Virus record (IMG/VR): IMGVR_UViG_3300042894_002524
Coordinates: 1-64,000 of that record
Strand: one strand, 5' to 3'
Length of the DNA: 64,000 nt
From: a virus
Shown here: positions 1 through 64,000 of the stretch, piece after piece
Position numbering within the stretch: the first letter of the stretch is position 1
Layout: each line of letters opens with the position of its first letter
The notes under the pieces: generated by a model
Databases searched by the model: none
What the model saw: only the letters and a program-made list of their open reading frames with translations
What the model was told of the DNA's origin: nothing
Made by a program: the position numbers and the translations under genes

Positions 1-2
1 TG

Positions 3-52
3 ACGCCATCTTGTTTAGGTTTACTTTTCGGATAAATTGAGTATGCGCTCAA
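3..52 (-). repeat. Dispersed 42-bp conserved motif, copy A, plus hairpin TTGAG-TATGCG-CTCAA
   Basis: Aligns without gaps to 8579-8620 and 15450-15491; 27/42 positions identical in all three copies. Confidence 0.8.
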
Positions 53-88
53 ATCTATGTGCCTTTCTTTATTTGTTTTTGGGTATAG

Positions 89-144
89 AAAAAGAGATTA
101 AGCATAGGAAGGAATATCCAGTAACGACCTATGCTTAATCTCTT
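89..144 (-). terminator. Intrinsic terminator-like hairpin directly 3' of tRNA-Arg
   Basis: Perfect 17-bp inverted repeat 92-108/128-144 with a 19-nt loop, running into a T-tract on the minus strand. Confidence 0.75.
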
Positions 145-146
145 AG

Positions 147-218
147 TGCTTCCATTAGGATTCGAACCTAAAATAACGGATTAGAAGTCCGTAGTTATAT
201 CCATTTAACTATAGAAGC
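147..218 (-). tRNA. tRNA-Arg, anticodon UCU; CCA not encoded
   Basis: Minus strand GCTTCTA...TGGAAGC-A acceptor stem; anticodon arm ACGGA-CTTCTAA-TCCGT; T-arm TTAGG-TTCGAAT-CCTAA. Confidence 0.95.
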
Positions 219-302
219 TGAATGACATATTGATTGATTTTATTCACACATATGTCAGGTATGAGGTTTTACGGTATCAATCAACCGTTACTTATCGCCT
301 AC

Positions 303-971
303 TTATGAGAGATGTTTATATTTCTCGTATTCAGCAATGAGATATTTCCTGTATTTGCTCATAAACTTATTGTAAACAGAATCTGTATATGGTCCAAAGT
401 AACCATCTACAAACTTAACGCCAATAAGTTTTTGTATACCAAATACATACTTACTTCTTTCGCCAAGATGATATTTGCGAAGAATTGTTTTTGCAGGGAA
501 TTTTTTAAACAACACAGGATTTCCAACATTCTTTTTACAACCCCAGCCTCCAAAGCCAACTGGTTGTCTAAAGAAAGGTCTATTCTTTTGTCTATCTTCA
601 AATGTTCTGAACTCATTTTTGGTTTGATATCCCTGAGTTGAGATTCTGTTTGCAACAATAATTTGTTCATCTATTGTTGCAAGTTCTGGTTTGGATGCGA
701 ATTCTTTTCCACCATATCCACTCCAAGTTTGTTTATAAATACCTAAACCACCTGACCATTGACCTTTATCTTTCCAATCGCCTCCGGTTTCACATTGAGC
801 CATTCTATGCCAATATATATCCAAAGCTCTTGGCTTTCCAAGTTCACTGAAAGTTAGTTGAGGTATTTCCGTAGGAACTGTATTAACTTTTGCCGAGGCA
901 TTAGTTGCAACAATTCCTGTAATTAATGTTGCACATAACAACATGTTTTTTATTTTATTTTTAGTTTTCAT
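303..971 (-). CDS. Secreted resuscitation-promoting factor (Rpf)-family lytic transglycosylase with a degenerate C-terminal peptidoglycan-binding domain
   Basis: Signal peptide; WHRMAQCETGGDW...GGLGI...TW..YGG...EQIIVA...WGC matches the Rpf domain with its catalytic Glu; C-terminal VDGYFGPYT resembles PG_binding_1; SD AAGGAG. Confidence 0.85.
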   Translation of the reverse strand: MKTKNKIKNMLLCATLITGIVATNASAKVNTVPTEIPQLTFSELGKPRALDIYWHRMAQCETGGDWKDKGQWSGGLGIYKQTWSGYGGKEFASKPELATIDEQIIVANRISTQGYQTKNEFRTFEDRQKNRPFFRQPVGFGGWGCKKNVGNPVLFKKFPAKTILRKYHLGERSKYVFGIQKLIGVKFVDGYFGPYTDSVYNKFMSKYRKYLIAEYEKYKHLS

Positions 972-1177
972 TTTCGCTCCTTAAAACTTTTGGTTTTACG
1001 GGAAATTGATTGTATCTACAAACACATCAATTACCCGTATTAGCGTATTGCTAAGGTTGCGAAACAAGATTACTGCAAATTTTATAATGCTACTTGTTCC
1101 ACAAATTATATGTCAATCTACATCACCTCCTTAAAAGTAATCTATCTATTATACCTTATAGGTAATAACAGGCACAA
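972..1177 (-). promoter_or_regulatory. Promoter and structured 5' leader of the Rpf gene, with a perfect SD and an 8-codon uORF
   Basis: TTGTGC-18-TATAAT (1172-1177/1148-1153); TAAGGAGGTGAT at 1122-1133; uORF 1090-1116; stems 1057-1068/1093-1104, 1040-1054 and 997-1039. Confidence 0.6.
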
Positions 1178-1182
1178 TCTTG

Positions 1183-1770
1183 TTAGTTATCTTCAGACGC
1201 AGCAAGGGCTTTAGCTTTTTCTGATTCTTCTTGTCTTTTTCTGGACCACTCTATCATTGCCACATCTGATGAGCATGGTTTACCAAATTCGTAAGTCTCA
1301 GAATTCTCATCTGAGTATTTAAGAATCATCTCTGCTCTTTGATAAATCATCTTACCATCCTTGAAAAGATATCTGTAATAATCTTCAGCCTCTTCACCTT
1401 TCCATTGGATATAGCTTCCGTCTTTAACATAACCGGCAAAGCAAGATAAGAAATAATCTTCTGATCCAGCTTTATCCCAATAACCAAGACCAACTAAGTT
1501 ACCATTTTCATCAAACTCTAATTCAAATCCCAATGCATCAAAAATTGATTTCATATCTGGACAGGTTTCAGGATAATCATAAGCCATCCATGAAAACCAT
1601 TTCTTGCTATTATATCTTTGACCTTCTACTTGCTTTTCATCTCCACCATAAGAACCTCCACGCTTTAGGTCATCATAGTCATTGATTTCGCACATTCTTT
1701 TATAAACATCATCAAAGTGTTCTTTGTCTAGGAAGATATTTACATCTTCTGTTCCGATATAGTATCCCAT
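1183..1770 (-). CDS. Hypothetical phage protein
   Basis: 195-aa ORF in the minus-strand run. Confidence 0.75.
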   Translation of the reverse strand: MGYYIGTEDVNIFLDKEHFDDVYKRMCEINDYDDLKRGGSYGGDEKQVEGQRYNSKKWFSWMAYDYPETCPDMKSIFDALGFELEFDENGNLVGLGYWDKAGSEDYFLSCFAGYVKDGSYIQWKGEEAEDYYRYLFKDGKMIYQRAEMILKYSDENSETYEFGKPCSSDVAMIEWSRKRQEESEKAKALAASEDN

Positions 1771-1787
1771 TTTATTTTATCTTTCTA

Positions 1788-2147
1788 TTATTCTGGATCT
1801 TTAAACATTTCACGAATAAGTTTATTCGCATATTCTGGTCTATTACCTAACATCTTGGCTAACTTAACCCTGTTGATGTTGTAATAATCTACATATTCTT
1901 TAATCATCTCTTCTTTTTCAATACCTCTTTCTTCTGATAACAGAACTATCATCATAAACATATGAACCATTGAACCAAAGATAACTCCCGGCATAAATGC
2001 TGGATTATCCATTGCTTCTGATTGGTAAGAGTCCATCAATTGAGATAGATTATCTTGACTGTTATCTGATACATGTGCATTAAATATTTGTAAAGCAAAG
2101 TCTGTGAATAGGTTATCTTTGTGTTCTTTAAAAGGGTCAATTCTCAT
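1788..2147 (-). CDS. Hypothetical protein (possible distant paralog of 6511-6879)
   Basis: 119-aa ORF; shares DNP...H..MM...EKE pattern. Confidence 0.7.
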   Translation of the reverse strand: MRIDPFKEHKDNLFTDFALQIFNAHVSDNSQDNLSQLMDSYQSEAMDNPAFMPGVIFGSMVHMFMMIVLLSEERGIEKEEMIKEYVDYYNINRVKLAKMLGNRPEYANKLIREMFKDPE

Positions 2148-2185
2148 TTTTTGTACCTATTCAATTTTATCACCTATTCGTATGA

Positions 2186-2407
2186 TTATCTCATTTTACC
2201 TAAGAGGTAGAAAAATACATCTGATTTAGCGTCATTATCAAGTTTCAATAAGAAAATTTTATTAGCCTCATCAATAAGTGTAGCTTTGAATTCAAAATCT
2301 GTTGAGAAAATCTCTAATAGAAATACGATTGACTCGCACCACTTATAGAAATCATTATCATCAAGATATCTTTTCCAAGTTTCCAATATAGGTGTTAAAT
2401 TTGCCAT
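2186..2407 (-). CDS. Hypothetical protein
   Basis: 73-aa ORF packed against neighbours. Confidence 0.6.
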   Translation of the reverse strand: MANLTPILETWKRYLDDNDFYKWCESIVFLLEIFSTDFEFKATLIDEANKIFLLKLDNDAKSDVFFYLLGKMR

Positions 2408-2798
2408 AGTAATTGTTGTGTCCTTTCTTGTGAACTGTTGTGTGACAATTATTACATAATAAGATTAGGTTTTTCAAATCATCTGCACCATTTTCAGATA
2501 CAGGAATAATGTGATGAACCTCTCTTTCTTTTTCTTTAATAAGATTCAGGCATAACTTGCAGCTATTCCCATCTCTCTCATATACTTTTTGCTTTAATTC
2601 AATTGGAACCCCGTGTCGGAATTTACCATTCTTAATTTTCTTCTGTTGTCTTTTGTAATTTGCATTGGTTACTTTTTGATCAATTACTTGAATACATTTT
2701 TGATTTCCACAGCATCGCTTTCTACGATAAACCTCAGTTTTATTCGAGCCAAATCTTTCTGAACAACCAGCGCAAAGGACTATTCTATCCTTCACCAT
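2361..2798 (-). CDS. HNH endonuclease with N-terminal Cys-rich region
   Basis: RDGNSCKLC...EVHHIIP...G.DDLKNLILLCNNCH; likely start MVKDR at 2798. Confidence 0.9.
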   Translation of the reverse strand: MVKDRIVLCAGCSERFGSNKTEVYRRKRCCGNQKCIQVIDQKVTNANYKRQQKKIKNGKFRHGVPIELKQKVYERDGNSCKLCLNLIKEKEREVHHIIPVSENGADDLKNLILLCNNCHTTVHKKGHNNYYGKFNTYIGNLEKIS

Positions 2799-3165
2799 CT
2801 TTTTCTTCCTTATAAATAATTTTAACTTCACCATCAGATTCAAGACGACCAAATACTTCTTCATAATTCATAACATCATCTGGCGTTTTACCGTCAGCTA
2901 ATAGTTGTGAAAAGTATCCAAAATTCTTTGTAATCTCTCTATAAGTTAGTGAGTTTGGATTGTAAAAATATTCTTTCACTAGTCCGGGATCTTTTTGCCT
3001 TGTTGAATATTCAAAGATTCTTGCAAACCAGTTATCAGGTTTAAACCCGAATACTCTTTCACAAATCCTATTGGCTTTAGACATCGCTTCCTGAACAGTA
3101 GATACATCTTCTACTTTTACAGGATAACGATATTCAACAATAAAATAGTTTTCAAATTTAGGCAT
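2785..3165 (-). CDS. Hypothetical protein
   Basis: 126-aa ORF coupled to neighbours. Confidence 0.7.
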   Translation of the reverse strand: MPKFENYFIVEYRYPVKVEDVSTVQEAMSKANRICERVFGFKPDNWFARIFEYSTRQKDPGLVKEYFYNPNSLTYREITKNFGYFSQLLADGKTPDDVMNYEEVFGRLESDGEVKIIYKEEKDGEG

Positions 3166-3281
3166 TACTTAATACTTCCACCTAACATTAAAGCAAAGAC
3201 AAAGCCTAGCGTAATAACTGCTAATACTGGGAAAGCAACAAATACCAATATGATACAAATAGCCCAAGTTAATTTATCCAT
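3165..3281 (-). CDS. Small membrane protein (38 aa, not in ORF track)
   Basis: MDKLTWAICIILVFVAFPVLAVITLGFVFALMLGGSIK; fills the gap exactly with TAATG overlaps. Confidence 0.65.
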   Translation of the reverse strand: MDKLTWAICIILVFVAFPVLAVITLGFVFALMLGGSIK

Positions 3282-4966
3282 TACAAAATCTCCTTTATGA
3301 TTTCGAATTCTCCGTTAATAGGAACATACAGGTATTGACCTGATTTATCAATGAAGCAAGTTCCTGATTTCTCAATCGCTGATTTGCTACATTCAATAAT
3401 GAAACTCAATCCTCCAATACCAAGGATTGTTTTGCCAAGAATTTCAGAATACTCTGAATTATAGTTAAGGTTGGATACTGAAGACATTTTACTGATGGCA
3501 ATATAGGCACCACCAAACTTCTTTTCAAGGATGTTTTGTTTGTAATGTTCAACCATCAATCCACCAATTCTTGTATCTGCAATATTCCTAAATTCTCTGC
3601 CAATCATATCGGCTGAATCACCAACATTAGTGCTGTAATGATCAAATTCATGAATCAGTGTGCCAACAAGTTCCTGAATTGTTCCATTCTTGGCGTGATA
3701 TTTCTCAATGACAATACGCTTTTTGTTATCACCAATACTCACACACATTCCCATTACACCTTCTTTTTTACTTTCAAACACGCCAATTTCATTCTGTAGG
3801 GGAATGATTCCGGTCTCAAAAGATGATGCAATTTCAATTGCTTCAAGCAAACGAGGATATCCACTAATATCGTCATCAATTTCATAATCAACTTGTTCAC
3901 CCAAGATGTCAAAAAGAGATTTGATTTCCATTGATGATAAAATATTGTAAGCTGTTTTATTAGCTACAACAATTGGTTGATATCCACGACTAATAACAGC
4001 CAAACGAAGAGAATCTGAATTTTGATCACCATTAAGCATCACAGCTTTTTCGGTATAAAGATTATTCCAAGTTTTCTGCCAAACTTCGTGAGAGACATCG
4101 CTTCCGTGATATTTGAAGTTTTGATTAGCCAAACGATTCAGTTCCCAAATACCACTATCTTCTGCTTTAGCTCCCACAAACTCAGAAATATATTCTTCAG
4201 CAATATCTGGATTAGTGACACTGCAAATCATTTTGGATACATTATAGTCAAGATCCCATAATGATTTAACACTTCGCTCTTCATTTAGTTCAAGACTATC
4301 AAACTGATAATCAAAAATGGAATTACTTGTTTCATCATGCTTTACAAGAACATTTAGTGTATAAAATCTAGATGTATTATCAAACTTATCGAGAAGCTTG
4401 CCAAAATAATTATCAAACAACACTTCACGCTTTACAGAAAAGTATGCATCATAATCATTAACAATCTTCATTAGACTAGGAGATGCTGTAATATAAACAG
4501 AGAATATACCTTCACGAGGCTCAAGTTTTTTCATTGATTCCGGATCATCTGTATCAACAGTAATAACAAAAATGTTATACCATCCATCCTCATTTACTGT
4601 TGCTCCATCCATTGCATTAGCAATGGGTTCGCGTAAAATTTGGAATGGGTCTTCCCAAGACATTACTCCTGCTTCAAGAGTAAAAGAAGATGATTTAATT
4701 TGATCTCCATACTTATAAGCAATACACTCAACCCCATCTTCTTCTTGAACAATGTATTCAAGAGTGAATGGACCATTATTATCATTTCCGGTAAAGAACC
4801 ATTCAAGTCCATTCCTTAGTGCAGCAATTGGTGCATATTTAATTCCAGAACCAAATTGACCAATAGTCTTAGCGTCATTCCTCTTAGTAGAAAAACCTAG
4901 CTTTTCTAAAGAGATACGACTTACGGTTTCAGCTTTATTTGAGATTACAATATAATCTTTTAACAT
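3281..4966 (-). CDS. GHKL-type ATPase (motif order permuted) fused to a C-terminal HExxH metallopeptidase-like region
   Basis: LGFSTK...IGQFGSGIKYA (G-box, aa 35-41) precedes LREPIANAMD (N-box, aa 111-120); LIHEFDH near the C-terminus. Confidence 0.7.
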   Translation of the reverse strand: MLKDYIVISNKAETVSRISLEKLGFSTKRNDAKTIGQFGSGIKYAPIAALRNGLEWFFTGNDNNGPFTLEYIVQEEDGVECIAYKYGDQIKSSSFTLEAGVMSWEDPFQILREPIANAMDGATVNEDGWYNIFVITVDTDDPESMKKLEPREGIFSVYITASPSLMKIVNDYDAYFSVKREVLFDNYFGKLLDKFDNTSRFYTLNVLVKHDETSNSIFDYQFDSLELNEERSVKSLWDLDYNVSKMICSVTNPDIAEEYISEFVGAKAEDSGIWELNRLANQNFKYHGSDVSHEVWQKTWNNLYTEKAVMLNGDQNSDSLRLAVISRGYQPIVVANKTAYNILSSMEIKSLFDILGEQVDYEIDDDISGYPRLLEAIEIASSFETGIIPLQNEIGVFESKKEGVMGMCVSIGDNKKRIVIEKYHAKNGTIQELVGTLIHEFDHYSTNVGDSADMIGREFRNIADTRIGGLMVEHYKQNILEKKFGGAYIAISKMSSVSNLNYNSEYSEILGKTILGIGGLSFIIECSKSAIEKSGTCFIDKSGQYLYVPINGEFEIIKEIL

Positions 4967-4983
4967 TTTAATTTCCTTTGTAG

Positions 4984-5011
4984 AAAGAGGGGGGAATTGC
5001 TTCCCCCCTCT
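4984..5011 (-). terminator. Intrinsic terminator-like hairpin
   Basis: 11-bp stem AGAGGGGGGAA/TTCCCCCCTCT, 4-nt loop, short T-run on minus. Confidence 0.7.
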
Positions 5012-5026
5012 GATTTGTCTTTTTGT

Positions 5027-5659
5027 TTAGTAACCGATATCGTTTTCACGAGTCCACGGTGTAACTTCTGGGATAACAACAGCATTAGTCTGTGTAATAA
5101 TTTGTTGAGCTTTTTCATATTCAACATGGGCTGCATAACGCTCAAGATCAGCTTTGAATGTATCAAACATAAGGGGTTTGAGTTCTTCAATAACAGACTC
5201 TCTGATTTCTTCAGCCATTTTTTTCTTTTCAAGCCTTTCCAATGCTTTTGCAATATGTGCAACAAAATCATTATCTTTTAACAAAAGATAGCGAATAGCA
5301 TCTTCAATTGCGCCAGTAAAAGCTTGACCAGTGCTACAACTTGCTAATGGGCTATAGTTTTCAAGAAGGCTTCTGGCTTCACTTTCAGCATCAATTTCAA
5401 AATCGTCAGTATCGATGTAGTCTTTAAAATTAATATCTGAAAGAGCATCGGGTAATGCATTAGATACTTTACTATCAAAATCTAAGTTATAATCAATCCA
5501 TTGGTCAATGATTCCATCAAAATCATATGTTTCAATACGATTATCAATAATCTCAGACATATCAATATGATCTTGAATATCAATACTTCCAACTACTTTT
5601 TGAGCAAGCTTTTCGATAGCTTCATCATCTATTCCCATTGTTACATTTATATTTTCCAT
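5027..5659 (-). CDS. Acidic hypothetical protein with degenerate internal repeats and a C-terminal coiled coil
   Basis: 210 aa; Asp/Ile-rich N-terminal half; SD AAGGA. Confidence 0.75.
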   Translation of the reverse strand: MENINVTMGIDDEAIEKLAQKVVGSIDIQDHIDMSEIIDNRIETYDFDGIIDQWIDYNLDFDSKVSNALPDALSDINFKDYIDTDDFEIDAESEARSLLENYSPLASCSTGQAFTGAIEDAIRYLLLKDNDFVAHIAKALERLEKKKMAEEIRESVIEELKPLMFDTFKADLERYAAHVEYEKAQQIITQTNAVVIPEVTPWTRENDIGY

Positions 5660-5670
5660 TTTATTTTCCT

Positions 5671-6027
5671 TTAATTTCTTTCTAATTCTGCTCGTTCTTC
5701 AGCGTATTGCCAAAGATAACTATTTTTTTCTACTTTAACCTGTGCGTGGTCAAACCAATCTGAGAAATGATATTCAACATCAATAACTTCTCCATCATCT
5801 TCATCAACTTTAATTTCAATCCAATCTGCTGGACCTCCAGTTGAGAATAGGACTTTGATTATTTTGAATGTTTCAATTGATAAAGGAAGATTAATATATT
5901 CTTCCAACCCCTCTTCATTCAGTTCTGGGTCTTCAAATTGATTTATCTTATCATAAAGCTCCTCTAATGTTTCATTCATAGATTGCATTTGCTTTGCAAT
6001 CCTTTCTGAACAAGTTGGACTACTCAT
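5671..6027 (-). CDS. Conserved-type hypothetical phage protein
   Basis: LFSTGGPADWI...YHFSDWFD pattern seen in small phage proteins. Confidence 0.75.
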   Translation of the reverse strand: MSSPTCSERIAKQMQSMNETLEELYDKINQFEDPELNEEGLEEYINLPLSIETFKIIKVLFSTGGPADWIEIKVDEDDGEVIDVEYHFSDWFDHAQVKVEKNSYLWQYAEERAELERN

Positions 6028-6163
6028 TTCCTTCTTCTTTCTTTTGTTTATCTGTTTGTTTATTGTCTATTGATTTAGTTACGAATACCGGAACATGTAA
6101 TATATCCCGTACATCCTTGTTTGTTATTTTACCTTCAAAATTAAGATTCATATCATCAGGCAT
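6020..6163 (-). CDS. Small hypothetical protein (47 aa, not in ORF track)
   Basis: MPDDMNLNFEGK...; fills the gap between WhiB and 5671-6027. Confidence 0.5.
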   Translation of the reverse strand: MPDDMNLNFEGKITNKDVRDILHVPVFVTKSIDNKQTDKQKKEEGNE

Positions 6164-6509
6164 TATTACCCTCCACGAATATTGTATTTTTGAATGCATC
6201 TTTTACTTGCAATACTGTTTTATTAACCATTGCTTCTGCTTGTGCTTTTGTTATTTCATTGGTTTTCAAATGATTTCGGATTGATGCTCTTTCTTTAGAA
6301 GAAAAAGAACCCCAAACCCCAAACCTTTCATCATTGTTAATCGAATACTGTAAGCAATCAGCAACAACAGGACAGCTTTTACAAAATGTTTTTGCTTTGG
6401 CTATGATCTTTTTTGTTTCTGCTGTATAAACAGTATCGGCATAGAATAAATGTGCTCCTTGTCCTAAACAAGCAGCTTCATCTAACCAATTAATTGTAAT
6501 TGTTGACAT
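6156..6509 (-). CDS. whiB: WhiB-family Fe-S transcription factor
   Basis: WLDEAAC...LF...AKTFCKSCPVVADCLQY...FGVWGS...ER; four Cys; likely start MSTIT at 6509. Confidence 0.92.
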   Translation of the reverse strand: MSTITINWLDEAACLGQGAHLFYADTVYTAETKKIIAKAKTFCKSCPVVADCLQYSINNDERFGVWGSFSSKERASIRNHLKTNEITKAQAEAMVNKTVLQVKDAFKNTIFVEGNNA

Positions 6510-6510
6510 A

Positions 6511-6879
6511 TTAATTATCCCAGATTGGAATATTTGGACCATCATCTATCATTGGTTTAATAACTGAATTATCATAACCGGATAAATACATTTCTTTTTC
6601 ACCATTGATTGTCATCATCATCATACAAATATGAGAACATAATGCACTAACAACATCTAACGATTTCTCGTGGATTTCATTAGGGTTATCAATTGACATA
6701 TTGATCATATGCATAATAAAAGATGCACGACTTTCGTGATTATCAAAATCAGTTTCTTTGATGATTCTCGTAATCGTCATCATATGGTTTAGAAAATCTT
6801 GGTCTTCAATCATATAATCTGGAGCCTCCTTTCTTTCACTAGGTTTTTGTATATTATCAAAATCATCCATACTGAACAT
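6511..6879 (-). CDS. Hypothetical protein
   Basis: 122-aa Met-rich ORF. Confidence 0.7.
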   Translation of the reverse strand: MFSMDDFDNIQKPSERKEAPDYMIEDQDFLNHMMTITRIIKETDFDNHESRASFIMHMINMSIDNPNEIHEKSLDVVSALCSHICMMMMTINGEKEMYLSGYDNSVIKPMIDDGPNIPIWDN

Positions 6880-6883
6880 TTAT

Positions 6884-7387
6884 TTAGTACCAAACTCCTG
6901 AGCCTTCGCCATAATTTCCTACAAACTTTAACCACCACGCTGCATAAAGCCAGTCGTTAATTAAGTTTTCTCTTTCTTCTACCATTTCAGTAGCACCTTT
7001 TGTATCTACATAGTGAATCCATGATTCAGTAAAATTAACCATAACTTCTGACATAGTTTGGCATTCATCTTCTGATATACCTCCCTGTTTTTCTTCATTA
7101 TAATCAATATCTCCATAAAATCCATCTTCATCGTATGGGAATTCCGGATTATGATTTCTCATTTTAGAAAGTAAGTTATTACCATACTTTCCTCTATACC
7201 AACAATCAGTTCCAAACATTCCATATATTGAACGCATGTCTTTAGTTAATGGATCACTTTCTTTTTCTCTTTTATATGGACATTGATTGGCTTTTTGAGT
7301 TGCTTCACAATCAATTCTTCCATCATCTAGAATGGCTGTTTTTTCCTTTACGCAAGGATAAACATTTGGCATATTATCTAGACCCAT
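6884..7387 (-). CDS. Hypothetical phage protein
   Basis: 167 aa; MGLD start and WY end, a pattern common in phage hypotheticals. Confidence 0.75.
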   Translation of the reverse strand: MGLDNMPNVYPCVKEKTAILDDGRIDCEATQKANQCPYKREKESDPLTKDMRSIYGMFGTDCWYRGKYGNNLLSKMRNHNPEFPYDEDGFYGDIDYNEEKQGGISEDECQTMSEVMVNFTESWIHYVDTKGATEMVEERENLINDWLYAAWWLKFVGNYGEGSGVWY

Positions 7388-7818
7388 TATTCAACCAGAC
7401 TTTCCAATGCCAATGCCAATGAACCAGTTGCTTGATTGAAATCATAAATAACTTCTTCATCATCGTCAAATTTAAGACAGCTTCCGATTACTTCTTTGTT
7501 TAGAATATCTAAACTTACAAACAAACATACACGCCTACGATTTGGGTGTTGACTTGGCGCACCTTCAACTTCACCATTAGCACCTAATGGGGCTGCCCAA
7601 CCAGTTGTTCTAACGGATACAAAATCATTTACTAGATATGTTTTATCTTGGTGTAGAGTATCAATCATTTCGTAAATATCCTCTCCTTTGGTTATAATCT
7701 TGCTAATAAGATTGTTGTCCTTATCTTTTGTAATACCATAAGCAATTGCTTCTTTTGTATCATCTTTTCCATAAAGCAAATTAAAGATTGCTTCTAGTTT
7801 TTCTTGTGCTGTTTCCAT
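7387..7818 (-). CDS. Hypothetical phage protein
   Basis: 143 aa; TTGWAAPL...PSQHPNRRRV. Confidence 0.75.
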   Translation of the reverse strand: METAQEKLEAIFNLLYGKDDTKEAIAYGITKDKDNNLISKIITKGEDIYEMIDTLHQDKTYLVNDFVSVRTTGWAAPLGANGEVEGAPSQHPNRRRVCLFVSLDILNKEVIGSCLKFDDDEEVIYDFNQATGSLALALESLVE

Positions 7819-7849
7819 TATTGTTTTTCCTTTTATTGTTGTTTTGTTG

Positions 7850-8428
7850 TTAAATCCAGCCTAGAGAATCTTCTAGGCATTTTCTTATATTACTCATATC
7901 AGCAGATTCCTGATATATAATTTCACCATTATGTACTGTCAAAGCACCGTGAAATCCCATTCCACCTTCTTCATAATAAATATGAAAAGAAAGTGTTTTA
8001 TATTCATCTCGACAAAAAGCTTCAGCTAAACTTTCATCACCCGGACCCCAAGGAGTTGAGTATTCCATTACAACAAGTTTCTCGCCCGTTTCTTCAGCTA
8101 CTTTCTTATCGTAATTATATTTTGTAACAAGTTCATCACTAAGAATACAGCCATCGCTAATATCCCATTTAACTCCCCAATTAGCATTACACCAAGAATA
8201 CCAATCTTTATGACCATATTTTTCAAAGCAAAGCTTTTCATTATCTGACCAATCTTTTTCTTCTTTGGTCATACTTGCTGGTTCATCACTGTATTCAGTT
8301 GGCATTGGAATAAGTGCATTAAAAAGACTAAGTTCATCTTGTTTAACAGATTTAATCTTTTCCATGAATTTATCCACATCTTCAGGTGGACCTTGTATTT
8401 CTAATGTGTTCATACACCAGTTAGGCAT
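7850..8428 (-). CDS. DUF1281/YubB ferredoxin-like phage protein
   Basis: MPNWCMNTLEI.G...F.ALIPMP...DWYSW...NWGVKWD...TPW.P...YEE.GM.F.G. Confidence 0.8.
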   Translation of the reverse strand: MPNWCMNTLEIQGPPEDVDKFMEKIKSVKQDELSLFNALIPMPTEYSDEPASMTKEEKDWSDNEKLCFEKYGHKDWYSWCNANWGVKWDISDGCILSDELVTKYNYDKKVAEETGEKLVVMEYSTPWGPGDESLAEAFCRDEYKTLSFHIYYEEGGMGFHGALTVHNGEIIYQESADMSNIRKCLEDSLGWI

Positions 8429-8578
8429 TTTCTTCTTCTTTCTCTTTCTCGAAAAGTTCATCCCAAGATGACTTTACATATTTAACATTTCCATTTTCAT
8501 CGACATATGCTGTCAATACCATTGATGCACTAAATAGTGCGCTATTTTGGTTTTCCATTTATCTTTCCTTTTAGACTT

Positions 8579-8631
8579 ACGCCCGTTGATTTATCTTTAT
8601 TTTTTGGTGAATTTTAGTATGCGCTAAAATT
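8579..8631 (-). repeat. Dispersed 42-bp conserved motif, copy B, plus hairpin ATTTTAG-TATGCG-CTAAAAT
   Basis: Intergenic; gap-free alignment to copies A and C. Confidence 0.8.
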
Positions 8632-8637
8632 GAATGT

Positions 8638-8940
8638 TTACTCTCCGGCTTCACAATAACCACAAAGAATGTCTGGTCCCCACCAAGAACCAATGAATTT
8701 ACCATGCTTACAATATTGGCTTCTATCTGATCTATCCCAATCATATTCATCACCAATTTCATAATCATCATCAATTGCCTGATGGACTTGATTAAGTCTT
8801 AATGTCATTAAATCCATGTAGTCTTGAACCGAAATACCTTTAAGATGAGCTTGGTATTCAATATCCAATGCTGCATCGGCTTCCATTTCCAATTCTTCAT
8901 GTGTTAGCTCACGCTCTTTGTTTTCATATTCCAAGTTCAT
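8638..8940 (-). CDS. Hypothetical protein with a C-terminal Zn-binding motif
   Basis: CKHG...LCGYCE. Confidence 0.7.
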   Translation of the reverse strand: MNLEYENKERELTHEELEMEADAALDIEYQAHLKGISVQDYMDLMTLRLNQVHQAIDDDYEIGDEYDWDRSDRSQYCKHGKFIGSWWGPDILCGYCEAGE

Positions 8941-9178
8941 TATAAACCTTCTCCCAATTTGTTGTTAATTTATATCTAAATGCATAATGATTTATACCAA
9001 TGATTTCTTTTACTTCAATAATTCCATCTTGAACATCAAAAATGAGATTACAATTTTGACATTCATACTGTTCCCAATCAGAAAGAAATGCTTTATCTTC
9101 TGGATTTTCACATATTACATTTTCATGACTGTCAATAAATGTTAGATTTTCTAATCTACATTGAGGACACTTGTTCAT
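8924..9178 (-). CDS. Small Zn-ribbon protein
   Basis: CPQC...CQNC. Confidence 0.7.
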   Translation of the reverse strand: MNKCPQCRLENLTFIDSHENVICENPEDKAFLSDWEQYECQNCNLIFDVQDGIIEVKEIIGINHYAFRYKLTTNWEKVYNELGI

Positions 9179-9363
9179 TTTCTGCTCTCCTTAAGCTTTT
9201 CTATTAACCAAGTTGCTAGGATAAAGTTCGGATGATTTGAATTATTAATTCCAATGTTCCGGGTTAGCCAACCCAAATCATCAAACCTCATCTTTGGTAT
9301 ATCCATATTTTCTAAGACACGGTGTAATTCCGTTCTTACTTCTTTTATTTGTATTTCGTTCAT
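9175..9363 (-). CDS. Hypothetical protein
   Basis: 62 aa; ATGA and TAATG overlaps with neighbours. Confidence 0.65.
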   Translation of the reverse strand: MNEIQIKEVRTELHRVLENMDIPKMRFDDLGWLTRNIGINNSNHPNFILATWLIEKLKESRK

Positions 9364-10067
9364 TAATCCTCAAATAGTTTTAATTGATTAGGGTTTTCTT
9401 TTCTTGTAGAAATTCTTTCCATACCGTTTTGGTCTGTCCATTCATTCCATTCTTCAGTTGCTTCATCGTTCCAATATTGCAAACTATAAACGGCATACTT
9501 AATATCATCATCCTTTGGATATTGTTCACCATCTACATCGAATTCAATGTTCATATTTGCTGTCAATTCATAGTAGATATCTTCACCATAATTTGGAACA
9601 TTAGTGTCGATCATGTTTTCTAGATAATCTGGCAAATCATAAAGGCAACCAATTGCTTCCTTATATAATCTATTGTGATAATCCTCTTCATCATAAACAG
9701 GGTAATCGCTTAGTTTATCTTTACAAGACATAGCTTTTTTAAAAGCATCTGTAATATTGTCTAACTCAACATTGGCTTCTTGCTTTAGAATACGACAAAT
9801 CAAACGGTCAATTGAACCACAAGCCCAATGGCTATAGTTTTCAATTCTAAAATCATCCGGATAATCATCTATTAGTTCTTGAGAAATTGTTTCAAAGTTT
9901 GAGATATCCATAATACTAGAATCTCTTGTTTTATCAATTCCACAAAAACCCCAAGTTACAAAAGTATCTTCTGGACCCCAATAACCAAAATCTTCTGGTT
10001 TGGTTAAGGCATCAGTTGCACAACGAACAAGGTTTTCCGAATATACAAAAGTATCATTCATATTCAT
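9363..10067 (-). CDS. Acidic hypothetical phage protein
   Basis: 234 aa; RDS....SNF...HWACG...LSDYPV.DE. Confidence 0.8.
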   Translation of the reverse strand: MNMNDTFVYSENLVRCATDALTKPEDFGYWGPEDTFVTWGFCGIDKTRDSSIMDISNFETISQELIDDYPDDFRIENYSHWACGSIDRLICRILKQEANVELDNITDAFKKAMSCKDKLSDYPVYDEEDYHNRLYKEAIGCLYDLPDYLENMIDTNVPNYGEDIYYELTANMNIEFDVDGEQYPKDDDIKYAVYSLQYWNDEATEEWNEWTDQNGMERISTRKENPNQLKLFED

Positions 10068-10605
10068 AGTGTCCTAATTCTTGAAGGAGGTATTTTGCTT
10101 CTTCAAAATCAAATTCTCTATCAATATCAATAACTCCATTAGCAACATCTCTAATAACATACGCTGCAGCTATATTTGTTATATTCTTATAGCAATCTTC
10201 ATATTCATCAAGTTCAAAACCAAATTTATCAAAATAATCTGTCCACACAGTATCGATACTTGTTAAGAAAAGATTTCGCCCTTCCATTCCGGTTAGATCT
10301 AACCACTCTAATGCTCTATCTTCAATTGACTTTCCACCTTGAAGAAGAGCAATGGGTTTAAAATTATCTTTCATTGCAGTTGCCCATCCAGCAATACAAC
10401 AAGCAGTTCCACAATCTAAAGGTTCTAGTGTTTTAGTATTCTGTTCACTATTATGAATAATAGGATAAGAATCAGTTGACCAATAAGGTTTACCATTCCA
10501 CATGCCTTGTTCTATTTTTGTAGAAAGCCAATATTGCATTTCAAATTTGTGTTCTGGAAGACTTTCAATGTAGTCTGCCAGTTTTAACATTCTTTCCTTA
10601 TTCAT
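10054..10605 (-). CDS. Hypothetical phage protein (CGTACCIAGW family)
   Basis: MNKERMLKLAD...F.M..W...CGTACCIAGWA. Confidence 0.8.
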   Translation of the reverse strand: MNKERMLKLADYIESLPEHKFEMQYWLSTKIEQGMWNGKPYWSTDSYPIIHNSEQNTKTLEPLDCGTACCIAGWATAMKDNFKPIALLQGGKSIEDRALEWLDLTGMEGRNLFLTSIDTVWTDYFDKFGFELDEYEDCYKNITNIAAAYVIRDVANGVIDIDREFDFEEAKYLLQELGHYEYE

Positions 10606-10704
10606 TTAGATGTCCTTTCATCTGTTGCTTCATTAATCATCATTGCTAATCCAATGAATACTATTGGTACTACAATCAAAAATATAATTGCAATACTAAA
10701 TACC

Positions 10705-11049
10705 TTAATCATTTAGTACTCCTAATTCTTCCATTGCTACTTTGTCCCATCTTTCGGGTAATCTTTTTTCAATATCATAAACACAGATATTAGCTTCTTC
10801 ATTCTCTGTATTCCAATACATACAAACTTCACCATATGTTCCAAAATCATGTTGAAACCATTTTTTCTTGAAGTTGATATTATTACTTAAAGCTTCTGGA
10901 AATAACCTTTCCAATAGACTGATATAAGTATCCATTTCTTTTTCAGCACGATTTTTGTAATCATCTGAACCAACTTGAGCACAAGGCTCATCATATGGCG
11001 TTGAGCCAATTTCCATATATTCTCTCATTAGATATACCTTCCATTCCAA
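10705..11049 (-). CDS. Conserved-type hypothetical phage protein
   Basis: IGSTPYDEPCAQVG...HDFGTYGEV...PERWD. Confidence 0.8.
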   Translation of the reverse strand: MEWKVYLMREYMEIGSTPYDEPCAQVGSDDYKNRAEKEMDTYISLLERLFPEALSNNINFKKKWFQHDFGTYGEVCMYWNTENEEANICVYDIEKRLPERWDKVAMEELGVLND

Positions 11050-11222
11050 TCTTTATCATTATCATATTCTTCGTCATAATCAAGTGAATTGACTTCAACT
11101 AAACTTCCTTCGCAAATTATGCAATATCCAGTCTCTGTCTTTTCGTGATATAACTCACCACAAGATTTACATTCATAATTAAATGTCTTCATGAGTGCAT
11201 TTCCTTTTCCCATAAGAACCAA
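11028..11222 (-). CDS. Small Zn-ribbon protein
   Basis: YECKSCG...CIICEG; real start probably MKTFNYE. Confidence 0.6.
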   Translation of the reverse strand: MVLMGKGNALMKTFNYECKSCGELYHEKTETGYCIICEGSLVEVNSLDYDEEYDNDKDWNGRYI

Positions 11223-11359
11223 TCAATATTAATTGATAAGTCAAGGCTTTCATCATATTCTTCAATTTCTTCTCTTTTGGGGAATTTAATCAAACCATCT
11301 TTTAACCAAAGATTCTCGATGTACTCTTCTAATTTGTTTTCTGGGGTCATAATTTTCCT

Positions 11360-11587
11360 TTATATTTCGTGTGTTACTTTAACAATGTTTTTATCTTTTA
11401 ACCAATGCAATCTTAAAACCATACAATTATATTTGGCTGACTTTTCAATTACTTTTCTAAGAGCTTTTCTTTCTGCTTCTGTTTTAGCAACAGTTTCAAT
11501 TGATAAGCATCCTCCGGATTTCATATTAGATATTTTTTTATGAATATCTATTTCAAACTCATTTGTGAACCTAAGATTTTCATTCAT
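11360..11587 (-). CDS. Hypothetical protein
   Basis: ORF track 11360-11629; likely start MNENL. Confidence 0.55.
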   Translation of the reverse strand: MNENLRFTNEFEIDIHKKISNMKSGGCLSIETVAKTEAERKALRKVIEKSAKYNCMVLRLHWLKDKNIVKVTHEI

Positions 11588-11867
11588 TTCCAACATAAGA
11601 ATCAATTTCCTCTTCTTCATCTTCATCAATTTCTACGAACATTTCATTCCAACATTTAGGATGCGTTCCACTAATCAACATTTCACGCTCTTCTTTTGGA
11701 ATATGCGGAAAAATATCTTGGACATATGCTGTTTTTTCAACATAAGCTTCATGTTGGCGATATGTCATATTAATAACAATCCAATTGTTACACCAAGAAC
11801 AATGTTTTGTAATTGAAAATAGTGCTTTTTCGTGTTCAGTTGTAAAATCATAAATATCAGTTGACAT
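11580..11867 (-). CDS. Zn-binding hypothetical phage protein
   Basis: CSWC...VQDIFP....EEREMLISGTHPKCW; likely start MSTDI. Confidence 0.75.
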   Translation of the reverse strand: MSTDIYDFTTEHEKALFSITKHCSWCNNWIVINMTYRQHEAYVEKTAYVQDIFPHIPKEEREMLISGTHPKCWNEMFVEIDEDEEEEIDSYVGNE

Positions 11868-12123
11868 TTGCTTCTTCTTTCTTTCTATTAAATAATTCGG
11901 GGTTTTTCTTTTGGAGTTCATCATATGGGTTATACCACCATTCATCATATGACGCTACAAATGGATTAATTAACAATTCTACAAAACAGTGAATTCGTTC
12001 TGCATTTGCAATAGTTCCATAAAATAGATCTAGTTCTTCATAACTATCAAATGGACCAAAAAATACTCTATCAGTTGATCTAGTATGATGTAATATCCAT
12101 TGATACTTGGGTTTGTCTTTCAT
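11857..12123 (-). CDS. Hypothetical protein
   Basis: 88 aa, tightly packed. Confidence 0.65.
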   Translation of the reverse strand: MKDKPKYQWILHHTRSTDRVFFGPFDSYEELDLFYGTIANAERIHCFVELLINPFVASYDEWWYNPYDELQKKNPELFNRKKEEANVN

Positions 12124-12428
12124 TATTGTTTTCTCATTTCTTCAATAGCATTTTGCAATACTTCAACACATTCAGTTTCAGTTCCACCAATGTGCCATTC
12201 ATATTTGAAAAATGGAGTTTCTCCTAATTTCCAATCATAAATGGTGCAGTATTTGCTTTCGTTATATTCCAACACCCATTCACAAGTTGTTTTATCTCCA
12301 TCAACAGAATTAGGTCCATAATCAGGTTCACCAAATGTTTTCACTAATTCTTCATATGTGGCTATTACATAGCCTTGTAAACAAGTACCACTTGCGTTTG
12401 CTTCATCTGTTCTTTTAATATTGTTCAT
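12123..12428 (-). CDS. Conserved-type hypothetical phage protein
   Basis: GTCLQG...TYEELV..FGEP...DK...EW...TIYDWK...WHIGG. Confidence 0.8.
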   Translation of the reverse strand: MNNIKRTDEANASGTCLQGYVIATYEELVKTFGEPDYGPNSVDGDKTTCEWVLEYNESKYCTIYDWKLGETPFFKYEWHIGGTETECVEVLQNAIEEMRKQ

Positions 12429-12429
12429 A

Positions 12430-12711
12430 TTACTTTCTTTCTACTACTACTTTAGCTTCATATGAAACCCTCTTTGAGGGATTATCATATGCTAAAGATC
12501 CGGGTTGAGCTTTTGACATAAGTGGTAATTCATCTCTGTAGATAAAAACAACTATACCATTAACTTCAATGTCTAATCGATATCCTTCATATCCAATAAA
12601 ATCAGCAATTGCTTCTTCTACCGTATCAAAAAAGGTAACGACACCATTTTGATTTCTTGTTGCGTATGGAGTATCTTTCATAAGATATTCCTCTGGGATT
12701 TCATCAATCAT
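12430..12711 (-). CDS. Hypothetical protein
   Basis: 93 aa, tightly packed. Confidence 0.65.
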   Translation of the reverse strand: MIDEIPEEYLMKDTPYATRNQNGVVTFFDTVEEAIADFIGYEGYRLDIEVNGIVVFIYRDELPLMSKAQPGSLAYDNPSKRVSYEAKVVVERK

Positions 12712-12913
12712 TGTTTTCTTCTTTCATTTCGTATTGCTCTGTTTCCATTGTTTCATAATCTGTAATTGAAATAAACTCTACAATTTCAGAATCGTTTGTT
12801 TTTTTGCCAATATTTTCAATTGACCAAGCTTTTGCACTTTCCATACTTGAAAAATGTAAATTTTTCATATATTTTCCAGTATCACTAGATACTCTTGTTT
12901 TTGCTATTATCAT
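12704..12913 (-). CDS. Hypothetical protein
   Basis: 69 aa, tightly packed. Confidence 0.6.
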   Translation of the reverse strand: MIIAKTRVSSDTGKYMKNLHFSSMESAKAWSIENIGKKTNDSEIVEFISITDYETMETEQYEMKEENND

Positions 12914-12914
12914 T

Positions 12915-13163
12915 TTAATCCTCCATTGTGTAGTCGTTTGTTACATCTTCATTAATCATAAAGACTCTTTCTTTCATTTTTTGTTCAATGCATTCATCAC
13001 AAATCCAAATAAGCATTTGAGAAAGATCAAATTTGGAACCATAACCACCTTCAATCAAGACTTCAATTGCATCTTCTGGACTCATTAAGGAACTTTTTCC
13101 AAATGTTAAATAAGTAATTTGTTTTCCACAAGAAAAACAAGGACATACTGTAACCATTTCCAT
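12915..13163 (-). CDS. Zn-binding hypothetical protein
   Basis: CFSCGK...GGYGSKFD...ICDEC. Confidence 0.7.
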   Translation of the reverse strand: MEMVTVCPCFSCGKQITYLTFGKSSLMSPEDAIEVLIEGGYGSKFDLSQMLIWICDECIEQKMKERVFMINEDVTNDYTMED

Positions 13164-13531
13164 TATTTGACCTCCAAATACTCAGGGAATTTTTTATAAA
13201 ACAAAAATGTTCTAATCTGATACAACATCATTTGATGTACATAGTTAGAAGCAATGCCCATTTTTATTGCACTGCCTACTCTTTTGTTTTGACTAAGGTT
13301 TTTAATTGCAGAGTCTTTAACTCTTTGTGCATAAAAACATTCTCTATCTTTTTTGATATGAAAAGAATTAATTGTTTTAACAATTTCTTTTCCAATTGTT
13401 TTATTTCCAGATTTTGAATTAACTCCATAATCAGCAGAAAGGAAAACTTTAATTTCGTCTTCCTTCAATTGATATGAAACAAAATCGGGGTGTATTGACA
13501 ATTGATAATTTGTAAATTCTTCATAATCCAT
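13163..13531 (-). CDS. Hypothetical protein
   Basis: 122 aa; SD AGGAG. Confidence 0.65.
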   Translation of the reverse strand: MDYEEFTNYQLSIHPDFVSYQLKEDEIKVFLSADYGVNSKSGNKTIGKEIVKTINSFHIKKDRECFYAQRVKDSAIKNLSQNKRVGSAIKMGIASNYVHQMMLYQIRTFLFYKKFPEYLEVK

Positions 13532-13534
13532 TGT

Positions 13535-13765
13535 TTAATCTCCTGTTTGTAACATGTCTGCTCTAACATTTAAGTCTCGCAGTTCGCTTTTCTTTATCCA
13601 AAAGTAATTGCATTTATGCAATAATGCCGGAGTATAAACTTTCCGGAATTCTCTTTCTCTTTCATCAAGACCAATTCGATTACATACTTCATCTAAGCAA
13701 TAATCATAACCAGCTTCATATCTTTCTTCAATAAATTCATTATTGCAGATTTTACAAGTTGCCAT
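13535..13765 (-). CDS. Small C4 Zn-finger protein
   Basis: CKIC...ERYEAGY.YC...C. Confidence 0.7.
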   Translation of the reverse strand: MATCKICNNEFIEERYEAGYDYCLDEVCNRIGLDEREREFRKVYTPALLHKCNYFWIKKSELRDLNVRADMLQTGD

Positions 13766-13774
13766 TATTTTCTC

Positions 13775-14176
13775 CTATTCCGTTTCGTACAATTTACTAA
13801 ACTTATCCAAAAAAGATTTGTTTATATCTGAGTAATCAAATTCACTTAGATACTCACCAACTTCATTGTATGTTTGTATTCCATCTAATATTTCAATTGC
13901 ATATTTATCTAACAGATGATCAAATGATTCATTTGACATTCCCATACAAAAAGCAAGATTTTCTATCTTTTCGCCTAATGAATCGAGTTCTGTTATAACT
14001 AAGTCTCTGACCCAGCACACTTCATCTAAACCATCACCATAATGTTTACCTTCATCATCACAGTATCTTTCGATTTCTTTTTCTATCCGGCTTAGTTGTT
14101 TACTAAGAATATAATTTAAATCATGATAAGTTTTCATAATAATGTGTGTTTTTAAGTTTGTATTTTGTTGGGACAT
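13775..14176 (-). CDS. Hypothetical protein
   Basis: 133 aa acidic ORF. Confidence 0.65.
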   Translation of the reverse strand: MSQQNTNLKTHIIMKTYHDLNYILSKQLSRIEKEIERYCDDEGKHYGDGLDEVCWVRDLVITELDSLGEKIENLAFCMGMSNESFDHLLDKYAIEILDGIQTYNEVGEYLSEFDYSDINKSFLDKFSKLYETE

Positions 14177-14212
14177 TGGTTATCACCATTCTTTCTATTT
14201 GTTTTTAAACAC

Positions 14213-14242
14213 AAAAAAGGCAATAGGAATACCTATTGCCTT
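14213..14242 (-). terminator. Intrinsic terminator
   Basis: AAGGCAATAGG/CCTATTGCCTT 11-bp stem followed by a T-run on minus. Confidence 0.8.
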
Positions 14243-14273
14243 GCTAATGTTTAGTTTTTGTTTATTGATTAAT

Positions 14274-14636
14274 TTAGATTAACCATTGTATTTGCCATTT
14301 ATGATTGTCCATCTCTACAATCATAATTTCACGATCCATTACTAATTCTTTCATCAATTCAAGTTGAAATTTGATTAGTTCTTGTTTATACTCTTTATTT
14401 AGAACACGAGTAAGGTCATCATAATCTACATCAAAAAGAATTCCTAATTTCATATCTTTACGAATAGCATTACGAGCAAGTGAAACTTTGAGTTTACTAC
14501 CGTCATCATTTCCCCAATAAGTTCTGTTTTCTAATGGAGTATCAAAAAGAGATTTGGTTTTCTTTTTTCCTCCATTTCGACCACGAGATACAATTTTGTT
14601 TTGAATTGAGTTGAGGTTTACTTTTTCGTTAGACAT
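14274..14636 (-). CDS. Basic hypothetical protein
   Basis: Likely start MSNEK with SD AAGGAG. Confidence 0.7.
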   Translation of the reverse strand: MSNEKVNLNSIQNKIVSRGRNGGKKKTKSLFDTPLENRTYWGNDDGSKLKVSLARNAIRKDMKLGILFDVDYDDLTRVLNKEYKQELIKFQLELMKELVMDREIMIVEMDNHKWQIQWLI

Positions 14637-15183
14637 TTGAATTCTCCTTGTTTTCAGCAATCTTATTTTCTAGGGATACGATTTGTTCTGGGGTAAGAAT
14701 TTGATCAATATTACGGTATTCTTCAGGAAATCTATCACCTGTTGATGTATGTGAAGTAATACTAATAACTTCACCATTGTCAAACTTAGCATTATTGTTG
14801 ATAGCTTGGCTCATAATTGGAGTAGGATTACGCTTACGCTTTGGACCAAATACAGCATTAGAATATGCTGTACCATCAGGATAACCGACAGGAAGAACTT
14901 CAACATTATCGTCACGGTTCTCATTATCAATTACATTCTGATTCATTCTAACTTGACGCAAAGCGTGAAGAATAACATTAGCATTGAATTCTTTACCAAG
15001 ATTAGTAATGCATTTGTAATAAATTTCGGAATTTGTAACAACAGCAACTATTTCACAAATGTAACCATAATCATTATCATTATCTGATATTTCTATGCCC
15101 ATCAATTGGTCAACAATAAGGTCATACTTTGACTTTACATTTTGCTCTGGTTTTGTATTTAGATTAGACATAAAGTCCTCCAA
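14629..15183 (-). CDS. Hypothetical protein, first gene of the AT-rich block
   Basis: 184-aa ORF; GGAGG before MSNLN suggests the real start is 15171. Confidence 0.7.
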   Translation of the reverse strand: MEDFMSNLNTKPEQNVKSKYDLIVDQLMGIEISDNDNDYGYICEIVAVVTNSEIYYKCITNLGKEFNANVILHALRQVRMNQNVIDNENRDDNVEVLPVGYPDGTAYSNAVFGPKRKRNPTPIMSQAINNNAKFDNGEVISITSHTSTGDRFPEEYRNIDQILTPEQIVSLENKIAENKENSNV

Positions 15184-15449
15184 TAATAAATTATTTATAT
15201 TTACTTATAGTTACGAATAAACATAAGAATAAAATTTCATATTCAAACTATTCGGAAACTATGAACAAAGTGTATCGCCAAAAATAATGAAATCAAACAT
15301 GGGCCAAGAAAATGTTAGAAAAAACTTTTATTGTGCGCCAGAAAGTAAATCGAGAAGATCGTGATAGTTAAGCTCTTTGTAAATAGTTTATTAAAGCCGG
15401 CGATCAAGGATCGGGAATGCTTGATATTAAATCATTTAATAAAGTTTGA

Positions 15450-15491
15450 ACGCCCCACTGTTTAGATTTACTTTTCAGCGAATTTTAGTAT
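15450..15491 (-). repeat. Dispersed 42-bp conserved motif, copy C
   Basis: Gap-free alignment to copies A and B; lies in the longest non-coding interval (15184-15525). Confidence 0.8.
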
Positions 15492-15525
15492 ACATTTTTT
15501 GGCAGCTCAAGCCTTTTGTAATAAA

Positions 15526-16365
15526 TCAGGTTTTCGGATTAGATTCCGATGGAGGGTCAACCATATTATCCTGTAGGAATGTAATCATTGTTCCCTCATA
15601 CTTTAAGCGACCTAAGTGCGTTAACTTAAAGGAAGGATCAGCCCAAACTTTACCACCGATTTCTTGCCAGTATCTACAGAATCCATAGTCTTCAGATAAG
15701 AATCGTTGTTTCTCTGAGTCTACATATGAATTAAAGAAAGCATAAGTCCACTTCTTTTCTTCATCATCTAATGAACCTGTATCATCGTGATATCTTAGCT
15801 CGGGGTATGAATCAATCATCTTCTCAAACACTGACCTTTTAATTAACATAAAGCCTGTCCCGGCATCATAGATTTCAATTGCACCATTCTCAACAGCAAC
15901 ATTTGTATTATCCTTGTCTTTTACTGCATTAACAACGAATCTTAAACTTCTTTCAAGGAGTTGTTCTGATGGCACTCCCTTGTTTACATTCTCAACTACC
16001 CTATCCCATAGGATATCTTTAATGGGGTAAGAACCAGTAACTATTTCCTTATCATGCCACAAAAGCTTTAGGATATCCTCTGGTTGAAACCCAAGATCAA
16101 CATCAATAAACATAAGATGAGTAAACTCCGGATGAGCTAAAAATTTAGCTACCATATTGTTTCTTGCCCTATTAATAAGAGAGTCTGAGATTGTTGCAAT
16201 TGAGAATTTCAAACCAATATCTTTAAACATCATAGCTGTTCTCATCATTGACATAAATGTTGGTTCAGTAATCATTTGATCATAACAAGGCATAGCAATT
16301 AGCGGGTGCCAAGATTCAATCATTTCATGGGTAATTTCAATTTCTTGTTCTTCAAAAGTAGTCAT
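15526..16365 (-). CDS. GT-A fold glycosyltransferase (family 2-like)
   Basis: IAMPCY...SLINRARN...THLMFIDVD...GTGFMLIKR...LSEDYGFC...H.G; likely leaderless start MTTFE, 7 nt after TATAAT. Confidence 0.85.
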   Translation of the reverse strand: MTTFEEQEIEITHEMIESWHPLIAMPCYDQMITEPTFMSMMRTAMMFKDIGLKFSIATISDSLINRARNNMVAKFLAHPEFTHLMFIDVDLGFQPEDILKLLWHDKEIVTGSYPIKDILWDRVVENVNKGVPSEQLLERSLRFVVNAVKDKDNTNVAVENGAIEIYDAGTGFMLIKRSVFEKMIDSYPELRYHDDTGSLDDEEKKWTYAFFNSYVDSEKQRFLSEDYGFCRYWQEIGGKVWADPSFKLTHLGRLKYEGTMITFLQDNMVDPPSESNPKT

Positions 16366-16381
16366 AGATGTAATTATACAC

Positions 16382-16404
16382 AAAAAAACCGCCCCGAAGG
16401 GCGG
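16382..16404 (-). terminator. Intrinsic terminator with UUCG loop
   Basis: Minus strand CCGCCC-TTCG-GGGCGG-TTTTTTT. Confidence 0.9.
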
Positions 16405-16435
16405 AAAAACAATTTGTTTTATTATTAGTTTTGTA

Positions 16436-16792
16436 TTAAGCTTTTGACTTTACAGTGGTCTTTGCATTGGTCTTAACAGACTTCACTTCTTTAGTAGCAA
16501 CAGAAGTTTCTGACTTCTTTGTACCGGCAGGAATAACTTTAAAGTAAAGAGCAGACTCTGTACGGCTAAAGTGAATCATTACCTTGTAATCAAGCTTTTT
16601 TGCTTGAGCACGAATACGCTGTTGCATTGTGTTAAACTTCTTGCCTTCTTCAATGTTAAGAATAGAGAAGTTTTCACCGTTCTTATTTGAAGAATGAAGA
16701 GCTTCAATAATCATTTGAAGTTCAGCAGATGTTCTTCCTGTACGAGTAATTTCTGGAAAGGTATCTACTTTTGTGATGTTGAATGTTGACAT
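16436..16792 (-). CDS. Small basic protein, probably DNA-binding
   Basis: 118 aa, Lys-rich tail; own promoter, SD AGGAG and terminator. Confidence 0.7.
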   Translation of the reverse strand: MSTFNITKVDTFPEITRTGRTSAELQMIIEALHSSNKNGENFSILNIEEGKKFNTMQQRIRAQAKKLDYKVMIHFSRTESALYFKVIPAGTKKSETSVATKEVKSVKTNAKTTVKSKA

Positions 16793-16856
16793 TTTGATCT
16801 CCTATTAGGTTGATTTGATTTGTTCTGATTGAATGGCTTACGCCCTTGGAATAGAA

Positions 16857-16885
16857 ATAGTATCTGCCCCAACCCCGGCTTGCAA
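16857..16885 (-). promoter_or_regulatory. Sigma70/SigA-type promoter
   Basis: TTGCAA-17 nt-TACTAT on minus. Confidence 0.65.
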
Positions 16886-17123
16886 CTCGGAATCGTCTTT
16901 TTTTCAAATTTATTTATTAGATGATTTATTGTCTAAAAACATGGGTAACAGACTCATTTCCTTTACTTGCTATGAGCAGTTTTGGGTTCTTCAGAATGAG
17001 ACTGCATCTTTGAAATTGTAATCTTGAGAGCAATATTCTCAAGAGTTAACCTTGAATTAATAATGCTCAATTCATTTAACAACTCTTCATAACTTGGAGA
17101 GAAGTCGTGTGTGTGTTCATTTG

Positions 17124-18863
17124 TCATAGGGTTTCTAACCATCCTTCTATATCGTCTGCACTAATGGAACTTTTTTGATCCATCAATGACAGTTCTTTTG
17201 TAGAACCATTATACAGATGAGTTGAGCCAAATTCAGGCATATCTTCATCATATTCATATTCTCGATCTGTGCCGATAATTTCAATATCAACTTCTGTGTC
17301 CATAACCATGTTCTGAATACAGTTAAAAACAGAACCGGCAAGAGCATCGGCTAAATCTTTAGACCCGGAGTTCGGGTGGTCAATCTTATTGTTATTGAAT
17401 AGTCTTAACTTAAGAAGTTCTTCTTCAACAAGTAATTCAATCCAATAACCCCTTAGTCTGGTATCGTAAATAGTTGTCATTAAGGTATCATAATCGGTTT
17501 TCTTAACGCTGTGGAAGTTTGCATTAATACCTTGAGCTTTTAAGCTTTGAATCATCTCAACAGATTGCCAACGGTCAAATGTAACTAATCCAACATCATA
17601 TTTTCTACATAGATCAACAATCATTTGCCTTACTGACGAAAAGTTAATTTCCTCTCCGGGTTTAGCTTGCCATGAATGTATTAAGTCAACATTCACAACA
17701 GGAAGTGTCTCAACACCCATTGATGTTTTAACTTCTTTAAACCCGGCACAATGAACCATAGATAAAGCTGATCTATCTCGTTTGAGTCCAAGGTCAATAT
17801 GAATAAACCTTACATGACCATCTTTATTATTAAACCAATCTTTAAATTCACCATCTTCGTTTATGGGATTTTCACTATACATAAAAGCTTTTCTAACCAA
17901 ATCTGCATCTCTAAAATATGCATCTTCCATTGTTGGTGGTTCACATTCAAATCTAGCTCTGGCTTCAATTGGGTTCCTAATATATTCAGACTCTAATTGT
18001 TCTCTAAAGATAGTTGGGTTTACTTCCCAAGTTGCAGCTTTGATTGACCAAGTTTTAGGTTCATTCTTTTCTCTAGAGTTAAAGAATCGCTGCTGAATAA
18101 AGTCTCCTTTATACCGGGGGAAAGATAGAAGAATAACTTTACCAACTTCAGGGAAACGAGACATAACAGATAATTTACTCATGTTATAAATAGCAGAAGC
18201 TGAACCTTTTGATCTATGATCACCTTTAGTTTCAGCATCAGTTTTGAAAGCTGAGATTTCATCCAAAATAATTGACATTACTTCATAGCCTTCCCATCCT
18301 TCACTTTCTGAGTGACCAGAGAAACATCTTACTGGTCTACTAAAGAAAAAGATTTCAGATACTCTTGGCTCAAAGCCTACAGAGTTAAAATAAGGTGAAC
18401 CTAGTAATAAGTTCTTTAATGGTTCAAAGAACACTCTCTGAGCTTGCTGAGCGTTTACAGCAAGGTTTAACAAGTCAATATAGACACCTCTAGCTTTACC
18501 ATAATAGTTCAGAGGGTCTCTAAGACAATGTAAGAGATAAACAGTGTAAGCCATTGATATTCTGGCACAGTGATCTTTTCCAGATCCTTTACCTAACATG
18601 CAAATGACTTCATTATCTGTATAATCGGCATACCATTTCGTACCGGCTTCTTCACCATACATTTTTATCAGTGTTGGAAGTTTTAAAATTTGTGTGGAAT
18701 GGCGCACGATTTCTAGTTGAATAGGTGATAGGCTAGGTAGTCCAAGATATTTTTTATCTGTTACAAAAGTTTCTATAGAAACAGGAACTTCAACAAGTTC
18801 ATCTTGTTTAAGTAACTTATCAAAATCATCATAGTTTAAGTTGATGCCGAGATAATCAGACAT
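17124..18863 (-). CDS. terL: Terminase large subunit
   Basis: Walker A LGKGSGKD; Walker B IILDE; nuclease HIDLG...DRSA...TFDRWQS...KIDHP..GSKDLADA. Confidence 0.93.
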   Translation of the reverse strand: MSDYLGINLNYDDFDKLLKQDELVEVPVSIETFVTDKKYLGLPSLSPIQLEIVRHSTQILKLPTLIKMYGEEAGTKWYADYTDNEVICMLGKGSGKDHCARISMAYTVYLLHCLRDPLNYYGKARGVYIDLLNLAVNAQQAQRVFFEPLKNLLLGSPYFNSVGFEPRVSEIFFFSRPVRCFSGHSESEGWEGYEVMSIILDEISAFKTDAETKGDHRSKGSASAIYNMSKLSVMSRFPEVGKVILLSFPRYKGDFIQQRFFNSREKNEPKTWSIKAATWEVNPTIFREQLESEYIRNPIEARARFECEPPTMEDAYFRDADLVRKAFMYSENPINEDGEFKDWFNNKDGHVRFIHIDLGLKRDRSALSMVHCAGFKEVKTSMGVETLPVVNVDLIHSWQAKPGEEINFSSVRQMIVDLCRKYDVGLVTFDRWQSVEMIQSLKAQGINANFHSVKKTDYDTLMTTIYDTRLRGYWIELLVEEELLKLRLFNNNKIDHPNSGSKDLADALAGSVFNCIQNMVMDTEVDIEIIGTDREYEYDEDMPEFGSTHLYNGSTKELSLMDQKSSISADDIEGWLETL

Positions 18864-18874
18864 AAAAAACCCCC

Positions 18875-18985
18875 CGTAAGGGCAAAAAAGCCATTCTCAA
18901 ATTATGACGATATTGGTAAAGCCCAAAAAAAAGGTCTCTAATTATGAGCCGTAATGGGTCAAAAAAAGGTCTCTTGATATGAGCT
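18875..18985. repeat. Three imperfect tandem 35-40-bp A-tract repeats between terS and terL
   Basis: Units begin GTAA at 18876, 18916 and 18951; consensus gtaa-gg-cAAAAAAAggtctc--attatgagc. Confidence 0.75.
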
Positions 18986-18988
18986 TTT

Positions 18989-19573
18989 TTATTGCTCGTG
19001 AGATTCAACATCAATGACTTCCTCTTCCTTTGGCTCATCCATTATTTCAAATGCGATAGCAAGTTCTTTACGAACCTCTTCCGCAACTTCGGGAAACTTT
19101 GCAATAACATCTCGGAGGACTCTGGACAGAATCTGGTTAACATTCTCAGCCTTCTGCATTCTACCGATATACTCGGCATCGGAGTTGTTACCACCCATGA
19201 GTTTATGAAGCTGAGCTTTCTTTGTAGCAAGCTCTCCGGCAAGCTTAATGGCTTGAATCCTTGCTGCGACCATCCCATGATCTGTCGCAATGTTGATTGT
19301 CTCCCAAGCTTCTTTGCTTAGTTCATCAAACTCTTTAAGAGCTTTGATTGTATTGAACTGAACACGCTCTAGGAAGTAGGGGTCATCGTCAGCTTTCCTA
19401 TTGAGAATCTTCTTGTATTCTTCAATATAACCCTTGACTTCGGCTGGTTTGATTGACATCAGAGAGGCTATCTCGTGGTTAGAGTAACCTTTGACATGCA
19501 TTAGCCCCGCATCTTCAACATCCTTAATCTTATCGAATAAAGTCTTCTCTTTTACTGGTTCAATATCTGACAT
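18989..19573 (-). CDS. Terminase small subunit (putative)
   Basis: N-terminal HTH (GYSNHEIASLM), helical body, immediately upstream of terL; likely start MSDIE. Confidence 0.65.
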   Translation of the reverse strand: MSDIEPVKEKTLFDKIKDVEDAGLMHVKGYSNHEIASLMSIKPAEVKGYIEEYKKILNRKADDDPYFLERVQFNTIKALKEFDELSKEAWETINIATDHGMVAARIQAIKLAGELATKKAQLHKLMGGNNSDAEYIGRMQKAENVNQILSRVLRDVIAKFPEVAEEVRKELAIAFEIMDEPKEEEVIDVESHEQ

Positions 19574-20619
19574 AATCTGTCGTAATAGCCTTTCGCAACA
19601 GTATCCCAAGACCATTTATCTTGATTGGTAACTGCATTGTTATATGTGAAGTTAGAAACATCATCATAATTATAAATTACATATAACATTTTATCACATA
19701 AATCATCGAAATTTGGCTCTGCCCATTCACCACACTCACCGTAGATACCGGACATCTTACTTTTTCCCCATTTGAAATCAAGAGGAACTGACATACTGGC
19801 ATATTCTGTACAAGCTGTAGCATCGGTGCAGATAGTCGGAATACCTTTCGCTATAGCTTGGAGAGGCAGCATGCCCCAACCTTCACCACTTGTAGGGTAA
19901 ATGAGGCAATCTGCACGATCATAAATTAAAGCCAGTTCTTCAATGGGAACATCATTCTCAATGACTTCAATATTTGGATGATTTTTGATAGCAGAAGGCT
20001 CACCCCTATCATTCCACAGTCGGGCATCAGGAGAGTCCACGCTCTTGTAAAGAAGCTTGAACCTATCATCTTTGCCAAAGAGCTTTACAAACGCATCAAC
20101 AGCGAGCTGACTGTTCTTTCTGGTAGAAGGAGAGCCGATGCTAAGGAAGGTAAACGGTTGAGATTTAAGAGTCCTCTTCACAGGAAAGAAGTATCTTGAA
20201 TCTACTCCGAGATCAAAATTATAAGTGGGGACTTTGACTCCGGAACTTGTAAATACATCTTTAGCCCATGATGATGTTGTCCAGATTTCATCCATCATGT
20301 TCATACGCCTTACCCAGTCTTCAGGCAAGCGTGTTGTTTCCCAGTATGAAAAGCCAACATTGTATCCGCTACACATTGCGTAATCAAGAGGGAGTCGATT
20401 ATTAATTAAAACATCGTAACCTACATGGTCATAACATTCTGATTGATATTGAATACCAATACCAACCTCTGCCATAGGCTTGAGATCTGATGGCATGATG
20501 CAATCACGATCTATCTCAACACCCATTAGGATTAGACGATTGTAGATTTCATCCTCGGCTACCTTGTAACCTTCATTACGGACTTGGGCAACACTTGTGC
20601 CATTCCATACAATCTCCAT
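19552..20619 (-). CDS. GT-B fold glycosyltransferase (family 4-like)
   Basis: WETTRLP...DEIWT...RKN...YPTSGEGWGMLPLQAIAKGIP. Confidence 0.9.
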   Translation of the reverse strand: MEIVWNGTSVAQVRNEGYKVAEDEIYNRLILMGVEIDRDCIMPSDLKPMAEVGIGIQYQSECYDHVGYDVLINNRLPLDYAMCSGYNVGFSYWETTRLPEDWVRRMNMMDEIWTTSSWAKDVFTSSGVKVPTYNFDLGVDSRYFFPVKRTLKSQPFTFLSIGSPSTRKNSQLAVDAFVKLFGKDDRFKLLYKSVDSPDARLWNDRGEPSAIKNHPNIEVIENDVPIEELALIYDRADCLIYPTSGEGWGMLPLQAIAKGIPTICTDATACTEYASMSVPLDFKWGKSKMSGIYGECGEWAEPNFDDLCDKMLYVIYNYDDVSNFTYNNAVTNQDKWSWDTVAKGYYDRLCQILNQ

Positions 20620-20625
20620 TTTTAT

Positions 20626-21381
20626 TTAAGCCTCTGGGTCAAATGCAAGTTGCTTACCGCCCTCACCAGCAGCAGCTTCTAATTCTTCAATAGAATATCC
20701 ATGTTGTTTTGTAAACTCAACACGATAGTTGTACCAACCAGATGTACCAATCCAGAATCTTGGGTCGGTGTCTTTGGCTAGTTCGGTAAGTTCTTCTGGT
20801 TGGAGCAAGAAGCTAAGGACTCCCAGAGGCATGTACAAGGTCATATCGTAGTTTTCATGCTTGTCTGATGCATACTCTCTGATAATGTCTTGAAATTCCT
20901 TAACAATTTTCTGCACAGGCTTCCCTGCATAGAAATCAATATTTCCATAAGCATTTCTTTCTCGTGGACAGAAATCATCAACAGGTGTTATTGTCCCGAA
21001 AGAACGACACACGAACGGTCTAAACCCATAGACTGTGCAGCCCCCTTTGTAGAAAGCACAATGCTTTTCAGATTCTCCACCGGACTTCCATGTTTCGTCA
21101 TACATCGCTTGTTTAAGAGAGTTGACAACATCAGCCATCCATTCTTTAGCAGCGTCTTCACCTTTATCCTCAAGAGTCAAATAGTATTGCTGAGTAAGAT
21201 TGTAGGCAATGTTGGCACATTCAAACATTGGAATAACAAGACCAATCTTGCAACACTTACCTGAACCAAGACACTTTGATGGTGATTGATTTTGCTTTGC
21301 TTCAATAATACGGATCTGGTTATAAATCATATCCAATCTTGCAAAATTGACAATATCTTTAATAGTGACGCTTCTTTTCAT
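20626..21381 (-). CDS. YkgJ/FliB-like Cys-cluster (Fe-S/Zn) protein
   Basis: CLGSGKCC...CAFYKGGCTVY..RPFVCR.FG. Confidence 0.75.
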   Translation of the reverse strand: MKRSVTIKDIVNFARLDMIYNQIRIIEAKQNQSPSKCLGSGKCCKIGLVIPMFECANIAYNLTQQYYLTLEDKGEDAAKEWMADVVNSLKQAMYDETWKSGGESEKHCAFYKGGCTVYGFRPFVCRSFGTITPVDDFCPRERNAYGNIDFYAGKPVQKIVKEFQDIIREYASDKHENYDMTLYMPLGVLSFLLQPEELTELAKDTDPRFWIGTSGWYNYRVEFTKQHGYSIEELEAAAGEGGKQLAFDPEA

Positions 21382-21671
21382 CGCCCCATACCTTTCTTTC
21401 TAAGCTTATTAGCTTTTTGTTGTTCTCTTCTTCTTTTCTCAACTTGCTCTTGCAAAGGAGATTTTGGTCTCCGCAATGTTGTTGAAGAAAGATTGCGACC
21501 TTTGCCTCGAAATCTGAGGAGGTCATATTTTTTGCACCAGTTATAAACTGCTTGCGGTGTTACTTCGATATTATAAGATTGTTTTAAAACCTTGCAAATA
21601 TCTGTTAAGTTCATTCGTTTTTGAACATAGTGTTCGTACAACCAAGCTTTGTCTTTATAAACATCAGTCAT
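21378..21671 (-). CDS. HTH DNA-binding protein
   Basis: YKDKAWLYEHYV...LTDICK...VTPQAVYNW. Confidence 0.7.
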   Translation of the reverse strand: MTDVYKDKAWLYEHYVQKRMNLTDICKVLKQSYNIEVTPQAVYNWCKKYDLLRFRGKGRNLSSTTLRRPKSPLQEQVEKRRREQQKANKLRKKGMGR

Positions 21672-22248
21672 CCGGGTTAACCACTTTCCAATACCAAATA
21701 GCTATTCCAACAGCGTCAACAATGTCATCGTCACCGAGGTCAAGGTCATCATCGTTGAAATATTCTTCAATTATAACACGGACTCTGCGTTTTCTTTCTT
21801 CTTTCTTTTTAAGTTCAATATTCTTTTTTTGCCCGTTTTCTTTTAAGGCATCTTTATCTTTACCTGTTAGATTTTTATATCCAACACCACTTCTCCATAC
21901 GAGAGGACTGACATCCATCACTCTTTTACAGGTGAAGGATGCCATTCCCCAAGTGAAGCCAATGATGTAAGAAAGTAAACGGCTTGTCTGAAAGTTCTGA
22001 ATATAAACAGACTGCTCAATGACGCAAACATCGGGCTTGTATAAATTACAGATACTTGTGATCCCAAACTTAATTTGACTGAACTTGTCTTCAATCGTAG
22101 AATTCTTCATGAAAGAAAGCTTGTCTGACTTAACAAGAACTAACTCACCGTCAATTCTTTGCATGATGCACCAAGCTAGTGAGTGAGAAGCCGGGTCAAT
22201 AGCCAGTACGGTATTGACCTTCTCTTTCTTTAAATAATTGAGACTCAT
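21664..22248 (-). CDS. RuvC-like Holliday junction resolvase
   Basis: VLAIDP...PDVCVIEQ...P..W...DDIVDAVGIA. Confidence 0.85.
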   Translation of the reverse strand: MSLNYLKKEKVNTVLAIDPASHSLAWCIMQRIDGELVLVKSDKLSFMKNSTIEDKFSQIKFGITSICNLYKPDVCVIEQSVYIQNFQTSRLLSYIIGFTWGMASFTCKRVMDVSPLVWRSGVGYKNLTGKDKDALKENGQKKNIELKKKEERKRRVRVIIEEYFNDDDLDLGDDDIVDAVGIAIWYWKVVNPDD

Positions 22249-22559
22249 TGCTTCTGATCCTTGCGAATCTTTTCTTCATCCCAACCCCACGACACTAACC
22301 TTTGAACATACCTTTCTTCCTTACAGGCTTCACAGATATCTTCTTTATTATAAGTAGAAAGTATTGTTGTACAGTCTTTTGTTTTACAGATTCTTTTCTT
22401 ATGTTTATTAGCTTTTTTTGTGTGATAAGATTCCAATAGCTTCTTATTGGTTATAATCTTTCTACACTCCGGACTGCAATAGGTAGCATTATAAACTTTA
22501 GCTACGAATTGTTTTTTGCAATCACCGTTTGAGCAAACTCTTTTCTCTTCGTTGAACAT
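22245..22559 (-). CDS. Cys-rich Zn-binding protein
   Basis: C....C..F......YCSPEC...C...C...CEAC. Confidence 0.75.
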   Translation of the reverse strand: MFNEEKRVCSNGDCKKQFVAKVYNATYCSPECRKIITNKKLLESYHTKKANKHKKRICKTKDCTTILSTYNKEDICEACKEERYVQRLVSWGWDEEKIRKDQKQ

Positions 22560-22577
22560 CTTTTTTCATAGCAATAC

Positions 22578-23327
22578 CTAGAAAGGTTCTTCAACCTCGG
22601 TAGTTTTGCTAAATTCTCCTTCACCCCAACACATGGCAGCAAGGTCACACTGAGCGCATTTCGCCGATGACCTCTTATACGGTTGTTTAGGTAGCTCCCC
22701 CTCAAGGAAGTTAGTATAAATTTTATTATACTTAGTAAACAGTTTATCAATAAAAACATCGTCACGCTCTATAAAGATAGGTAATATCTCCTGATTGTTC
22801 TTATTTTCATAGATAACATAACCACTTGGTAAGTCCAAACACCTCATATAAATCTGAGCCTGACGATAATGATCATCTTTTGGCTTGTTATGGAACTGGC
22901 GATACTGGAAACCTTCTGCGCTAATTGACTTCAATTCAATCAGTTTGTGACCATACCAGTCAATGATTCCGTCAGCTGTACCCTCAATAGGAGGGTCTGT
23001 ATGAGTTACTGGGATTTCCTCGGCAACAAGTATACCCATCTCACGGAGATAGCTATACAGACGCTCATGGACAGCGTGACCATTATCAAAGATACGATAA
23101 GTCTGTGATCTAAAGGAAGGTGTGACCTCTTGACCCTCAAATAGGTAATGCCAATATCTAGCACATTGGTTTGTGTAACTTGGGTGAAAACCACCGACCT
23201 TCTTAAATTCTGGCTTGTTCCTTAGAGCAAGATGGTCATCAATAGCGTCATTAAGAAGCTTCTCAACCAAGTCCTCCTTATTAATCGGTTCCTTTGGTGT
23301 CTTCAGTTGTTGTAATGCTTTTAACAT
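22578..23327 (-). CDS. Cas4-like PD-(D/E)xK exonuclease (solo, phage type)
   Basis: CARY...G.AVH...GTADG...IELKS...QAQIY...CAQC...C. Confidence 0.88.
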   Translation of the reverse strand: MLKALQQLKTPKEPINKEDLVEKLLNDAIDDHLALRNKPEFKKVGGFHPSYTNQCARYWHYLFEGQEVTPSFRSQTYRIFDNGHAVHERLYSYLREMGILVAEEIPVTHTDPPIEGTADGIIDWYGHKLIELKSISAEGFQYRQFHNKPKDDHYRQAQIYMRCLDLPSGYVIYENKNNQEILPIFIERDDVFIDKLFTKYNKIYTNFLEGELPKQPYKRSSAKCAQCDLAAMCWGEGEFSKTTEVEEPF

Positions 23328-23642
23328 TTATGCTCCTTTTGCAGCAATCTTTAACGCATTGATATTTTCCAATAACGCTTCGTACATTGTTTTCCAGATA
23401 TCATTAACGAACTTATCTTGTTCGGACATAATACTTGATCTTCTTTTGAATGCTTGTGATTTTACAATCATCATTGTTCTATAACCAGAAAGTACATTTA
23501 AATACTTAATAGCTTGCATTCCTACATAGTTCTGAGGATTATCAATAATGTCTTGAACAATCCTCATACACTCAATAAATTCTTGTGCTTTATCACCCAT
23601 CTGCTCAGCGAGCCAATCCGGGTCTACCACGATGTCAGCCAT
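23328..23642 (-). CDS. Hypothetical helical protein
   Basis: 104 aa, abuts the Cas4-like gene. Confidence 0.7.
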   Translation of the reverse strand: MADIVVDPDWLAEQMGDKAQEFIECMRIVQDIIDNPQNYVGMQAIKYLNVLSGYRTMMIVKSQAFKRRSSIMSEQDKFVNDIWKTMYEALLENINALKIAAKGA

Positions 23643-23807
23643 TTTCCATTCTCCTATTCATCCCATTTTTTTCCTAAAATTAACTTTGGTTGTTTATGAC
23701 AGATTCCACATCTACCAAACTTCCCATCTCCGTAGTGCGTCTTCCACTCACGACAGCATAGCACCACTATTTCCATCCCATATCTTTGTTCAAGACTTTT
23801 TCTTCCG

Positions 23808-24434
23808 CTATTCGATGTCATAGTGATATCTATTATCATCAGATGTTTTCCACTTGTTTGCATCCTCAACATCCCATTTTCTAGTGTTGACAAATCTCTC
23901 AATCAAAGTTCCCGTCTTGGTCGTAAACGAAGGGTCGAACAGTCTAACTCTATTGTTTGGCTGAATAGCATAGTTCCCATCATCTCTAAGCATGACATGA
24001 CCACATTTGTGTTGACCCGGATTTGTGCTGAAACCAAGGTTTATAGTGTTGTCATCTGGTGCATGCCAATCAAGTGTAAATAGGTATTTTGCGTTTACGA
24101 ACTCTCCAGAACGAGCAACATAAGCCATTCTCATATTTCTCATTGCTTGAAACTCAGTAACAGCTACATGAGGACTAAAAGAGTTCCACAGAACAAGTTC
24201 GTGAATATCAACTTCAGGTACACCCGGTCTTTCACAGAAAGCGTTTATAGGCATTCTCCACCAAACACCCCCATCTTCCATTAAGAAATGGAACAGAGGA
24301 CTTCTCCCCTGAATGCTAGTTACTCCAAAAATCATGCAGGGAAAGTATTTATCATGAGAGTCCAACTGGTCTCTTAGGAAGTTACCTCTAACATAACATT
24401 CAATCATTGGTATATTAGCATTAAGCTCCGGCAT
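23808..24434 (-). CDS. Conserved-type hypothetical phage protein
   Basis: LNANIP...YLFTLDW...HKCGH...G.YAIQPNNR. Confidence 0.8.
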   Translation of the reverse strand: MPELNANIPMIECYVRGNFLRDQLDSHDKYFPCMIFGVTSIQGRSPLFHFLMEDGGVWWRMPINAFCERPGVPEVDIHELVLWNSFSPHVAVTEFQAMRNMRMAYVARSGEFVNAKYLFTLDWHAPDDNTINLGFSTNPGQHKCGHVMLRDDGNYAIQPNNRVRLFDPSFTTKTGTLIERFVNTRKWDVEDANKWKTSDDNRYHYDIE

Positions 24435-24461
24435 TTTATTTATTTATCTTTCTTTTATAAC

Positions 24462-25157
24462 TCAATGGAACTTTCTCCAATGAGTAACTGGCTGGATTCC
24501 GAGATGCTTGCTTGAGACATCGGAGTATGTAAGTAGGATATCACAAGCTACGCATATTCTTTTTGTCTTGATATCATCCAGACTCCCAACAAGTGGTTCT
24601 TCAGCGTTTGTCTCATCTTTCCTCGTATTGTAGTGCAAAGTGTTTGATGGGAAGACAAAAACTTGCCCTTTGCGTGTTTCAAAGTCCCAAGCTTTTGCAC
24701 CATACGGATTCCATTCTTTTGCGTTATATCCAGATATCCCCACATAAGGATCTCTATCATGGCTAGAGTCTACAAAAGTCAAAGTTTGCTCGCCATCCTC
24801 GGGAGTTGCTGCGTAGTAAACAACAGATAGATGAGAATCTCCATGAGTGTGCATTCTTAGAGGAGCCTTAGTGGAGGAGTTCAACCAAGACTTTACAATA
24901 TTTATATCAAAATTTCTGTGCTCAATCCCAATTGTTTCCAAATATTGCTGAACACACTCAGTAATGAAAGTGAAAAGTCCAGCAAATTCTTTTTGATGAT
25001 GAACAGCATTTCTACCAGACGATTCTCCAGATAAACCACCAGAGAAATGCCCTTCCCAATGCTGATAAAATAATTCAAGAAAACTATCACTATCCGGGTA
25101 CACCGATTGCGTTACAGTGGTTGGGAATAAAGCATAAACAATGCTATTCATAATCAC
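24462..25157 (-). CDS. 2OG-Fe(II) oxygenase (TIGR02466-like)
   Basis: SWLN...HTH.DSHLS.VYY...G.VFVFPS..LH...RI. Confidence 0.8.
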   Translation of the reverse strand: MIMNSIVYALFPTTVTQSVYPDSDSFLELFYQHWEGHFSGGLSGESSGRNAVHHQKEFAGLFTFITECVQQYLETIGIEHRNFDINIVKSWLNSSTKAPLRMHTHGDSHLSVVYYAATPEDGEQTLTFVDSSHDRDPYVGISGYNAKEWNPYGAKAWDFETRKGQVFVFPSNTLHYNTRKDETNAEEPLVGSLDDIKTKRICVACDILLTYSDVSSKHLGIQPVTHWRKFH

Positions 25158-25443
25158 TATCCCGAATCAGTTCTTTAAATACATGCCATTCAATGATGGC
25201 AACCTTGACATCGGAATCTTCTCCTAGGACAACAGACAGACACGGATGTTTATATGTTGATCTCCAAGCATCTTTTCTCAGCTTGATCCATCCATCTCTT
25301 GTGAGAGTAAATGTCTTGCCGTTGTGTTTATAGTCCACAACAAATTCATTCATCGTTGCATCACCCTTCCGGAATCCCCGACCAGAGTTTTTAACTGGTC
25401 TAGCCCCGTCACGCTTGGTTTCTTCTTTTTCATTTCTTTTCAT
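25144..25443 (-). CDS. Small PD-(D/E)xK nuclease / Hjc-like resolvase
   Basis: GARPVKNSGRG..KGDA....FVVDYK. Confidence 0.7.
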   Translation of the reverse strand: MKRNEKEETKRDGARPVKNSGRGFRKGDATMNEFVVDYKHNGKTFTLTRDGWIKLRKDAWRSTYKHPCLSVVLGEDSDVKVAIIEWHVFKELIRDSDYE

Positions 25444-25591
25444 TGTATTCCTTACAAGATTTACAGGTTACTTCTTTTTTATTTTGAGTGACATAGTAAT
25501 CACCACCAGTTTTGCCACAAGGTGTCTCATAGTTTGATAAACCACGAGTAATCATGTGGAAGTGGATAAGAGTGCTTTGCTCTTTTCTCAT
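25430..25591 (-). CDS. Small Zn-binding protein (53 aa, not in ORF track)
   Basis: MRKEQSTLIHFH...PCGK...VTCKSC. Confidence 0.6.
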   Translation of the reverse strand: MRKEQSTLIHFHMITRGLSNYETPCGKTGGDYYVTQNKKEVTCKSCKEYNEKK

Positions 25592-25707
25592 TAATCAATC
25601 TCCATATCCGTATTATCCATTGTCTCCTTAAACTCTTGGTAAAACTTAATTAGATTGTAAACAATTCCAACACAAATGCCGGCGATGACTAGAAGATAGA
25701 TAACCAT
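25591..25707 (-). CDS. Small membrane protein (38 aa, not in ORF track)
   Basis: MVIYLLVIAGICVGIVYNLIKFYQEF...; SD GAGGTG. Confidence 0.6.
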   Translation of the reverse strand: MVIYLLVIAGICVGIVYNLIKFYQEFKETMDNTDMEID

Positions 25708-25708
25708 G

Positions 25709-26641
25709 TCACACCTCTTCAAACTCACGACCCAAGATTAGAGTTGCAATTTCACTTCTAACCTTTTCAGACAAATCAATAGCTGTCATCCCATTCCACT
25801 TCTCAGTTCCATAAGAGTACCACGCACCTCTGCGCTGAATGATATCCATCTCAACCGCAATATCAACAAGCTCCCGGTCAGTATCAATCTTGCCCTCTTG
25901 AGGGAGAACATAGTAATAACCTTGAGCGCCGATAGTAGGAATCTGCTTTGTCTTTTCAATTGTCCAGACAGCCCTTTGTGAAGTGATGGTGTGAGTATTA
26001 TCACGCTCCATCTCCTTCTGTGACATTGAAAGGAACAGTTTTACAACATTGTGCATGTTGTGGTGGACAGTATTGCCCATCTTTGCTTTTGTTACAGCAA
26101 ACATTCCGCTAAGGTCAACGGTCTGGTGAGCTACGAATAGCATAATGTTCCGTTCTTTGTGGAGGTAATTAACAAGCTTCTGGAGAAGGTAGCCCTGCGA
26201 ACGGGATTGAAGCCCCATTGCTTTACCACCTTCTGGCTTGTCATAAAACTCTTCTTTGATGATGTTTGATAGAGAGTCAAACAGGAAGATGTGTTTCTCA
26301 ACATCGTTATTCAAATAGCCGATGAGAGCCTTCATAATCTCTTCTACAATTGTTGATTGAATTACAACAACATCATCAATATTGATACCGCACTTGGCAG
26401 CATATTGATCATTGTAAGAATACTCCGAGTCAATAATGACTGGTCGGTATCCTCGTCTTTGAGCTTCCGCAAGAATCCGGAAACACATTGTTGTTTTACC
26501 AACTGATGGTGTTCCCCAGAACAAATGGGTTGCCCCTGAGTTAAGCCCTCCCCCAAGCGCACGATTCAAACCGATACTTGGTGTTGGAATAACCTCATGA
26601 ATAGGCATATGGTCGCCTTTTCTTTTATCTACTACTAGCAT
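25709..26641 (-). CDS. recA: RecA-like recombinase (short N-terminus)
   Basis: LNRALGGG...GTPSVGKTT (Walker A); IDSE; FDSL (Walker B); IQRRGAWYSY. Confidence 0.9.
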   Translation of the reverse strand: MLVVDKRKGDHMPIHEVIPTPSIGLNRALGGGLNSGATHLFWGTPSVGKTTMCFRILAEAQRRGYRPVIIDSEYSYNDQYAAKCGINIDDVVVIQSTIVEEIMKALIGYLNNDVEKHIFLFDSLSNIIKEEFYDKPEGGKAMGLQSRSQGYLLQKLVNYLHKERNIMLFVAHQTVDLSGMFAVTKAKMGNTVHHNMHNVVKLFLSMSQKEMERDNTHTITSQRAVWTIEKTKQIPTIGAQGYYYVLPQEGKIDTDRELVDIAVEMDIIQRRGAWYSYGTEKWNGMTAIDLSEKVRSEIATLILGREFEEV

Positions 26642-26667
26642 TTTTCTCCTTATTTAATTAAAAGTTT

Positions 26668-27720
26668 TTAGTTGAAAGTTTTTGTGCCAAGTCTTTTAAC
26701 CACAGACTTAAGAAATGCATCGCATCTCGTTTGCCAATTATACCTGTCATAAACAGATGGCGCTTGATTGAAATAATAATTTACTTCATCATCAAAATTA
26801 TCCACCACTCTTCTCATCAAATAAATTAAAGAATCAATTTCAGGAAGGACAACATCTCCACAGGTGTACCCAGTATTCTGAGTCTTGCCTAATTTAGCAT
26901 CTATAATATTTCTACCCAAGAGATCTTTATACGAGCACCATAAGCCTGTTGAAATAACTGGCATTCCGGTAGCAAGGGCTTGTAGGGGGATGAACCCAAA
27001 GCCTTCACCCTCGCTAGGGTAAATCAAAACATCATGATCATGGTAAAGCTTAATTAAATCTTCTTGAGATAGAGTTTCGTGAATATAAGTAATATTGTCA
27101 TGGCGAGGTACCAACATTGACGATATGCCAAACCCTTCTGTATTCTCATTACCGTGATACTTCAAGGTTAAAGAAACATCATGCCTGCCCTGAAACGCTT
27201 TAGAGAAGGCAGCCTGTGCCATATCAGCCCTCTTCCGAGGACTTGCTGAGTCAATGTGCAGGAACTTTATCTTTCTGTTTCCACCTCTTCTATGAGGCTT
27301 CCACATTTCATCAATTCCCATTTCAAAAACATATGTTGGAGTTGTAATTCCGGAATTAATAACAGCATCTTGTGCAAAATAATTGCCAACCCATATCTCA
27401 TCCACACAATTCATTGCATCAATCCAATGGTCCCATACTTTTGTAGCCTCCAAATGCGTTCCTTGTATCTTGTATTGATTGTCATGAAATTTTATAAAAT
27501 CAGGGCTACGCAAGTTCTGCATATTGTGATGGTTGTACCGTTCAGGCTCCATATAAAACAACTGAGCATTTGCTTCACTTGAATTATCAAGGATTGTCAT
27601 CTTTTCATTCCTATAAGTAAACTTAGAGAAATGTTCAATCATTTTGTAATAGCTATACGAATAACCGGACTTGCCGTTCGCATCCTTAACAAACTGGTCT
27701 GTGTGCAATGACAGCTTCAA
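26668..27720 (-). CDS. GT-B fold glycosyltransferase (family 4-like), paralog of 19552-20619
   Basis: EATK...DEIW...RKR...YPSEGEGFGFIPLQALATGMP; likely TTG start at 27720. Confidence 0.88.
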   Translation of the reverse strand: MKLSLHTDQFVKDANGKSGYSYSYYKMIEHFSKFTYRNEKMTILDNSSEANAQLFYMEPERYNHHNMQNLRSPDFIKFHDNQYKIQGTHLEATKVWDHWIDAMNCVDEIWVGNYFAQDAVINSGITTPTYVFEMGIDEMWKPHRRGGNRKIKFLHIDSASPRKRADMAQAAFSKAFQGRHDVSLTLKYHGNENTEGFGISSMLVPRHDNITYIHETLSQEDLIKLYHDHDVLIYPSEGEGFGFIPLQALATGMPVISTGLWCSYKDLLGRNIIDAKLGKTQNTGYTCGDVVLPEIDSLIYLMRRVVDNFDDEVNYYFNQAPSVYDRYNWQTRCDAFLKSVVKRLGTKTFN

Positions 27721-27721
27721 A

Positions 27722-28213
27722 TTATTTCCTTTCCAGAATAGCCAGTTTCCTTTTACCATGAGGAATGAAACCTTCTGTTTGCATATCACAAAATTCAAAA
27801 TTAATCATCGTTGTAACCCTCTTCTCTGTGGTATCCAGTATTTTATTGAATTGCAAAACGCTAGGCTCATGAGTAACTGAATGCTCAATAATTGCGACTT
27901 TTGATTGCTCAACAAGTGAAGAGAAACAATTCCACTCACCGTCATCTCCTTCGATTTCAAGACCTAGAGCCATCACTCCACACTCTGAGATATCAAAGAA
28001 TTCACCTTGCTTGTTACACCACTCTTTGACTGTGCCATGAAAAGATTCTGGCATTGAACCGAGAGGATCAATTTGTACAACTCTTTTTACATTAATCAAG
28101 CTTTGCTTGTACGCCCCTACATCGATAACAGTATCAACATCACCAAAATAGTATTCGCAAATATGATGACGAATCATGTACTCCTTGGAGATGAGGTATT
28201 CCCATCTATCCAT
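27722..28213 (-). CDS. Putative SAM-dependent methyltransferase-like protein
   Basis: VIDVGA...QIDP glycine-rich motif I; likely start MDRWE. Confidence 0.5.
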   Translation of the reverse strand: MDRWEYLISKEYMIRHHICEYYFGDVDTVIDVGAYKQSLINVKRVVQIDPLGSMPESFHGTVKEWCNKQGEFFDISECGVMALGLEIEGDDGEWNCFSSLVEQSKVAIIEHSVTHEPSVLQFNKILDTTEKRVTTMINFEFCDMQTEGFIPHGKRKLAILERK

Positions 28214-28812
28214 TAGCGACCAACCTTTGGCATAATGACAGCAGTTCCGCAACCGACAGGGAAGTTGAGCATGTCATGTCCATACTTCGTTGACCAATCC
28301 ACAGCAGCACGATAAGATCCGATGTCTGGATGATCATCATCAGAAGAATTCTTTGTGTCATGAACAGTAATAGCCCATACCTCATGTTTGTTCATCTTTG
28401 AACCATAATTCTCTAGGTCTTTATAAACCTGCTCATATGTGTGGTCTGCATCAACATGCAGGTAGTCAATTGAATCAAACAATTGATGGCAGTTATCTGT
28501 CTTATCAACAATAAGATTAATTTCTGGGTAACCAATAATCCCTTCAGCGGTGTATATTGGTAAACCCCAAGGTCCAATGTTTGCATCAATCAAGTTGACA
28601 TTATATTGACCAAGTAGACCTTCTTTAATTAAAGACTTTTGTGATTCAACAGCCAACTTTGGTACAAAACCAGCACCGGAACCCAAGCAAACAATGCTAC
28701 TCGCCCTCAAAGAATAAGGAAGTGCATAGTAAAAAATCCCCATTCCAGCATGATTCCCCACTGTGCCATGAGATTCAGACCACTTGGAATTCTTAATAAT
28801 ATCATCAAACAT
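28213..28812 (-). CDS. Class I SAM-dependent methyltransferase (Methyltransf_24-like)
   Basis: VCLGSGAGF...IDYLHVDADHTYE.V..D...ITVHD. Confidence 0.85.
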   Translation of the reverse strand: MFDDIIKNSKWSESHGTVGNHAGMGIFYYALPYSLRASSIVCLGSGAGFVPKLAVESQKSLIKEGLLGQYNVNLIDANIGPWGLPIYTAEGIIGYPEINLIVDKTDNCHQLFDSIDYLHVDADHTYEQVYKDLENYGSKMNKHEVWAITVHDTKNSSDDDHPDIGSYRAAVDWSTKYGHDMLNFPVGCGTAVIMPKVGR

Positions 28813-31800
28813 AGCTTTCCCTCTTTATTCCTTTTCTTTCGATATAATTCTCAATAGAGATAATACCACTGTCACTCTCAACCTTGTAAGAGTCAAGTCG
28901 TGTCAGTGTCTTTTGGTCTTCAATCTTTTCCAACCTCGCTGCAAACCATGTCTTGGTCTGAAGAATACCTTTAATCTTCTTTAGCGTGTTCGGGAACACC
29001 ACGACCTTGAAAATCTTCTCCCCATCCCAGCAGTAGAGGTTCGCCATTTCCTTCTCGGTGGATGTAATGAATTTGCGCATATGGAAGATATACATCAGCG
29101 TCTTTTCCTGCTCAGCAGTTCCAAGACCCGTCTTATGCAACCAGCCGTAATCGTGGTCATGTCCCTTTGCCCGTAGCATCATGAAGTTATACAAGCTTGA
29201 ATCGTAATACTCATATGCATCACAGAAGTCGTGCAATGTTCTATCCCCGATAAGAGCATAAATATAGTCCCGTGTGGCAAGTTCGGTATTACGCTCAGCA
29301 AACACCGTAGACGAGCCAGAATGGTCTTCAAACTCAATACGGAGGTACTGAGGCGTTTTCTTTGTAGAACGCACCACAGCCTTCACCAGCGTCAATGGAG
29401 AGGTGATTTCGTGGAAGTCTGCAAGCTTCCCGACAAACTCATCCATTTCATTCTGTTCACCATTAGTGTTAAGTGAGAAACCCAATACAGGAAGATAATA
29501 CTTCTCGTGATCGTAAGCCGAGACATGACCCAAAGATTTAAATGCCCCTACCTTCTCTAGATTTTCTCTTACAGTTACCTTCACCGCAGACTTTCTGCAT
29601 TTGTTAGTAAACTCCTCATACGAATCAAATGGTCGCTTTTCAAAAATCTCCTTGATAGCTGAGTTACCACATCCGGCAACATTAGACAATCCGAACTGAA
29701 TTGACTCCTCCTCGCCCTTGATGCTTACCGAAAAATATTCATCCGAGTGATTCACATCAGGTGCTAGTATCTTTACGCCCACCCTTTGCGCTTCCATCAA
29801 ATAAGCCGTAATCTTGTCACCTGCTGATTCATTAAATAGAAGTGACCAAATGAATTCAATTGGGTAATGAATCTTCAACCACATGGTCTGATAAGAAAGC
29901 ATGGAGTAAGCAACAGCGTGAGACTTGTTAAACATATACAAGGCTGCTAGTTCAAATTCCGCCCAGATTTTCTCAGCTGCTGCTTTCTTAATATATTTAT
30001 TGTTAACAAACTTTTCTTTGTACTCATCAAATCCAGCAGCATCTCTCTTCTTACCAATGATCTTACGAAGCTTGTCAGCCTCTGACCATGTGAAGTCAGC
30101 AAGGAGTACAGCCATTTGCATTAACTGTTCCTGAAAGATAACCGTTCCGTATGTTTCCTCAAGGATATCTTTAACAATAGGGTGTGGATACTTTGGAGCA
30201 TTTATCCCCTTCTTACAGTCAATATAAACCTGACCCTGCGATAACAAGGCTCCCGGTCTTACAAGTGCGTTAGATACAACAAGGTCATTGAAGTTATCAA
30301 TACCCATTCTTTCAATCAAGTTACGATAAGCAGCAGCATCTGTTTGGAAGATACCTACTGTATTTCCATCATTGAAGTTCTTAAATACTTCTGGGTCATC
30401 TAATTCTAATGAAAGCTGACTAACATCAATGCCCCGATTTTCTTTAATCTTTGCGATGCAATCTTTAATAACAGAAACGGTCTTTAGACCGAGAACATCG
30501 ATTTTAATCAGACCAACTGCCTCTGCATCTTCCATGTCAAAAGCAGTAACAATAGAACGACCTTCTCCACTTGTATCTTTCTTTGTCTCAACAGGGCAAA
30601 CATCGCTTAGAGGGATTGATGAAACAACCATGCCAGCAGCATGGATTCCTGAGTTACGAATACGACCCTCAAGTTTCTTTGCAAGCTTAATGATATCTGG
30701 GTACTTACTACAGAAGATCTTGCCTTTAGGTGATGTTTCAAGTTCCTGCAATGTTTCAAAGTATGGAGTGATGTTGTTAATCTCAGCAAATGGAACTTGA
30801 TAGACACGAGAGATATCTTTAATTACAGACTTAGGTTTGAATCCACCATATGTTGAAATAGCAGCAACATTGTCATGACCCCATCTATCACGGAGGTAGT
30901 TTCGTACTTCCCCTCTGCGCTTGTCCTCAAAGTCCAAGTCAATGTCCGGATAGTCATTTCGTTCTGGATTAATGAATCGTGAGAAGAGGAGTCCATATTT
31001 CAATGGGTCAACCTTTGAGATATCAAGAAGATAAGCAAGCACAGAACCACCAACAGAACCTCGCCCTGTACCACGACCAATATCGTTCTCATCAGCCCAC
31101 TTAACCAAATCCCATACAATCAAGAAATAATCAGAGAAGCCAAGTTGTTCAATGATTCCAAGTTCTTCATTAAGTCTTTCCTGATACTCAGCACCAAGCT
31201 TGTTTGTCTGAATTGCAAACTCAGCAATCTCTCTCAGATAGAAGTTTGAATCAAGAACCTTGGAATACTTTGGGAGAAGGTTTCTCTTAGTCGCAATTGT
31301 CGCTGTGCATTTATCAGCGACTTCCATTGTGTTCTCAAGGTATTCAATATTATCGTAACCAGCATCCTTGAACCATGACTGAACAACATCAGCTTTAGCA
31401 ATGTATGGATTGATGTGGTCAAACCGCAAGAAGCGTTCTGGGTACATAGCGTTCATCTTGTCAATGACACTTGCGTTCTCATCATGGATGACATGAAGAT
31501 TCTGCTGAGCAACACGAATATCACCCGCATTTAAACTTGGGTATTGAGAAACCATTAGGAGAACTTCTTCTGGTCCACGGTCATCGTGTGTAGGGAAGTG
31601 GCAATCAGCAGTTGCTACAACTTTTTTACCATAGGTACTAGCAAGATTGATAAGTGAGTCGTTTAGGTTCTTTGGATTCCAAGCCTGTACTTCGTAATAG
31701 AAGTCATCCTTGAAGATCTTGATAAACCGTTCAGATAATTCTTCTGCTCGTGAATAGTTGCCAGCCTCAATAGCTTTTGAAATTGGACCGCCCATGCAAC

Positions 31801-32206
31801 CGGACAATGCAATGATGTCATCATCAACCATGTCTTCAAGAAGATTGAAATCAATACGAGGCTTGTAGTAGAAGTTATCTGTCCAACCAGTTTGTGAGAT
31901 TCTAAAAAGCTTTTGAAGACCAGTGTTGTTCTTCGCAAGAAGAATCAAATGAAATCTCTCATACTTTGTCTGAGCATCTGTGTTGATAGACGGAACAAAA
32001 TAAGCTTCAACACCAAAGATTGGTTTTACGCTCTGCTTATTGCAAGCATCTTGAAACTTCAAGACACCGCCCATCGTGCCGTGGTCAGTAATTGCAGCAG
32101 CATATTGACCATTCGTGCTAGAGATTTTTGCAATCTCTGTGGGGGTTGACATTCCATCAAGGAGTGAGTACTCGGAATGACAGTGTAAGTGTACGAAATC
32201 AGTCAC
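28805..32206 (-). CDS. dnaE: DNA polymerase III alpha subunit (family C), intact PHP domain, no intein
   Basis: FVHLHCHSEYSLLDG; ITDHG; GRGSVGGS; PDIDLDF; HAAG; KIDVLGL; FNKSHA. Confidence 0.97.
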   Translation of the reverse strand: MTDFVHLHCHSEYSLLDGMSTPTEIAKISSTNGQYAAAITDHGTMGGVLKFQDACNKQSVKPIFGVEAYFVPSINTDAQTKYERFHLILLAKNNTGLQKLFRISQTGWTDNFYYKPRIDFNLLEDMVDDDIIALSGCMGGPISKAIEAGNYSRAEELSERFIKIFKDDFYYEVQAWNPKNLNDSLINLASTYGKKVVATADCHFPTHDDRGPEEVLLMVSQYPSLNAGDIRVAQQNLHVIHDENASVIDKMNAMYPERFLRFDHINPYIAKADVVQSWFKDAGYDNIEYLENTMEVADKCTATIATKRNLLPKYSKVLDSNFYLREIAEFAIQTNKLGAEYQERLNEELGIIEQLGFSDYFLIVWDLVKWADENDIGRGTGRGSVGGSVLAYLLDISKVDPLKYGLLFSRFINPERNDYPDIDLDFEDKRRGEVRNYLRDRWGHDNVAAISTYGGFKPKSVIKDISRVYQVPFAEINNITPYFETLQELETSPKGKIFCSKYPDIIKLAKKLEGRIRNSGIHAAGMVVSSIPLSDVCPVETKKDTSGEGRSIVTAFDMEDAEAVGLIKIDVLGLKTVSVIKDCIAKIKENRGIDVSQLSLELDDPEVFKNFNDGNTVGIFQTDAAAYRNLIERMGIDNFNDLVVSNALVRPGALLSQGQVYIDCKKGINAPKYPHPIVKDILEETYGTVIFQEQLMQMAVLLADFTWSEADKLRKIIGKKRDAAGFDEYKEKFVNNKYIKKAAAEKIWAEFELAALYMFNKSHAVAYSMLSYQTMWLKIHYPIEFIWSLLFNESAGDKITAYLMEAQRVGVKILAPDVNHSDEYFSVSIKGEEESIQFGLSNVAGCGNSAIKEIFEKRPFDSYEEFTNKCRKSAVKVTVRENLEKVGAFKSLGHVSAYDHEKYYLPVLGFSLNTNGEQNEMDEFVGKLADFHEITSPLTLVKAVVRSTKKTPQYLRIEFEDHSGSSTVFAERNTELATRDYIYALIGDRTLHDFCDAYEYYDSSLYNFMMLRAKGHDHDYGWLHKTGLGTAEQEKTLMYIFHMRKFITSTEKEMANLYCWDGEKIFKVVVFPNTLKKIKGILQTKTWFAARLEKIEDQKTLTRLDSYKVESDSGIISIENYIERKGIKRESYV

Positions 32207-32737
32207 TTAGTTCCAATCTATATCGTATAAGGTTTCTATGGTCGGTAAGGTTTCCCAGTATGGCTCATTGTACCACTGCTTTCTGAGAAAAGCGTTCACT
32301 CCGTTATCAATTAAAATTTGAACTTCGTTGGGATTATCCTCAACAACAAATTGTGGATTGATATCTTTGATTACTTTGTATTTTTCATGGATTCCTGTGA
32401 ACACAGGTTCAAGCGTTGCAATCCTCCATCCATCAAGCCAAGGAGATGTGTTCTTGATTGCAGCATCACATCTTCTTGCAGTAACAATATGGACATCGAT
32501 TCCATCACTAAACCACTTATTAACTTGATGCCAAGCATCTTCATACGGCTTTAAGTTCTTCCAGAACATAGGATCATTAAATAGCTTCATTGCTTCTTCA
32601 TCATCATGATCAGATGTTAACCAATGTGTATAGTCGTAACGCTCTTTTACACCAGTAAATGTAATATACTCATCAATTGACGAAGCAATATCAGCAATAA
32701 CACCATCAAGGTCAAGAACAATATTTTTGTTTTTCAT
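32207..32737 (-). CDS. HAD-family 5'(3')-deoxyribonucleotidase-like protein
   Basis: LDLDGVIAD...IVTAR...K...VEDNP...YN. Confidence 0.85.
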   Translation of the reverse strand: MKNKNIVLDLDGVIADIASSIDEYITFTGVKERYDYTHWLTSDHDDEEAMKLFNDPMFWKNLKPYEDAWHQVNKWFSDGIDVHIVTARRCDAAIKNTSPWLDGWRIATLEPVFTGIHEKYKVIKDINPQFVVEDNPNEVQILIDNGVNAFLRKQWYNEPYWETLPTIETLYDIDWN

Positions 32738-32754
32738 TTATGCCTTCATACGAA

Positions 32755-32783
32755 TAAAGCCCCGCTTTGTAGGCGGGGCTTTA
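32755..32783 (-). terminator. Intrinsic terminator after the SSB gene
   Basis: TAAAGCCCCGC/GCGGGGCTTTA stem. Confidence 0.8.
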
Positions 32784-32800
32784 CCGTAGCAGTTAATTAA

Positions 32801-33451
32801 TCACCAAGAATCTTTGGCAATTTCTCCAGTAGTAAAGAACTTCTCTTGCTTATCATAAGAGAGAGTGAGGTACATGCTATCAAGCTGATGCATCGGCAAT
32901 TCAGTAATTTCAGATGGCATCTCTCCTTGCGAAAGAGGAATCAAACTGTAGTTTGTATCTGATGCAGATGATCCTGTGCGTGAATACTTGTAGTAACGGT
33001 CAGTAATCGTTCCGAATTCCTTTGCATATTCAATAAGAATCATACCGATATGGCGCTGGTTGAATGTCGTATCTAGGACACGAGGCTCCCAAACTCCGGG
33101 TTCAATCTCAACAGCGATGTTGATAAGCAAATGGGGCTTTGGCTTCCAAGCCTTGTCATGGACAGCCTGTTCGGTTGCCCAACAACGATAGTTAAACTTC
33201 TCTAGTGAGGAAGTAGAAGCTGCTCGCCATTTCCAGTTAATAGGTGATGTTACAACAGGAACAGTGATTCCTGTACCAACCTCTTCATCAAAGAATGATG
33301 CATCTTCAGTAAGTTCCTGACGGAAACGAATCTTAAATGAATCTCCTGATGAAAGGCTGAAATACTTCTTGATTCCAGTTCCTTGTTTGTTTTGTGTAGG
33401 TGTGACGCTCTTTTCGAGGTCTTGAAGTGATTTAATACTTGCAAATGTCAT
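32801..33451 (-). CDS. Phage single-stranded DNA-binding protein (gp32-like, putative)
   Basis: YF.L..GDS.KIRF...ITDR.YK..R.G....T.Y.L; located between primase and polymerase. Confidence 0.7.
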   Translation of the reverse strand: MTFASIKSLQDLEKSVTPTQNKQGTGIKKYFSLSSGDSFKIRFRQELTEDASFFDEEVGTGITVPVVTSPINWKWRAASTSSLEKFNYRCWATEQAVHDKAWKPKPHLLINIAVEIEPGVWEPRVLDTTFNQRHIGMILIEYAKEFGTITDRYYKYSRTGSSASDTNYSLIPLSQGEMPSEITELPMHQLDSMYLTLSYDKQEKFFTTGEIAKDSW

Positions 33452-33466
33452 GTTGTTTTCCTTTTG

Positions 33467-34360
33467 TTATATGATTGAAATTTTGTTTTCAATACTGTGT
33501 GTGATTTGTTCTTTTTTCATTTCGCCGGGGTCTTTACAACCATCAGCTATCTTTGCCTCGGAAAGAACTTTGCCTCGGCAGAGGTTTATTATATCATTCT
33601 TCATGGCGATTCCTGCGTCATCGTTGTCGGAAAATATAATTAATTCGTCAAAATACCTTTTGAGCATTTTTATTTGATTTTTGCTAACTTGAGCACCGAG
33701 TGTTGACACAACATTAGGGTAGCCAGCTTGGTGAACCATCATTGCGTCAACACTGCCTTCTGTAATTATACAACTAGGGTGTTTCTTTGCATTCTGAATA
33801 TTGAATAACACATCAGCTCGCTTGAATCCTTTATTGTATAAGTATCTAGGCTCTTGTTCATCAGTCGTTGCTCTCCCAATAAAACCAACCAGCTTGTAGT
33901 TGGGGTCTCTTACTGGAATAACAATTCTCTCCTTAACTCTGGAGAAGCCAATCTCAAAATGGTCCATCGTGTCAAGGGATAAACCTCTATCAAGGAACTT
34001 AGACAGTAACATTGTTTCATCGTTGTTGTCATAATCAACAGCGACAGAATCAATATCAATCTCATTTGAGATAACCTTGCCCCGGAATCCTCTTTCAATT
34101 TCATTAGTCAGAGCAGCCGAGTCAAGAGTTATGCTCTTGCCGTATGGCTTGCCTGTTATCTGACGATAAAGCTGTCTAAAGTTTCCTCGCTTAGCGCAAG
34201 AGGGGTTGAAACACTGCCACAGCCCAGTTTTCCTGTTGATAAAGAAAGCTGGACTATGGAGGTTCTTGTGAAATGGACAGTAGATATTAAATTCATTACC
34301 ACTATCTGAGGCTACATCAATGTTGTAACTATCAAATAGCTTACGAATTTCATCTTCCAT
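33467..34360 (-). CDS. dnaG: DNA primase (CHC2 Zn finger + TOPRIM)
   Basis: CPFH...WQCF..SC; VGFIGR; ITEG.VD; FSDNDDAG; KDP; likely start MEDEI. Confidence 0.93.
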   Translation of the reverse strand: MEDEIRKLFDSYNIDVASDSGNEFNIYCPFHKNLHSPAFFINRKTGLWQCFNPSCAKRGNFRQLYRQITGKPYGKSITLDSAALTNEIERGFRGKVISNEIDIDSVAVDYDNNDETMLLSKFLDRGLSLDTMDHFEIGFSRVKERIVIPVRDPNYKLVGFIGRATTDEQEPRYLYNKGFKRADVLFNIQNAKKHPSCIITEGSVDAMMVHQAGYPNVVSTLGAQVSKNQIKMLKRYFDELIIFSDNDDAGIAMKNDIINLCRGKVLSEAKIADGCKDPGEMKKEQITHSIENKISII

Positions 34361-34361
34361 C

Positions 34362-34589
34362 TTACTTGTGAAAGAAGAGCTTGAACTTGAAAATGTCTGT
34401 CTTTGCATCATAATCTGTTACAAGATCACTCTTTCTAAAGTCTCCGTATTTCTTACGACATTCATCCTCAATCCAAGGTCTTAGCCTAATGATTGTCTCA
34501 ATGTCTTGAGCTTCCCCGTAGAGAACATTCTTTTTCTTATTCTTTACAGATCCCATTCTTCTGCCCACTTTCCTGTGTCTAAATTCCAA
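34362..34589 (-). CDS. Hypothetical protein
   Basis: Fills the gap between helicase and primase. Confidence 0.6.
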   Translation of the reverse strand: MEFRHRKVGRRMGSVKNKKKNVLYGEAQDIETIIRLRPWIEDECRKKYGDFRKSDLVTDYDAKTDIFKFKLFFHK

Positions 34590-35761
34590 CGAAGGAGAAA
34601 ACCAAAATGAGTTGACCGCCTTACCTTCCTTGATACCACTTGGAATAAGTCAGAGTTGTAATCACGATGGATTGCCAACACTAAGTCAGCATCATATGCC
34701 AACTGCTTACTCCAAGCGACTTCTTCTAATTCTGGTGGTCGCTCTGAGTGACCATCATTCATAGTTACTGCTGCCACATCAATGATTGGCACCCCGTTCT
34801 TAACAGCCATGCGTTTGAATGCCTTAGAAAGGTTCTTAGCCTTCTCTGTTTCATTCTTCGCACCGCTTGAGTCGTCAAATAGACCGTGATAGTCAAGGAT
34901 TACAATGTCCGGTTGATACTGGTCAATCTTTGCTTGCACCATGTTCTGGTCAGCTGTCTCCAGCCCCTCTGATGTAACAAGATGGATAGCATGCTTACCC
35001 GCAAAGGTTTCCTCTGCCCACTTCTCATAACCATCAACAACATTAGGGTTAGCACGAACCAAGTCTGTGTTAGTAAAGTGACCTTCACCATTGTTCAATA
35101 GTGTGTCAAGACGCTGACCCTCTTGTTGTTTATTCATTTCAAGAGAGATGATCAGTGGTCTGTAGCCAGCTTTCCAAGCGTTAACCGCAAACAATCTAGC
35201 GATGAATGACTTACCAACACCTGTCCAACCGAGAAGAACAATAAAGTCTCCGGGTTGCCAACCACCAAACGATTTATCAATTACACCAATACCACTAGGA
35301 ATACCTTGTAGTTCTCCAGCACCCTTGATTGACCGCTCCTTCAAGTCTTCGTATCTATCACGCCACTCGCCAGCAAGGTCTGTGTCTTTAAGATTACTTG
35401 CGTACTTGTAAAGCTTAGATGTGCTTTCCATTAAATACGAAAGTGATTCTTTCGGTCCAGAGTCATTAAGGATTGAATTAGCTTTGGAAACAATCACTCT
35501 TGTCTGATAAGACAGTGATTCCTTTTTAGCTTCCTCAAGATAATAGGATAATGGCTCTGGAGTAGCAAAGAATTCAAATTCTGGATGGTGCTGCTTTACA
35601 GTTTCTTTGGATGGTACTTTCTTGTGTTGGTCATAATGCGAAACAACAAAGTTCCATACATCACGATATTCAATAAACATATTCTCAACACCACCATTAA
35701 CCGCAGATGCGAAATCTTTTGTGTCAATAATGGAATTAAGAAGTCGAACTTCATAGTTCAT
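34544..35761 (-). CDS. dnaB: DnaB-like replicative helicase
   Basis: GIPSG...GGWQPG...GWTGVGKS; ISLEM; ILDY; DADLVL. Confidence 0.93.
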   Translation of the reverse strand: MNYEVRLLNSIIDTKDFASAVNGGVENMFIEYRDVWNFVVSHYDQHKKVPSKETVKQHHPEFEFFATPEPLSYYLEEAKKESLSYQTRVIVSKANSILNDSGPKESLSYLMESTSKLYKYASNLKDTDLAGEWRDRYEDLKERSIKGAGELQGIPSGIGVIDKSFGGWQPGDFIVLLGWTGVGKSFIARLFAVNAWKAGYRPLIISLEMNKQQEGQRLDTLLNNGEGHFTNTDLVRANPNVVDGYEKWAEETFAGKHAIHLVTSEGLETADQNMVQAKIDQYQPDIVILDYHGLFDDSSGAKNETEKAKNLSKAFKRMAVKNGVPIIDVAAVTMNDGHSERPPELEEVAWSKQLAYDADLVLAIHRDYNSDLFQVVSRKVRRSTHFGFLLRWNLDTGKWAEEWDL

Positions 35762-36059
35762 CAGATGCCAATCTGTCGTGGGTTTCTTTTACTAAGTTGC
35801 GGAAACGGTTTTTTGCTTCCTCTTCAAACTTTACCTTATCAAACACTGTGCGTGATTCAATGGCAAAGTCAAAGATTAAAAATGGACCGTGATTTTTTTT
35901 AATATAATAGTTAACGGCTTTTTCAAGTATTTCACTATCATAATGTTTTGCCAAGGCATCCGCAACGGATTCTTGCCTTGGAGAGTCTGGTATAAAAAGC
36001 TTATGCGATTTCTCGCATGATTCTTTGAAGATCTCTATCAGTTCTTTTCCAGTTAACAT
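35751..36059 (-). CDS. Hypothetical protein upstream of helicase
   Basis: 102 aa, overlapping neighbours. Confidence 0.65.
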   Translation of the reverse strand: MLTGKELIEIFKESCEKSHKLFIPDSPRQESVADALAKHYDSEILEKAVNYYIKKNHGPFLIFDFAIESRTVFDKVKFEEEAKNRFRNLVKETHDRLASDEL

Positions 36060-36300
36060 TGGATTCCTTTTTGGACTTCTTCCATGTCTTTAACAGAAAC
36101 TCAAACTCTGAGATTCCACCATTGATACCATAGAATTCATCCGATTCCCAAGCTGAAAGAAAGCACTCTCTACGAACCGAGCAACGAGAACAACCTTGTT
36201 TTGCATAAGCAATGTCGTCTTTATCATAAGACCACCAAGTGTACTGTTTAGGATCGCTCGCACAGAGTGCATTTCTCTTCCAGTTACTTGCTAGTGCCAT
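36001..36300 (-). CDS. whiB: Divergent WhiB-family protein
   Basis: WKRNALC...AKQGCSRCSVRREC...YGINGG; likely start MALAS. Confidence 0.8.
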   Translation of the reverse strand: MALASNWKRNALCASDPKQYTWWSYDKDDIAYAKQGCSRCSVRRECFLSAWESDEFYGINGGISEFEFLLKTWKKSKKESNVNWKRTDRDLQRIMREIA

Positions 36301-36490
36301 TATCCAGTTCTTGGAGTTTCGCTTCAATCTGAGCATCAATGGATGCCCATAGTTTCTCCCAAGCCTTCTCATCCTCTGTGGATGAAGCTTTGGTTCTTGC
36401 ACCGGCATCTAGCCTAAGTGATTCGTAGTTGCCAAGATTTTTGGTAACACCGATAGATGCCCAAATTTCAATTTCATTTTCCTGAGACAT
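36284..36490 (-). CDS. Conserved-type small phage protein
   Basis: G.TKNLGNYESLRLD. Confidence 0.75.
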   Translation of the reverse strand: MSQENEIEIWASIGVTKNLGNYESLRLDAGARTKASSTEDEKAWEKLWASIDAQIEAKLQELDNGTSK

Positions 36491-36932
36491 AACGCTCCTT
36501 TGTTGTTAACTTAACTTTATTGTTTAGTGTTTTTATTTTATTATCAATGCTGATACCAGCATCGTTCGTTGGTCTACCCGGATTTCTGGAGCTAAAAAAC
36601 TCCACCATCTGATAAACATCGTCTTCATTATAGTACCGCCAAGAGGAATACGCACCGTATTCAGAACCAAATTTTTCTGCACTTGGTATCAACCCTCTCT
36701 TTTCGTACTTCCGTATTGTATCGGGTCTTCTTTCAACAATCTTAGCAACTTCACCAACAGTATAAATACGCTTTAAAAGAAGCTCATTTTGTTGGAATGG
36801 AATAACAACCCTAGAATCATCAATAAGCTTTTCAACATAAATCTTATTTACAGATTTATTTATTTTCTTGATTTTAACGATAGTCCCGGAATACAAATAG
36901 AATTTATTTTGAATCAGTTTTGCTGTTAGCAT
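36474..36932 (-). CDS. MerR-like HTH DNA-binding protein
   Basis: YTVGEVAKIV....DTIRKYEKRGLIP......WRYY.EDD. Confidence 0.88.
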   Translation of the reverse strand: MLTAKLIQNKFYLYSGTIVKIKKINKSVNKIYVEKLIDDSRVVIPFQQNELLLKRIYTVGEVAKIVERRPDTIRKYEKRGLIPSAEKFGSEYGAYSSWRYYNEDDVYQMVEFFSSRNPGRPTNDAGISIDNKIKTLNNKVKLTTKERYVSGK

Positions 36933-36969
36933 CTCTTACTCTCTATATTCATTTCTATAAACTTAATTA

Positions 36970-38163
36970 TCAATCCAACCAGCAAGTGTACTCTGCTGTG
37001 ACAATACCCTTCTCGGGGTGAACAAACATCAAAGGCTGTGAAGCTTGACCAACAGCTCCTAGAACCTCAATAGCATAAGTGTTAGTTGATTCTGGACTAC
37101 CAGAAATACGACACTGCACTGTATTAAATGTCATCTTTGTTGGAGTATGGAAGTGTCCAAAGTAAACATCATTGAACTCATCAATAAGATTCCCATCATT
37201 ATCTTTGCGTTCAATTCCTCCAATCTTCCATCCATAAACTTTCTTCTGAAAAGAATAGAATGACGAAAGACTACCGAACTGATCTCCATGTATAAGCAAT
37301 GACTTATACTTGCCAATTGAATCAATCGCATACCAATGGCGTTCACCACGACCATCCGGAATATTAAAAGAGATACGCTTTTCTCCGTCAAACATCAGTT
37401 CAACAATACGATAAAGCATTCTGTCAGCATTGGTTTCTGGGTCATGATCACGCCTTGCACGACCACCAATGGAACCATGATTACCAATGACCCCGACAAA
37501 TGTAACCTTCTCAAAGTTGGCAAGCATCTTCGTAATAAAGTTCTTCATGATTCTTGGACCATCAACAGTAATTTGACGATACAAACCACCATCTACAAGG
37601 AAGCTTTGTCCGGGAAAGATTAGCTCACCCTCAACAATGTCTCCCAGTGCCCAAATGCGAATTTCACGCACAGGATGGTCTTGTCTTTGAATCTCAGTGA
37701 GGTGAATAATCTTGTCTGCGTACTGGTCAATTCTGCGTTCACAGACTTCAGTGTTATAGTCAGGAGTAACCTTAGCCAATTGCCAGTCTGCGATGACAGC
37801 GACTGCAACCTCCTCAGTGCCCTTCCTACGGTCAGCAGGGGGTTTTGGAATAGGGACATACTTGTAGTCAGACAATCCTTCTTTAACCGCTCTGAACACG
37901 GCATTGGCAAGATGATCTTCCTTTGTCTTAATCTTCTCATATTCCTGAAGAAGCTTCGTATAGCTAATCTTCAATTCTGTTTCTGTTTGGGGTTCCCCCC
38001 CTGTTAATGCATCTTTAGGCATTGGAACTAATCCATTCTCTTTTCTATATTTACAAAGACCCATTGTGTCGATTGATTTTCTACACGATGCGTCTGCATA
38101 CTTTTGATTTGCCGTATTGGGTTCAAACTCCAATGGGCATCCTTCGGTTTCACAAATTTTCAT
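36970..38163 (-). CDS. Calcineurin-like metallophosphoesterase with N-terminal Zn ribbon and coiled coil
   Basis: IADWQ; LGDIVEG; GNHG; IHGD; GHFH; likely leaderless start MKIC, 7 nt after TACAAT. Confidence 0.88.
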   Translation of the reverse strand: MKICETEGCPLEFEPNTANQKYADASCRKSIDTMGLCKYRKENGLVPMPKDALTGGEPQTETELKISYTKLLQEYEKIKTKEDHLANAVFRAVKEGLSDYKYVPIPKPPADRRKGTEEVAVAVIADWQLAKVTPDYNTEVCERRIDQYADKIIHLTEIQRQDHPVREIRIWALGDIVEGELIFPGQSFLVDGGLYRQITVDGPRIMKNFITKMLANFEKVTFVGVIGNHGSIGGRARRDHDPETNADRMLYRIVELMFDGEKRISFNIPDGRGERHWYAIDSIGKYKSLLIHGDQFGSLSSFYSFQKKVYGWKIGGIERKDNDGNLIDEFNDVYFGHFHTPTKMTFNTVQCRISGSPESTNTYAIEVLGAVGQASQPLMFVHPEKGIVTAEYTCWLD

Positions 38164-38195
38164 AAGGATAATTGTACACGCAAAGAATGCGTTTT

Positions 38196-38636
38196 TCACT
38201 CAAAATTGTTTTTTTTTGGTCGGGCATCAAAACGAGGTTTCAAGCTCTTCTTTACAACCTTTTTTCTTTGTTTCATATTGGCTCGTAGCTTATCACGATG
38301 ATCCTGAGTTGGGCGCTTTCCTTCTCTATGAATTGCACTATGTTCAGGGTGTGTACAAAGAAACAAATTCTCTACACGATTATCACTTTTAATTTCATTA
38401 ATGTGATGAACTGTTTCCCACGGATTAAGGAATCTACGGAGGTAGTGTTCAATGACTGCACGATGCTCATAGATATAGCCTTTAATATTGGAAGGATGTT
38501 CCGGCATTAAAACTCGGACATAACCTTTATCGTCTATGTATTTTCCACCTGCATAGTTAGGGTTTAAATCACCGACAGATGATCTATCTGTCCAAGGAAT
38601 GTCTTTCCGCTGAGAGGCAAGCGGGCTTGAAGACAT
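38196..38636 (-). CDS. HNH endonuclease (HNH_3-type, homing-like)
   Basis: GYV...HP...GYIYEHR...VHHIN..KSDNRVENL. Confidence 0.9.
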   Translation of the reverse strand: MSSSPLASQRKDIPWTDRSSVGDLNPNYAGGKYIDDKGYVRVLMPEHPSNIKGYIYEHRAVIEHYLRRFLNPWETVHHINEIKSDNRVENLFLCTHPEHSAIHREGKRPTQDHRDKLRANMKQRKKVVKKSLKPRFDARPKKNNFE

Positions 38637-38639
38637 TTG

Positions 38640-39302
38640 TTATACAGACCCTCCGATGTCTTCTGCATAAAACTGCATTCTGGCATCGCTAGTGAGAATC
38701 TGAAAGGTTGGGTTATTGTTCTGAGTGGAACCATCATCTCTTGTGATTCCAATATAGTATCTTTTATTTGTAATACCAGAACTTGTACTGTCAAAAATTG
38801 TTGAGTAAGTTCCTGCACCAATTCTTGTTGCAAACGAAGAGGATTTAAGTTTATGATTTGCAATATTTGCATTAGCAGTATTTGTATCAACAAAAGTAAA
38901 TGGACCAGCTGTTGCTTTCCAAGTTGAAAGAACCACTGGAGCAGCTGTTGTGCCCTCGTTTAGTGTGATTAAGTAAGTTGAATCCTCTGCACCTGCATTC
39001 AGGATACTGATTCCGGGGAATGAAAGAGTAAGTCTATAATAACGGTTAACGCCAACATTAACAAGGTTATTAACACCAGCACCACCCTCATTCTCCAAGG
39101 AAATAATCTCATGCTCCGTATTGAAGGATGAGTAAGGACCGAATGTTGTACCAGAAATAGTCTTGATCTTGATAATACCCTTGGGGTTGTCATCGGTAGC
39201 GTCTTTAACCTGACCAATATTGGTAGACATCTGACCCAGACGGTCACTTGAGATAGGTGTCCCCGGTGTCCAAGATACAAAGGAATAGTTTTCGTAAGCC
39301 AT
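38640..39302 (-). CDS. Minor tail / virion protein
   Basis: YSFVSW.PGTPISSDRL.QM..N N-terminus; beta-rich; end of tail cluster. Confidence 0.65.
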   Translation of the reverse strand: MAYENYSFVSWTPGTPISSDRLGQMSTNIGQVKDATDDNPKGIIKIKTISGTTFGPYSSFNTEHEIISLENEGGAGVNNLVNVGVNRYYRLTLSFPGISILNAGAEDSTYLITLNEGTTAAPVVLSTWKATAGPFTFVDTNTANANIANHKLKSSSFATRIGAGTYSTIFDSTSSGITNKRYYIGITRDDGSTQNNNPTFQILTSDARMQFYAEDIGGSV

Positions 39303-39311
39303 GTCTACCTA

Positions 39312-41144
39312 TTATACACCTTCTAAGGCTTGTATTCTAGCCTTTAAATCGTCTATTTGGACTTGTTGAATTTTACATGTTTGCAATAGATAAAAAGGAA
39401 TTAATTCACTATTTAGCCCATTAGGAACCCCATCGGAGTAATCAATAAGATCTGTAAGACCAAGGCTGTCAAGTTGTTCAACAATAACACCTAATTGCTT
39501 TTCTTTCTCTGGAGCACCTTCAAAATTCCAATATTCATCTTTATAGTAAAAATTTACAACATCAACATTAAGAAAATTATTTACATCAATATTTGCGTCA
39601 ATAACGCCCTCTTTATATTTCAAAGATGAATGGTTTGGACCAGTAAATAAAGTTCCAGCAGCATTTATATAGATTGGTCTATCAGTAGAAACTCTAGTAA
39701 CTTGTTTATTATAAAGGGTTTCATCTTGATTAATTCTAAAAACATAAGCACCAACACTCCCCGGTGCGCCAACGGCTCCGAATTCGGCATAACCATTTGC
39801 AGCATCAGAATAAACCTGCCCCCCATAACGAAGGTTGTTAGACATATCAATACTAGTTCCAAATAGAGTACCTGTCATTGTGTCTCCAGCTGTAGCAACA
39901 TAGTTGCTATGATTATGAGGATCCGAAGCATAGGGGTGTGAATGAGTATTGGCTTTACCAGCCAATCTAGTTATAAGGGATGTTCCATTAAGAATCACAT
40001 CCTTGGTTGAAACAAAACTTGATACTATTCGTGTTTCATTATAAGATCCATCTGCAGTCCCCAGAACTTTAATTCCCGGTTCCGAACCCATTATGTCAAC
40101 TCTTACATAGTATTCACCAATACCGTAATTAAAATCTTTTCTATAAACCTGTATTTCACCAACAGAATCTAACTTTACATACTGACCATACGAATTATCC
40201 CCAACATAATCTCCAGCGAATAAGTCAGAACCGCTCAACTCTAGACCACCAATTCTTCCGAAATCAGCGTTAATTGTTCCAGTAACATTTGCACCAGTTG
40301 CTGTTAATGCTCCAGCTGCTGAAAGTGTGTAACCACCATTGGTTATTTGACCATTGGAAGCAATGGTTGTAGCTCCAATTGCCATACTGCCATTGGAATA
40401 AAGATATGTTGAACCGCCATATATTCTTGCTGTATCAATTGTCCAACCACCAATTGCTCCTGATCCCGATGTAATTGTTCCAGTAATGTTTGCGTTAGTT
40501 GCTGTGACATTTCCACCAGCAGTTACATTAAAACTGGTGCTACTTATTGCACCAGTATTTGAGATTGTAAGGTTCGGAGTCAATAGAGAGTTTGCAGCAA
40601 CCGAACCACGAATCTTTGATGAATCAAAAACAGCCTCTCCTGCGCTTGTTATAGCCCAACCAACTGTTCCTATGTTTGAAATTGATCCATTAGACTCAAT
40701 AATGCCATTCCAGTTTTGACTTGTGATTCTATTGTTGATCAGAACAATGTTTGATGAAAGCTCATTAGCAGTAATTGTTCCTGCAGAAATCTCAGCTGCA
40801 GTAATTGTGTTAGCAGCAAGCTGATTTGCTGTAATTGTATTAGCAATGATTAATGAGCCATTCAATGACCCCGGCTCTAGGCGGATACCGGCAGGTGCAA
40901 GAACGGAGTTATTAACAACCCTCTTAATTAAATCTTCAAATGCGATTCGGTTATTCTCTTGACGAACAGATCTATCTGGATTTACCTCTGTTCCAACAAA
41001 GGTCGGAGAGAAATCATAAATTGAGTAAGCAGTTGAATCAATTAATGACGAGTTTCTACCGTTATGAGAGTGACCACCAGCAGGGGAGAATACAATTGTG
41101 TTTTCAGAAGCACCAGATGTTGAAGCAATTCTAATTCTTGCCAT
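39312..41144 (-). CDS. Tail fibre/spike with C-terminal intramolecular chaperone (peptidase S74)
   Basis: ANTITA repeats; G.IGGW motifs; SSLKYKE...F.YK...LG.I.E...C-terminal coiled coil. Confidence 0.85.
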   Translation of the reverse strand: MARIRIASTSGASENTIVFSPAGGHSHNGRNSSLIDSTAYSIYDFSPTFVGTEVNPDRSVRQENNRIAFEDLIKRVVNNSVLAPAGIRLEPGSLNGSLIIANTITANQLAANTITAAEISAGTITANELSSNIVLINNRITSQNWNGIIESNGSISNIGTVGWAITSAGEAVFDSSKIRGSVAANSLLTPNLTISNTGAISSTSFNVTAGGNVTATNANITGTITSGSGAIGGWTIDTARIYGGSTYLYSNGSMAIGATTIASNGQITNGGYTLSAAGALTATGANVTGTINADFGRIGGLELSGSDLFAGDYVGDNSYGQYVKLDSVGEIQVYRKDFNYGIGEYYVRVDIMGSEPGIKVLGTADGSYNETRIVSSFVSTKDVILNGTSLITRLAGKANTHSHPYASDPHNHSNYVATAGDTMTGTLFGTSIDMSNNLRYGGQVYSDAANGYAEFGAVGAPGSVGAYVFRINQDETLYNKQVTRVSTDRPIYINAAGTLFTGPNHSSLKYKEGVIDANIDVNNFLNVDVVNFYYKDEYWNFEGAPEKEKQLGVIVEQLDSLGLTDLIDYSDGVPNGLNSELIPFYLLQTCKIQQVQIDDLKARIQALEGV

Positions 41145-44100
41145 TAGACAACCTTCCTTAATGTAATTGAATGATCTAAGGAATCTCCAACACTCATGCT
41201 GTGGGAGACAACCCAGTAATCACTATTAATTATATCAAGTGAATTCATAGAGGTAATGCGAATCTTATCACCCAATTGTAGTTTAGGCATAGCCATTGCG
41301 TTGATATTGATAATAGGGACAGGTTCCGCCAATTTGGAAATCATGAAATTAGCTATTTTTGTAGCGTGTTCTGCATCTGTAATATAAGGATTATCAATTA
41401 CAATTTCCTTTAGACCGTATTTTCTAATGTCTGAAGCAAGTGTTCCGCTCTGCGTCTTAACCTGACTTGCCTGTTCTGTGGTAAGAATCGGTGTACCAGC
41501 AATTGATGTCAATTGGACTTCCCCTGTAAGGGGGTTTGTTCCCTGAAGGTAAGCAAAACTATTTGCCTCAACGGAGTTTGAAGCGACCATAATTAACTCA
41601 GCACCATAAGCCGTTGGCAAGAACCTGTGAATTTCCACAAGGTCTGGGTCTTCATAGCGAATAGCACTGATGAAGGGGCTTTGGATGTCGAAGGCAGGAG
41701 CTTTGTCATATTTGATGTCGTAATATTTAACTTCCCGCACTTTTGCTGCTGTGGTATGTGCAGCAGCAACTGTGTCAAACTGCGCTCTCTCAAGACCATT
41801 GAAAGAATTTGATGTAATCGATGTGTATTTTACAATCTCACTATCAATCTTTAAATAACCGTTCTTCGGGAATGGGGGATTGTCGGTTGTATCAACGATA
41901 ATACTTGTTGAAGATGATGTTGCGTTTGCAGCCAGTGTGACAACACCGAGAGTTGTTGGGTCTTCTGCGTTCCAAAGACCTTGACGACCCTGAAGGATTG
42001 ATGTCAGTCCGGCAATATTCACCGTTACCTTGTTAACTTGAAGCTGAACACTGAAGTCAGCGGATGTGATGTGTGTATCGCCAGAAATTGACGCTTGGAC
42101 ATTTGCGTGTTGATCAATTGAAGACTCAAAGAATCTATTGAAGTGGTCATACCTTGAGTTATCTGTTTCTTCAATATACATACGACCAAAATCAGCCAAA
42201 GAGATAGTGTCAATAATTTCTCTAATACTATTATCATTACCGTACAAGAAAGGGAACACAGTTAATGGTTGAATCTTAGTGGCAATGTATCTATTAGTTA
42301 TTTGCTCTTGACTTAAAAATGTATTGTAAATTGCAAACTCATCAATTACAAAGTTTGCGTATGAAGATGGAGCAGTCTCTCCATAAGGCGTTACATTATC
42401 AACATACTCCGTATAAGAAGAACCTCTACCACCAATTGTAATATCATCTGAAGCCCAAGTAATTGGTGCAGATGCTAGTGCAGTAGAATTTTTAAGAACA
42501 CCATCTACATAGTAATAAACACGAGAACCATCACATGTAACTAAAAGGTGAGAGAAATTTGCGGTTGAGAGAGCTGTTGATGAAGACACCGTGACTAACC
42601 CCGTTGCTGTATATATCTTAAACCCATGAGATGATGATGTATTGAAGAAAGCAAAACCATTGGAGACAGCTCCCGTATTCCAGTTTGACAAGTATTCTCC
42701 GCCACTAGCAAATACGCTAGGAAACTTTGCAAAAATCTCTATTGACCAACGACCAGTATAATTCACACTAGCACTATTTACGATGTCAAGTGATGAGTGG
42801 TAGGGGATTCTTATATAGCTCGTTCCGGTCAAGGATACAGATTTATTGTCCGGTTCAGAGACCAACCCTGTTGGTTGAGCGAGAAGGGGAAGGTTGTTAT
42901 AAATTGCATCATTCTTGTGGTGGTTGGCATTCTTGTTAGAAATCACAGGAGAAGCATCCCTAGAGCCTATTGCGTCAAAGGCTACGATGGTTGCGCAGTC
43001 TGTAGCTGGAACTATTTCGTCAGTACCGCCAATTGATCTCCAGAATTCCAAATCAAACTTTGAGGGTTGAACCAAATCAATCCAAGCTTCTTGGATTGTA
43101 TGAAGGGCTGCAGCATAAATTGAAGCTGCTGTTGTTGCACCTGTTGCAAACTTTCCAAGATGAAAACCGGTTGCAATGTAGTGATTAATTGCAGTTGTGT
43201 TATCAACAATAATTCCATTAACAACTGTTGGTATAACAACTTCATTGGCTCCATCATTAAAACTTATTGAGCGAAGAGTGCTTACTGTTCCATCATCATT
43301 TTCAACAATAGGTCTATTAGTTAAAGTTATGTTACCAGCTGTCTGTAACGAAGCAGATGTTGCGTAAAGTGTTGAGGGAAGACCTGCTGCAACAATCTCA
43401 CCGGATGTCGGATATACCGATGTGTTGAATGTGTGAAAGAATTCGATTCTAATCTTGTAAGGAATACCAGCATCTAAATCAAGATTTTGGGATATAGTGC
43501 TTGATACATCAGTTAATACTCCAACATGATTAAACCATTCATTAATAATTAAATTTTCATCAAAGAATACGCGAACACCGCCATTCTTGACTTTCATAAA
43601 TAACTCTTGAACACCAGATTCGCTTGGAATATAGTATCCATCAATAACACCGTTGTAATAAATATCATTGACCTCACCCCCAAAAGATGTGAACTCGTAA
43701 TCTTCAAGAGATACGGCTGCACCCGCATTTGAATCAACCAGATCCTTTGATAGCGCAACATAGCTGGGGGAGATGAATGCCTTGAGACCAAGAGCTTTGT
43801 CCATATCTGATAATTGTTTATCCATTGCATCAGCAACAATATCTGTTACAAGATATTCTTTACCGCTTGGAATACCCCAGAACCTTGCTCTCAAACCTGT
43901 TGATGGAACAACGACATTGGCTGATCTATCAATTGTTGGTTCATTAAAAGAATACTGAGCAATTGCCCCAATCCTCTTTGGCTCATCAATGTAACGGACA
44001 AGTTGTTTGTAGTCAGCTTGTGGGAAATTACCCATCATCAATAGATTCCCAATAGCATCGCCAGCAGTTGTGGTCTGCAAGAAGAAACCTTTTGTAATTT

Positions 44101-45379
44101 GCTTTTCTGTCAAGAACTTTGATGCGTCATTAGCTTTAATGGAGACCTGCATTGATGAAGAACCTGACCATTCATCAACATAAAATGTCCCGGCATGGAC
44201 ATACTCATATGGGTCAAATGTGACAGTAGCGTTTGCTGAATGGGCTTTTGCAACAGTATTTCCATAACCACGAGATTCAACTGTCAATTGTCTTGTTCCA
44301 GACTTACTGGAGACAAGAACATATTCTTCATCCTGAGTATTAGGGGAAAGAATGATTACAAAAGAATTACCTGCACCACCATCAGGAAAGATATCCCCAT
44401 CTTTAACCATGATTGTTGAAGAGGAATTTGATATTGAACTCAAAAGCTGTGTCGTTGAAATGACATCATCTGTTTTCTTAATCCTCCAACCATTAGCAAT
44501 AGTTATCTTTAAATCTTTTTTCATATAAGGTCCAAATATTGATCCAGAGCTGAACATATTAAATTCTTTATTTGTGTTATCTAGCGTAATGGATGCAGAA
44601 GAAGAACCTGTGCCAGCAATTGGCAAGCTTGTATCATGCAAGTCCCTTGTTCTATCAACTGAATGAGAGATGACATAATCTGTCAAATCAGTTTCATAAA
44701 TAGGAGACACCTCTTGAATCCTTGCATTATCAACAGGGTTCTTTGTTGAGTGAACAAGGACTTTGATTCTATAAACATCTTGTGAAGCAAGGGCTGCTGA
44801 GACCCAATGATCAACAAAATAAGCATCATCAGGCATTGTTCCATCTTCTTGCAGAATCAATGTTAATGTTGAGTTATAAACATATAAAGTATAATCTTTA
44901 ATTCGACCATTGAATTCAGATGTTGCAACCCTAATTCTGTTTACTTTTCTCTGTGTAAAAGTATATTCAACATATGGCTCAGTAACGAAACCATAACCAT
45001 TGTATGTTCCCGATGCGGATGACTGACTTTTATTTGTTGACCACCATCCGTACTTGTAATGATCGTCAAGATTTGTTGGCATTGTGTACCATGTGCCATC
45101 AGCGGTGATTACTTGACCATTAACATCCTTGGAATCACATACACCCCAAGTGAAGCCTTGTCTGTCATTTCCACTCATAGAATTTTGTGGACTGAAGTAG
45201 TAGCTAGAGCTTCTCTCTCCGGCAACATTCGCTGAGTTAGTGGTTGTTGTTAAGTTATCAATATGACGGCTATCCAGCCATTGAATTTTAACTCTAGGTT
45301 TTACTTTTTGAGCGTATGCGCTAATAGCTGTATTGAAAGAATCAGACAGTGTTTTCCCATAAATGTCTTTAGTTAGCAT
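41144..45379 (-). CDS. Large baseplate/minor tail protein with PA14 and LamG (ConA-like) domains
   Basis: 1411 aa; PA14 pattern (DGYY.P...G...VRVFFD...I.EW...L.AG.PY.IRIEF); LamG pattern (WSIE...H...T.DG....YVDG...IDEFAIYN..LS). Confidence 0.8.
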   Translation of the reverse strand: MLTKDIYGKTLSDSFNTAISAYAQKVKPRVKIQWLDSRHIDNLTTTTNSANVAGERSSSYYFSPQNSMSGNDRQGFTWGVCDSKDVNGQVITADGTWYTMPTNLDDHYKYGWWSTNKSQSSASGTYNGYGFVTEPYVEYTFTQRKVNRIRVATSEFNGRIKDYTLYVYNSTLTLILQEDGTMPDDAYFVDHWVSAALASQDVYRIKVLVHSTKNPVDNARIQEVSPIYETDLTDYVISHSVDRTRDLHDTSLPIAGTGSSSASITLDNTNKEFNMFSSGSIFGPYMKKDLKITIANGWRIKKTDDVISTTQLLSSISNSSSTIMVKDGDIFPDGGAGNSFVIILSPNTQDEEYVLVSSKSGTRQLTVESRGYGNTVAKAHSANATVTFDPYEYVHAGTFYVDEWSGSSSMQVSIKANDASKFLTEKQITKGFFLQTTTAGDAIGNLLMMGNFPQADYKQLVRYIDEPKRIGAIAQYSFNEPTIDRSANVVVPSTGLRARFWGIPSGKEYLVTDIVADAMDKQLSDMDKALGLKAFISPSYVALSKDLVDSNAGAAVSLEDYEFTSFGGEVNDIYYNGVIDGYYIPSESGVQELFMKVKNGGVRVFFDENLIINEWFNHVGVLTDVSSTISQNLDLDAGIPYKIRIEFFHTFNTSVYPTSGEIVAAGLPSTLYATSASLQTAGNITLTNRPIVENDDGTVSTLRSISFNDGANEVVIPTVVNGIIVDNTTAINHYIATGFHLGKFATGATTAASIYAAALHTIQEAWIDLVQPSKFDLEFWRSIGGTDEIVPATDCATIVAFDAIGSRDASPVISNKNANHHKNDAIYNNLPLLAQPTGLVSEPDNKSVSLTGTSYIRIPYHSSLDIVNSASVNYTGRWSIEIFAKFPSVFASGGEYLSNWNTGAVSNGFAFFNTSSSHGFKIYTATGLVTVSSSTALSTANFSHLLVTCDGSRVYYYVDGVLKNSTALASAPITWASDDITIGGRGSSYTEYVDNVTPYGETAPSSYANFVIDEFAIYNTFLSQEQITNRYIATKIQPLTVFPFLYGNDNSIREIIDTISLADFGRMYIEETDNSRYDHFNRFFESSIDQHANVQASISGDTHITSADFSVQLQVNKVTVNIAGLTSILQGRQGLWNAEDPTTLGVVTLAANATSSSTSIIVDTTDNPPFPKNGYLKIDSEIVKYTSITSNSFNGLERAQFDTVAAAHTTAAKVREVKYYDIKYDKAPAFDIQSPFISAIRYEDPDLVEIHRFLPTAYGAELIMVASNSVEANSFAYLQGTNPLTGEVQLTSIAGTPILTTEQASQVKTQSGTLASDIRKYGLKEIVIDNPYITDAEHATKIANFMISKLAEPVPIININAMAMPKLQLGDKIRITSMNSLDIINSDYWVVSHSMSVGDSLDHSITLRKVV

Positions 45380-46437
45380 TACACTTCTTCCAATGTCATA
45401 TTACAGTCCCAATAGTATACACCATTAATCAAATCTCTCCTTAACAGGGTTTCTGAATAGTCTTTTATAAAGACCTGATATTGAGTTTCAGTGTATGGAG
45501 TTGTGTTGTTTGAATCATCGTTAATCATCTTGAGAGTGTGAACATCAGGGTCATTAGCAATACCTTTCAGGAAGTCTCTAGCATGTCTTCTGTCAATCGT
45601 GTCCTGTCTGGAGTTAGGAAGGTATGTCCAAGCCAAGGTGAATGTTTTTCTGCCCGCTGAACCCGACCTCTTGTAATACCTTGACTTCTCGTTATTCCAA
45701 TTCTTGTTTTCAATAATAACCTGAGATAAATCACTACTAAATGTACGACCTTGGTTTGTTAATGGACTGCCATCAATTACGAATAATGTTTGATAGTTGG
45801 ATGTATCTATAGCCCCATTTGCTTTAAACCTTATCATGTTAACAAATAGGCTTGGTGTTAAAGTACTGATGCTTGCCGTTGCAAAGTTAATTTTCTTACC
45901 GACTAATACCGTTGTAAGCATGGCGTTAATGGAAACACTTGCTTTTACAATCTCATGGGAATCAGCCAAAACTTCCAATGAGGCATTAATTGATGCAGCA
46001 GCTTTTTTGATTGCCAAACTAGAGACAGCTGTTGATAATTCACCAGATGTAGCGGATAATGCCTTCTGTATCTCAATAGCAGATGCTGATACAGATGAGG
46101 TTGCACTGATGGATATCTCTGCTTTTGCAATCTTCATGGATGAGGGGCTTGCGGAAAGATCAAATGAAGGAGAAGACGATGTAAACGCTATTTTTGTGCC
46201 AGAAGTATTAACATTTGAGTAGACATGAATATCAACTCTTTCGTACTGGAACTCTGTGCCCGAAATTAACAAGTCAGAAGTTATATCAATACTTACCGCA
46301 ATGGTCCGAATTCTTGTTCCAGAAGCTGAGGCTGATAAATCTCCAGATAAAGTAATACCAGTTTGTGAAACAGCAATACCAAAGAAGTCAATACCGAGTT
46401 TTAAGTTCTCGGTAATATGAGTTATATAACCGGGCAT
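45379..46437 (-). CDS. Distal-tail (Dit)-like protein with N-terminal 20-aa repeats
   Basis: C-terminal ~135 aa clearly paralogous to 46437-46832; about eight 20-aa repeats N-terminally. Confidence 0.7.
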   Translation of the reverse strand: MPGYITHITENLKLGIDFFGIAVSQTGITLSGDLSASASGTRIRTIAVSIDITSDLLISGTEFQYERVDIHVYSNVNTSGTKIAFTSSSPSFDLSASPSSMKIAKAEISISATSSVSASAIEIQKALSATSGELSTAVSSLAIKKAAASINASLEVLADSHEIVKASVSINAMLTTVLVGKKINFATASISTLTPSLFVNMIRFKANGAIDTSNYQTLFVIDGSPLTNQGRTFSSDLSQVIIENKNWNNEKSRYYKRSGSAGRKTFTLAWTYLPNSRQDTIDRRHARDFLKGIANDPDVHTLKMINDDSNNTTPYTETQYQVFIKDYSETLLRRDLINGVYYWDCNMTLEEV

Positions 46438-46832
46438 TACGCTTCCTCTAACGCTATTGAGACATCATAATAAGCACACTGACTTGCAACATCTCTTTTA
46501 ATCAATGTCTCTGAGTAACTTGTAACATAAGCGTCATATTGCTGTGGTGCTTCTTCTGGACCAAGCTGAATATAAACAGCAACCTTGCCCCGCTTATTTG
46601 CAAGCGTCTGAAGATAGTTGCGACCAACACGAGCATCTACTGTATGGATAGAAAGACTCGGGAGGTAAGAGAAAGAGAGGGACATTGTTTTCTTGTTCTT
46701 CTTGATATATCTTTTATTGATACCAGAATCAAGCTCAACATCGGATGCAGCAATAGATTCACTGCCTGAATACTTACGACTATGCTCTGTGATCTCAACC
46801 CCGTCTAGGGACAATAGTTTTACAATACTCAT
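46437..46832 (-). CDS. Distal-tail (Dit)-like protein
   Basis: Directly after the tape measure; K.T.SLSF.YLP...TVD...LEE. Confidence 0.7.
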   Translation of the reverse strand: MSIVKLLSLDGVEITEHSRKYSGSESIAASDVELDSGINKRYIKKNKKTMSLSFSYLPSLSIHTVDARVGRNYLQTLANKRGKVAVYIQLGPEEAPQQYDAYVTSYSETLIKRDVASQCAYYDVSIALEEA

Positions 46833-49800
46833 TTACATTCCCCTGTTTATACCATTATAAGTTCTAACGACTCTTGATTCAAGACCGGCAGCTTTTTGGT
46901 TATTTGGGACAACCTTAATGTTGTAGTCTTTCATCATTGATTCAAACCACTGGTCTTCACCGATAAAGTTGTCAACATAGAAGTTGTAGTTCTGAGTAGT
47001 TTCACTCTGGCTATGACTGGTTACGCTCATGTTGAGACCAGAAGCGCTTGGCATTTGTGGCTTAGGAACATTGAATGATGGGACACCATGCTTGAGACCA
47101 TTCAATTGAGTAAGAAGACCAAGACCAAGATTCTGGACAGCCTTTGAGCTAATTACATATTCTCCACCGTGAAGGATTGCAGGAACACCCTCTGTTGAAT
47201 ATCCGGGAACAACTCCGCCAACAGCTCTCTTAATCATTCCGCCCATAAACTTCTTCTGGACACCAACACCACTGAATAGACCGAGAGCTTTTGCTGTGGA
47301 TGGTCCAAGGTTTCCATCGTTATTCCCGCCAACAGGATATTTCTTTTGGAAGCTCTTCAGAGCAGCAACTGTTCCTGTACCCATTTTCGTTGAATTAACA
47401 TCAAATCCTGTATAGCCATAGAAAGCGAGAGCCGCTTTTGCGGATTTAATATAATCATTAGAGTCATTAAGCTTAAATAATCTATCTTTGCCAGCTAATG
47501 CTTCAAATGCAGTTTGAGTGAGACCGAGCGGACCGAATCCTGTTGGTGCTGTCGGACCAGTTACCCCTGTTGCAGGTGATGTAGCCGAACCACCTGATGG
47601 AGCAGTTCCTCCACCTGTATTCTTAAGCTCTTCCGCTGCGTCAGCAATTGCCTTAGTAATTGCCAAACCTTTAAGTTCATCATTAATTGCAGCCACAACT
47701 TCAGCAAATGCAGAGCTTGCATCAGTCTTCATCTTCATGAATTCAGCACGAACGGCTGCTGTTGCGTTAGCAATTGCTGATGCATAGATTCCCGCAGCGC
47801 TCTTTGGATTTGATGCACTTGGGTCGGCAAACTCTCTTGCAATACCCGCAAGCAATTCTTGACCATCATTGTATGCAGGAGCCACAACGGTCGTGAAACC
47901 TGTTGTGTAAACGGTTCCAAGATTGCTCATCATTCCATTGGTGATACCAAGCATCGTTGCCGGGTCGGTTGTTCCAGTGTCGAGACCATATTTAGCAGCA
48001 GCACCTGCAATAAGAGCATCCATGCTTGATGTAAAGAACCCAACAGTTGGAGCAGTGTTGTTTGCGATTAATGTTGGGAGGGCATTGTAATACCCTTGGA
48101 AAGCAGCTTGCATTCCAGATGATGTGAGGTCAGCTCTAGCCTTCAGCTCATTAAATTGAGTTGTAAGTTCAGCTGCTGTGAGTGTTCCATTCTTGCCAAT
48201 GTTTTCAATAAATGTTTGGAAATCTTCAAGGTCTTTATCAAACTGATCAGAAGCAACTTGCTTTTGGTTTTCAATAACCTTCTTGGCTGCTTCAACATTC
48301 TTAGCCTTCGCTGCAGCCTGTGCATCTTTTGCATTCTTTTCTGTTTCCTTATTGAACTCTTGTTGATTCTTTGCTTCTTCAAGCCCCAATGTACGAGCGT
48401 CATCAATGCGACCCTCATAGATTGCCAAAGCACGATTCTTAAGATAGGAGTCACGCTGAAGCGCTCTTTCGGCAATACGAAGTCTTTCATCCTCTTGCTT
48501 TTGCTTCTCGGCGGTGAGTTCAGCATCTGCTGCAGCAAGTGCATCAATGGCTGCAATTTGGTCATCAAAGAATTTGAGGGATTGGTCTTTCTGCTTTTCA
48601 AGAGCTTTTGTAATTTGATCTTTGAGTTTTCCAAGCGAATCAGAAAGGTTTGAAATAACTTTGTCGTAGAAGTTGTCTTTAAGAGACTTAATTCCTTCAC
48701 CAATAGCGTCAGCAATTGCCCTTCCAGCTTCATTGGCTGCAGATGGATCTTTAGCGACATTTTTAACAGCATCCTTGAGTGAGTCACCAATCTTCTCCTT
48801 GATGTCATTGCCATCAACAAGACCTGCAAGCCAATCTACAATGCCGTTACCAGCACCTGCAATTGCATCACTAAACCCGCCAATGAAAGCATTTGCAGTA
48901 TCTGCAGCTATATCAACAGAACCAAGGAGTTTATTTTGAATCCCCTGAACAACATTCATGACAGCATCGCCAACACCATTCAGGCTGCTTACGCCCTTAA
49001 TAAGTGCCCCACTAATACCCCTTACTAAGCCAACAGCTTTGTTTTGAAGACCACTAATTCCGTTTTCAAGCGGGGTAAAGATGGCATCAATTCCACTTTC
49101 AAGTTTTGCTGTTGCTGCTCCGCCAACACCTTCTACAGCATTGCTCGCTTTTTCAAACCCATCAGCAACGCTATAAAGAGCATCTTTGAGTTTTCCACCA
49201 ATACCCCATAGACCAGCAAGTTTGTCGCCAATTCCACGCATTAGACCAGCAATTAATGAGCCAATCATTCCAATTCCCTTGCCAACACCTGCTGGAAGTT
49301 TTGCCCAAATACTGATGATTCCCTTCACAACAGCAACGGTACCTTTGACAATTCCAAAGAATATTTTAATAACAGCAATAACCATTTCTGTAGCAATCTT
49401 TATTGCTGTTGTTTCAAGAAGAACAAAAAGTTCAATGATTTTATCAATAATGAATACATAAGCTTTTACAATTGTGAAAACAAGATTGATGACACCTTTT
49501 ACCATGTAACGAATAAGATTGATGACACCAATTACTAGCCATTCAAAGAGTTGAACGATTAATTCAACCACCTTGGTTACAGCCTTAATTAATAAACTAA
49601 GCATAGGGAGGACCATCTTGAGAAGACCCTTTAGCGCATTGACTATAGCTTTGAGCATCCCCTTCATAGCACTGACCATTGCCTCTTTAGCTTTGTCTCC
49701 ACCGCCACGGAAGAAACTGACAATAGCCATGACAAATTTAACCAAGTTTGAAACAAAACTAAAGATAGCTCTGATGATCATTGAAAAACCAGAAAGCATT

Positions 49801-52800
49801 GTATAAATAGCTGGAAGAATATATTTCGTAAAGAAAGCTTGGAAAGCCACTGCGAACTTACGAGTAGCCTCGGCGACCTTTGTTACAACAGTTGCAATAT
49901 TGCCTGTTGCTTCTCCGCTACTTTCTGCTCCACCAAATAATGATGCAAAGAAGTCAAAGAATGCTGTCTTGAGCATATTGACAACAACCATAACTGCAGC
50001 AAAAGCTTTCTTAAAGTTTTCTGCAACACCAGTCGTCTTATCACCGTATGCACTGAATGTCTTCTTCAAAAGGAAGATTGCTCCGACAACGAGTAGAATT
50101 GGGATAGTTACTCCGAAGAATGCACCCTTTGTCTTAGTCAAGAGTCCAATCACTTTATTCAACGGTCCCTGCAGAGCCATACCAGCAGGACCAAGTTGAT
50201 AGAGCATCATTGAAGACATTGACCCGGCAGCGGTTCCAAGACCACGAATTCCGCCCATTACGCCTTTTCCGAGTCCGCCCTTCATTCTACCGAACATTCC
50301 CTTGCCTCTTTGCTCAGTCATCATTCCGGTTGTCGCATCAGTTGTTTGAGTAACGCTTCTTCTAAAGAGACCGCCCTTCTTTGTAGCAATAGCATTTCCA
50401 GCAGCATCTGTTCCTTGAGGAACAAAAGTACTTCCTCCGACAAACATTGTTTTTACTCCACGAACAGGAGCCATTGCTGCTTTTCCAATTGCTCCGCCAG
50501 CCATTTTCGCTCCAGCTACTGCAGCTGAGCCTGCAGACTGTGCAAGCTTGATTGCGCCTACTTTGATACTAGAGGCTGCTGCAACAAGACCAGCACCTGC
50601 CTTGAACAACAGATCCTTAGAGTTGGTAAGACCAGTTGAAGCCATCGCAAGAGCTTGTTTTGGATTAGTAAATGCAGTTTGAACAAACTTTGCAGCAATC
50701 TGACCAGAGGTTAATAGGGCTTGACCTCCCATTGTCATAGCACTTCCCAGTTTCGTTAAACCCTTCTCAAGGGTTATAGCAAGCGTGATAATTGCAGCAC
50801 CTGTGTATGTTGTATTAAAGAAGGCAATGCTATCAAGTTTTGCAATTCCAGCACGAACACCCTTCATTGCAAACTTGTGAGCTTCAATCAGACCAGTTGT
50901 AAATACAATTGGTACTCTAACAGGGAGGAGGGTAAGCTCTCTAGTTACCTGACCAGCAATCTTCAATCCTTCAATTGATTTTTTCTTTGCAAAATTCATT
51001 GCAGATTTAATCGGTGGACCGTATGTTTTAGCAATTGCCTTTAGAGTATCAATACTTGGATTAATGGCTTGTCTAAATTGCGATGGCAATTGACTTTGAG
51101 TCAGTCTTGCAATATTGCGATTTGGTCTGTCTGTAGCTCTTGTCTCTTTAGCGATGACTCTTGCATCTTTTTCCGCAATCCGAGACTGACGACTTGTTAC
51201 TTGAAGATTTCTATCAGCGATACGACCAAAAGTTGTACGGCGAGCTTCGCCCATGTAATCTCTTGCCTTATAGACATTTTGATCACCAAACCTCTTTGGC
51301 GACACTCTCTTGGCAACAGACTCTAATGCACCACCAATTGAACCTAATGCACTACCAATCACCTTCACTTGCTTAATTGGGTTAAACATAACATTCGCTG
51401 TCTTTGCAATAGTTTGACCAGTAAACTCTTCTCTCGTTAGAGGGATTCTATTACGACCAGCGCTTGGTCTTGGAGGAATAGGTGTTGCATCAATCAGTTT
51501 CTGAACTCTGTCTGACCTATTTGCTACATCCATCGCTCTACTACGCTCACGAATTGCTTGACTTAATGCAACATTGCTTCTAATTCTTTCCGCCATAGCT
51601 GCTGTCTCAGCTTCCATTGTTGCTTTTATTGCAAGTCTTTCTGCAATCATTTCACGGAGATTAACTCTGGCTCTTGGCATTTCAATTGGTGTTGTACCAA
51701 CTGTTCCAACCGCAGCAGCAGCAGCTTTTGCCTGCGCAGCTGCCCTTCTTGGGCTTTCTTTAGCAGCATTGAGCATAAGCATTGGTTTAGAAGGAGGTGC
51801 AGGGTACACAGGGGCAGTTGCGACAGGTGGTTTTGGAGCAACTGGTGGAGCAGGGGCAACCGGGGCTACCTTGACTGTATCTGCAACAGCCTTTACTTTT
51901 TCTGCTTCTTTTACTAATTTTTCTTGGATGATACGATCAAGATACTTCAGAGCATCTGTAATATTTCCACCGGTTATGAAAGCAAAATCTTTTGCAATCT
52001 GGGCACCATGAACGGATCTTACCAATTCCTGAATACCAGAAAGCATGGATTGGACTTTCTTAGCAGTTCCTGATGACGCTAATCTAATATTTTCAGCAAT
52101 AGAATCTGCCACTGCTTTAGTGTTAATAGCTTGAGAGTTAATTTCATTAATATATGGCATTGAGTAAGGAGTGCGGACAGCAACAGCTGGAGTTGCGTCT
52201 GTTGCTTTTGGACCAGCAACTCCAGTTGTAGGTGATGCAAGAGGTGAAAGTTTTACTCCAGAAGCAATAGCTGCAAGACGAGGGTTCGCAGCAGCATTTG
52301 CTGAAATTGTTACCGCCTTAGCTGCATCTGCGATTGTTTTTTCAACAGCAACAGTCAGATTCTTTTCTGCTTCTACAACTTTTGCAGTTTCGTCAGCAGT
52401 TGCACCGACAGCTTTCCCACGGAGACCGCTTGCTTTTGGCTCTTCTTTTGAACCCCTTGCTGATTCGTAAACTTTACTTGCTGCAACAGAAAAAGGTCTT
52501 GCTGTCCCTGTTGCAATTTCTCTCAGTAAAGCATCAGCCTGTCTTAATTGAGCTTCTGTGAGTCCATTATTCTTTAAATAAACTTCAAATGCGCTAAGTA
52601 TTTTTTGAATAATAACAGATGTCTCTTGACCCTCAAGACCAGCCTTTTGAGCCAATCTGTTAACTTGTGTAGCAAAGGTTGCTGAATCTTCCGATACGGA
52701 ATTTGCAATAGACATGAAATTTTGAATCTGTGTTGCTCCAAGATTACCGATGACATTACCGGGTTGTGCCGTTACTGGTGCTTTAGGTTTACCAACACTT

Positions 52801-55800
52801 GCACCGGCAGCGGTTGCTGCTGTTGTTGTAACAGCATCTTTTGCAGCATTGATTGGAGCAATGGCTTCGGTTACAATTGCTTTTTCAACAGCAATGCCCA
52901 TTTCTTTAAGTTTCTTTATTAGATTAGCAACGACAACTTCTTTCTTGCCCTTACCTCTTCCTTCAATCGCAAAGGCTCTACCAATATACTCAAGAGTCTT
53001 GGTTTCAAATTTCATAAAGTCTATTGCAGCTTTATTTTGAGCAATAATTTGAGACTTAATTTGTTCAGCAAGAATTTTTTGGTCAGCTGATTCAAGACCA
53101 AAACCATACGCTGCTTTATTTGCTGGTGCAGATGCTGGTTTTGCAGATGCTGGCTTTACAGCAGCTCCGGGCTTAAGGTTCTGGAATCTTGCAATAGTAT
53201 CTTGGAAGGCTTTTTCAACACCTTTATTTGCAACATCTCTGGCAAACATAACAAGTCTCTGGAATAGAGCTTGTACCTCTCCGCTATCTTGAAACTTAAC
53301 AGCCTGAAGTTGCTTCAGCGTTTCTGCTGGTTTAGCAAGTGCTTGTTCAATAGTAAGACCAATCTTGAGAAGCTCCTGTTTAAGAAGAGCCAAGTCGTCA
53401 GTTGCTTGAAGACCAGCATTGGATGCAACTTCAGCAAGACCCTTACCTTGAATCTTGAGTGTCTGGTAGAACTGATCAAGAACAGCAGTCGGAATTTGCA
53501 ATGTTGCTGAGAGTTGACTGTTAATATTTCCAAGAGTTGTTGCTCCAGTTGGTACACCAGCACTCAATGATTTAGGTCTTACTGCAGCAGAGATATCTGG
53601 AGCGACTGGCTTAGGAGGAAGCCCGCCCTTTGCTGGGTCATAAGCATTGATGCGAGCTATATCATCTTTTGCTGCTTTTGCTGCAGCCTTGGCTTGTTCC
53701 GCTTTCTTCTTGGCATCTTCTAGTCTTGTAGTGAGTTCATCAATTGCATTTTTCTTACCGCCCGGAATGCGTTTCTTTGACTCAGTAACTTCTTGAATCT
53801 GAGTTTCTAAATTTTTGACAGCTCTTTTTGCACTTCTTGCACTATCATTTGCTGCTTTAATCTGTTCGTTAAGAGATTGAAGATTCTCAGCTTGCCCCGC
53901 AAGGAACTGCTCTTTAGACATGAATCCCCTCTTTATAGGAGAGGATTGTACTGGTTCGACTTTTTCGGGCTTTACGCCTAGTTTCTTAAGAGCAGCTTCT
54001 TGTTGTTTCGCAAGACGATCTGCCTCTTGTTTTGCTGCAAATTCAGCATCCCTTGCTGCTTGCGCAACTCTTCTTTTTTCTCTTTCAATATAGTCCGGTT
54101 GTTGAGTGACTGCTTGTCTTAGAAGTTCAATTCCAGCTTTTCTCTTTGGTCTAAGAGCAACCCTTCTTGCTTGACGATCCTTTTCTTCTGGATCGTTTCT
54201 GCTATAACTGGGTCTTGTAACCTCTCTTCTCTCCCTGAGTTCCTCAGTCGGATCACCTTTAGAATCTCTTCCTCCATAAACAAGACCCGTGTATCTTTCG
54301 CCTGTGCGCTTAGCTCTCGCTCTAGCAGTAGTACTGCCGAACGGCATCCCCTTACCTTTCGCACCGGCAAAAGGTACACCACCGCTGGAGGCGATTTGTT
54401 GTTGTGCATTATTAAATGCTAAATTTGCAGACTGCCTGACGCTCTGAAGCTCAGTGTTTATCAAATCAGTTGTTCTTTTTAGCTCCGAAATAGCCCTCTG
54501 AACATCAGACATCTTTCTTTTTTCAGAAAGAATTTTAATCTGAAGAACACGAGCCAATGATAGGTTTCCAACCTTTGCTGCCCGAGATTCTTGAGCAACA
54601 AGATCATCAATCTTTCCTTTAATAACTCTTGCTTGATCGGCAAGAATCTTTATTTTATCTTTAAGGATTTGTCTTTCTTTTTCAAATTCTGTCACTTGAG
54701 CAACAGATTCTTTTGCAACTGCAATATCTTCAGGTTTAATTGCGGTAACAGGTTTGTACTTTATATTTCCTACTGATGAACTAACAGCCTCATTGAAATT
54801 TTTAGCATAAAATGGACTTGTTTTAGCTGATGTTCCAGTAAATGCAGCCCCAACTTTTGCATCAGGAGCAAGAGCTTTCCCAGCAACACCAGTTTTAATA
54901 GCACCAGCAATTTTGCCCAAGGTGCTGAGATTCACCTTGATAGCTTCTCCTTCTTTGTTAACAAGAGAATCAAGTTGACGCAACTTCACTGGAACATCTT
55001 GTCCGAGAATTGTAAATAATTTAATTAGTGAATCTTTTGTTAGAATAGCACTCTTTGCTGTTCCCTCAAGATTGAGGAGTTTTTTAATTGACGCACCAGC
55101 AGCCTCAAGATCAACAGTTGCTTTATTTGGACCAGAAACTGCTCTGCCAAATCCGTCAACCGCTGCGTAATCTCGTTGCGCCGTACTCACTGCTGGAGTG
55201 ACTGCTGGCTTCTTGGTAGTACCCTTTGGTCTTCCACGAGTCTTCTTTGTGTCAGCAACAATCGCTTCTGCAACGGTTTTTTCGCCTTCTGCAACGGCAA
55301 TATCAATAGCAGCAGGGATTGGTCCAGCAGCTTTTGGTCTTCCACGACCTCTCTTTGCTTTCTGCTTGACATCTGTTGCAACCGTTTCTTCCGCAGTGGC
55401 TGTTGCTGCTTCAATTGCAGCAGGAATTGGGCTTGCTGCTGGGGCAACTGGCTTCTTACCGATAGACACCATGACTGCTTCCGCAACAGCATGCATTCCC
55501 TTATCAATTGCTGGTTTGAGAATATCTCCACCTGCAGGTATCTCAGGCATCGTGGGCTTCATGGCATTCATCATTGCCATTGGGTTCATGAAGTTTGCAG
55601 GAAGTCCAGATCTTACATTAAGTTGTGGCTTAAGAGCGCCAACAACGCTTTCCGTAGAAAATAGTTTTTTCTTTAAGGCATTTTTATATTGCTTTTCTGC
55701 AAGCTTTCTTTTTTCTTTTTCAGCTTTAGCAAGAATTTTAGCTGTTTCTTTTGCCTCAGCCTCAAGTTGTTTTGCTTCTTTTTCAAGTCTAGCTTTTGAA

Positions 55801-58736
55801 GCAGCAAGCTCTTCGTCTGATAGATTTGACAAGTCCACAGCTGTAGCAGCAGCACCTGTTGGAGAAGGTGTTCCTGTTGCAGTTGTAGGCTTTTGTCCAA
55901 GTGTTACCGGAGTTACGACAGCGCCTGACAATCCTGCGGGCGGTGCATTGGTTGGAGCACCGCTTGCAGCAGGAGATGGTCTTCCGGTTGCTGCTGCTTT
56001 TGCATTACAAACACAAGCTTGAATTGCTTGAAGAGTGGAAAGAATTTGGCTAAGGATATCTCTAAGTGTTGTAATACCCCCAATTGCTGATGTGATAGGG
56101 GCTGGAGTCGGAACTGCTGGTCCGTATGGTGCAGCATCACGGACACCACCAGTCGCAGGATCAATACCCGCTCCTGTCGCATTATTTGATGCTCCTCTGA
56201 TTCTAAGAAACTTTTGGGCTGCTTTTCTGAAAATGCTGGCTGTCTTTTTAGATTGCTCTTGAAGAAGTTCATTCACCATCTTGTTTGTTTGATAAATAGG
56301 ATCTAATGACCTTACATAATCTTTTGTTGCTTGATCAAGACCGTAGAAATTCTTTTGCGATTGCAAAGCCGTACCATCTAGAACGGCTTTACGACCAGCC
56401 AGTTGCTTGATATACTTACCACCCTTTGATTTCTCCTTAGCAGTAAGCTCTTCTCCCCGATCTTGCTTTGCAATAATTGGAGCAAGTTTTTCAAGTCTCT
56501 TTGCATCTTTTCTAGAGGTAAAGATTTTTCCATCTTGTCCAAATTTCCTAAAGTTACCGCCAATTCTTAATGCAATGTCGCTTGTCTTCATGAGAGACTG
56601 ATTTAGTTCAACAACATTTCCTTTAAACCGTTTGATACCGCCAGCACGAACATTGTTGAATATCGCACCAAGCTGTCCTACTGCACCAATAGTTCTCATT
56701 AGTGGTCCAATAAGAGCCAATAGAATTAGCATTACTCCCAGTATTTTCTTAATTGGGTCCGAAAGTTCTCTAAAGAATTTAGCTATTCTTTCAATGATCG
56801 GGTTAATCTGTTCAAGAATTCCTCCAAACACAGAGGTTAATTCACGAGCAATCGACTTAGCAGCCTCTCTTGCTTTACCATATTGAACTTCGACAGAGTT
56901 CCGTACACGCTCTAATTCGTCATTCTTATTTTCTTCGGTTAAAGACTTACCATACAACTGAGCGGTAAGAAGTTTTCCTGATTCTGTTTGAATATTATTA
57001 AACTCTTTACCGAGTTTATTCTGTCTTTCTTGCTTCTTTGTATTATCAAGCATAACTTTTCCACTGTATTCATATTGAGTTATTCCATTTTTTTGGAGAG
57101 CTTGATTTGCATTTCTAAGGTTAAAAAGAGCTACCTCTTGTCCAGCCTGAATTGCTAAAGCTTTGGCTTTGTAATTTCCATCTTCATCCATCTCTTGAGC
57201 TGCAGATGTAAGATTGGCTATTTCTTGAAGATTCCCAATTTTTATTTCATCTTCTTTTTTGGTAAATCCACGAATTTTTAATTGAGTATTTATAGCATCC
57301 TCAGCCTGTTTTGCCATCTTTTGCTCTTGAGTTCCAACTGCTTTTAATCTCTTATCATATTTATTCATTTGAGCAATGGCAACTTCCATTCTTGGACCCT
57401 GACGAACACCAAACAATTTAGAGAAGAATACTAATTGATCAGCTTTGCTAAGTTTTGCCTTAAGCAAATCATAGTTAGTAATAAGATCCATAAGTCCACC
57501 TGCACCCAAACCAAGAGATGGAGCAAATTCCTTGCCAATAGTATCGCTTAAATCTTTAAGCATGTCTTTGTTCTGTTTGGTTGTTGCAACCATTCTCTGC
57601 AAAGAAACTTTAATGGAGTTCGCTGAGGCTCCAACCTGAAATGATGCACCAATCATTGGTACAAGCAATGCAGCTGTTGTTTGCATATTTAAACCAAAAG
57701 AGGTTGCAGCAGCGGTTACTTCAGGAAAGGCTTCTGCAATGTTATTAAGAGATAGCGTTGTTTTGTTTTCAGCAAAGTTGAAGAAAGCAATTGCTCCATT
57801 AATCTCTTCTGTCATCTGCTTAAGCGACTTTTCACTCGTTACATCCAACCCCTTGTCTGTTCTAATTCTAGAAATAGTTTGGAACATAGCCTGAATTGTT
57901 GATTGAGCTTGTGTAATGTCAATATTACCCAATTTTTCAAATTCAACAGTTAATTCAGTCAATCTCGCCAATGACTCTGGTGCAGAAATACCAAGCTCAG
58001 CAAAATCTCCAGCAAGACCCTGCACAAGTTCTCTTGATACACCCCATTTACTTGTGATTTTGTCAAGACCATCTCCAAGGGTTTTTACTGCATACTGAAG
58101 GTCGGTATATCCTTTTGCAGCCCCAGCTGTGTTCTTGACAGAATCATCGAAAGAGTCAGCCATTAGTTTGGTTGAACGAATGACTTGTTTATCTAACGCT
58201 CTGAATGATGAAAACCCCATCCGGAAGAAAGCAACAAGTGGCAGGGTGAGACCCATAGACATGCGTGTTCCAGCGTTGGTCATTCTTTGCGAGAATGCAT
58301 TGAGTTGAGAACCCATTTGCTGGAAGTTCATTGCTCGCATTGAGTTTCCAATTTGTTTTTGCATGGAGTCCATAACTCTCAATTGAGTTATGTATGCACG
58401 GATAGGAACAGTATTTAACCCGGCGGATTGCAGACGACCAAGTTGTGAGTTAAGAGCATCAGCCTGTATACGGCTATTTCGAAAAGAAGCTGACAATGCG
58501 TGTTGACTTAACGCATTACCTTTTAGAGATGTATTCAGCGAACTAGAGTTTCTTGAAAGTCTAGATATCGCTGCACCAACAGCATTGGTTGCACCAACAG
58601 CACTTTGACTTGTTGCTTTTAAACCATTAAGAGAACGAACAGTGTTGCTTAATTGACCGTTTATGCGTTGAAGAGCAGCCGAAAGCCGGTCATTCATTTC
58701 GGCTCTAACTAGGATTTCGGCTTGTGCGTCACTCAT
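46833..58736 (-). CDS. Giant tape measure protein (3967 aa) with a C-terminal peptidoglycan-binding domain
   Basis: Follows the tail chaperone; N-terminal TMP core, hydrophobic helical segments, PG_binding_1-like domain (~47285-47480) and TMP-type C-terminus GG.V.G...VPAILHGGEYV. Confidence 0.92.
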   Translation of the reverse strand: MSDAQAEILVRAEMNDRLSAALQRINGQLSNTVRSLNGLKATSQSAVGATNAVGAAISRLSRNSSSLNTSLKGNALSQHALSASFRNSRIQADALNSQLGRLQSAGLNTVPIRAYITQLRVMDSMQKQIGNSMRAMNFQQMGSQLNAFSQRMTNAGTRMSMGLTLPLVAFFRMGFSSFRALDKQVIRSTKLMADSFDDSVKNTAGAAKGYTDLQYAVKTLGDGLDKITSKWGVSRELVQGLAGDFAELGISAPESLARLTELTVEFEKLGNIDITQAQSTIQAMFQTISRIRTDKGLDVTSEKSLKQMTEEINGAIAFFNFAENKTTLSLNNIAEAFPEVTAAATSFGLNMQTTAALLVPMIGASFQVGASANSIKVSLQRMVATTKQNKDMLKDLSDTIGKEFAPSLGLGAGGLMDLITNYDLLKAKLSKADQLVFFSKLFGVRQGPRMEVAIAQMNKYDKRLKAVGTQEQKMAKQAEDAINTQLKIRGFTKKEDEIKIGNLQEIANLTSAAQEMDEDGNYKAKALAIQAGQEVALFNLRNANQALQKNGITQYEYSGKVMLDNTKKQERQNKLGKEFNNIQTESGKLLTAQLYGKSLTEENKNDELERVRNSVEVQYGKAREAAKSIARELTSVFGGILEQINPIIERIAKFFRELSDPIKKILGVMLILLALIGPLMRTIGAVGQLGAIFNNVRAGGIKRFKGNVVELNQSLMKTSDIALRIGGNFRKFGQDGKIFTSRKDAKRLEKLAPIIAKQDRGEELTAKEKSKGGKYIKQLAGRKAVLDGTALQSQKNFYGLDQATKDYVRSLDPIYQTNKMVNELLQEQSKKTASIFRKAAQKFLRIRGASNNATGAGIDPATGGVRDAAPYGPAVPTPAPITSAIGGITTLRDILSQILSTLQAIQACVCNAKAAATGRPSPAASGAPTNAPPAGLSGAVVTPVTLGQKPTTATGTPSPTGAAATAVDLSNLSDEELAASKARLEKEAKQLEAEAKETAKILAKAEKEKRKLAEKQYKNALKKKLFSTESVVGALKPQLNVRSGLPANFMNPMAMMNAMKPTMPEIPAGGDILKPAIDKGMHAVAEAVMVSIGKKPVAPAASPIPAAIEAATATAEETVATDVKQKAKRGRGRPKAAGPIPAAIDIAVAEGEKTVAEAIVADTKKTRGRPKGTTKKPAVTPAVSTAQRDYAAVDGFGRAVSGPNKATVDLEAAGASIKKLLNLEGTAKSAILTKDSLIKLFTILGQDVPVKLRQLDSLVNKEGEAIKVNLSTLGKIAGAIKTGVAGKALAPDAKVGAAFTGTSAKTSPFYAKNFNEAVSSSVGNIKYKPVTAIKPEDIAVAKESVAQVTEFEKERQILKDKIKILADQARVIKGKIDDLVAQESRAAKVGNLSLARVLQIKILSEKRKMSDVQRAISELKRTTDLINTELQSVRQSANLAFNNAQQQIASSGGVPFAGAKGKGMPFGSTTARARAKRTGERYTGLVYGGRDSKGDPTEELRERREVTRPSYSRNDPEEKDRQARRVALRPKRKAGIELLRQAVTQQPDYIEREKRRVAQAARDAEFAAKQEADRLAKQQEAALKKLGVKPEKVEPVQSSPIKRGFMSKEQFLAGQAENLQSLNEQIKAANDSARSAKRAVKNLETQIQEVTESKKRIPGGKKNAIDELTTRLEDAKKKAEQAKAAAKAAKDDIARINAYDPAKGGLPPKPVAPDISAAVRPKSLSAGVPTGATTLGNINSQLSATLQIPTAVLDQFYQTLKIQGKGLAEVASNAGLQATDDLALLKQELLKIGLTIEQALAKPAETLKQLQAVKFQDSGEVQALFQRLVMFARDVANKGVEKAFQDTIARFQNLKPGAAVKPASAKPASAPANKAAYGFGLESADQKILAEQIKSQIIAQNKAAIDFMKFETKTLEYIGRAFAIEGRGKGKKEVVVANLIKKLKEMGIAVEKAIVTEAIAPINAAKDAVTTTAATAAGASVGKPKAPVTAQPGNVIGNLGATQIQNFMSIANSVSEDSATFATQVNRLAQKAGLEGQETSVIIQKILSAFEVYLKNNGLTEAQLRQADALLREIATGTARPFSVAASKVYESARGSKEEPKASGLRGKAVGATADETAKVVEAEKNLTVAVEKTIADAAKAVTISANAAANPRLAAIASGVKLSPLASPTTGVAGPKATDATPAVAVRTPYSMPYINEINSQAINTKAVADSIAENIRLASSGTAKKVQSMLSGIQELVRSVHGAQIAKDFAFITGGNITDALKYLDRIIQEKLVKEAEKVKAVADTVKVAPVAPAPPVAPKPPVATAPVYPAPPSKPMLMLNAAKESPRRAAAQAKAAAAAVGTVGTTPIEMPRARVNLREMIAERLAIKATMEAETAAMAERIRSNVALSQAIRERSRAMDVANRSDRVQKLIDATPIPPRPSAGRNRIPLTREEFTGQTIAKTANVMFNPIKQVKVIGSALGSIGGALESVAKRVSPKRFGDQNVYKARDYMGEARRTTFGRIADRNLQVTSRQSRIAEKDARVIAKETRATDRPNRNIARLTQSQLPSQFRQAINPSIDTLKAIAKTYGPPIKSAMNFAKKKSIEGLKIAGQVTRELTLLPVRVPIVFTTGLIEAHKFAMKGVRAGIAKLDSIAFFNTTYTGAAIITLAITLEKGLTKLGSAMTMGGQALLTSGQIAAKFVQTAFTNPKQALAMASTGLTNSKDLLFKAGAGLVAAASSIKVGAIKLAQSAGSAAVAGAKMAGGAIGKAAMAPVRGVKTMFVGGSTFVPQGTDAAGNAIATKKGGLFRRSVTQTTDATTGMMTEQRGKGMFGRMKGGLGKGVMGGIRGLGTAAGSMSSMMLYQLGPAGMALQGPLNKVIGLLTKTKGAFFGVTIPILLVVGAIFLLKKTFSAYGDKTTGVAENFKKAFAAVMVVVNMLKTAFFDFFASLFGGAESSGEATGNIATVVTKVAEATRKFAVAFQAFFTKYILPAIYTMLSGFSMIIRAIFSFVSNLVKFVMAIVSFFRGGGDKAKEAMVSAMKGMLKAIVNALKGLLKMVLPMLSLLIKAVTKVVELIVQLFEWLVIGVINLIRYMVKGVINLVFTIVKAYVFIIDKIIELFVLLETTAIKIATEMVIAVIKIFFGIVKGTVAVVKGIISIWAKLPAGVGKGIGMIGSLIAGLMRGIGDKLAGLWGIGGKLKDALYSVADGFEKASNAVEGVGGAATAKLESGIDAIFTPLENGISGLQNKAVGLVRGISGALIKGVSSLNGVGDAVMNVVQGIQNKLLGSVDIAADTANAFIGGFSDAIAGAGNGIVDWLAGLVDGNDIKEKIGDSLKDAVKNVAKDPSAANEAGRAIADAIGEGIKSLKDNFYDKVISNLSDSLGKLKDQITKALEKQKDQSLKFFDDQIAAIDALAAADAELTAEKQKQEDERLRIAERALQRDSYLKNRALAIYEGRIDDARTLGLEEAKNQQEFNKETEKNAKDAQAAAKAKNVEAAKKVIENQKQVASDQFDKDLEDFQTFIENIGKNGTLTAAELTTQFNELKARADLTSSGMQAAFQGYYNALPTLIANNTAPTVGFFTSSMDALIAGAAAKYGLDTGTTDPATMLGITNGMMSNLGTVYTTGFTTVVAPAYNDGQELLAGIAREFADPSASNPKSAAGIYASAIANATAAVRAEFMKMKTDASSAFAEVVAAINDELKGLAITKAIADAAEELKNTGGGTAPSGGSATSPATGVTGPTAPTGFGPLGLTQTAFEALAGKDRLFKLNDSNDYIKSAKAALAFYGYTGFDVNSTKMGTGTVAALKSFQKKYPVGGNNDGNLGPSTAKALGLFSGVGVQKKFMGGMIKRAVGGVVPGYSTEGVPAILHGGEYVISSKAVQNLGLGLLTQLNGLKHGVPSFNVPKPQMPSASGLNMSVTSHSQSETTQNYNFYVDNFIGEDQWFESMMKDYNIKVVPNNQKAAGLESRVVRTYNGINRGM

Positions 58737-58750
58737 GATTGTCTTAGTTA

Positions 58751-58779
58751 ATAATAAGGCATTGAGCCAATAAAAGCAA
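58751..58779 (-). promoter_or_regulatory. Putative promoter for the tape measure gene
   Basis: TTGCTT-17 nt-TATTAT, 14 nt before the ATG. Confidence 0.45.
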
Positions 58780-58783
58780 TTTA

Positions 58784-59101
58784 TTATTGTTGTTCATAAC
58801 CCAATCCAAATGGTATTGAACCAATATTTGAAGAGCCAATTACTTCTGGTGGTTCTGGATCGAACCAATCTTCATTCATATCAACATCTGCTCCTTGTGA
58901 AGCAGCCAGCATCTTCATTTGATTTGAATTTTCATTCATACATGCACGATAAAGAAGAAACATCTCATCAAGCGTGAGACTCTCTTCTAGCTCTACAATG
59001 TTCTTCCAAGCACCGCTTCGTATAAAAATTTCTGATTCATATTTGAGGAGAGGGATGTCTTCCCAACTTGTGGGATCACCTGTTCCACTCTCCCCTGTTA
59101 G
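58784..59101 (-). CDS. Tail assembly chaperone -1 frame extension (gpT-like)
   Basis: About 105 open codons LTGESGTGDPTSWEDIPLLKYESEIF...GLGYEQQ in the -1 frame, overlapping the chaperone stop; no start codon at its 5' end. Confidence 0.8.
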   Translation of the reverse strand, partial: LTGESGTGDPTSWEDIPLLKYESEIFIRSGAWKNIVELEESLTLDEMFLLYRACMNENSNQMKMLAASQGADVDMNEDWFDPEPPEVIGSSNIGSIPFGLGYEQQ

Positions 59102-59400
59102 GAAGGGTCTGAACCCATTGCTGCGCCCATCAGTTCGCCAAAGCAGCGAAGGTCAAGCGCATCTTCAAGTGCTTCTTGATTAGCAGCAAGTGCAGGATCC
59201 ACAGCGATAAGCGCAATCCCAGCAGCTTCCACCATGATATCAATATCAGCGTCTTCAAGTGTGTCATCAGTCTTGAGGTCTTTAATTACCTTCATGAACT
59301 TACGAAGGTTTCTGATTGTGAGTGGCTTAATTGTTCTTGTCTTACCATCAGCAAAAAGGATATCCGTTCCTCCGATAATGTCAGCATTCTTTTCAGTCAT
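59098..59400 (-). CDS. Tail assembly chaperone (gpG-like)
   Basis: Lies between major tail and tape measure; DG...IKPLTIR.LRKFM; SD AAGGAG. Confidence 0.85.
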   Translation of the reverse strand: MTEKNADIIGGTDILFADGKTRTIKPLTIRNLRKFMKVIKDLKTDDTLEDADIDIMVEAAGIALIAVDPALAANQEALEDALDLRCFGELMGAAMGSDPS

Positions 59401-59413
59401 ATTATATTTTCTC

Positions 59414-59476
59414 CTTGAGTTTTGGGATTCGAAAATCCCTCAAGTTCCAAGTATAGCACAAGGGCTTGAGGGATTC
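59414..59476 (-). promoter_or_regulatory. Three-arm alternative hairpin with an embedded extended -10 upstream of the chaperone
   Basis: Arm 59434-59444 pairs with either 59465-59475 or 59414-59430; TGCTATACT at 59450-59458. Confidence 0.55.
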
Positions 59477-59521
59477 TCAGACAATCATTTAGATTTTAAT
59501 TAGTTTTTAATTGTTACTTAT

Positions 59522-60097
59522 TCAGCTTTGATCGATGATCTTTCCGTACTCGTAACCAGTGTCTTCAACTTTTGGTAGAATTCTGAAGCCGACTGCAAAG
59601 ACGGATGCCTCTGCACGCTTCATCGTCAATGTGGTTGATTCCATTGAAATTGCACGCTTCGTATAGAACTTGCGAGTCTTGGTTGCGCCAGCGGTTGTGC
59701 CGGGAGCATAGCCTTGGATAACAAGTGCCTTTTCGTATGGGAACACGGTTTGCGCTCCGAACAAGAAAGTCTTGGTATTTGCACCATCGTTGTTAGCCAC
59801 AACATCGGTTGTTCCAACCGAGTCGTAGTTCCAAGCGAGAGCGAGGTTGTTTAAGGTTGCCTCTGCCATAGTCGTCTTGACCATAACTTTTACCTTTGAT
59901 TGTACGATTCTTGCTGCGTCACCGAACTGATCAATTTCAATGTCGACCATATCTGGTTCCCATGAGATTTCTACACCGTTCTGAGTCGCACCGAGGTCAT
60001 CGAAACCATCCATTGCGTTGATGGTTGTTGCGTTAGCCGAGTCGCCAACTTTAATAGTTGCCTCTCCGACTACAATGTTTGAAACATTAACTGCCAT
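59522..60097 (-). CDS. Major tail protein
   Basis: NIVVG.A...DLGATQNGVE...I.IDQ......V.TT.AEATL.NL; SD AGGAG; upstream of the chaperone. Confidence 0.9.
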   Translation of the reverse strand: MAVNVSNIVVGEATIKVGDSANATTINAMDGFDDLGATQNGVEISWEPDMVDIEIDQFGDAARIVQSKVKVMVKTTMAEATLNNLALAWNYDSVGTTDVVANNDGANTKTFLFGAQTVFPYEKALVIQGYAPGTTAGATKTRKFYTKRAISMESTTLTMKRAEASVFAVGFRILPKVEDTGYEYGKIIDQS

Positions 60098-60114
60098 TTT
60101 AATTTTCTCCTAAA

Positions 60115-60309
60115 TTATTCAAGGACAAATATTCTTTTGCCCTTTTTATCACGCCACTTAGCGATCTTCTTGACATGATCAGGGCGGATTTCTCCACCTC
60201 TTGTGCCGATTCCGAGTCCTTTATTCCACTCAAAATCGTAGGTATTTCGACCTACCCTGACTATGTAGCCGGGAGTCTTCCCGACATATGTAATAGTAGT
60301 ATACTGCAT
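60115..60309 (-). CDS. Small basic protein in the tail operon
   Basis: 64 aa; TGGTACACT 8 nt before the ATG. Confidence 0.7.
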   Translation of the reverse strand: MQYTTITYVGKTPGYIVRVGRNTYDFEWNKGLGIGTRGGEIRPDHVKKIAKWRDKKGKRIFVLE

Positions 60310-60347
60310 ATATTATTAGTGTACCACTTTATCTAGACTGACATTGT

Positions 60348-60779
60348 TTATTCTGATACATAACACAATTTAAAATCTAAATTCATTCTATACCAACCAT
60401 TAATTTCTAATGGAGCTATTAAATTAGACCCTGTTTGGTAGCAGGAAAAGATGCGAGTATCTGTGCCGTTGACTCCACCCGATGTCTGTATTTGGTCGCC
60501 ATGACCCAGAATTTCAACAAACCTTTCCGATAGGCGGAATAGGCGATCTGCATTTGTATCAAAAATAGAATATTTGACTGCATCGTATCTCATCCAATAA
60601 GCCTCAACATCCGGAATCATTGGGTTGTAGAAATACACCACGAATGGGGCTGGCTCAGAATCCGTTGCCACGACTGGGAAGAAGTTGAGAGTCTTTCCTG
60701 CAATTGATGTTATTGTAGCGTCAGCCTTTAGAAAAGCATTAAGGTCGTAAACGGCAATGGTTGATATCGTCATTATCAA
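60348..60779 (-). CDS. Tail terminator-like protein
   Basis: L.AD..I......FFP......PFVVY; position upstream of major tail. Confidence 0.7.
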   Translation of the reverse strand: MIMTISTIAVYDLNAFLKADATITSIAGKTLNFFPVVATDSEPAPFVVYFYNPMIPDVEAYWMRYDAVKYSIFDTNADRLFRLSERFVEILGHGDQIQTSGGVNGTDTRIFSCYQTGSNLIAPLEINGWYRMNLDFKLCYVSE

Positions 60780-61108
60780 ATTCCTCCCATCATATCTTGC
60801 CTAAGACAATCAACTAATTTTTGATGAATATACGATTCCGCAAATGATGCGATATCCGAAGCGCTGGCACCAGTCTGCGCTTGAGTTACAAATTCATTCA
60901 AATTGGTTATATTGATTGAAAAAGTTTCCCCAGAAAAGGAAATATTGAAATCTGCATATCTTATGGCATCACCAAATCTAGACTCAAGTTCTGACTTTAA
61001 AGGTTCATATGATTCTGTAAATGTTCTTGAAACAGCTTCTTTTATATTATTAGGGATATTGCCAATCACATCCAATATTTGACCCAAGTTATGCGTTGCG
61101 GTCATCAT
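60776..61108 (-). CDS. Neck/tail-completion protein (putative)
   Basis: Position between stopper and terminator; ATGA overlaps. Confidence 0.55.
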   Translation of the reverse strand: MMTATHNLGQILDVIGNIPNNIKEAVSRTFTESYEPLKSELESRFGDAIRYADFNISFSGETFSINITNLNEFVTQAQTGASASDIASFAESYIHQKLVDCLRQDMMGGI

Positions 61109-61494
61109 GATGGTTCAACCACATTTCTGATAACGGCTAGAATATGAGACTTACGACCATTGAACCCAAATTTTGGCTGGATTGATATAATCTCAAAAGG
61201 ACCAGCCTCTAGAACATCACCATATTTGTCTTTTATGTTTTGGACTCTGTTTGTATAATCAATATAGTCAGAATACTCACCCGGAATAAAGAGCTGATGA
61301 ATAGAAATATAATCTTGGTAGGGGGCGATTCTTTTACCACCATTACTGGTGTCCGAACTGCTGGATTGAATATAGATCGGTGCCGTTTTAATCAGGTTAT
61401 ATTGGAATGTCTTCTGTCCAGCAGGACTGACAGTTGTTACCTTCTGATAAATGTCAGCGGTTTGGTTAAACCGTAAATAAGTTCCGAATGCCAT
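61105..61494 (-). CDS. Head-to-tail stopper (putative)
   Basis: ADIY......S.AG....; beta-rich, 129 aa; synteny. Confidence 0.65.
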   Translation of the reverse strand: MAFGTYLRFNQTADIYQKVTTVSPAGQKTFQYNLIKTAPIYIQSSSSDTSNGGKRIAPYQDYISIHQLFIPGEYSDYIDYTNRVQNIKDKYGDVLEAGPFEIISIQPKFGFNGRKSHILAVIRNVVEPS

Positions 61495-62420
61495 TAGACC
61501 ACATAATCCATCACAAACAGTGTGTAATCCATCAAGTAGACATCAGCTTCAATATTCCCGGTTGATTCATAGAACGACTGTTTCATCTGCATCTTAACAA
61601 CATCCATATCAACGCTATGAATTCCATGCCTTCTGTATTCAGAATCGTCATTCATCAAGTCAGCAATCAGGAGATCAGCTGCAAACTTCACATTGTTAGG
61701 TACATAGCCCCAACCGAAGTCTCCTTCAATCTTGTACTCTCTTTTTGCTTTCCATGAGTTGGGAACAATCAGGGTATCGTTCTTATCAATCGTATCTGAT
61801 TTGAAACGAATGTAATAAGAAGCTTCAAAGTTTAAAGGCTGCTTAACTCTCTCAACATTATTAACTGTTGGCAAGGTTGCATCAAACAGAACCTCTTCGT
61901 ATGTACGACCCGGATCTTGGGTAACTTTGGTTAAATTATAAACAGGGTATGGGAGATGAAGGTTTGCGTGATTGTTTCCATCAATTGTAATGGACTTGTC
62001 TGGGTAGTAATCAAATGACTGACCGCAGTAGGTGTCAATGATTGCCCTGACCCGCTTTTCGTATCGGTCAAAGAGTGACCCTTTAGACTCTTGCAATTCC
62101 GGATAGGAAATGAAGAAATCAGCAGCAGTAGTGTAGGGGGTATAGACATTAATGTACTGAGCCTGTGTATATGAAACCCCAGAAACCGTATAGGTGAATT
62201 CTGTACGGTGCCTGCCTGCTGCATTTAAAATATAGATACCAGACGCTTGCTGTCCCAATGTTATTGTATAAACGCCTGCAGAGGCTCTAGAGGCACTCAC
62301 AGGACCGTGTACAAGGTCTCCCAGCTCATGATAAACAGAGACACTGACCAGATTTGAAGTGGGGTCAGCGGGGAGAGTGAGGGTTAGGGTCTTGGATGTG
62401 TTTACTTTTACATCTTCCAT
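61494..62420 (-). CDS. Head-to-tail adaptor with an N-terminal Ig-like extension
   Basis: IIDTYCGQSF...GDFGW.YVP..VK.AA.LLI..L...TGN..AD..L. Confidence 0.8.
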   Translation of the reverse strand: MEDVKVNTSKTLTLTLPADPTSNLVSVSVYHELGDLVHGPVSASRASAGVYTITLGQQASGIYILNAAGRHRTEFTYTVSGVSYTQAQYINVYTPYTTAADFFISYPELQESKGSLFDRYEKRVRAIIDTYCGQSFDYYPDKSITIDGNNHANLHLPYPVYNLTKVTQDPGRTYEEVLFDATLPTVNNVERVKQPLNFEASYYIRFKSDTIDKNDTLIVPNSWKAKREYKIEGDFGWGYVPNNVKFAADLLIADLMNDDSEYRRHGIHSVDMDVVKMQMKQSFYESTGNIEADVYLMDYTLFVMDYVV

Positions 62421-62461
62421 TATGCTTTAAGTATACAGCATATGGTTTTAATCAGTAAATC

Positions 62462-62752
62462 CTAAAACCACCAAAAATGCTTTAGAATAGACAAGCTGGC
62501 TAGGATTACCCATAGCACATTGAAAAGGATAATTGTTGGCAAGGTCTTGCGGGTTGATGTCCAGATAAGACTTATGCTTGAGATGATGGCAAAGATATAT
62601 AACCACCACCATTGTTTATCAAGAAGAAGACCCGGAAAGATGATTGCAATCTTTGTTGCAAAACCCCAAGCTTCCACTGAGTTAACCCTTGTCCAATAAG
62701 AACGACTACTCATCGTCTTGATTGCGTCAATTATCTTCTTAAAGAATACCAT
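62462..62752 (-). CDS. Small multi-pass membrane protein
   Basis: Three hydrophobic segments. Confidence 0.7.
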   Translation of the reverse strand: MVFFKKIIDAIKTMSSRSYWTRVNSVEAWGFATKIAIIFPGLLLDKQWWWLYIFAIISSISLIWTSTRKTLPTIILFNVLWVILASLSILKHFWWF

Positions 62753-63555
62753 TTTTTTCTTTCAATATCTTGATCATACTTCATTCTAATTCTTCTATAG
62801 AGCTGGCTATTATCCTGTTGCGAAAGACTACCCTTACCAATCTCTTTCCCCATTCCATTTCCAATGTGAAATCTAGACATGCTTTCATTCCCAAAAACAA
62901 GTTTTTTAATATTCTCATTTCTTTTGATGGGAACCATATGCTGCATGGGTGTACCGGCAGGAATTGTGAACTCTTTGTCAGTTAGAACGGATATTACAAT
63001 ATGTAATTGATTGTAATAATCTGTATGAACAATACCGGGCATAACCGTGTAATTCGGGTTTGGCTCATGGAGAATAGGCAAAGCCATCAAGGAAATACCT
63101 TTTGGTGTAAAATACCTCCAAGGAGTCACGAGTTTTGGATAATTAAAATTTTTTAATTTTCGATTTTCGCCAAAAGGACAACCTTTTGCCATTTCAGTGC
63201 TAAAGCCATCTACATGAAAAGCGTAGTCATCACCATAGTTTCCTAGTTTATATTCAAATCTTACACCAGAAGCGTCTGGTCTAACCGTTACATCTGTCCA
63301 CATAGGTATAATAAAACCATACTGGAGATAGTCATAAGTTCCGTTGCACCTTCTTAGAGACATATCTTTAACAGGGAGATCCTTCCACCAAGATGGCAGA
63401 TTCCCTTGAGCAGCATAGGGGGCGATATCCAGCAAGCGATTGTCATTGGGGACAATTACAACCTCATTCTTTTTTGGTCTGGGGGTATCCCCCCTGAACA
63501 TTGCAATTTTATAATTGTATTTCTTTGAGCGATTGCGCATGGTCCACCTTTGCAT
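62731..63555 (-). CDS. DUF6065-like protein
   Basis: RRC.G..D....GFIIP.W.D...PW...TPKG.S....PGIV.TD.Y...IPAGTP....P..R; true start probably downstream (MRNRS or MFRGD). Confidence 0.65.
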   Translation of the reverse strand: MQRWTMRNRSKKYNYKIAMFRGDTPRPKKNEVVIVPNDNRLLDIAPYAAQGNLPSWWKDLPVKDMSLRRCNGTYDYLQYGFIIPMWTDVTVRPDASGVRFEYKLGNYGDDYAFHVDGFSTEMAKGCPFGENRKLKNFNYPKLVTPWRYFTPKGISLMALPILHEPNPNYTVMPGIVHTDYYNQLHIVISVLTDKEFTIPAGTPMQHMVPIKRNENIKKLVFGNESMSRFHIGNGMGKEIGKGSLSQQDNSQLYRRIRMKYDQDIERKKWYSLRR

Positions 63556-64000
63556 GGTCTGATTGTTTCATTTTAGCAGAATACATTGCTGTCTTTACAG
63601 AATCTCGAATATTAAAACGATAAATAGACAATGAAGAAGCTTCTTGCGAAAGAACCTTTTGCCCTTGAGCTACATGATAAAAATGAGGGACATGGAACAT
63701 CTCATAATTACTTGTTGGTATGTCATTATAGAATGGAGGTCTTTCACTCCATAAATCTAATAAGTTCTGTAAATACTCCGGCACTGGGGTGTTCGCTTGG
63801 TTTACCCACATTTCACTATCTCTTCTATCAGATATGTAATGAAGATAGATCATTGATAAAATATTCTGCATCATGATGTTCATCTTCTTGTTGTATTCAT
63901 TCTGAACAGCTGTATGACCAATCTTGTATGAAGACAGATTCTCCACCAAACACCTCATTTGCTGAATTGTCCCGCCAATAGAAGACGCTTCGATTGGTTC
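63509..64000 (-). CDS. Flavin-dependent (tryptophan) halogenase-like protein, C-terminal part; 5' end outside the window
   Basis: Frame open from the window edge: EPIEASSIG...YN......I.LHY.S.R.DS.MW...P..L...L.LW..R.P. Confidence 0.85.
   Translation of the reverse strand, partial: EPIEASSIGGTIQQMRCLVENLSSYKIGHTAVQNEYNKKMNIMMQNILSMIYLHYISDRRDSEMWVNQANTPVPEYLQNLLDLWSERPPFYNDIPTSNYEMFHVPHFYHVAQGQKVLSQEASSLSIYRFNIRDSVKTAMYSAKMKQSDHAKVDHAQSLKEIQL

Follow-up and report, generated by a model that had tools for sequence, protein, structure and literature searches.

At the middle promoters of phage T4 a MotA box takes the place of the -35 and AsiA remodels region 4 of sigma-70; the WhiB proteins are a family known to bind region 4 of sigma-A. 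The start-associated sequences (SAS) of Cluster K mycobacteriophages and the L5-like stoperators are 13-14 bp long and present in a dozen to ~30 copies, the SAS overlapping the ribosome-binding site 3-8 bp upstream of the start codon. The promoter-early stem-loop (PeSL) of the T4-type phages is composed of a terminator stem-loop and an early promoter and is found in many copies (Arbiol et al., 2010, PMC2839356; Comeau et al., 2014, PMC4122927). Promoters of actinobacterial SigA and of mycobacteriophages have an ANNNT -10 located 6-13 nt before the start and no strict -35 (PMC6448022; Cluster O phages, PMC4351075); in mycobacteria ANNNT is the dominant -10 and suffices as one (PMC6448022).

The element analysed here is most likely of a familiar kind and not of a new one. 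It was found in a window of 64,000 nucleotides from an uncultured lake phage, a siphovirus infecting Actinobacteria, and consists of three 42-bp copies read on the minus strand: copy A at 3..44 (gene-sense reading ATACTCAATTTATCCGAAAAGTAAACCTAAACAAGATGGCGT, with the contig stopping 2 nt beyond), copy B at 8579..8620 (GGGCGT and then AAGTCTAAAAGGAAAGATAAATG) and copy C at 15450..15491, 34 nt after the stop of a 285-aa glycosyltransferase-like gene. Realigning them without gaps we recovered what the initial annotation had reported, namely identity of all three in 27 of the 42 columns (29/42, 32/42 and 31/42 in the pairwise comparisons) and spacings of 8576 and 6871 bp. The claim that there is no further copy also holds: the consensus, searched with up to 3 mismatches, matches only A, B and C in the window, the three sites are alone in the whole 89,827-bp contig and all on the same strand, and a profile HMM gives exactly three strong matches in each related genome. 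Chance matches in shuffled DNA, a danger that the annotation had named, occurred in none of 100 dinucleotide shuffles of the window searched with the same consensus and threshold.

The motif occurs only in one small lineage of lake phages, where orthologous copies were found in 4 viral genomes or contigs and 5 metagenome contigs. Their variation affects 18 of 45 columns in which the paralogs A, B and C vary and only 1 of 81 in which they are invariant (Fisher p=8.9e-9). This skew indicates sequence-specific recognition, and the motif is under strong position-specific purifying selection. What had been proposed was a phage-specific cis-element system, and the orthologs, in which the motif is present and constrained, bear this out. 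ATACT is invariant across all 14 distinct ortholog sequences and so are the A and the T of ANNNT, with AAANNT at gene-strand motif positions 23-28 in 14/14 distinct copies; the sole indel seen is in copy B of the relative G002, where it lengthens the proposed spacer to 18 nt.

Each copy heads one of three blocks of small genes, mostly of unknown function, in what is presumably the early region. Block C covers ~15.2-8.6 kb, block B 8.6-0.3 kb, and block A lies beyond the contig end. Copies A and B are placed 20-25 nt upstream of the SD and ATG belonging to the run's first gene, copy B occupying a 79-nt gap between a 100-aa gene (8638-8940) and a 45-aa ORF (8421-8558), and copy C is followed by ~280-300 nt of non-coding DNA before the next gene. 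Copy A had been described as following a tRNA terminator at the window edge. A tRNA-Arg (TCT) gene (146..218, minus strand) and a strong intrinsic terminator with a 16-bp stem and TTTTTCT (93..143, minus strand) do precede it, the terminator ~48 nt upstream on the gene strand; the edge is that of the window, whose beginning coincides with the end of an incomplete contig, and not that of the genome. In the relatives copy A is followed ~20 nt on by SD and ATG and then by a 7.4-kb run of small genes. Because copy A sits just past a strong terminator, block A needs a start signal of its own. The block headed by copy B includes a WhiB-family gene (6156..6545, minus strand; PF02467, E=4e-17), which, judged by its sequence, marks the host as actinobacterial and whose product is a candidate partner of sigma-A region 4.

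On the minus strand the motif reads YATACT-N17-AAANNT, then ~7 nt and GGCGT, with the SD and ATG ~20 nt further on in copies A and B. The proposed -35-type boxes are CATACT in A (40..45) and B (8616-8621) and TATACT in C (15487-15492). The proposed -10 hexamers, read from the sequence as being of the ANNNT type, are AAACCT in A (17..22), AAAGAT in B (8593-8598) and AAATCT in C (15464-15469), all on the minus strand, and putative start sites ~6-8 nt past them would lie at 9-11, 8585-8587 and 15456-15458, respectively. The initial annotation had compared minus-strand YATACT to a -10. In the reading given here YATACT, which is not TTGACA-like, would instead occupy a -35-type position, 17 nt upstream of the invariant AAANNT. 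ATAC[A/T] is found at the same spacing in 8 other promoters of the phage whose starts are anchored by a leaderless ATG; the leaderless head promoter at G000 84776-84739 is TATACT-N17-TAAAAT-N6-ATG, and the related G001 has six promoters of the form TTGNATACA-N17-TATAGT-N6-ATG. A layout common to the leaderless promoters means that YATACT fits a -35-type box and not a -10. Read on the gene strand, the motif thus has two features of promoters of the sigma-70/SigA type, an upstream element 16-18 nt from the proposed -10 and a sense position ahead of a transcription unit, copy C being ~300 nt off in the latter respect.

We give about an even chance to the reading that the three copies are sense promoters for three small-gene operons, possibly factor-dependent and specific to the lineage. 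What the sequences show directly is the copies with their selection and position, the layout that they share with other promoters of the phage, and the homology breakpoints; we infer on which strand such promoters act, where they start, which polymerase or factor uses them and when. The host sigma-A RNA polymerase would transcribe from a site made up of YATACT as a -35-type box, a conserved A/T-rich spacer of 17 nt and AAANNT as an ANNNT-type -10, and would start ~6-8 nt past the -10, i.e. 2-4 nt before GGCGT, to give short SD-led mRNAs for the successive operons C, B (with WhiB) and A. A sigma factor or RNA polymerase of the phage itself did not turn up in ~90 ORFs tested, which counts against this reading. 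A phage factor may also touch the site, as the extra invariant positions in the spacer and in GGCGT suggest. Among the three mechanisms offered by the initial annotation the promoter or regulator option is the best supported, with a different anatomy in which YATACT would be of the -35 type and AAANNT the -10.

The motif resembles the SigA promoters in its ANNNT -10, and the same phage has textbook leaderless TANNNT-N6-ATG promoters. It differs from them in a conservation that extends over 42 bp, including the spacer and the surroundings of +1, and in AAANNT and YATACT; this is more than SigA recognition requires. Several observations speak against a promoter. AAANNT is a weaker -10 than TANNNT and YATACT is not the canonical TTGACA; the invariant AA, TT, C, AAAA and GGCGT are without a role in a plain sigma-70-type promoter; and copy C is ~300 nt away from the next gene. 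Furthermore, G001 has four boxes of a related kind (GCGCATACTCAA ... GGNGT, again spanning 42 bp) which are antisense to the local genes and have no -10 at the right distance, so the ends common to both may be a protein-binding site and not promoter elements. In favour of a promoter, a part of the motif is also found at a sigma-A-like promoter (16835..16885, minus strand) with TTGCAA (16885-16880), a 17-nt spacer, TACTAT (16862-16857) and GGGCGTAAGCC (16845-16835), which carries downstream the common element GGGCGNAAGCC. That the end of copy B recurs close to 16857-16885 had been noticed before, and it does so as GGGCGTAAG at 16845-16837 on the minus strand, downstream of this sigma-70-like promoter. 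In the relatives the counterpart of GGGCGTAAGCC is GGGCG(T/A/C)AAGCC, a GNRA-type mini-hairpin.

Like the PeSL, the motif is a short conserved composite intergenic cassette that, in variable regions, heads small ORFs without known function; it stays constant in non-homologous flanks, with indels or replacements starting at its edge, and in some copies a stem-loop adjoins the promoter-like part. Homology among the relatives ends 10-25 nt downstream of each copy, where several independent assemblies also stop: the breakpoint 10 nt past copy B is an indel of the 45-aa ORF, at the one 23 nt past copy C the variant L115 carries 1.2 kb of unrelated DNA, and after copy A identity falls. Since the cassette is constant while its flanks vary, it would also act as a junction for gene-cassette exchange among related phages. 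The differences are that neither the sequence nor the phage group is related (here a siphovirus of Actinobacteria, there a T4-like myovirus), that there are 3 copies and not many, that the promoter part departs from the canonical early promoter of sigma-70, and that the stem-loop, which lacks a U-run, is weak at ~-3 to -9 kcal/mol, is dispensable and overlaps the proposed -35 box, is not a separate terminator. The motif was not accepted as a T4-type composite of terminator and early promoter, as the stem-loop is, moreover, missing in copy C and in three orthologs of copy B. With the SAS and stoperators it has in common that these are asymmetric, repeated intergenic actinophage motifs with an orientation fixed relative to transcription. 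However, it is 42 bp long and present in three copies, and it is not a Cluster K SAS: it ends 15-20 nt before the SD in A and B and ~300 nt from the gene in C.

An extension of the promoter reading, rather unlikely as a whole, hypothesizes that the YATACT/NATACA box is a phage-wide promoter code. A phage factor, which could be the WhiB-family protein on sigma-A region 4 or the MerR-like protein, would replace recognition of the -35, and the three 42-bp cassettes would form a separate temporal sub-class with extra contacts in the spacer and GGCGT that switches on the hyperplastic small-gene operons. If so, the WhiB encoded in one of these operons would form a feed-forward loop, the antisense boxes of the other arm would serve that factor as decoys or for silencing, and the system would be akin to the sigma appropriation at T4 middle promoters. 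The suggested logic, a host-type -10 with a phage-specific box at -35 in a phage which encodes WhiB, is indeed that of the T4 middle promoters, but a MotA or AsiA homolog was not found in the lake phage, and the box is also present in the promoters heading both arms, which, if used first, fire without phage proteins.

It is possible, though unlikely, that the motif is not itself a promoter and serves as an operator or regulator site. The constant ends GCGCATACT and GGCGT, 32 nt apart, would be bound by a DNA-binding protein of the phage, which would gate read-through or nearby promoters at the operon boundaries in whatever orientation; putative binders include a MerR-family HTH regulator (36474..36932, minus strand), the 118-aa protein encoded at 16436-16792 and a complex of WhiB with sigma-A. 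Sequence-specific selection is consistent with this, and the antisense boxes of G001 repeat both ends four more times over the same 42-bp span with a different, GC-rich middle. Three palindromic AGTATACT boxes clustered in a divergent control region (G000 84771-84834) are operator-like. On the other hand, block A needs a promoter past the terminator and no other is visible in the 100 nt available, and between A, B and C the middle AAAARTAAANNTAAA is no more variable than the ends, which binding at two ends leaves unexplained.

A promoter on the plus strand, the orientation in which the motif was originally given, we find decidedly unlikely. KAGTAT (TAGTAT/GAGTAT) would be the -10 and the conserved T-rich 36 nt upstream an UP element or activator site, and the RNA made would be antisense to the preceding blocks of small genes at their 3' ends. 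By sequence such a -10 is equally legal, since ANNNT and the AGTAT/ATACT core are identical on both strands; there are three other ANNNT registers on each strand of the motif. A2 and T6 of KAGTAT are invariant, the start would come after all conserved sequence, the usual arrangement in promoters, and the GC-rich boxes of G001 are sense on that strand, each just past an intrinsic terminator. The persisting hairpin (copy B of G001 and G002) needs G-U pairs found on the plus strand only, but the support for this hairpin is not significant. A conserved -35-type element at 16-18 nt is absent on the plus strand, the leftward boxes have all-pyrimidine start regions, and downstream there is no ORF or conserved product, the 31-aa ORF after A being unconserved and B giving M-R-stop; a purpose of three antisense promoters at operon heads is not evident.

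The hairpin brings us to the models in which the motif acts as RNA within a polycistronic transcript, which are very unlikely. They postulate antitermination of the nut/put type or else a processing cassette, in which cleavage would fall in a single-stranded A/U-rich zone past an upstream hairpin, and a small 5' hairpin (GGC-GNAA-GCC) would shield the downstream mRNA. Copies A and B do have a hairpin followed by an unstructured A-rich stretch, and the GGC-GNAA-GCY mini-hairpin at the 3' edge is seen again at 16845-16835, where the relatives vary in the loop only. A "covarying hairpin" had been claimed. Its stems and TATGCG loop are present on the plus strand of copy A (TTGAG-TATGCG-CTCAA, 37..52) and copy B (ATTTTAG/CTAAAAT, 8611-8630); it is absent from copy C and from the copy B orthologs of G003, L099 and L151. 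The covariation is not significant, its score being reached by 33 of 500 shuffles, and pairing in the 16 distinct copies amounts to 72.9% of cells against 69.2% in shuffles (reached by 31/500). Folding energies are no better than those of shuffles (z +0.67 to -1.32), and Rfam at the gathering threshold gave only tRNAs in the three motif loci and 40 kb of G001. Few copies near operon starts and a hairpin beside a conserved linear segment recall lambda nut and HK022 put, but this hairpin is unconserved and there is neither a boxA/boxB organisation nor a stable two-stem put-like fold; with no significant structure, covariation or Rfam match the nut/put-like proposal has no support. Moreover, 27 invariant unstructured positions are far more constraint than known RNase E-type sites or boxA elements need, which counts against any such RNA element.

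Hardly credible is a DNA-transaction signal, be it for packaging, for DNA entry (which nothing specific supports), for nicking of one strand or simply as a hotspot of recombination: the homology breakpoints, and the independent contigs and Logan contigs which stop within ~25 nt of the GGCGT edge at all three copies, would suit it, but G001, G002 and a 19-kb contig of run X2 continue unbroken across A, B and C, variants that occur together, alike in the motif and then diverging (such as L115 and the 45-aa ORF indel), account for the breaks, and the same-strand orientation across two arms is a single binary coincidence.

Directly downstream of copy C a non-coding stretch of ~120 nt (15330..15449, minus strand) is more conserved than the flanking genes, with 1-4 variable columns per 40 compared to 4-12 in coding DNA.

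The contig (89,827 bp, from IMG/VR, bases 1-64000 forming the window) is estimated to be 86% complete and derives from a large siphovirus, which encodes a 3967-aa tape measure protein, a family-A-like DNA polymerase and a large terminase besides portal, protease, capsid, helicase, primase and SSB. The minus strand, here called the gene strand, carries every gene from 84.5 kb to base 1. The WhiB-family gene (6156-6545), the Rpf-like transglycosylase gene (303-971) and textbook leaderless promoters point to an actinobacterial host. Near-identical DNA was met in lake or freshwater metagenomes (20 runs), and there are lakes in which the DNA depth of the phage comes to 10-40x. A run of small genes, nearly all of them without family matches, occupies the first 17 kb of the window. 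The phage also encodes a MerR-like protein (36474-36932) and a 118-aa protein (16436-16792).

The initial annotation placed three intergenic 42-mers in this run, and copies A (3-44), B (8579-8620) and C (15450-15491) were indeed found there; they align without gaps and 27 columns are identical in all three. A degenerate consensus with ≤3 mismatches finds only these sites in the window and gives 0 matches in 100 dinucleotide shuffles; in the whole contig it finds just the same three, all on one strand. With a profile HMM each related genome has exactly three strong matches (E < 1e-9) and nothing comparable elsewhere. Exact-pattern scans confine the motif to a small lineage (8 IMG/VR contigs and 5 metagenome contigs), and relaxed half-motif scans outside the lineage gave chance matches in Lys-rich coding sequence only. 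For the 203-aa gene that follows copy B there are distant homologs in unrelated phages (23-29% identity), which are without such a motif, and comparative power is therefore limited to one lineage.

In the relative G001 (100 kb, 96% complete) the orthologs of copies C, B and A lie at 30.4, 37.1 and 45.6 kb, and synteny indicates that the 16.6 kb following copy A in G001 is simply missing from our contig. In G001 copy A is followed by a Shine-Dalgarno sequence (SD) and an ATG within about 20 nt and then by a 7.4-kb run of small plus-sense genes, so that each copy heads a block of small genes of about 7-8 kb. Selection was tested by defining the 27 invariant positions from the three paralogs of the window and scoring them over 14 distinct ortholog sequences. 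Only 1/81 paralog-invariant columns varies among the orthologs, compared with 18/45 paralog-variable ones (Fisher p=8.9e-9). Copy A is the best-conserved 60 nt within ±350 nt in the five genomes compared, and copy C with the following ~120 nt is more conserved than the flanking genes. From the selection and the local conservation it follows that the element is functional and read base by base. A helical (10-11 bp) periodicity of the invariant positions was not significant (permutation p=0.15-0.25). The ~120 nt directly downstream of copy C (15330-15449) are non-coding, nearly invariant across nine relatives, and contain two small hairpins (ATCAAG/CTTGAT and TATTAAAT/ATTTAATA).

The most likely reading, to which we give about an even chance, takes the motif for a sense promoter cassette that is specific to the lineage, is probably assisted by a factor, serves three operons of small genes and doubles as a recombination joint. 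On the gene strand it reads YATACT - MAAWTTNNCYRAAAART (17 nt) - AAANNT - AAAYNN(N) - (G)GGCGT, followed in copies A and B by AAR-N3-CTAAAAGGA (SD) and an ATG about 20 nt past GGCGT. Among the hexamer registers with invariant A2 and T6, AAANNT (positions 23-28) is alone in being preceded, at a distance of exactly 17 nt, by another invariant block, ATACT, and the sole indel observed lies inside this spacer (18 nt in copy B of the relative G002). The same layout of ATAC box, 17 nt and -10 recurs in other promoters of the phage, in which a leaderless start codon fixes the start point. These are the promoter at the head of the long arm (TATACT-N17-TAAAAT-N6-ATG, positions 84776-84739 of the whole contig, G000), its divergent partner (TATACT-N17-AAGCAT) and six promoters in the leftward arm of G001 (TTGNATACA-N17-TATAGT, or TAATAT or TATTAT, then N6 and ATG or GTG). 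In Mycobacterium smegmatis ANNNT is found at -13 to -6 in 79% of the mapped promoters and a -35 consensus is absent (PMC6448022).

A clear sigma-A-like promoter, TTGCAA-N17-TAYTAT at 16885-16857, is conserved in 11 relatives. It is followed after 11 nt by GGGCGTAAGCC (16835-16845), which is GGGCG(T/A/C)AAGCC in the relatives, that is, a 3-bp stem with a GNRA-type tetraloop in which the loop N is the only variable base; it may be a 5'-terminal mRNA hairpin. The recurrence of GGGCGTAAG at this place (16845-16837), already pointed out in the initial annotation, was confirmed, and a similar end, GGC-GTAA(A)-GYY, is found in copies A and B. Based on the motif anatomy, the layout common to the other promoters and the recurrence of the mini-hairpin, the motif would supply a sense promoter of about -36 to +7, and transcripts of the phage would plausibly begin just before the GGC-GNAA-type mini-hairpin.

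Other promoter assignments were considered and rejected. YATACT as the -10 is without a conserved element 16-18 nt upstream and is not the best register, and TAAAAT (positions 5-10) fails as a -10, since copy A and three of the copy B orthologs read TCAATT or TCAAAT there. The consensus sequences of ECF-type, sigma-54, SPO1 gp28 or gp33/34 and Bacteroidetes promoters, compared by eye, misfit in spacing and sequence. A generic sigma-70 scan was uninformative (91 sites vs 91.6 in shuffles). Hairpin promoters for a virion RNA polymerase (N4 or crAss type) were discarded, the 3967-aa ORF being the tape measure protein and no phage RNA polymerase or sigma factor being found among the ~90 ORFs tested.

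A pure operator is an unlikely alternative. For many of the invariant positions of copies A-C a plain SigA promoter has no use. The pattern ACNCC-N31-KAGTAT has six occurrences in G001, every one on the strand matching the plus strand of the window, the chance expectation being 1.2 for both strands together. Three of the sites are copies A-C; the other three, and a degenerate fourth, lie in the leftward arm and have the 14-mer TTGAGTATGCGCTC in common with copy A. Each of these boxes is preceded by an intrinsic terminator and followed by a covarying stem-loop and a leaderless promoter; judged by the sense-promoter orientation of A-C they are antisense to the local genes, and a -10 at 17 nt is missing from them. 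These boxes suggest a protein-binding site that may consist of the two constant ends of the motif by themselves.

The next alternative, likewise improbable, is an antisense promoter on the plus strand with KAGTAT as its -10 and conserved sequence upstream. The sequence permits this, since ANNNT and the AGTAT/ATACT core are self-complementary. The plus-strand MRS... ORFs that start at AGTATGCGC are 2-37 aa long and not conserved, and are thus not genes.

That the motif acts as a signal in RNA is quite improbable. The covarying hairpin of the initial annotation is not supported: the stems around TATGCG are real in copies A and B of the window, but copy C has none and the covariation is not significant. 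The hairpin is lost in the copy B orthologs of G003, L099 and L151 (all related contigs), and it persists in copy B of G001 and G002 by G-U pairs existing solely on the plus strand, which is a hint, not a result. Over 16 distinct copies, the boxes in the other arm of G001 included, pairing is 72.9% vs 69.2% in shuffles, a level reached by 31/500 shuffles, and the covariation score was matched by 33/500. Neither the individual copies nor the 181 nt downstream of copy C fold better than shuffled sequence (z +0.67 to -1.32), and Rfam gave no match to the motif. For these reasons the element is treated as DNA-level. A flank-to-flank stem around copy C was also rejected: it lacks significance, and relatives have a G-to-C change without a compensating one.

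The part of the sense promoter cassette as a recombination joint concerns the homology among relatives, which breaks shortly downstream of every copy. After copy B the break comes at 10 nt: the 45-aa ORF (8421-8558) is absent from G002, G003, L099 and L151, and its deletion leaves a 7-codon mini-ORF (MKEEENA) whose stop has kept its overlap with the ATG of the following gene (ATGCCTAA), which suggests that translational coupling is preserved. From 23 nt after copy C the related contig L115 runs on with 1.2 kb without similarity to G000 or G001, and this replacement takes nearly all of the conserved stretch 15330-15449. G001 and the G002-type genomes have different first genes after copy A. Assemblies made independently of each other stop at the motif edges, our contig 2 nt past copy A and three IMG/VR contigs 14-21 nt past copy C; Logan contigs from two runs break at 8568-8585 or 8541/8576 and at 15449-15456, points which two other runs bridge. 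A DNA-transaction signal, to which such ends might be ascribed, is very improbable, since the breaks are accounted for, without physical DNA ends, by co-occurring variants which have the motif in common and differ beyond it, and a genome end or nick at the motif was rejected because other assemblies bridge all three copies. Contig bases 1-2 (TG) are unmatched by other assemblies, which read ...GGCGTAA on the gene strand, and are probably an assembly-end artefact.

We know of no experimentally defined regulatory signals in phages of the abundant uncultured low-GC freshwater Actinobacteria. The motif, validated and under strong selection, is now placed among ATAC box-17 nt--10 sites, leaderless starts and terminators, so that for a phage of this kind there is now a first map of transcription that can be tested, with concrete 60-bp parts as candidate promoters for trial in actinobacterial hosts. 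The closest analogues are, in T4-type phages, the promoter-early stem-loop (PeSL) cassettes (PMC2839356, PMC4122927) and, in actinophages, the SigA-like and leaderless promoters (PMC4351075). The motif is not a PeSL member in the strict sense, because it is without the terminator stem-loop; the coincidence of motif and homology breakpoint takes the PeSL idea, that regulatory cassettes are recombination joints for accessory genes, beyond the T4-like phages. It belongs to the known kind of conserved phage promoter/regulatory cassettes, a solid and useful result which is coherent, yet of the sort expected in phage genomes and not surprising.

Some further observations concern the surroundings. 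The small-gene blocks begin immediately downstream of the large terminase gene (17124-18863), which is unusually displaced: the portal gene (G000 79,309-80,949) shares its strand but is ~60 kb away. Strong intrinsic terminators lie in and between the blocks (14217-14242, 16389-16404, 4986-5011) and 1-19.5 kb is enriched in terminator-like sites (23 vs 7.5 expected); the blocks are therefore split into several transcription units. The divergent control region between the arms (G000 84,771-84,834) has three palindromic AGTATACT boxes, 26-30 bp apart, the outer two coinciding with the -35 positions of the two head promoters, a layout that looks like an operator array. The leftward arm in L023 (G001 54,200-58,400; missing from our contig) is unusually GC-rich and built of at least 6 repeated regulatory units in 4 kb, in the order GC hairpin with T8 terminator, ACNCC-N31-TTGAGTATGCGCTCTCTCTATACAC box, 35-38-nt stem-loop and leaderless promoter (TTGNATACA-N17-TATAGT-N6-ATG). 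Covariation is seen in the outer stem of the stem-loop (CTGGTGT/ACACCAG, CTGGCGT/ACGCCAG, CGGGCGT/ACGCCCG). A candidate origin of replication, or a control region acting in some other way at the DNA level, is the ~1 kb of non-coding DNA where the two arms converge (L023, G001 about 53,300-54,300); it contains three TGTGGATAA sites that resemble DnaA boxes, and several more repeats (CCCTTACCCTATATAT, CATAATTTGA).
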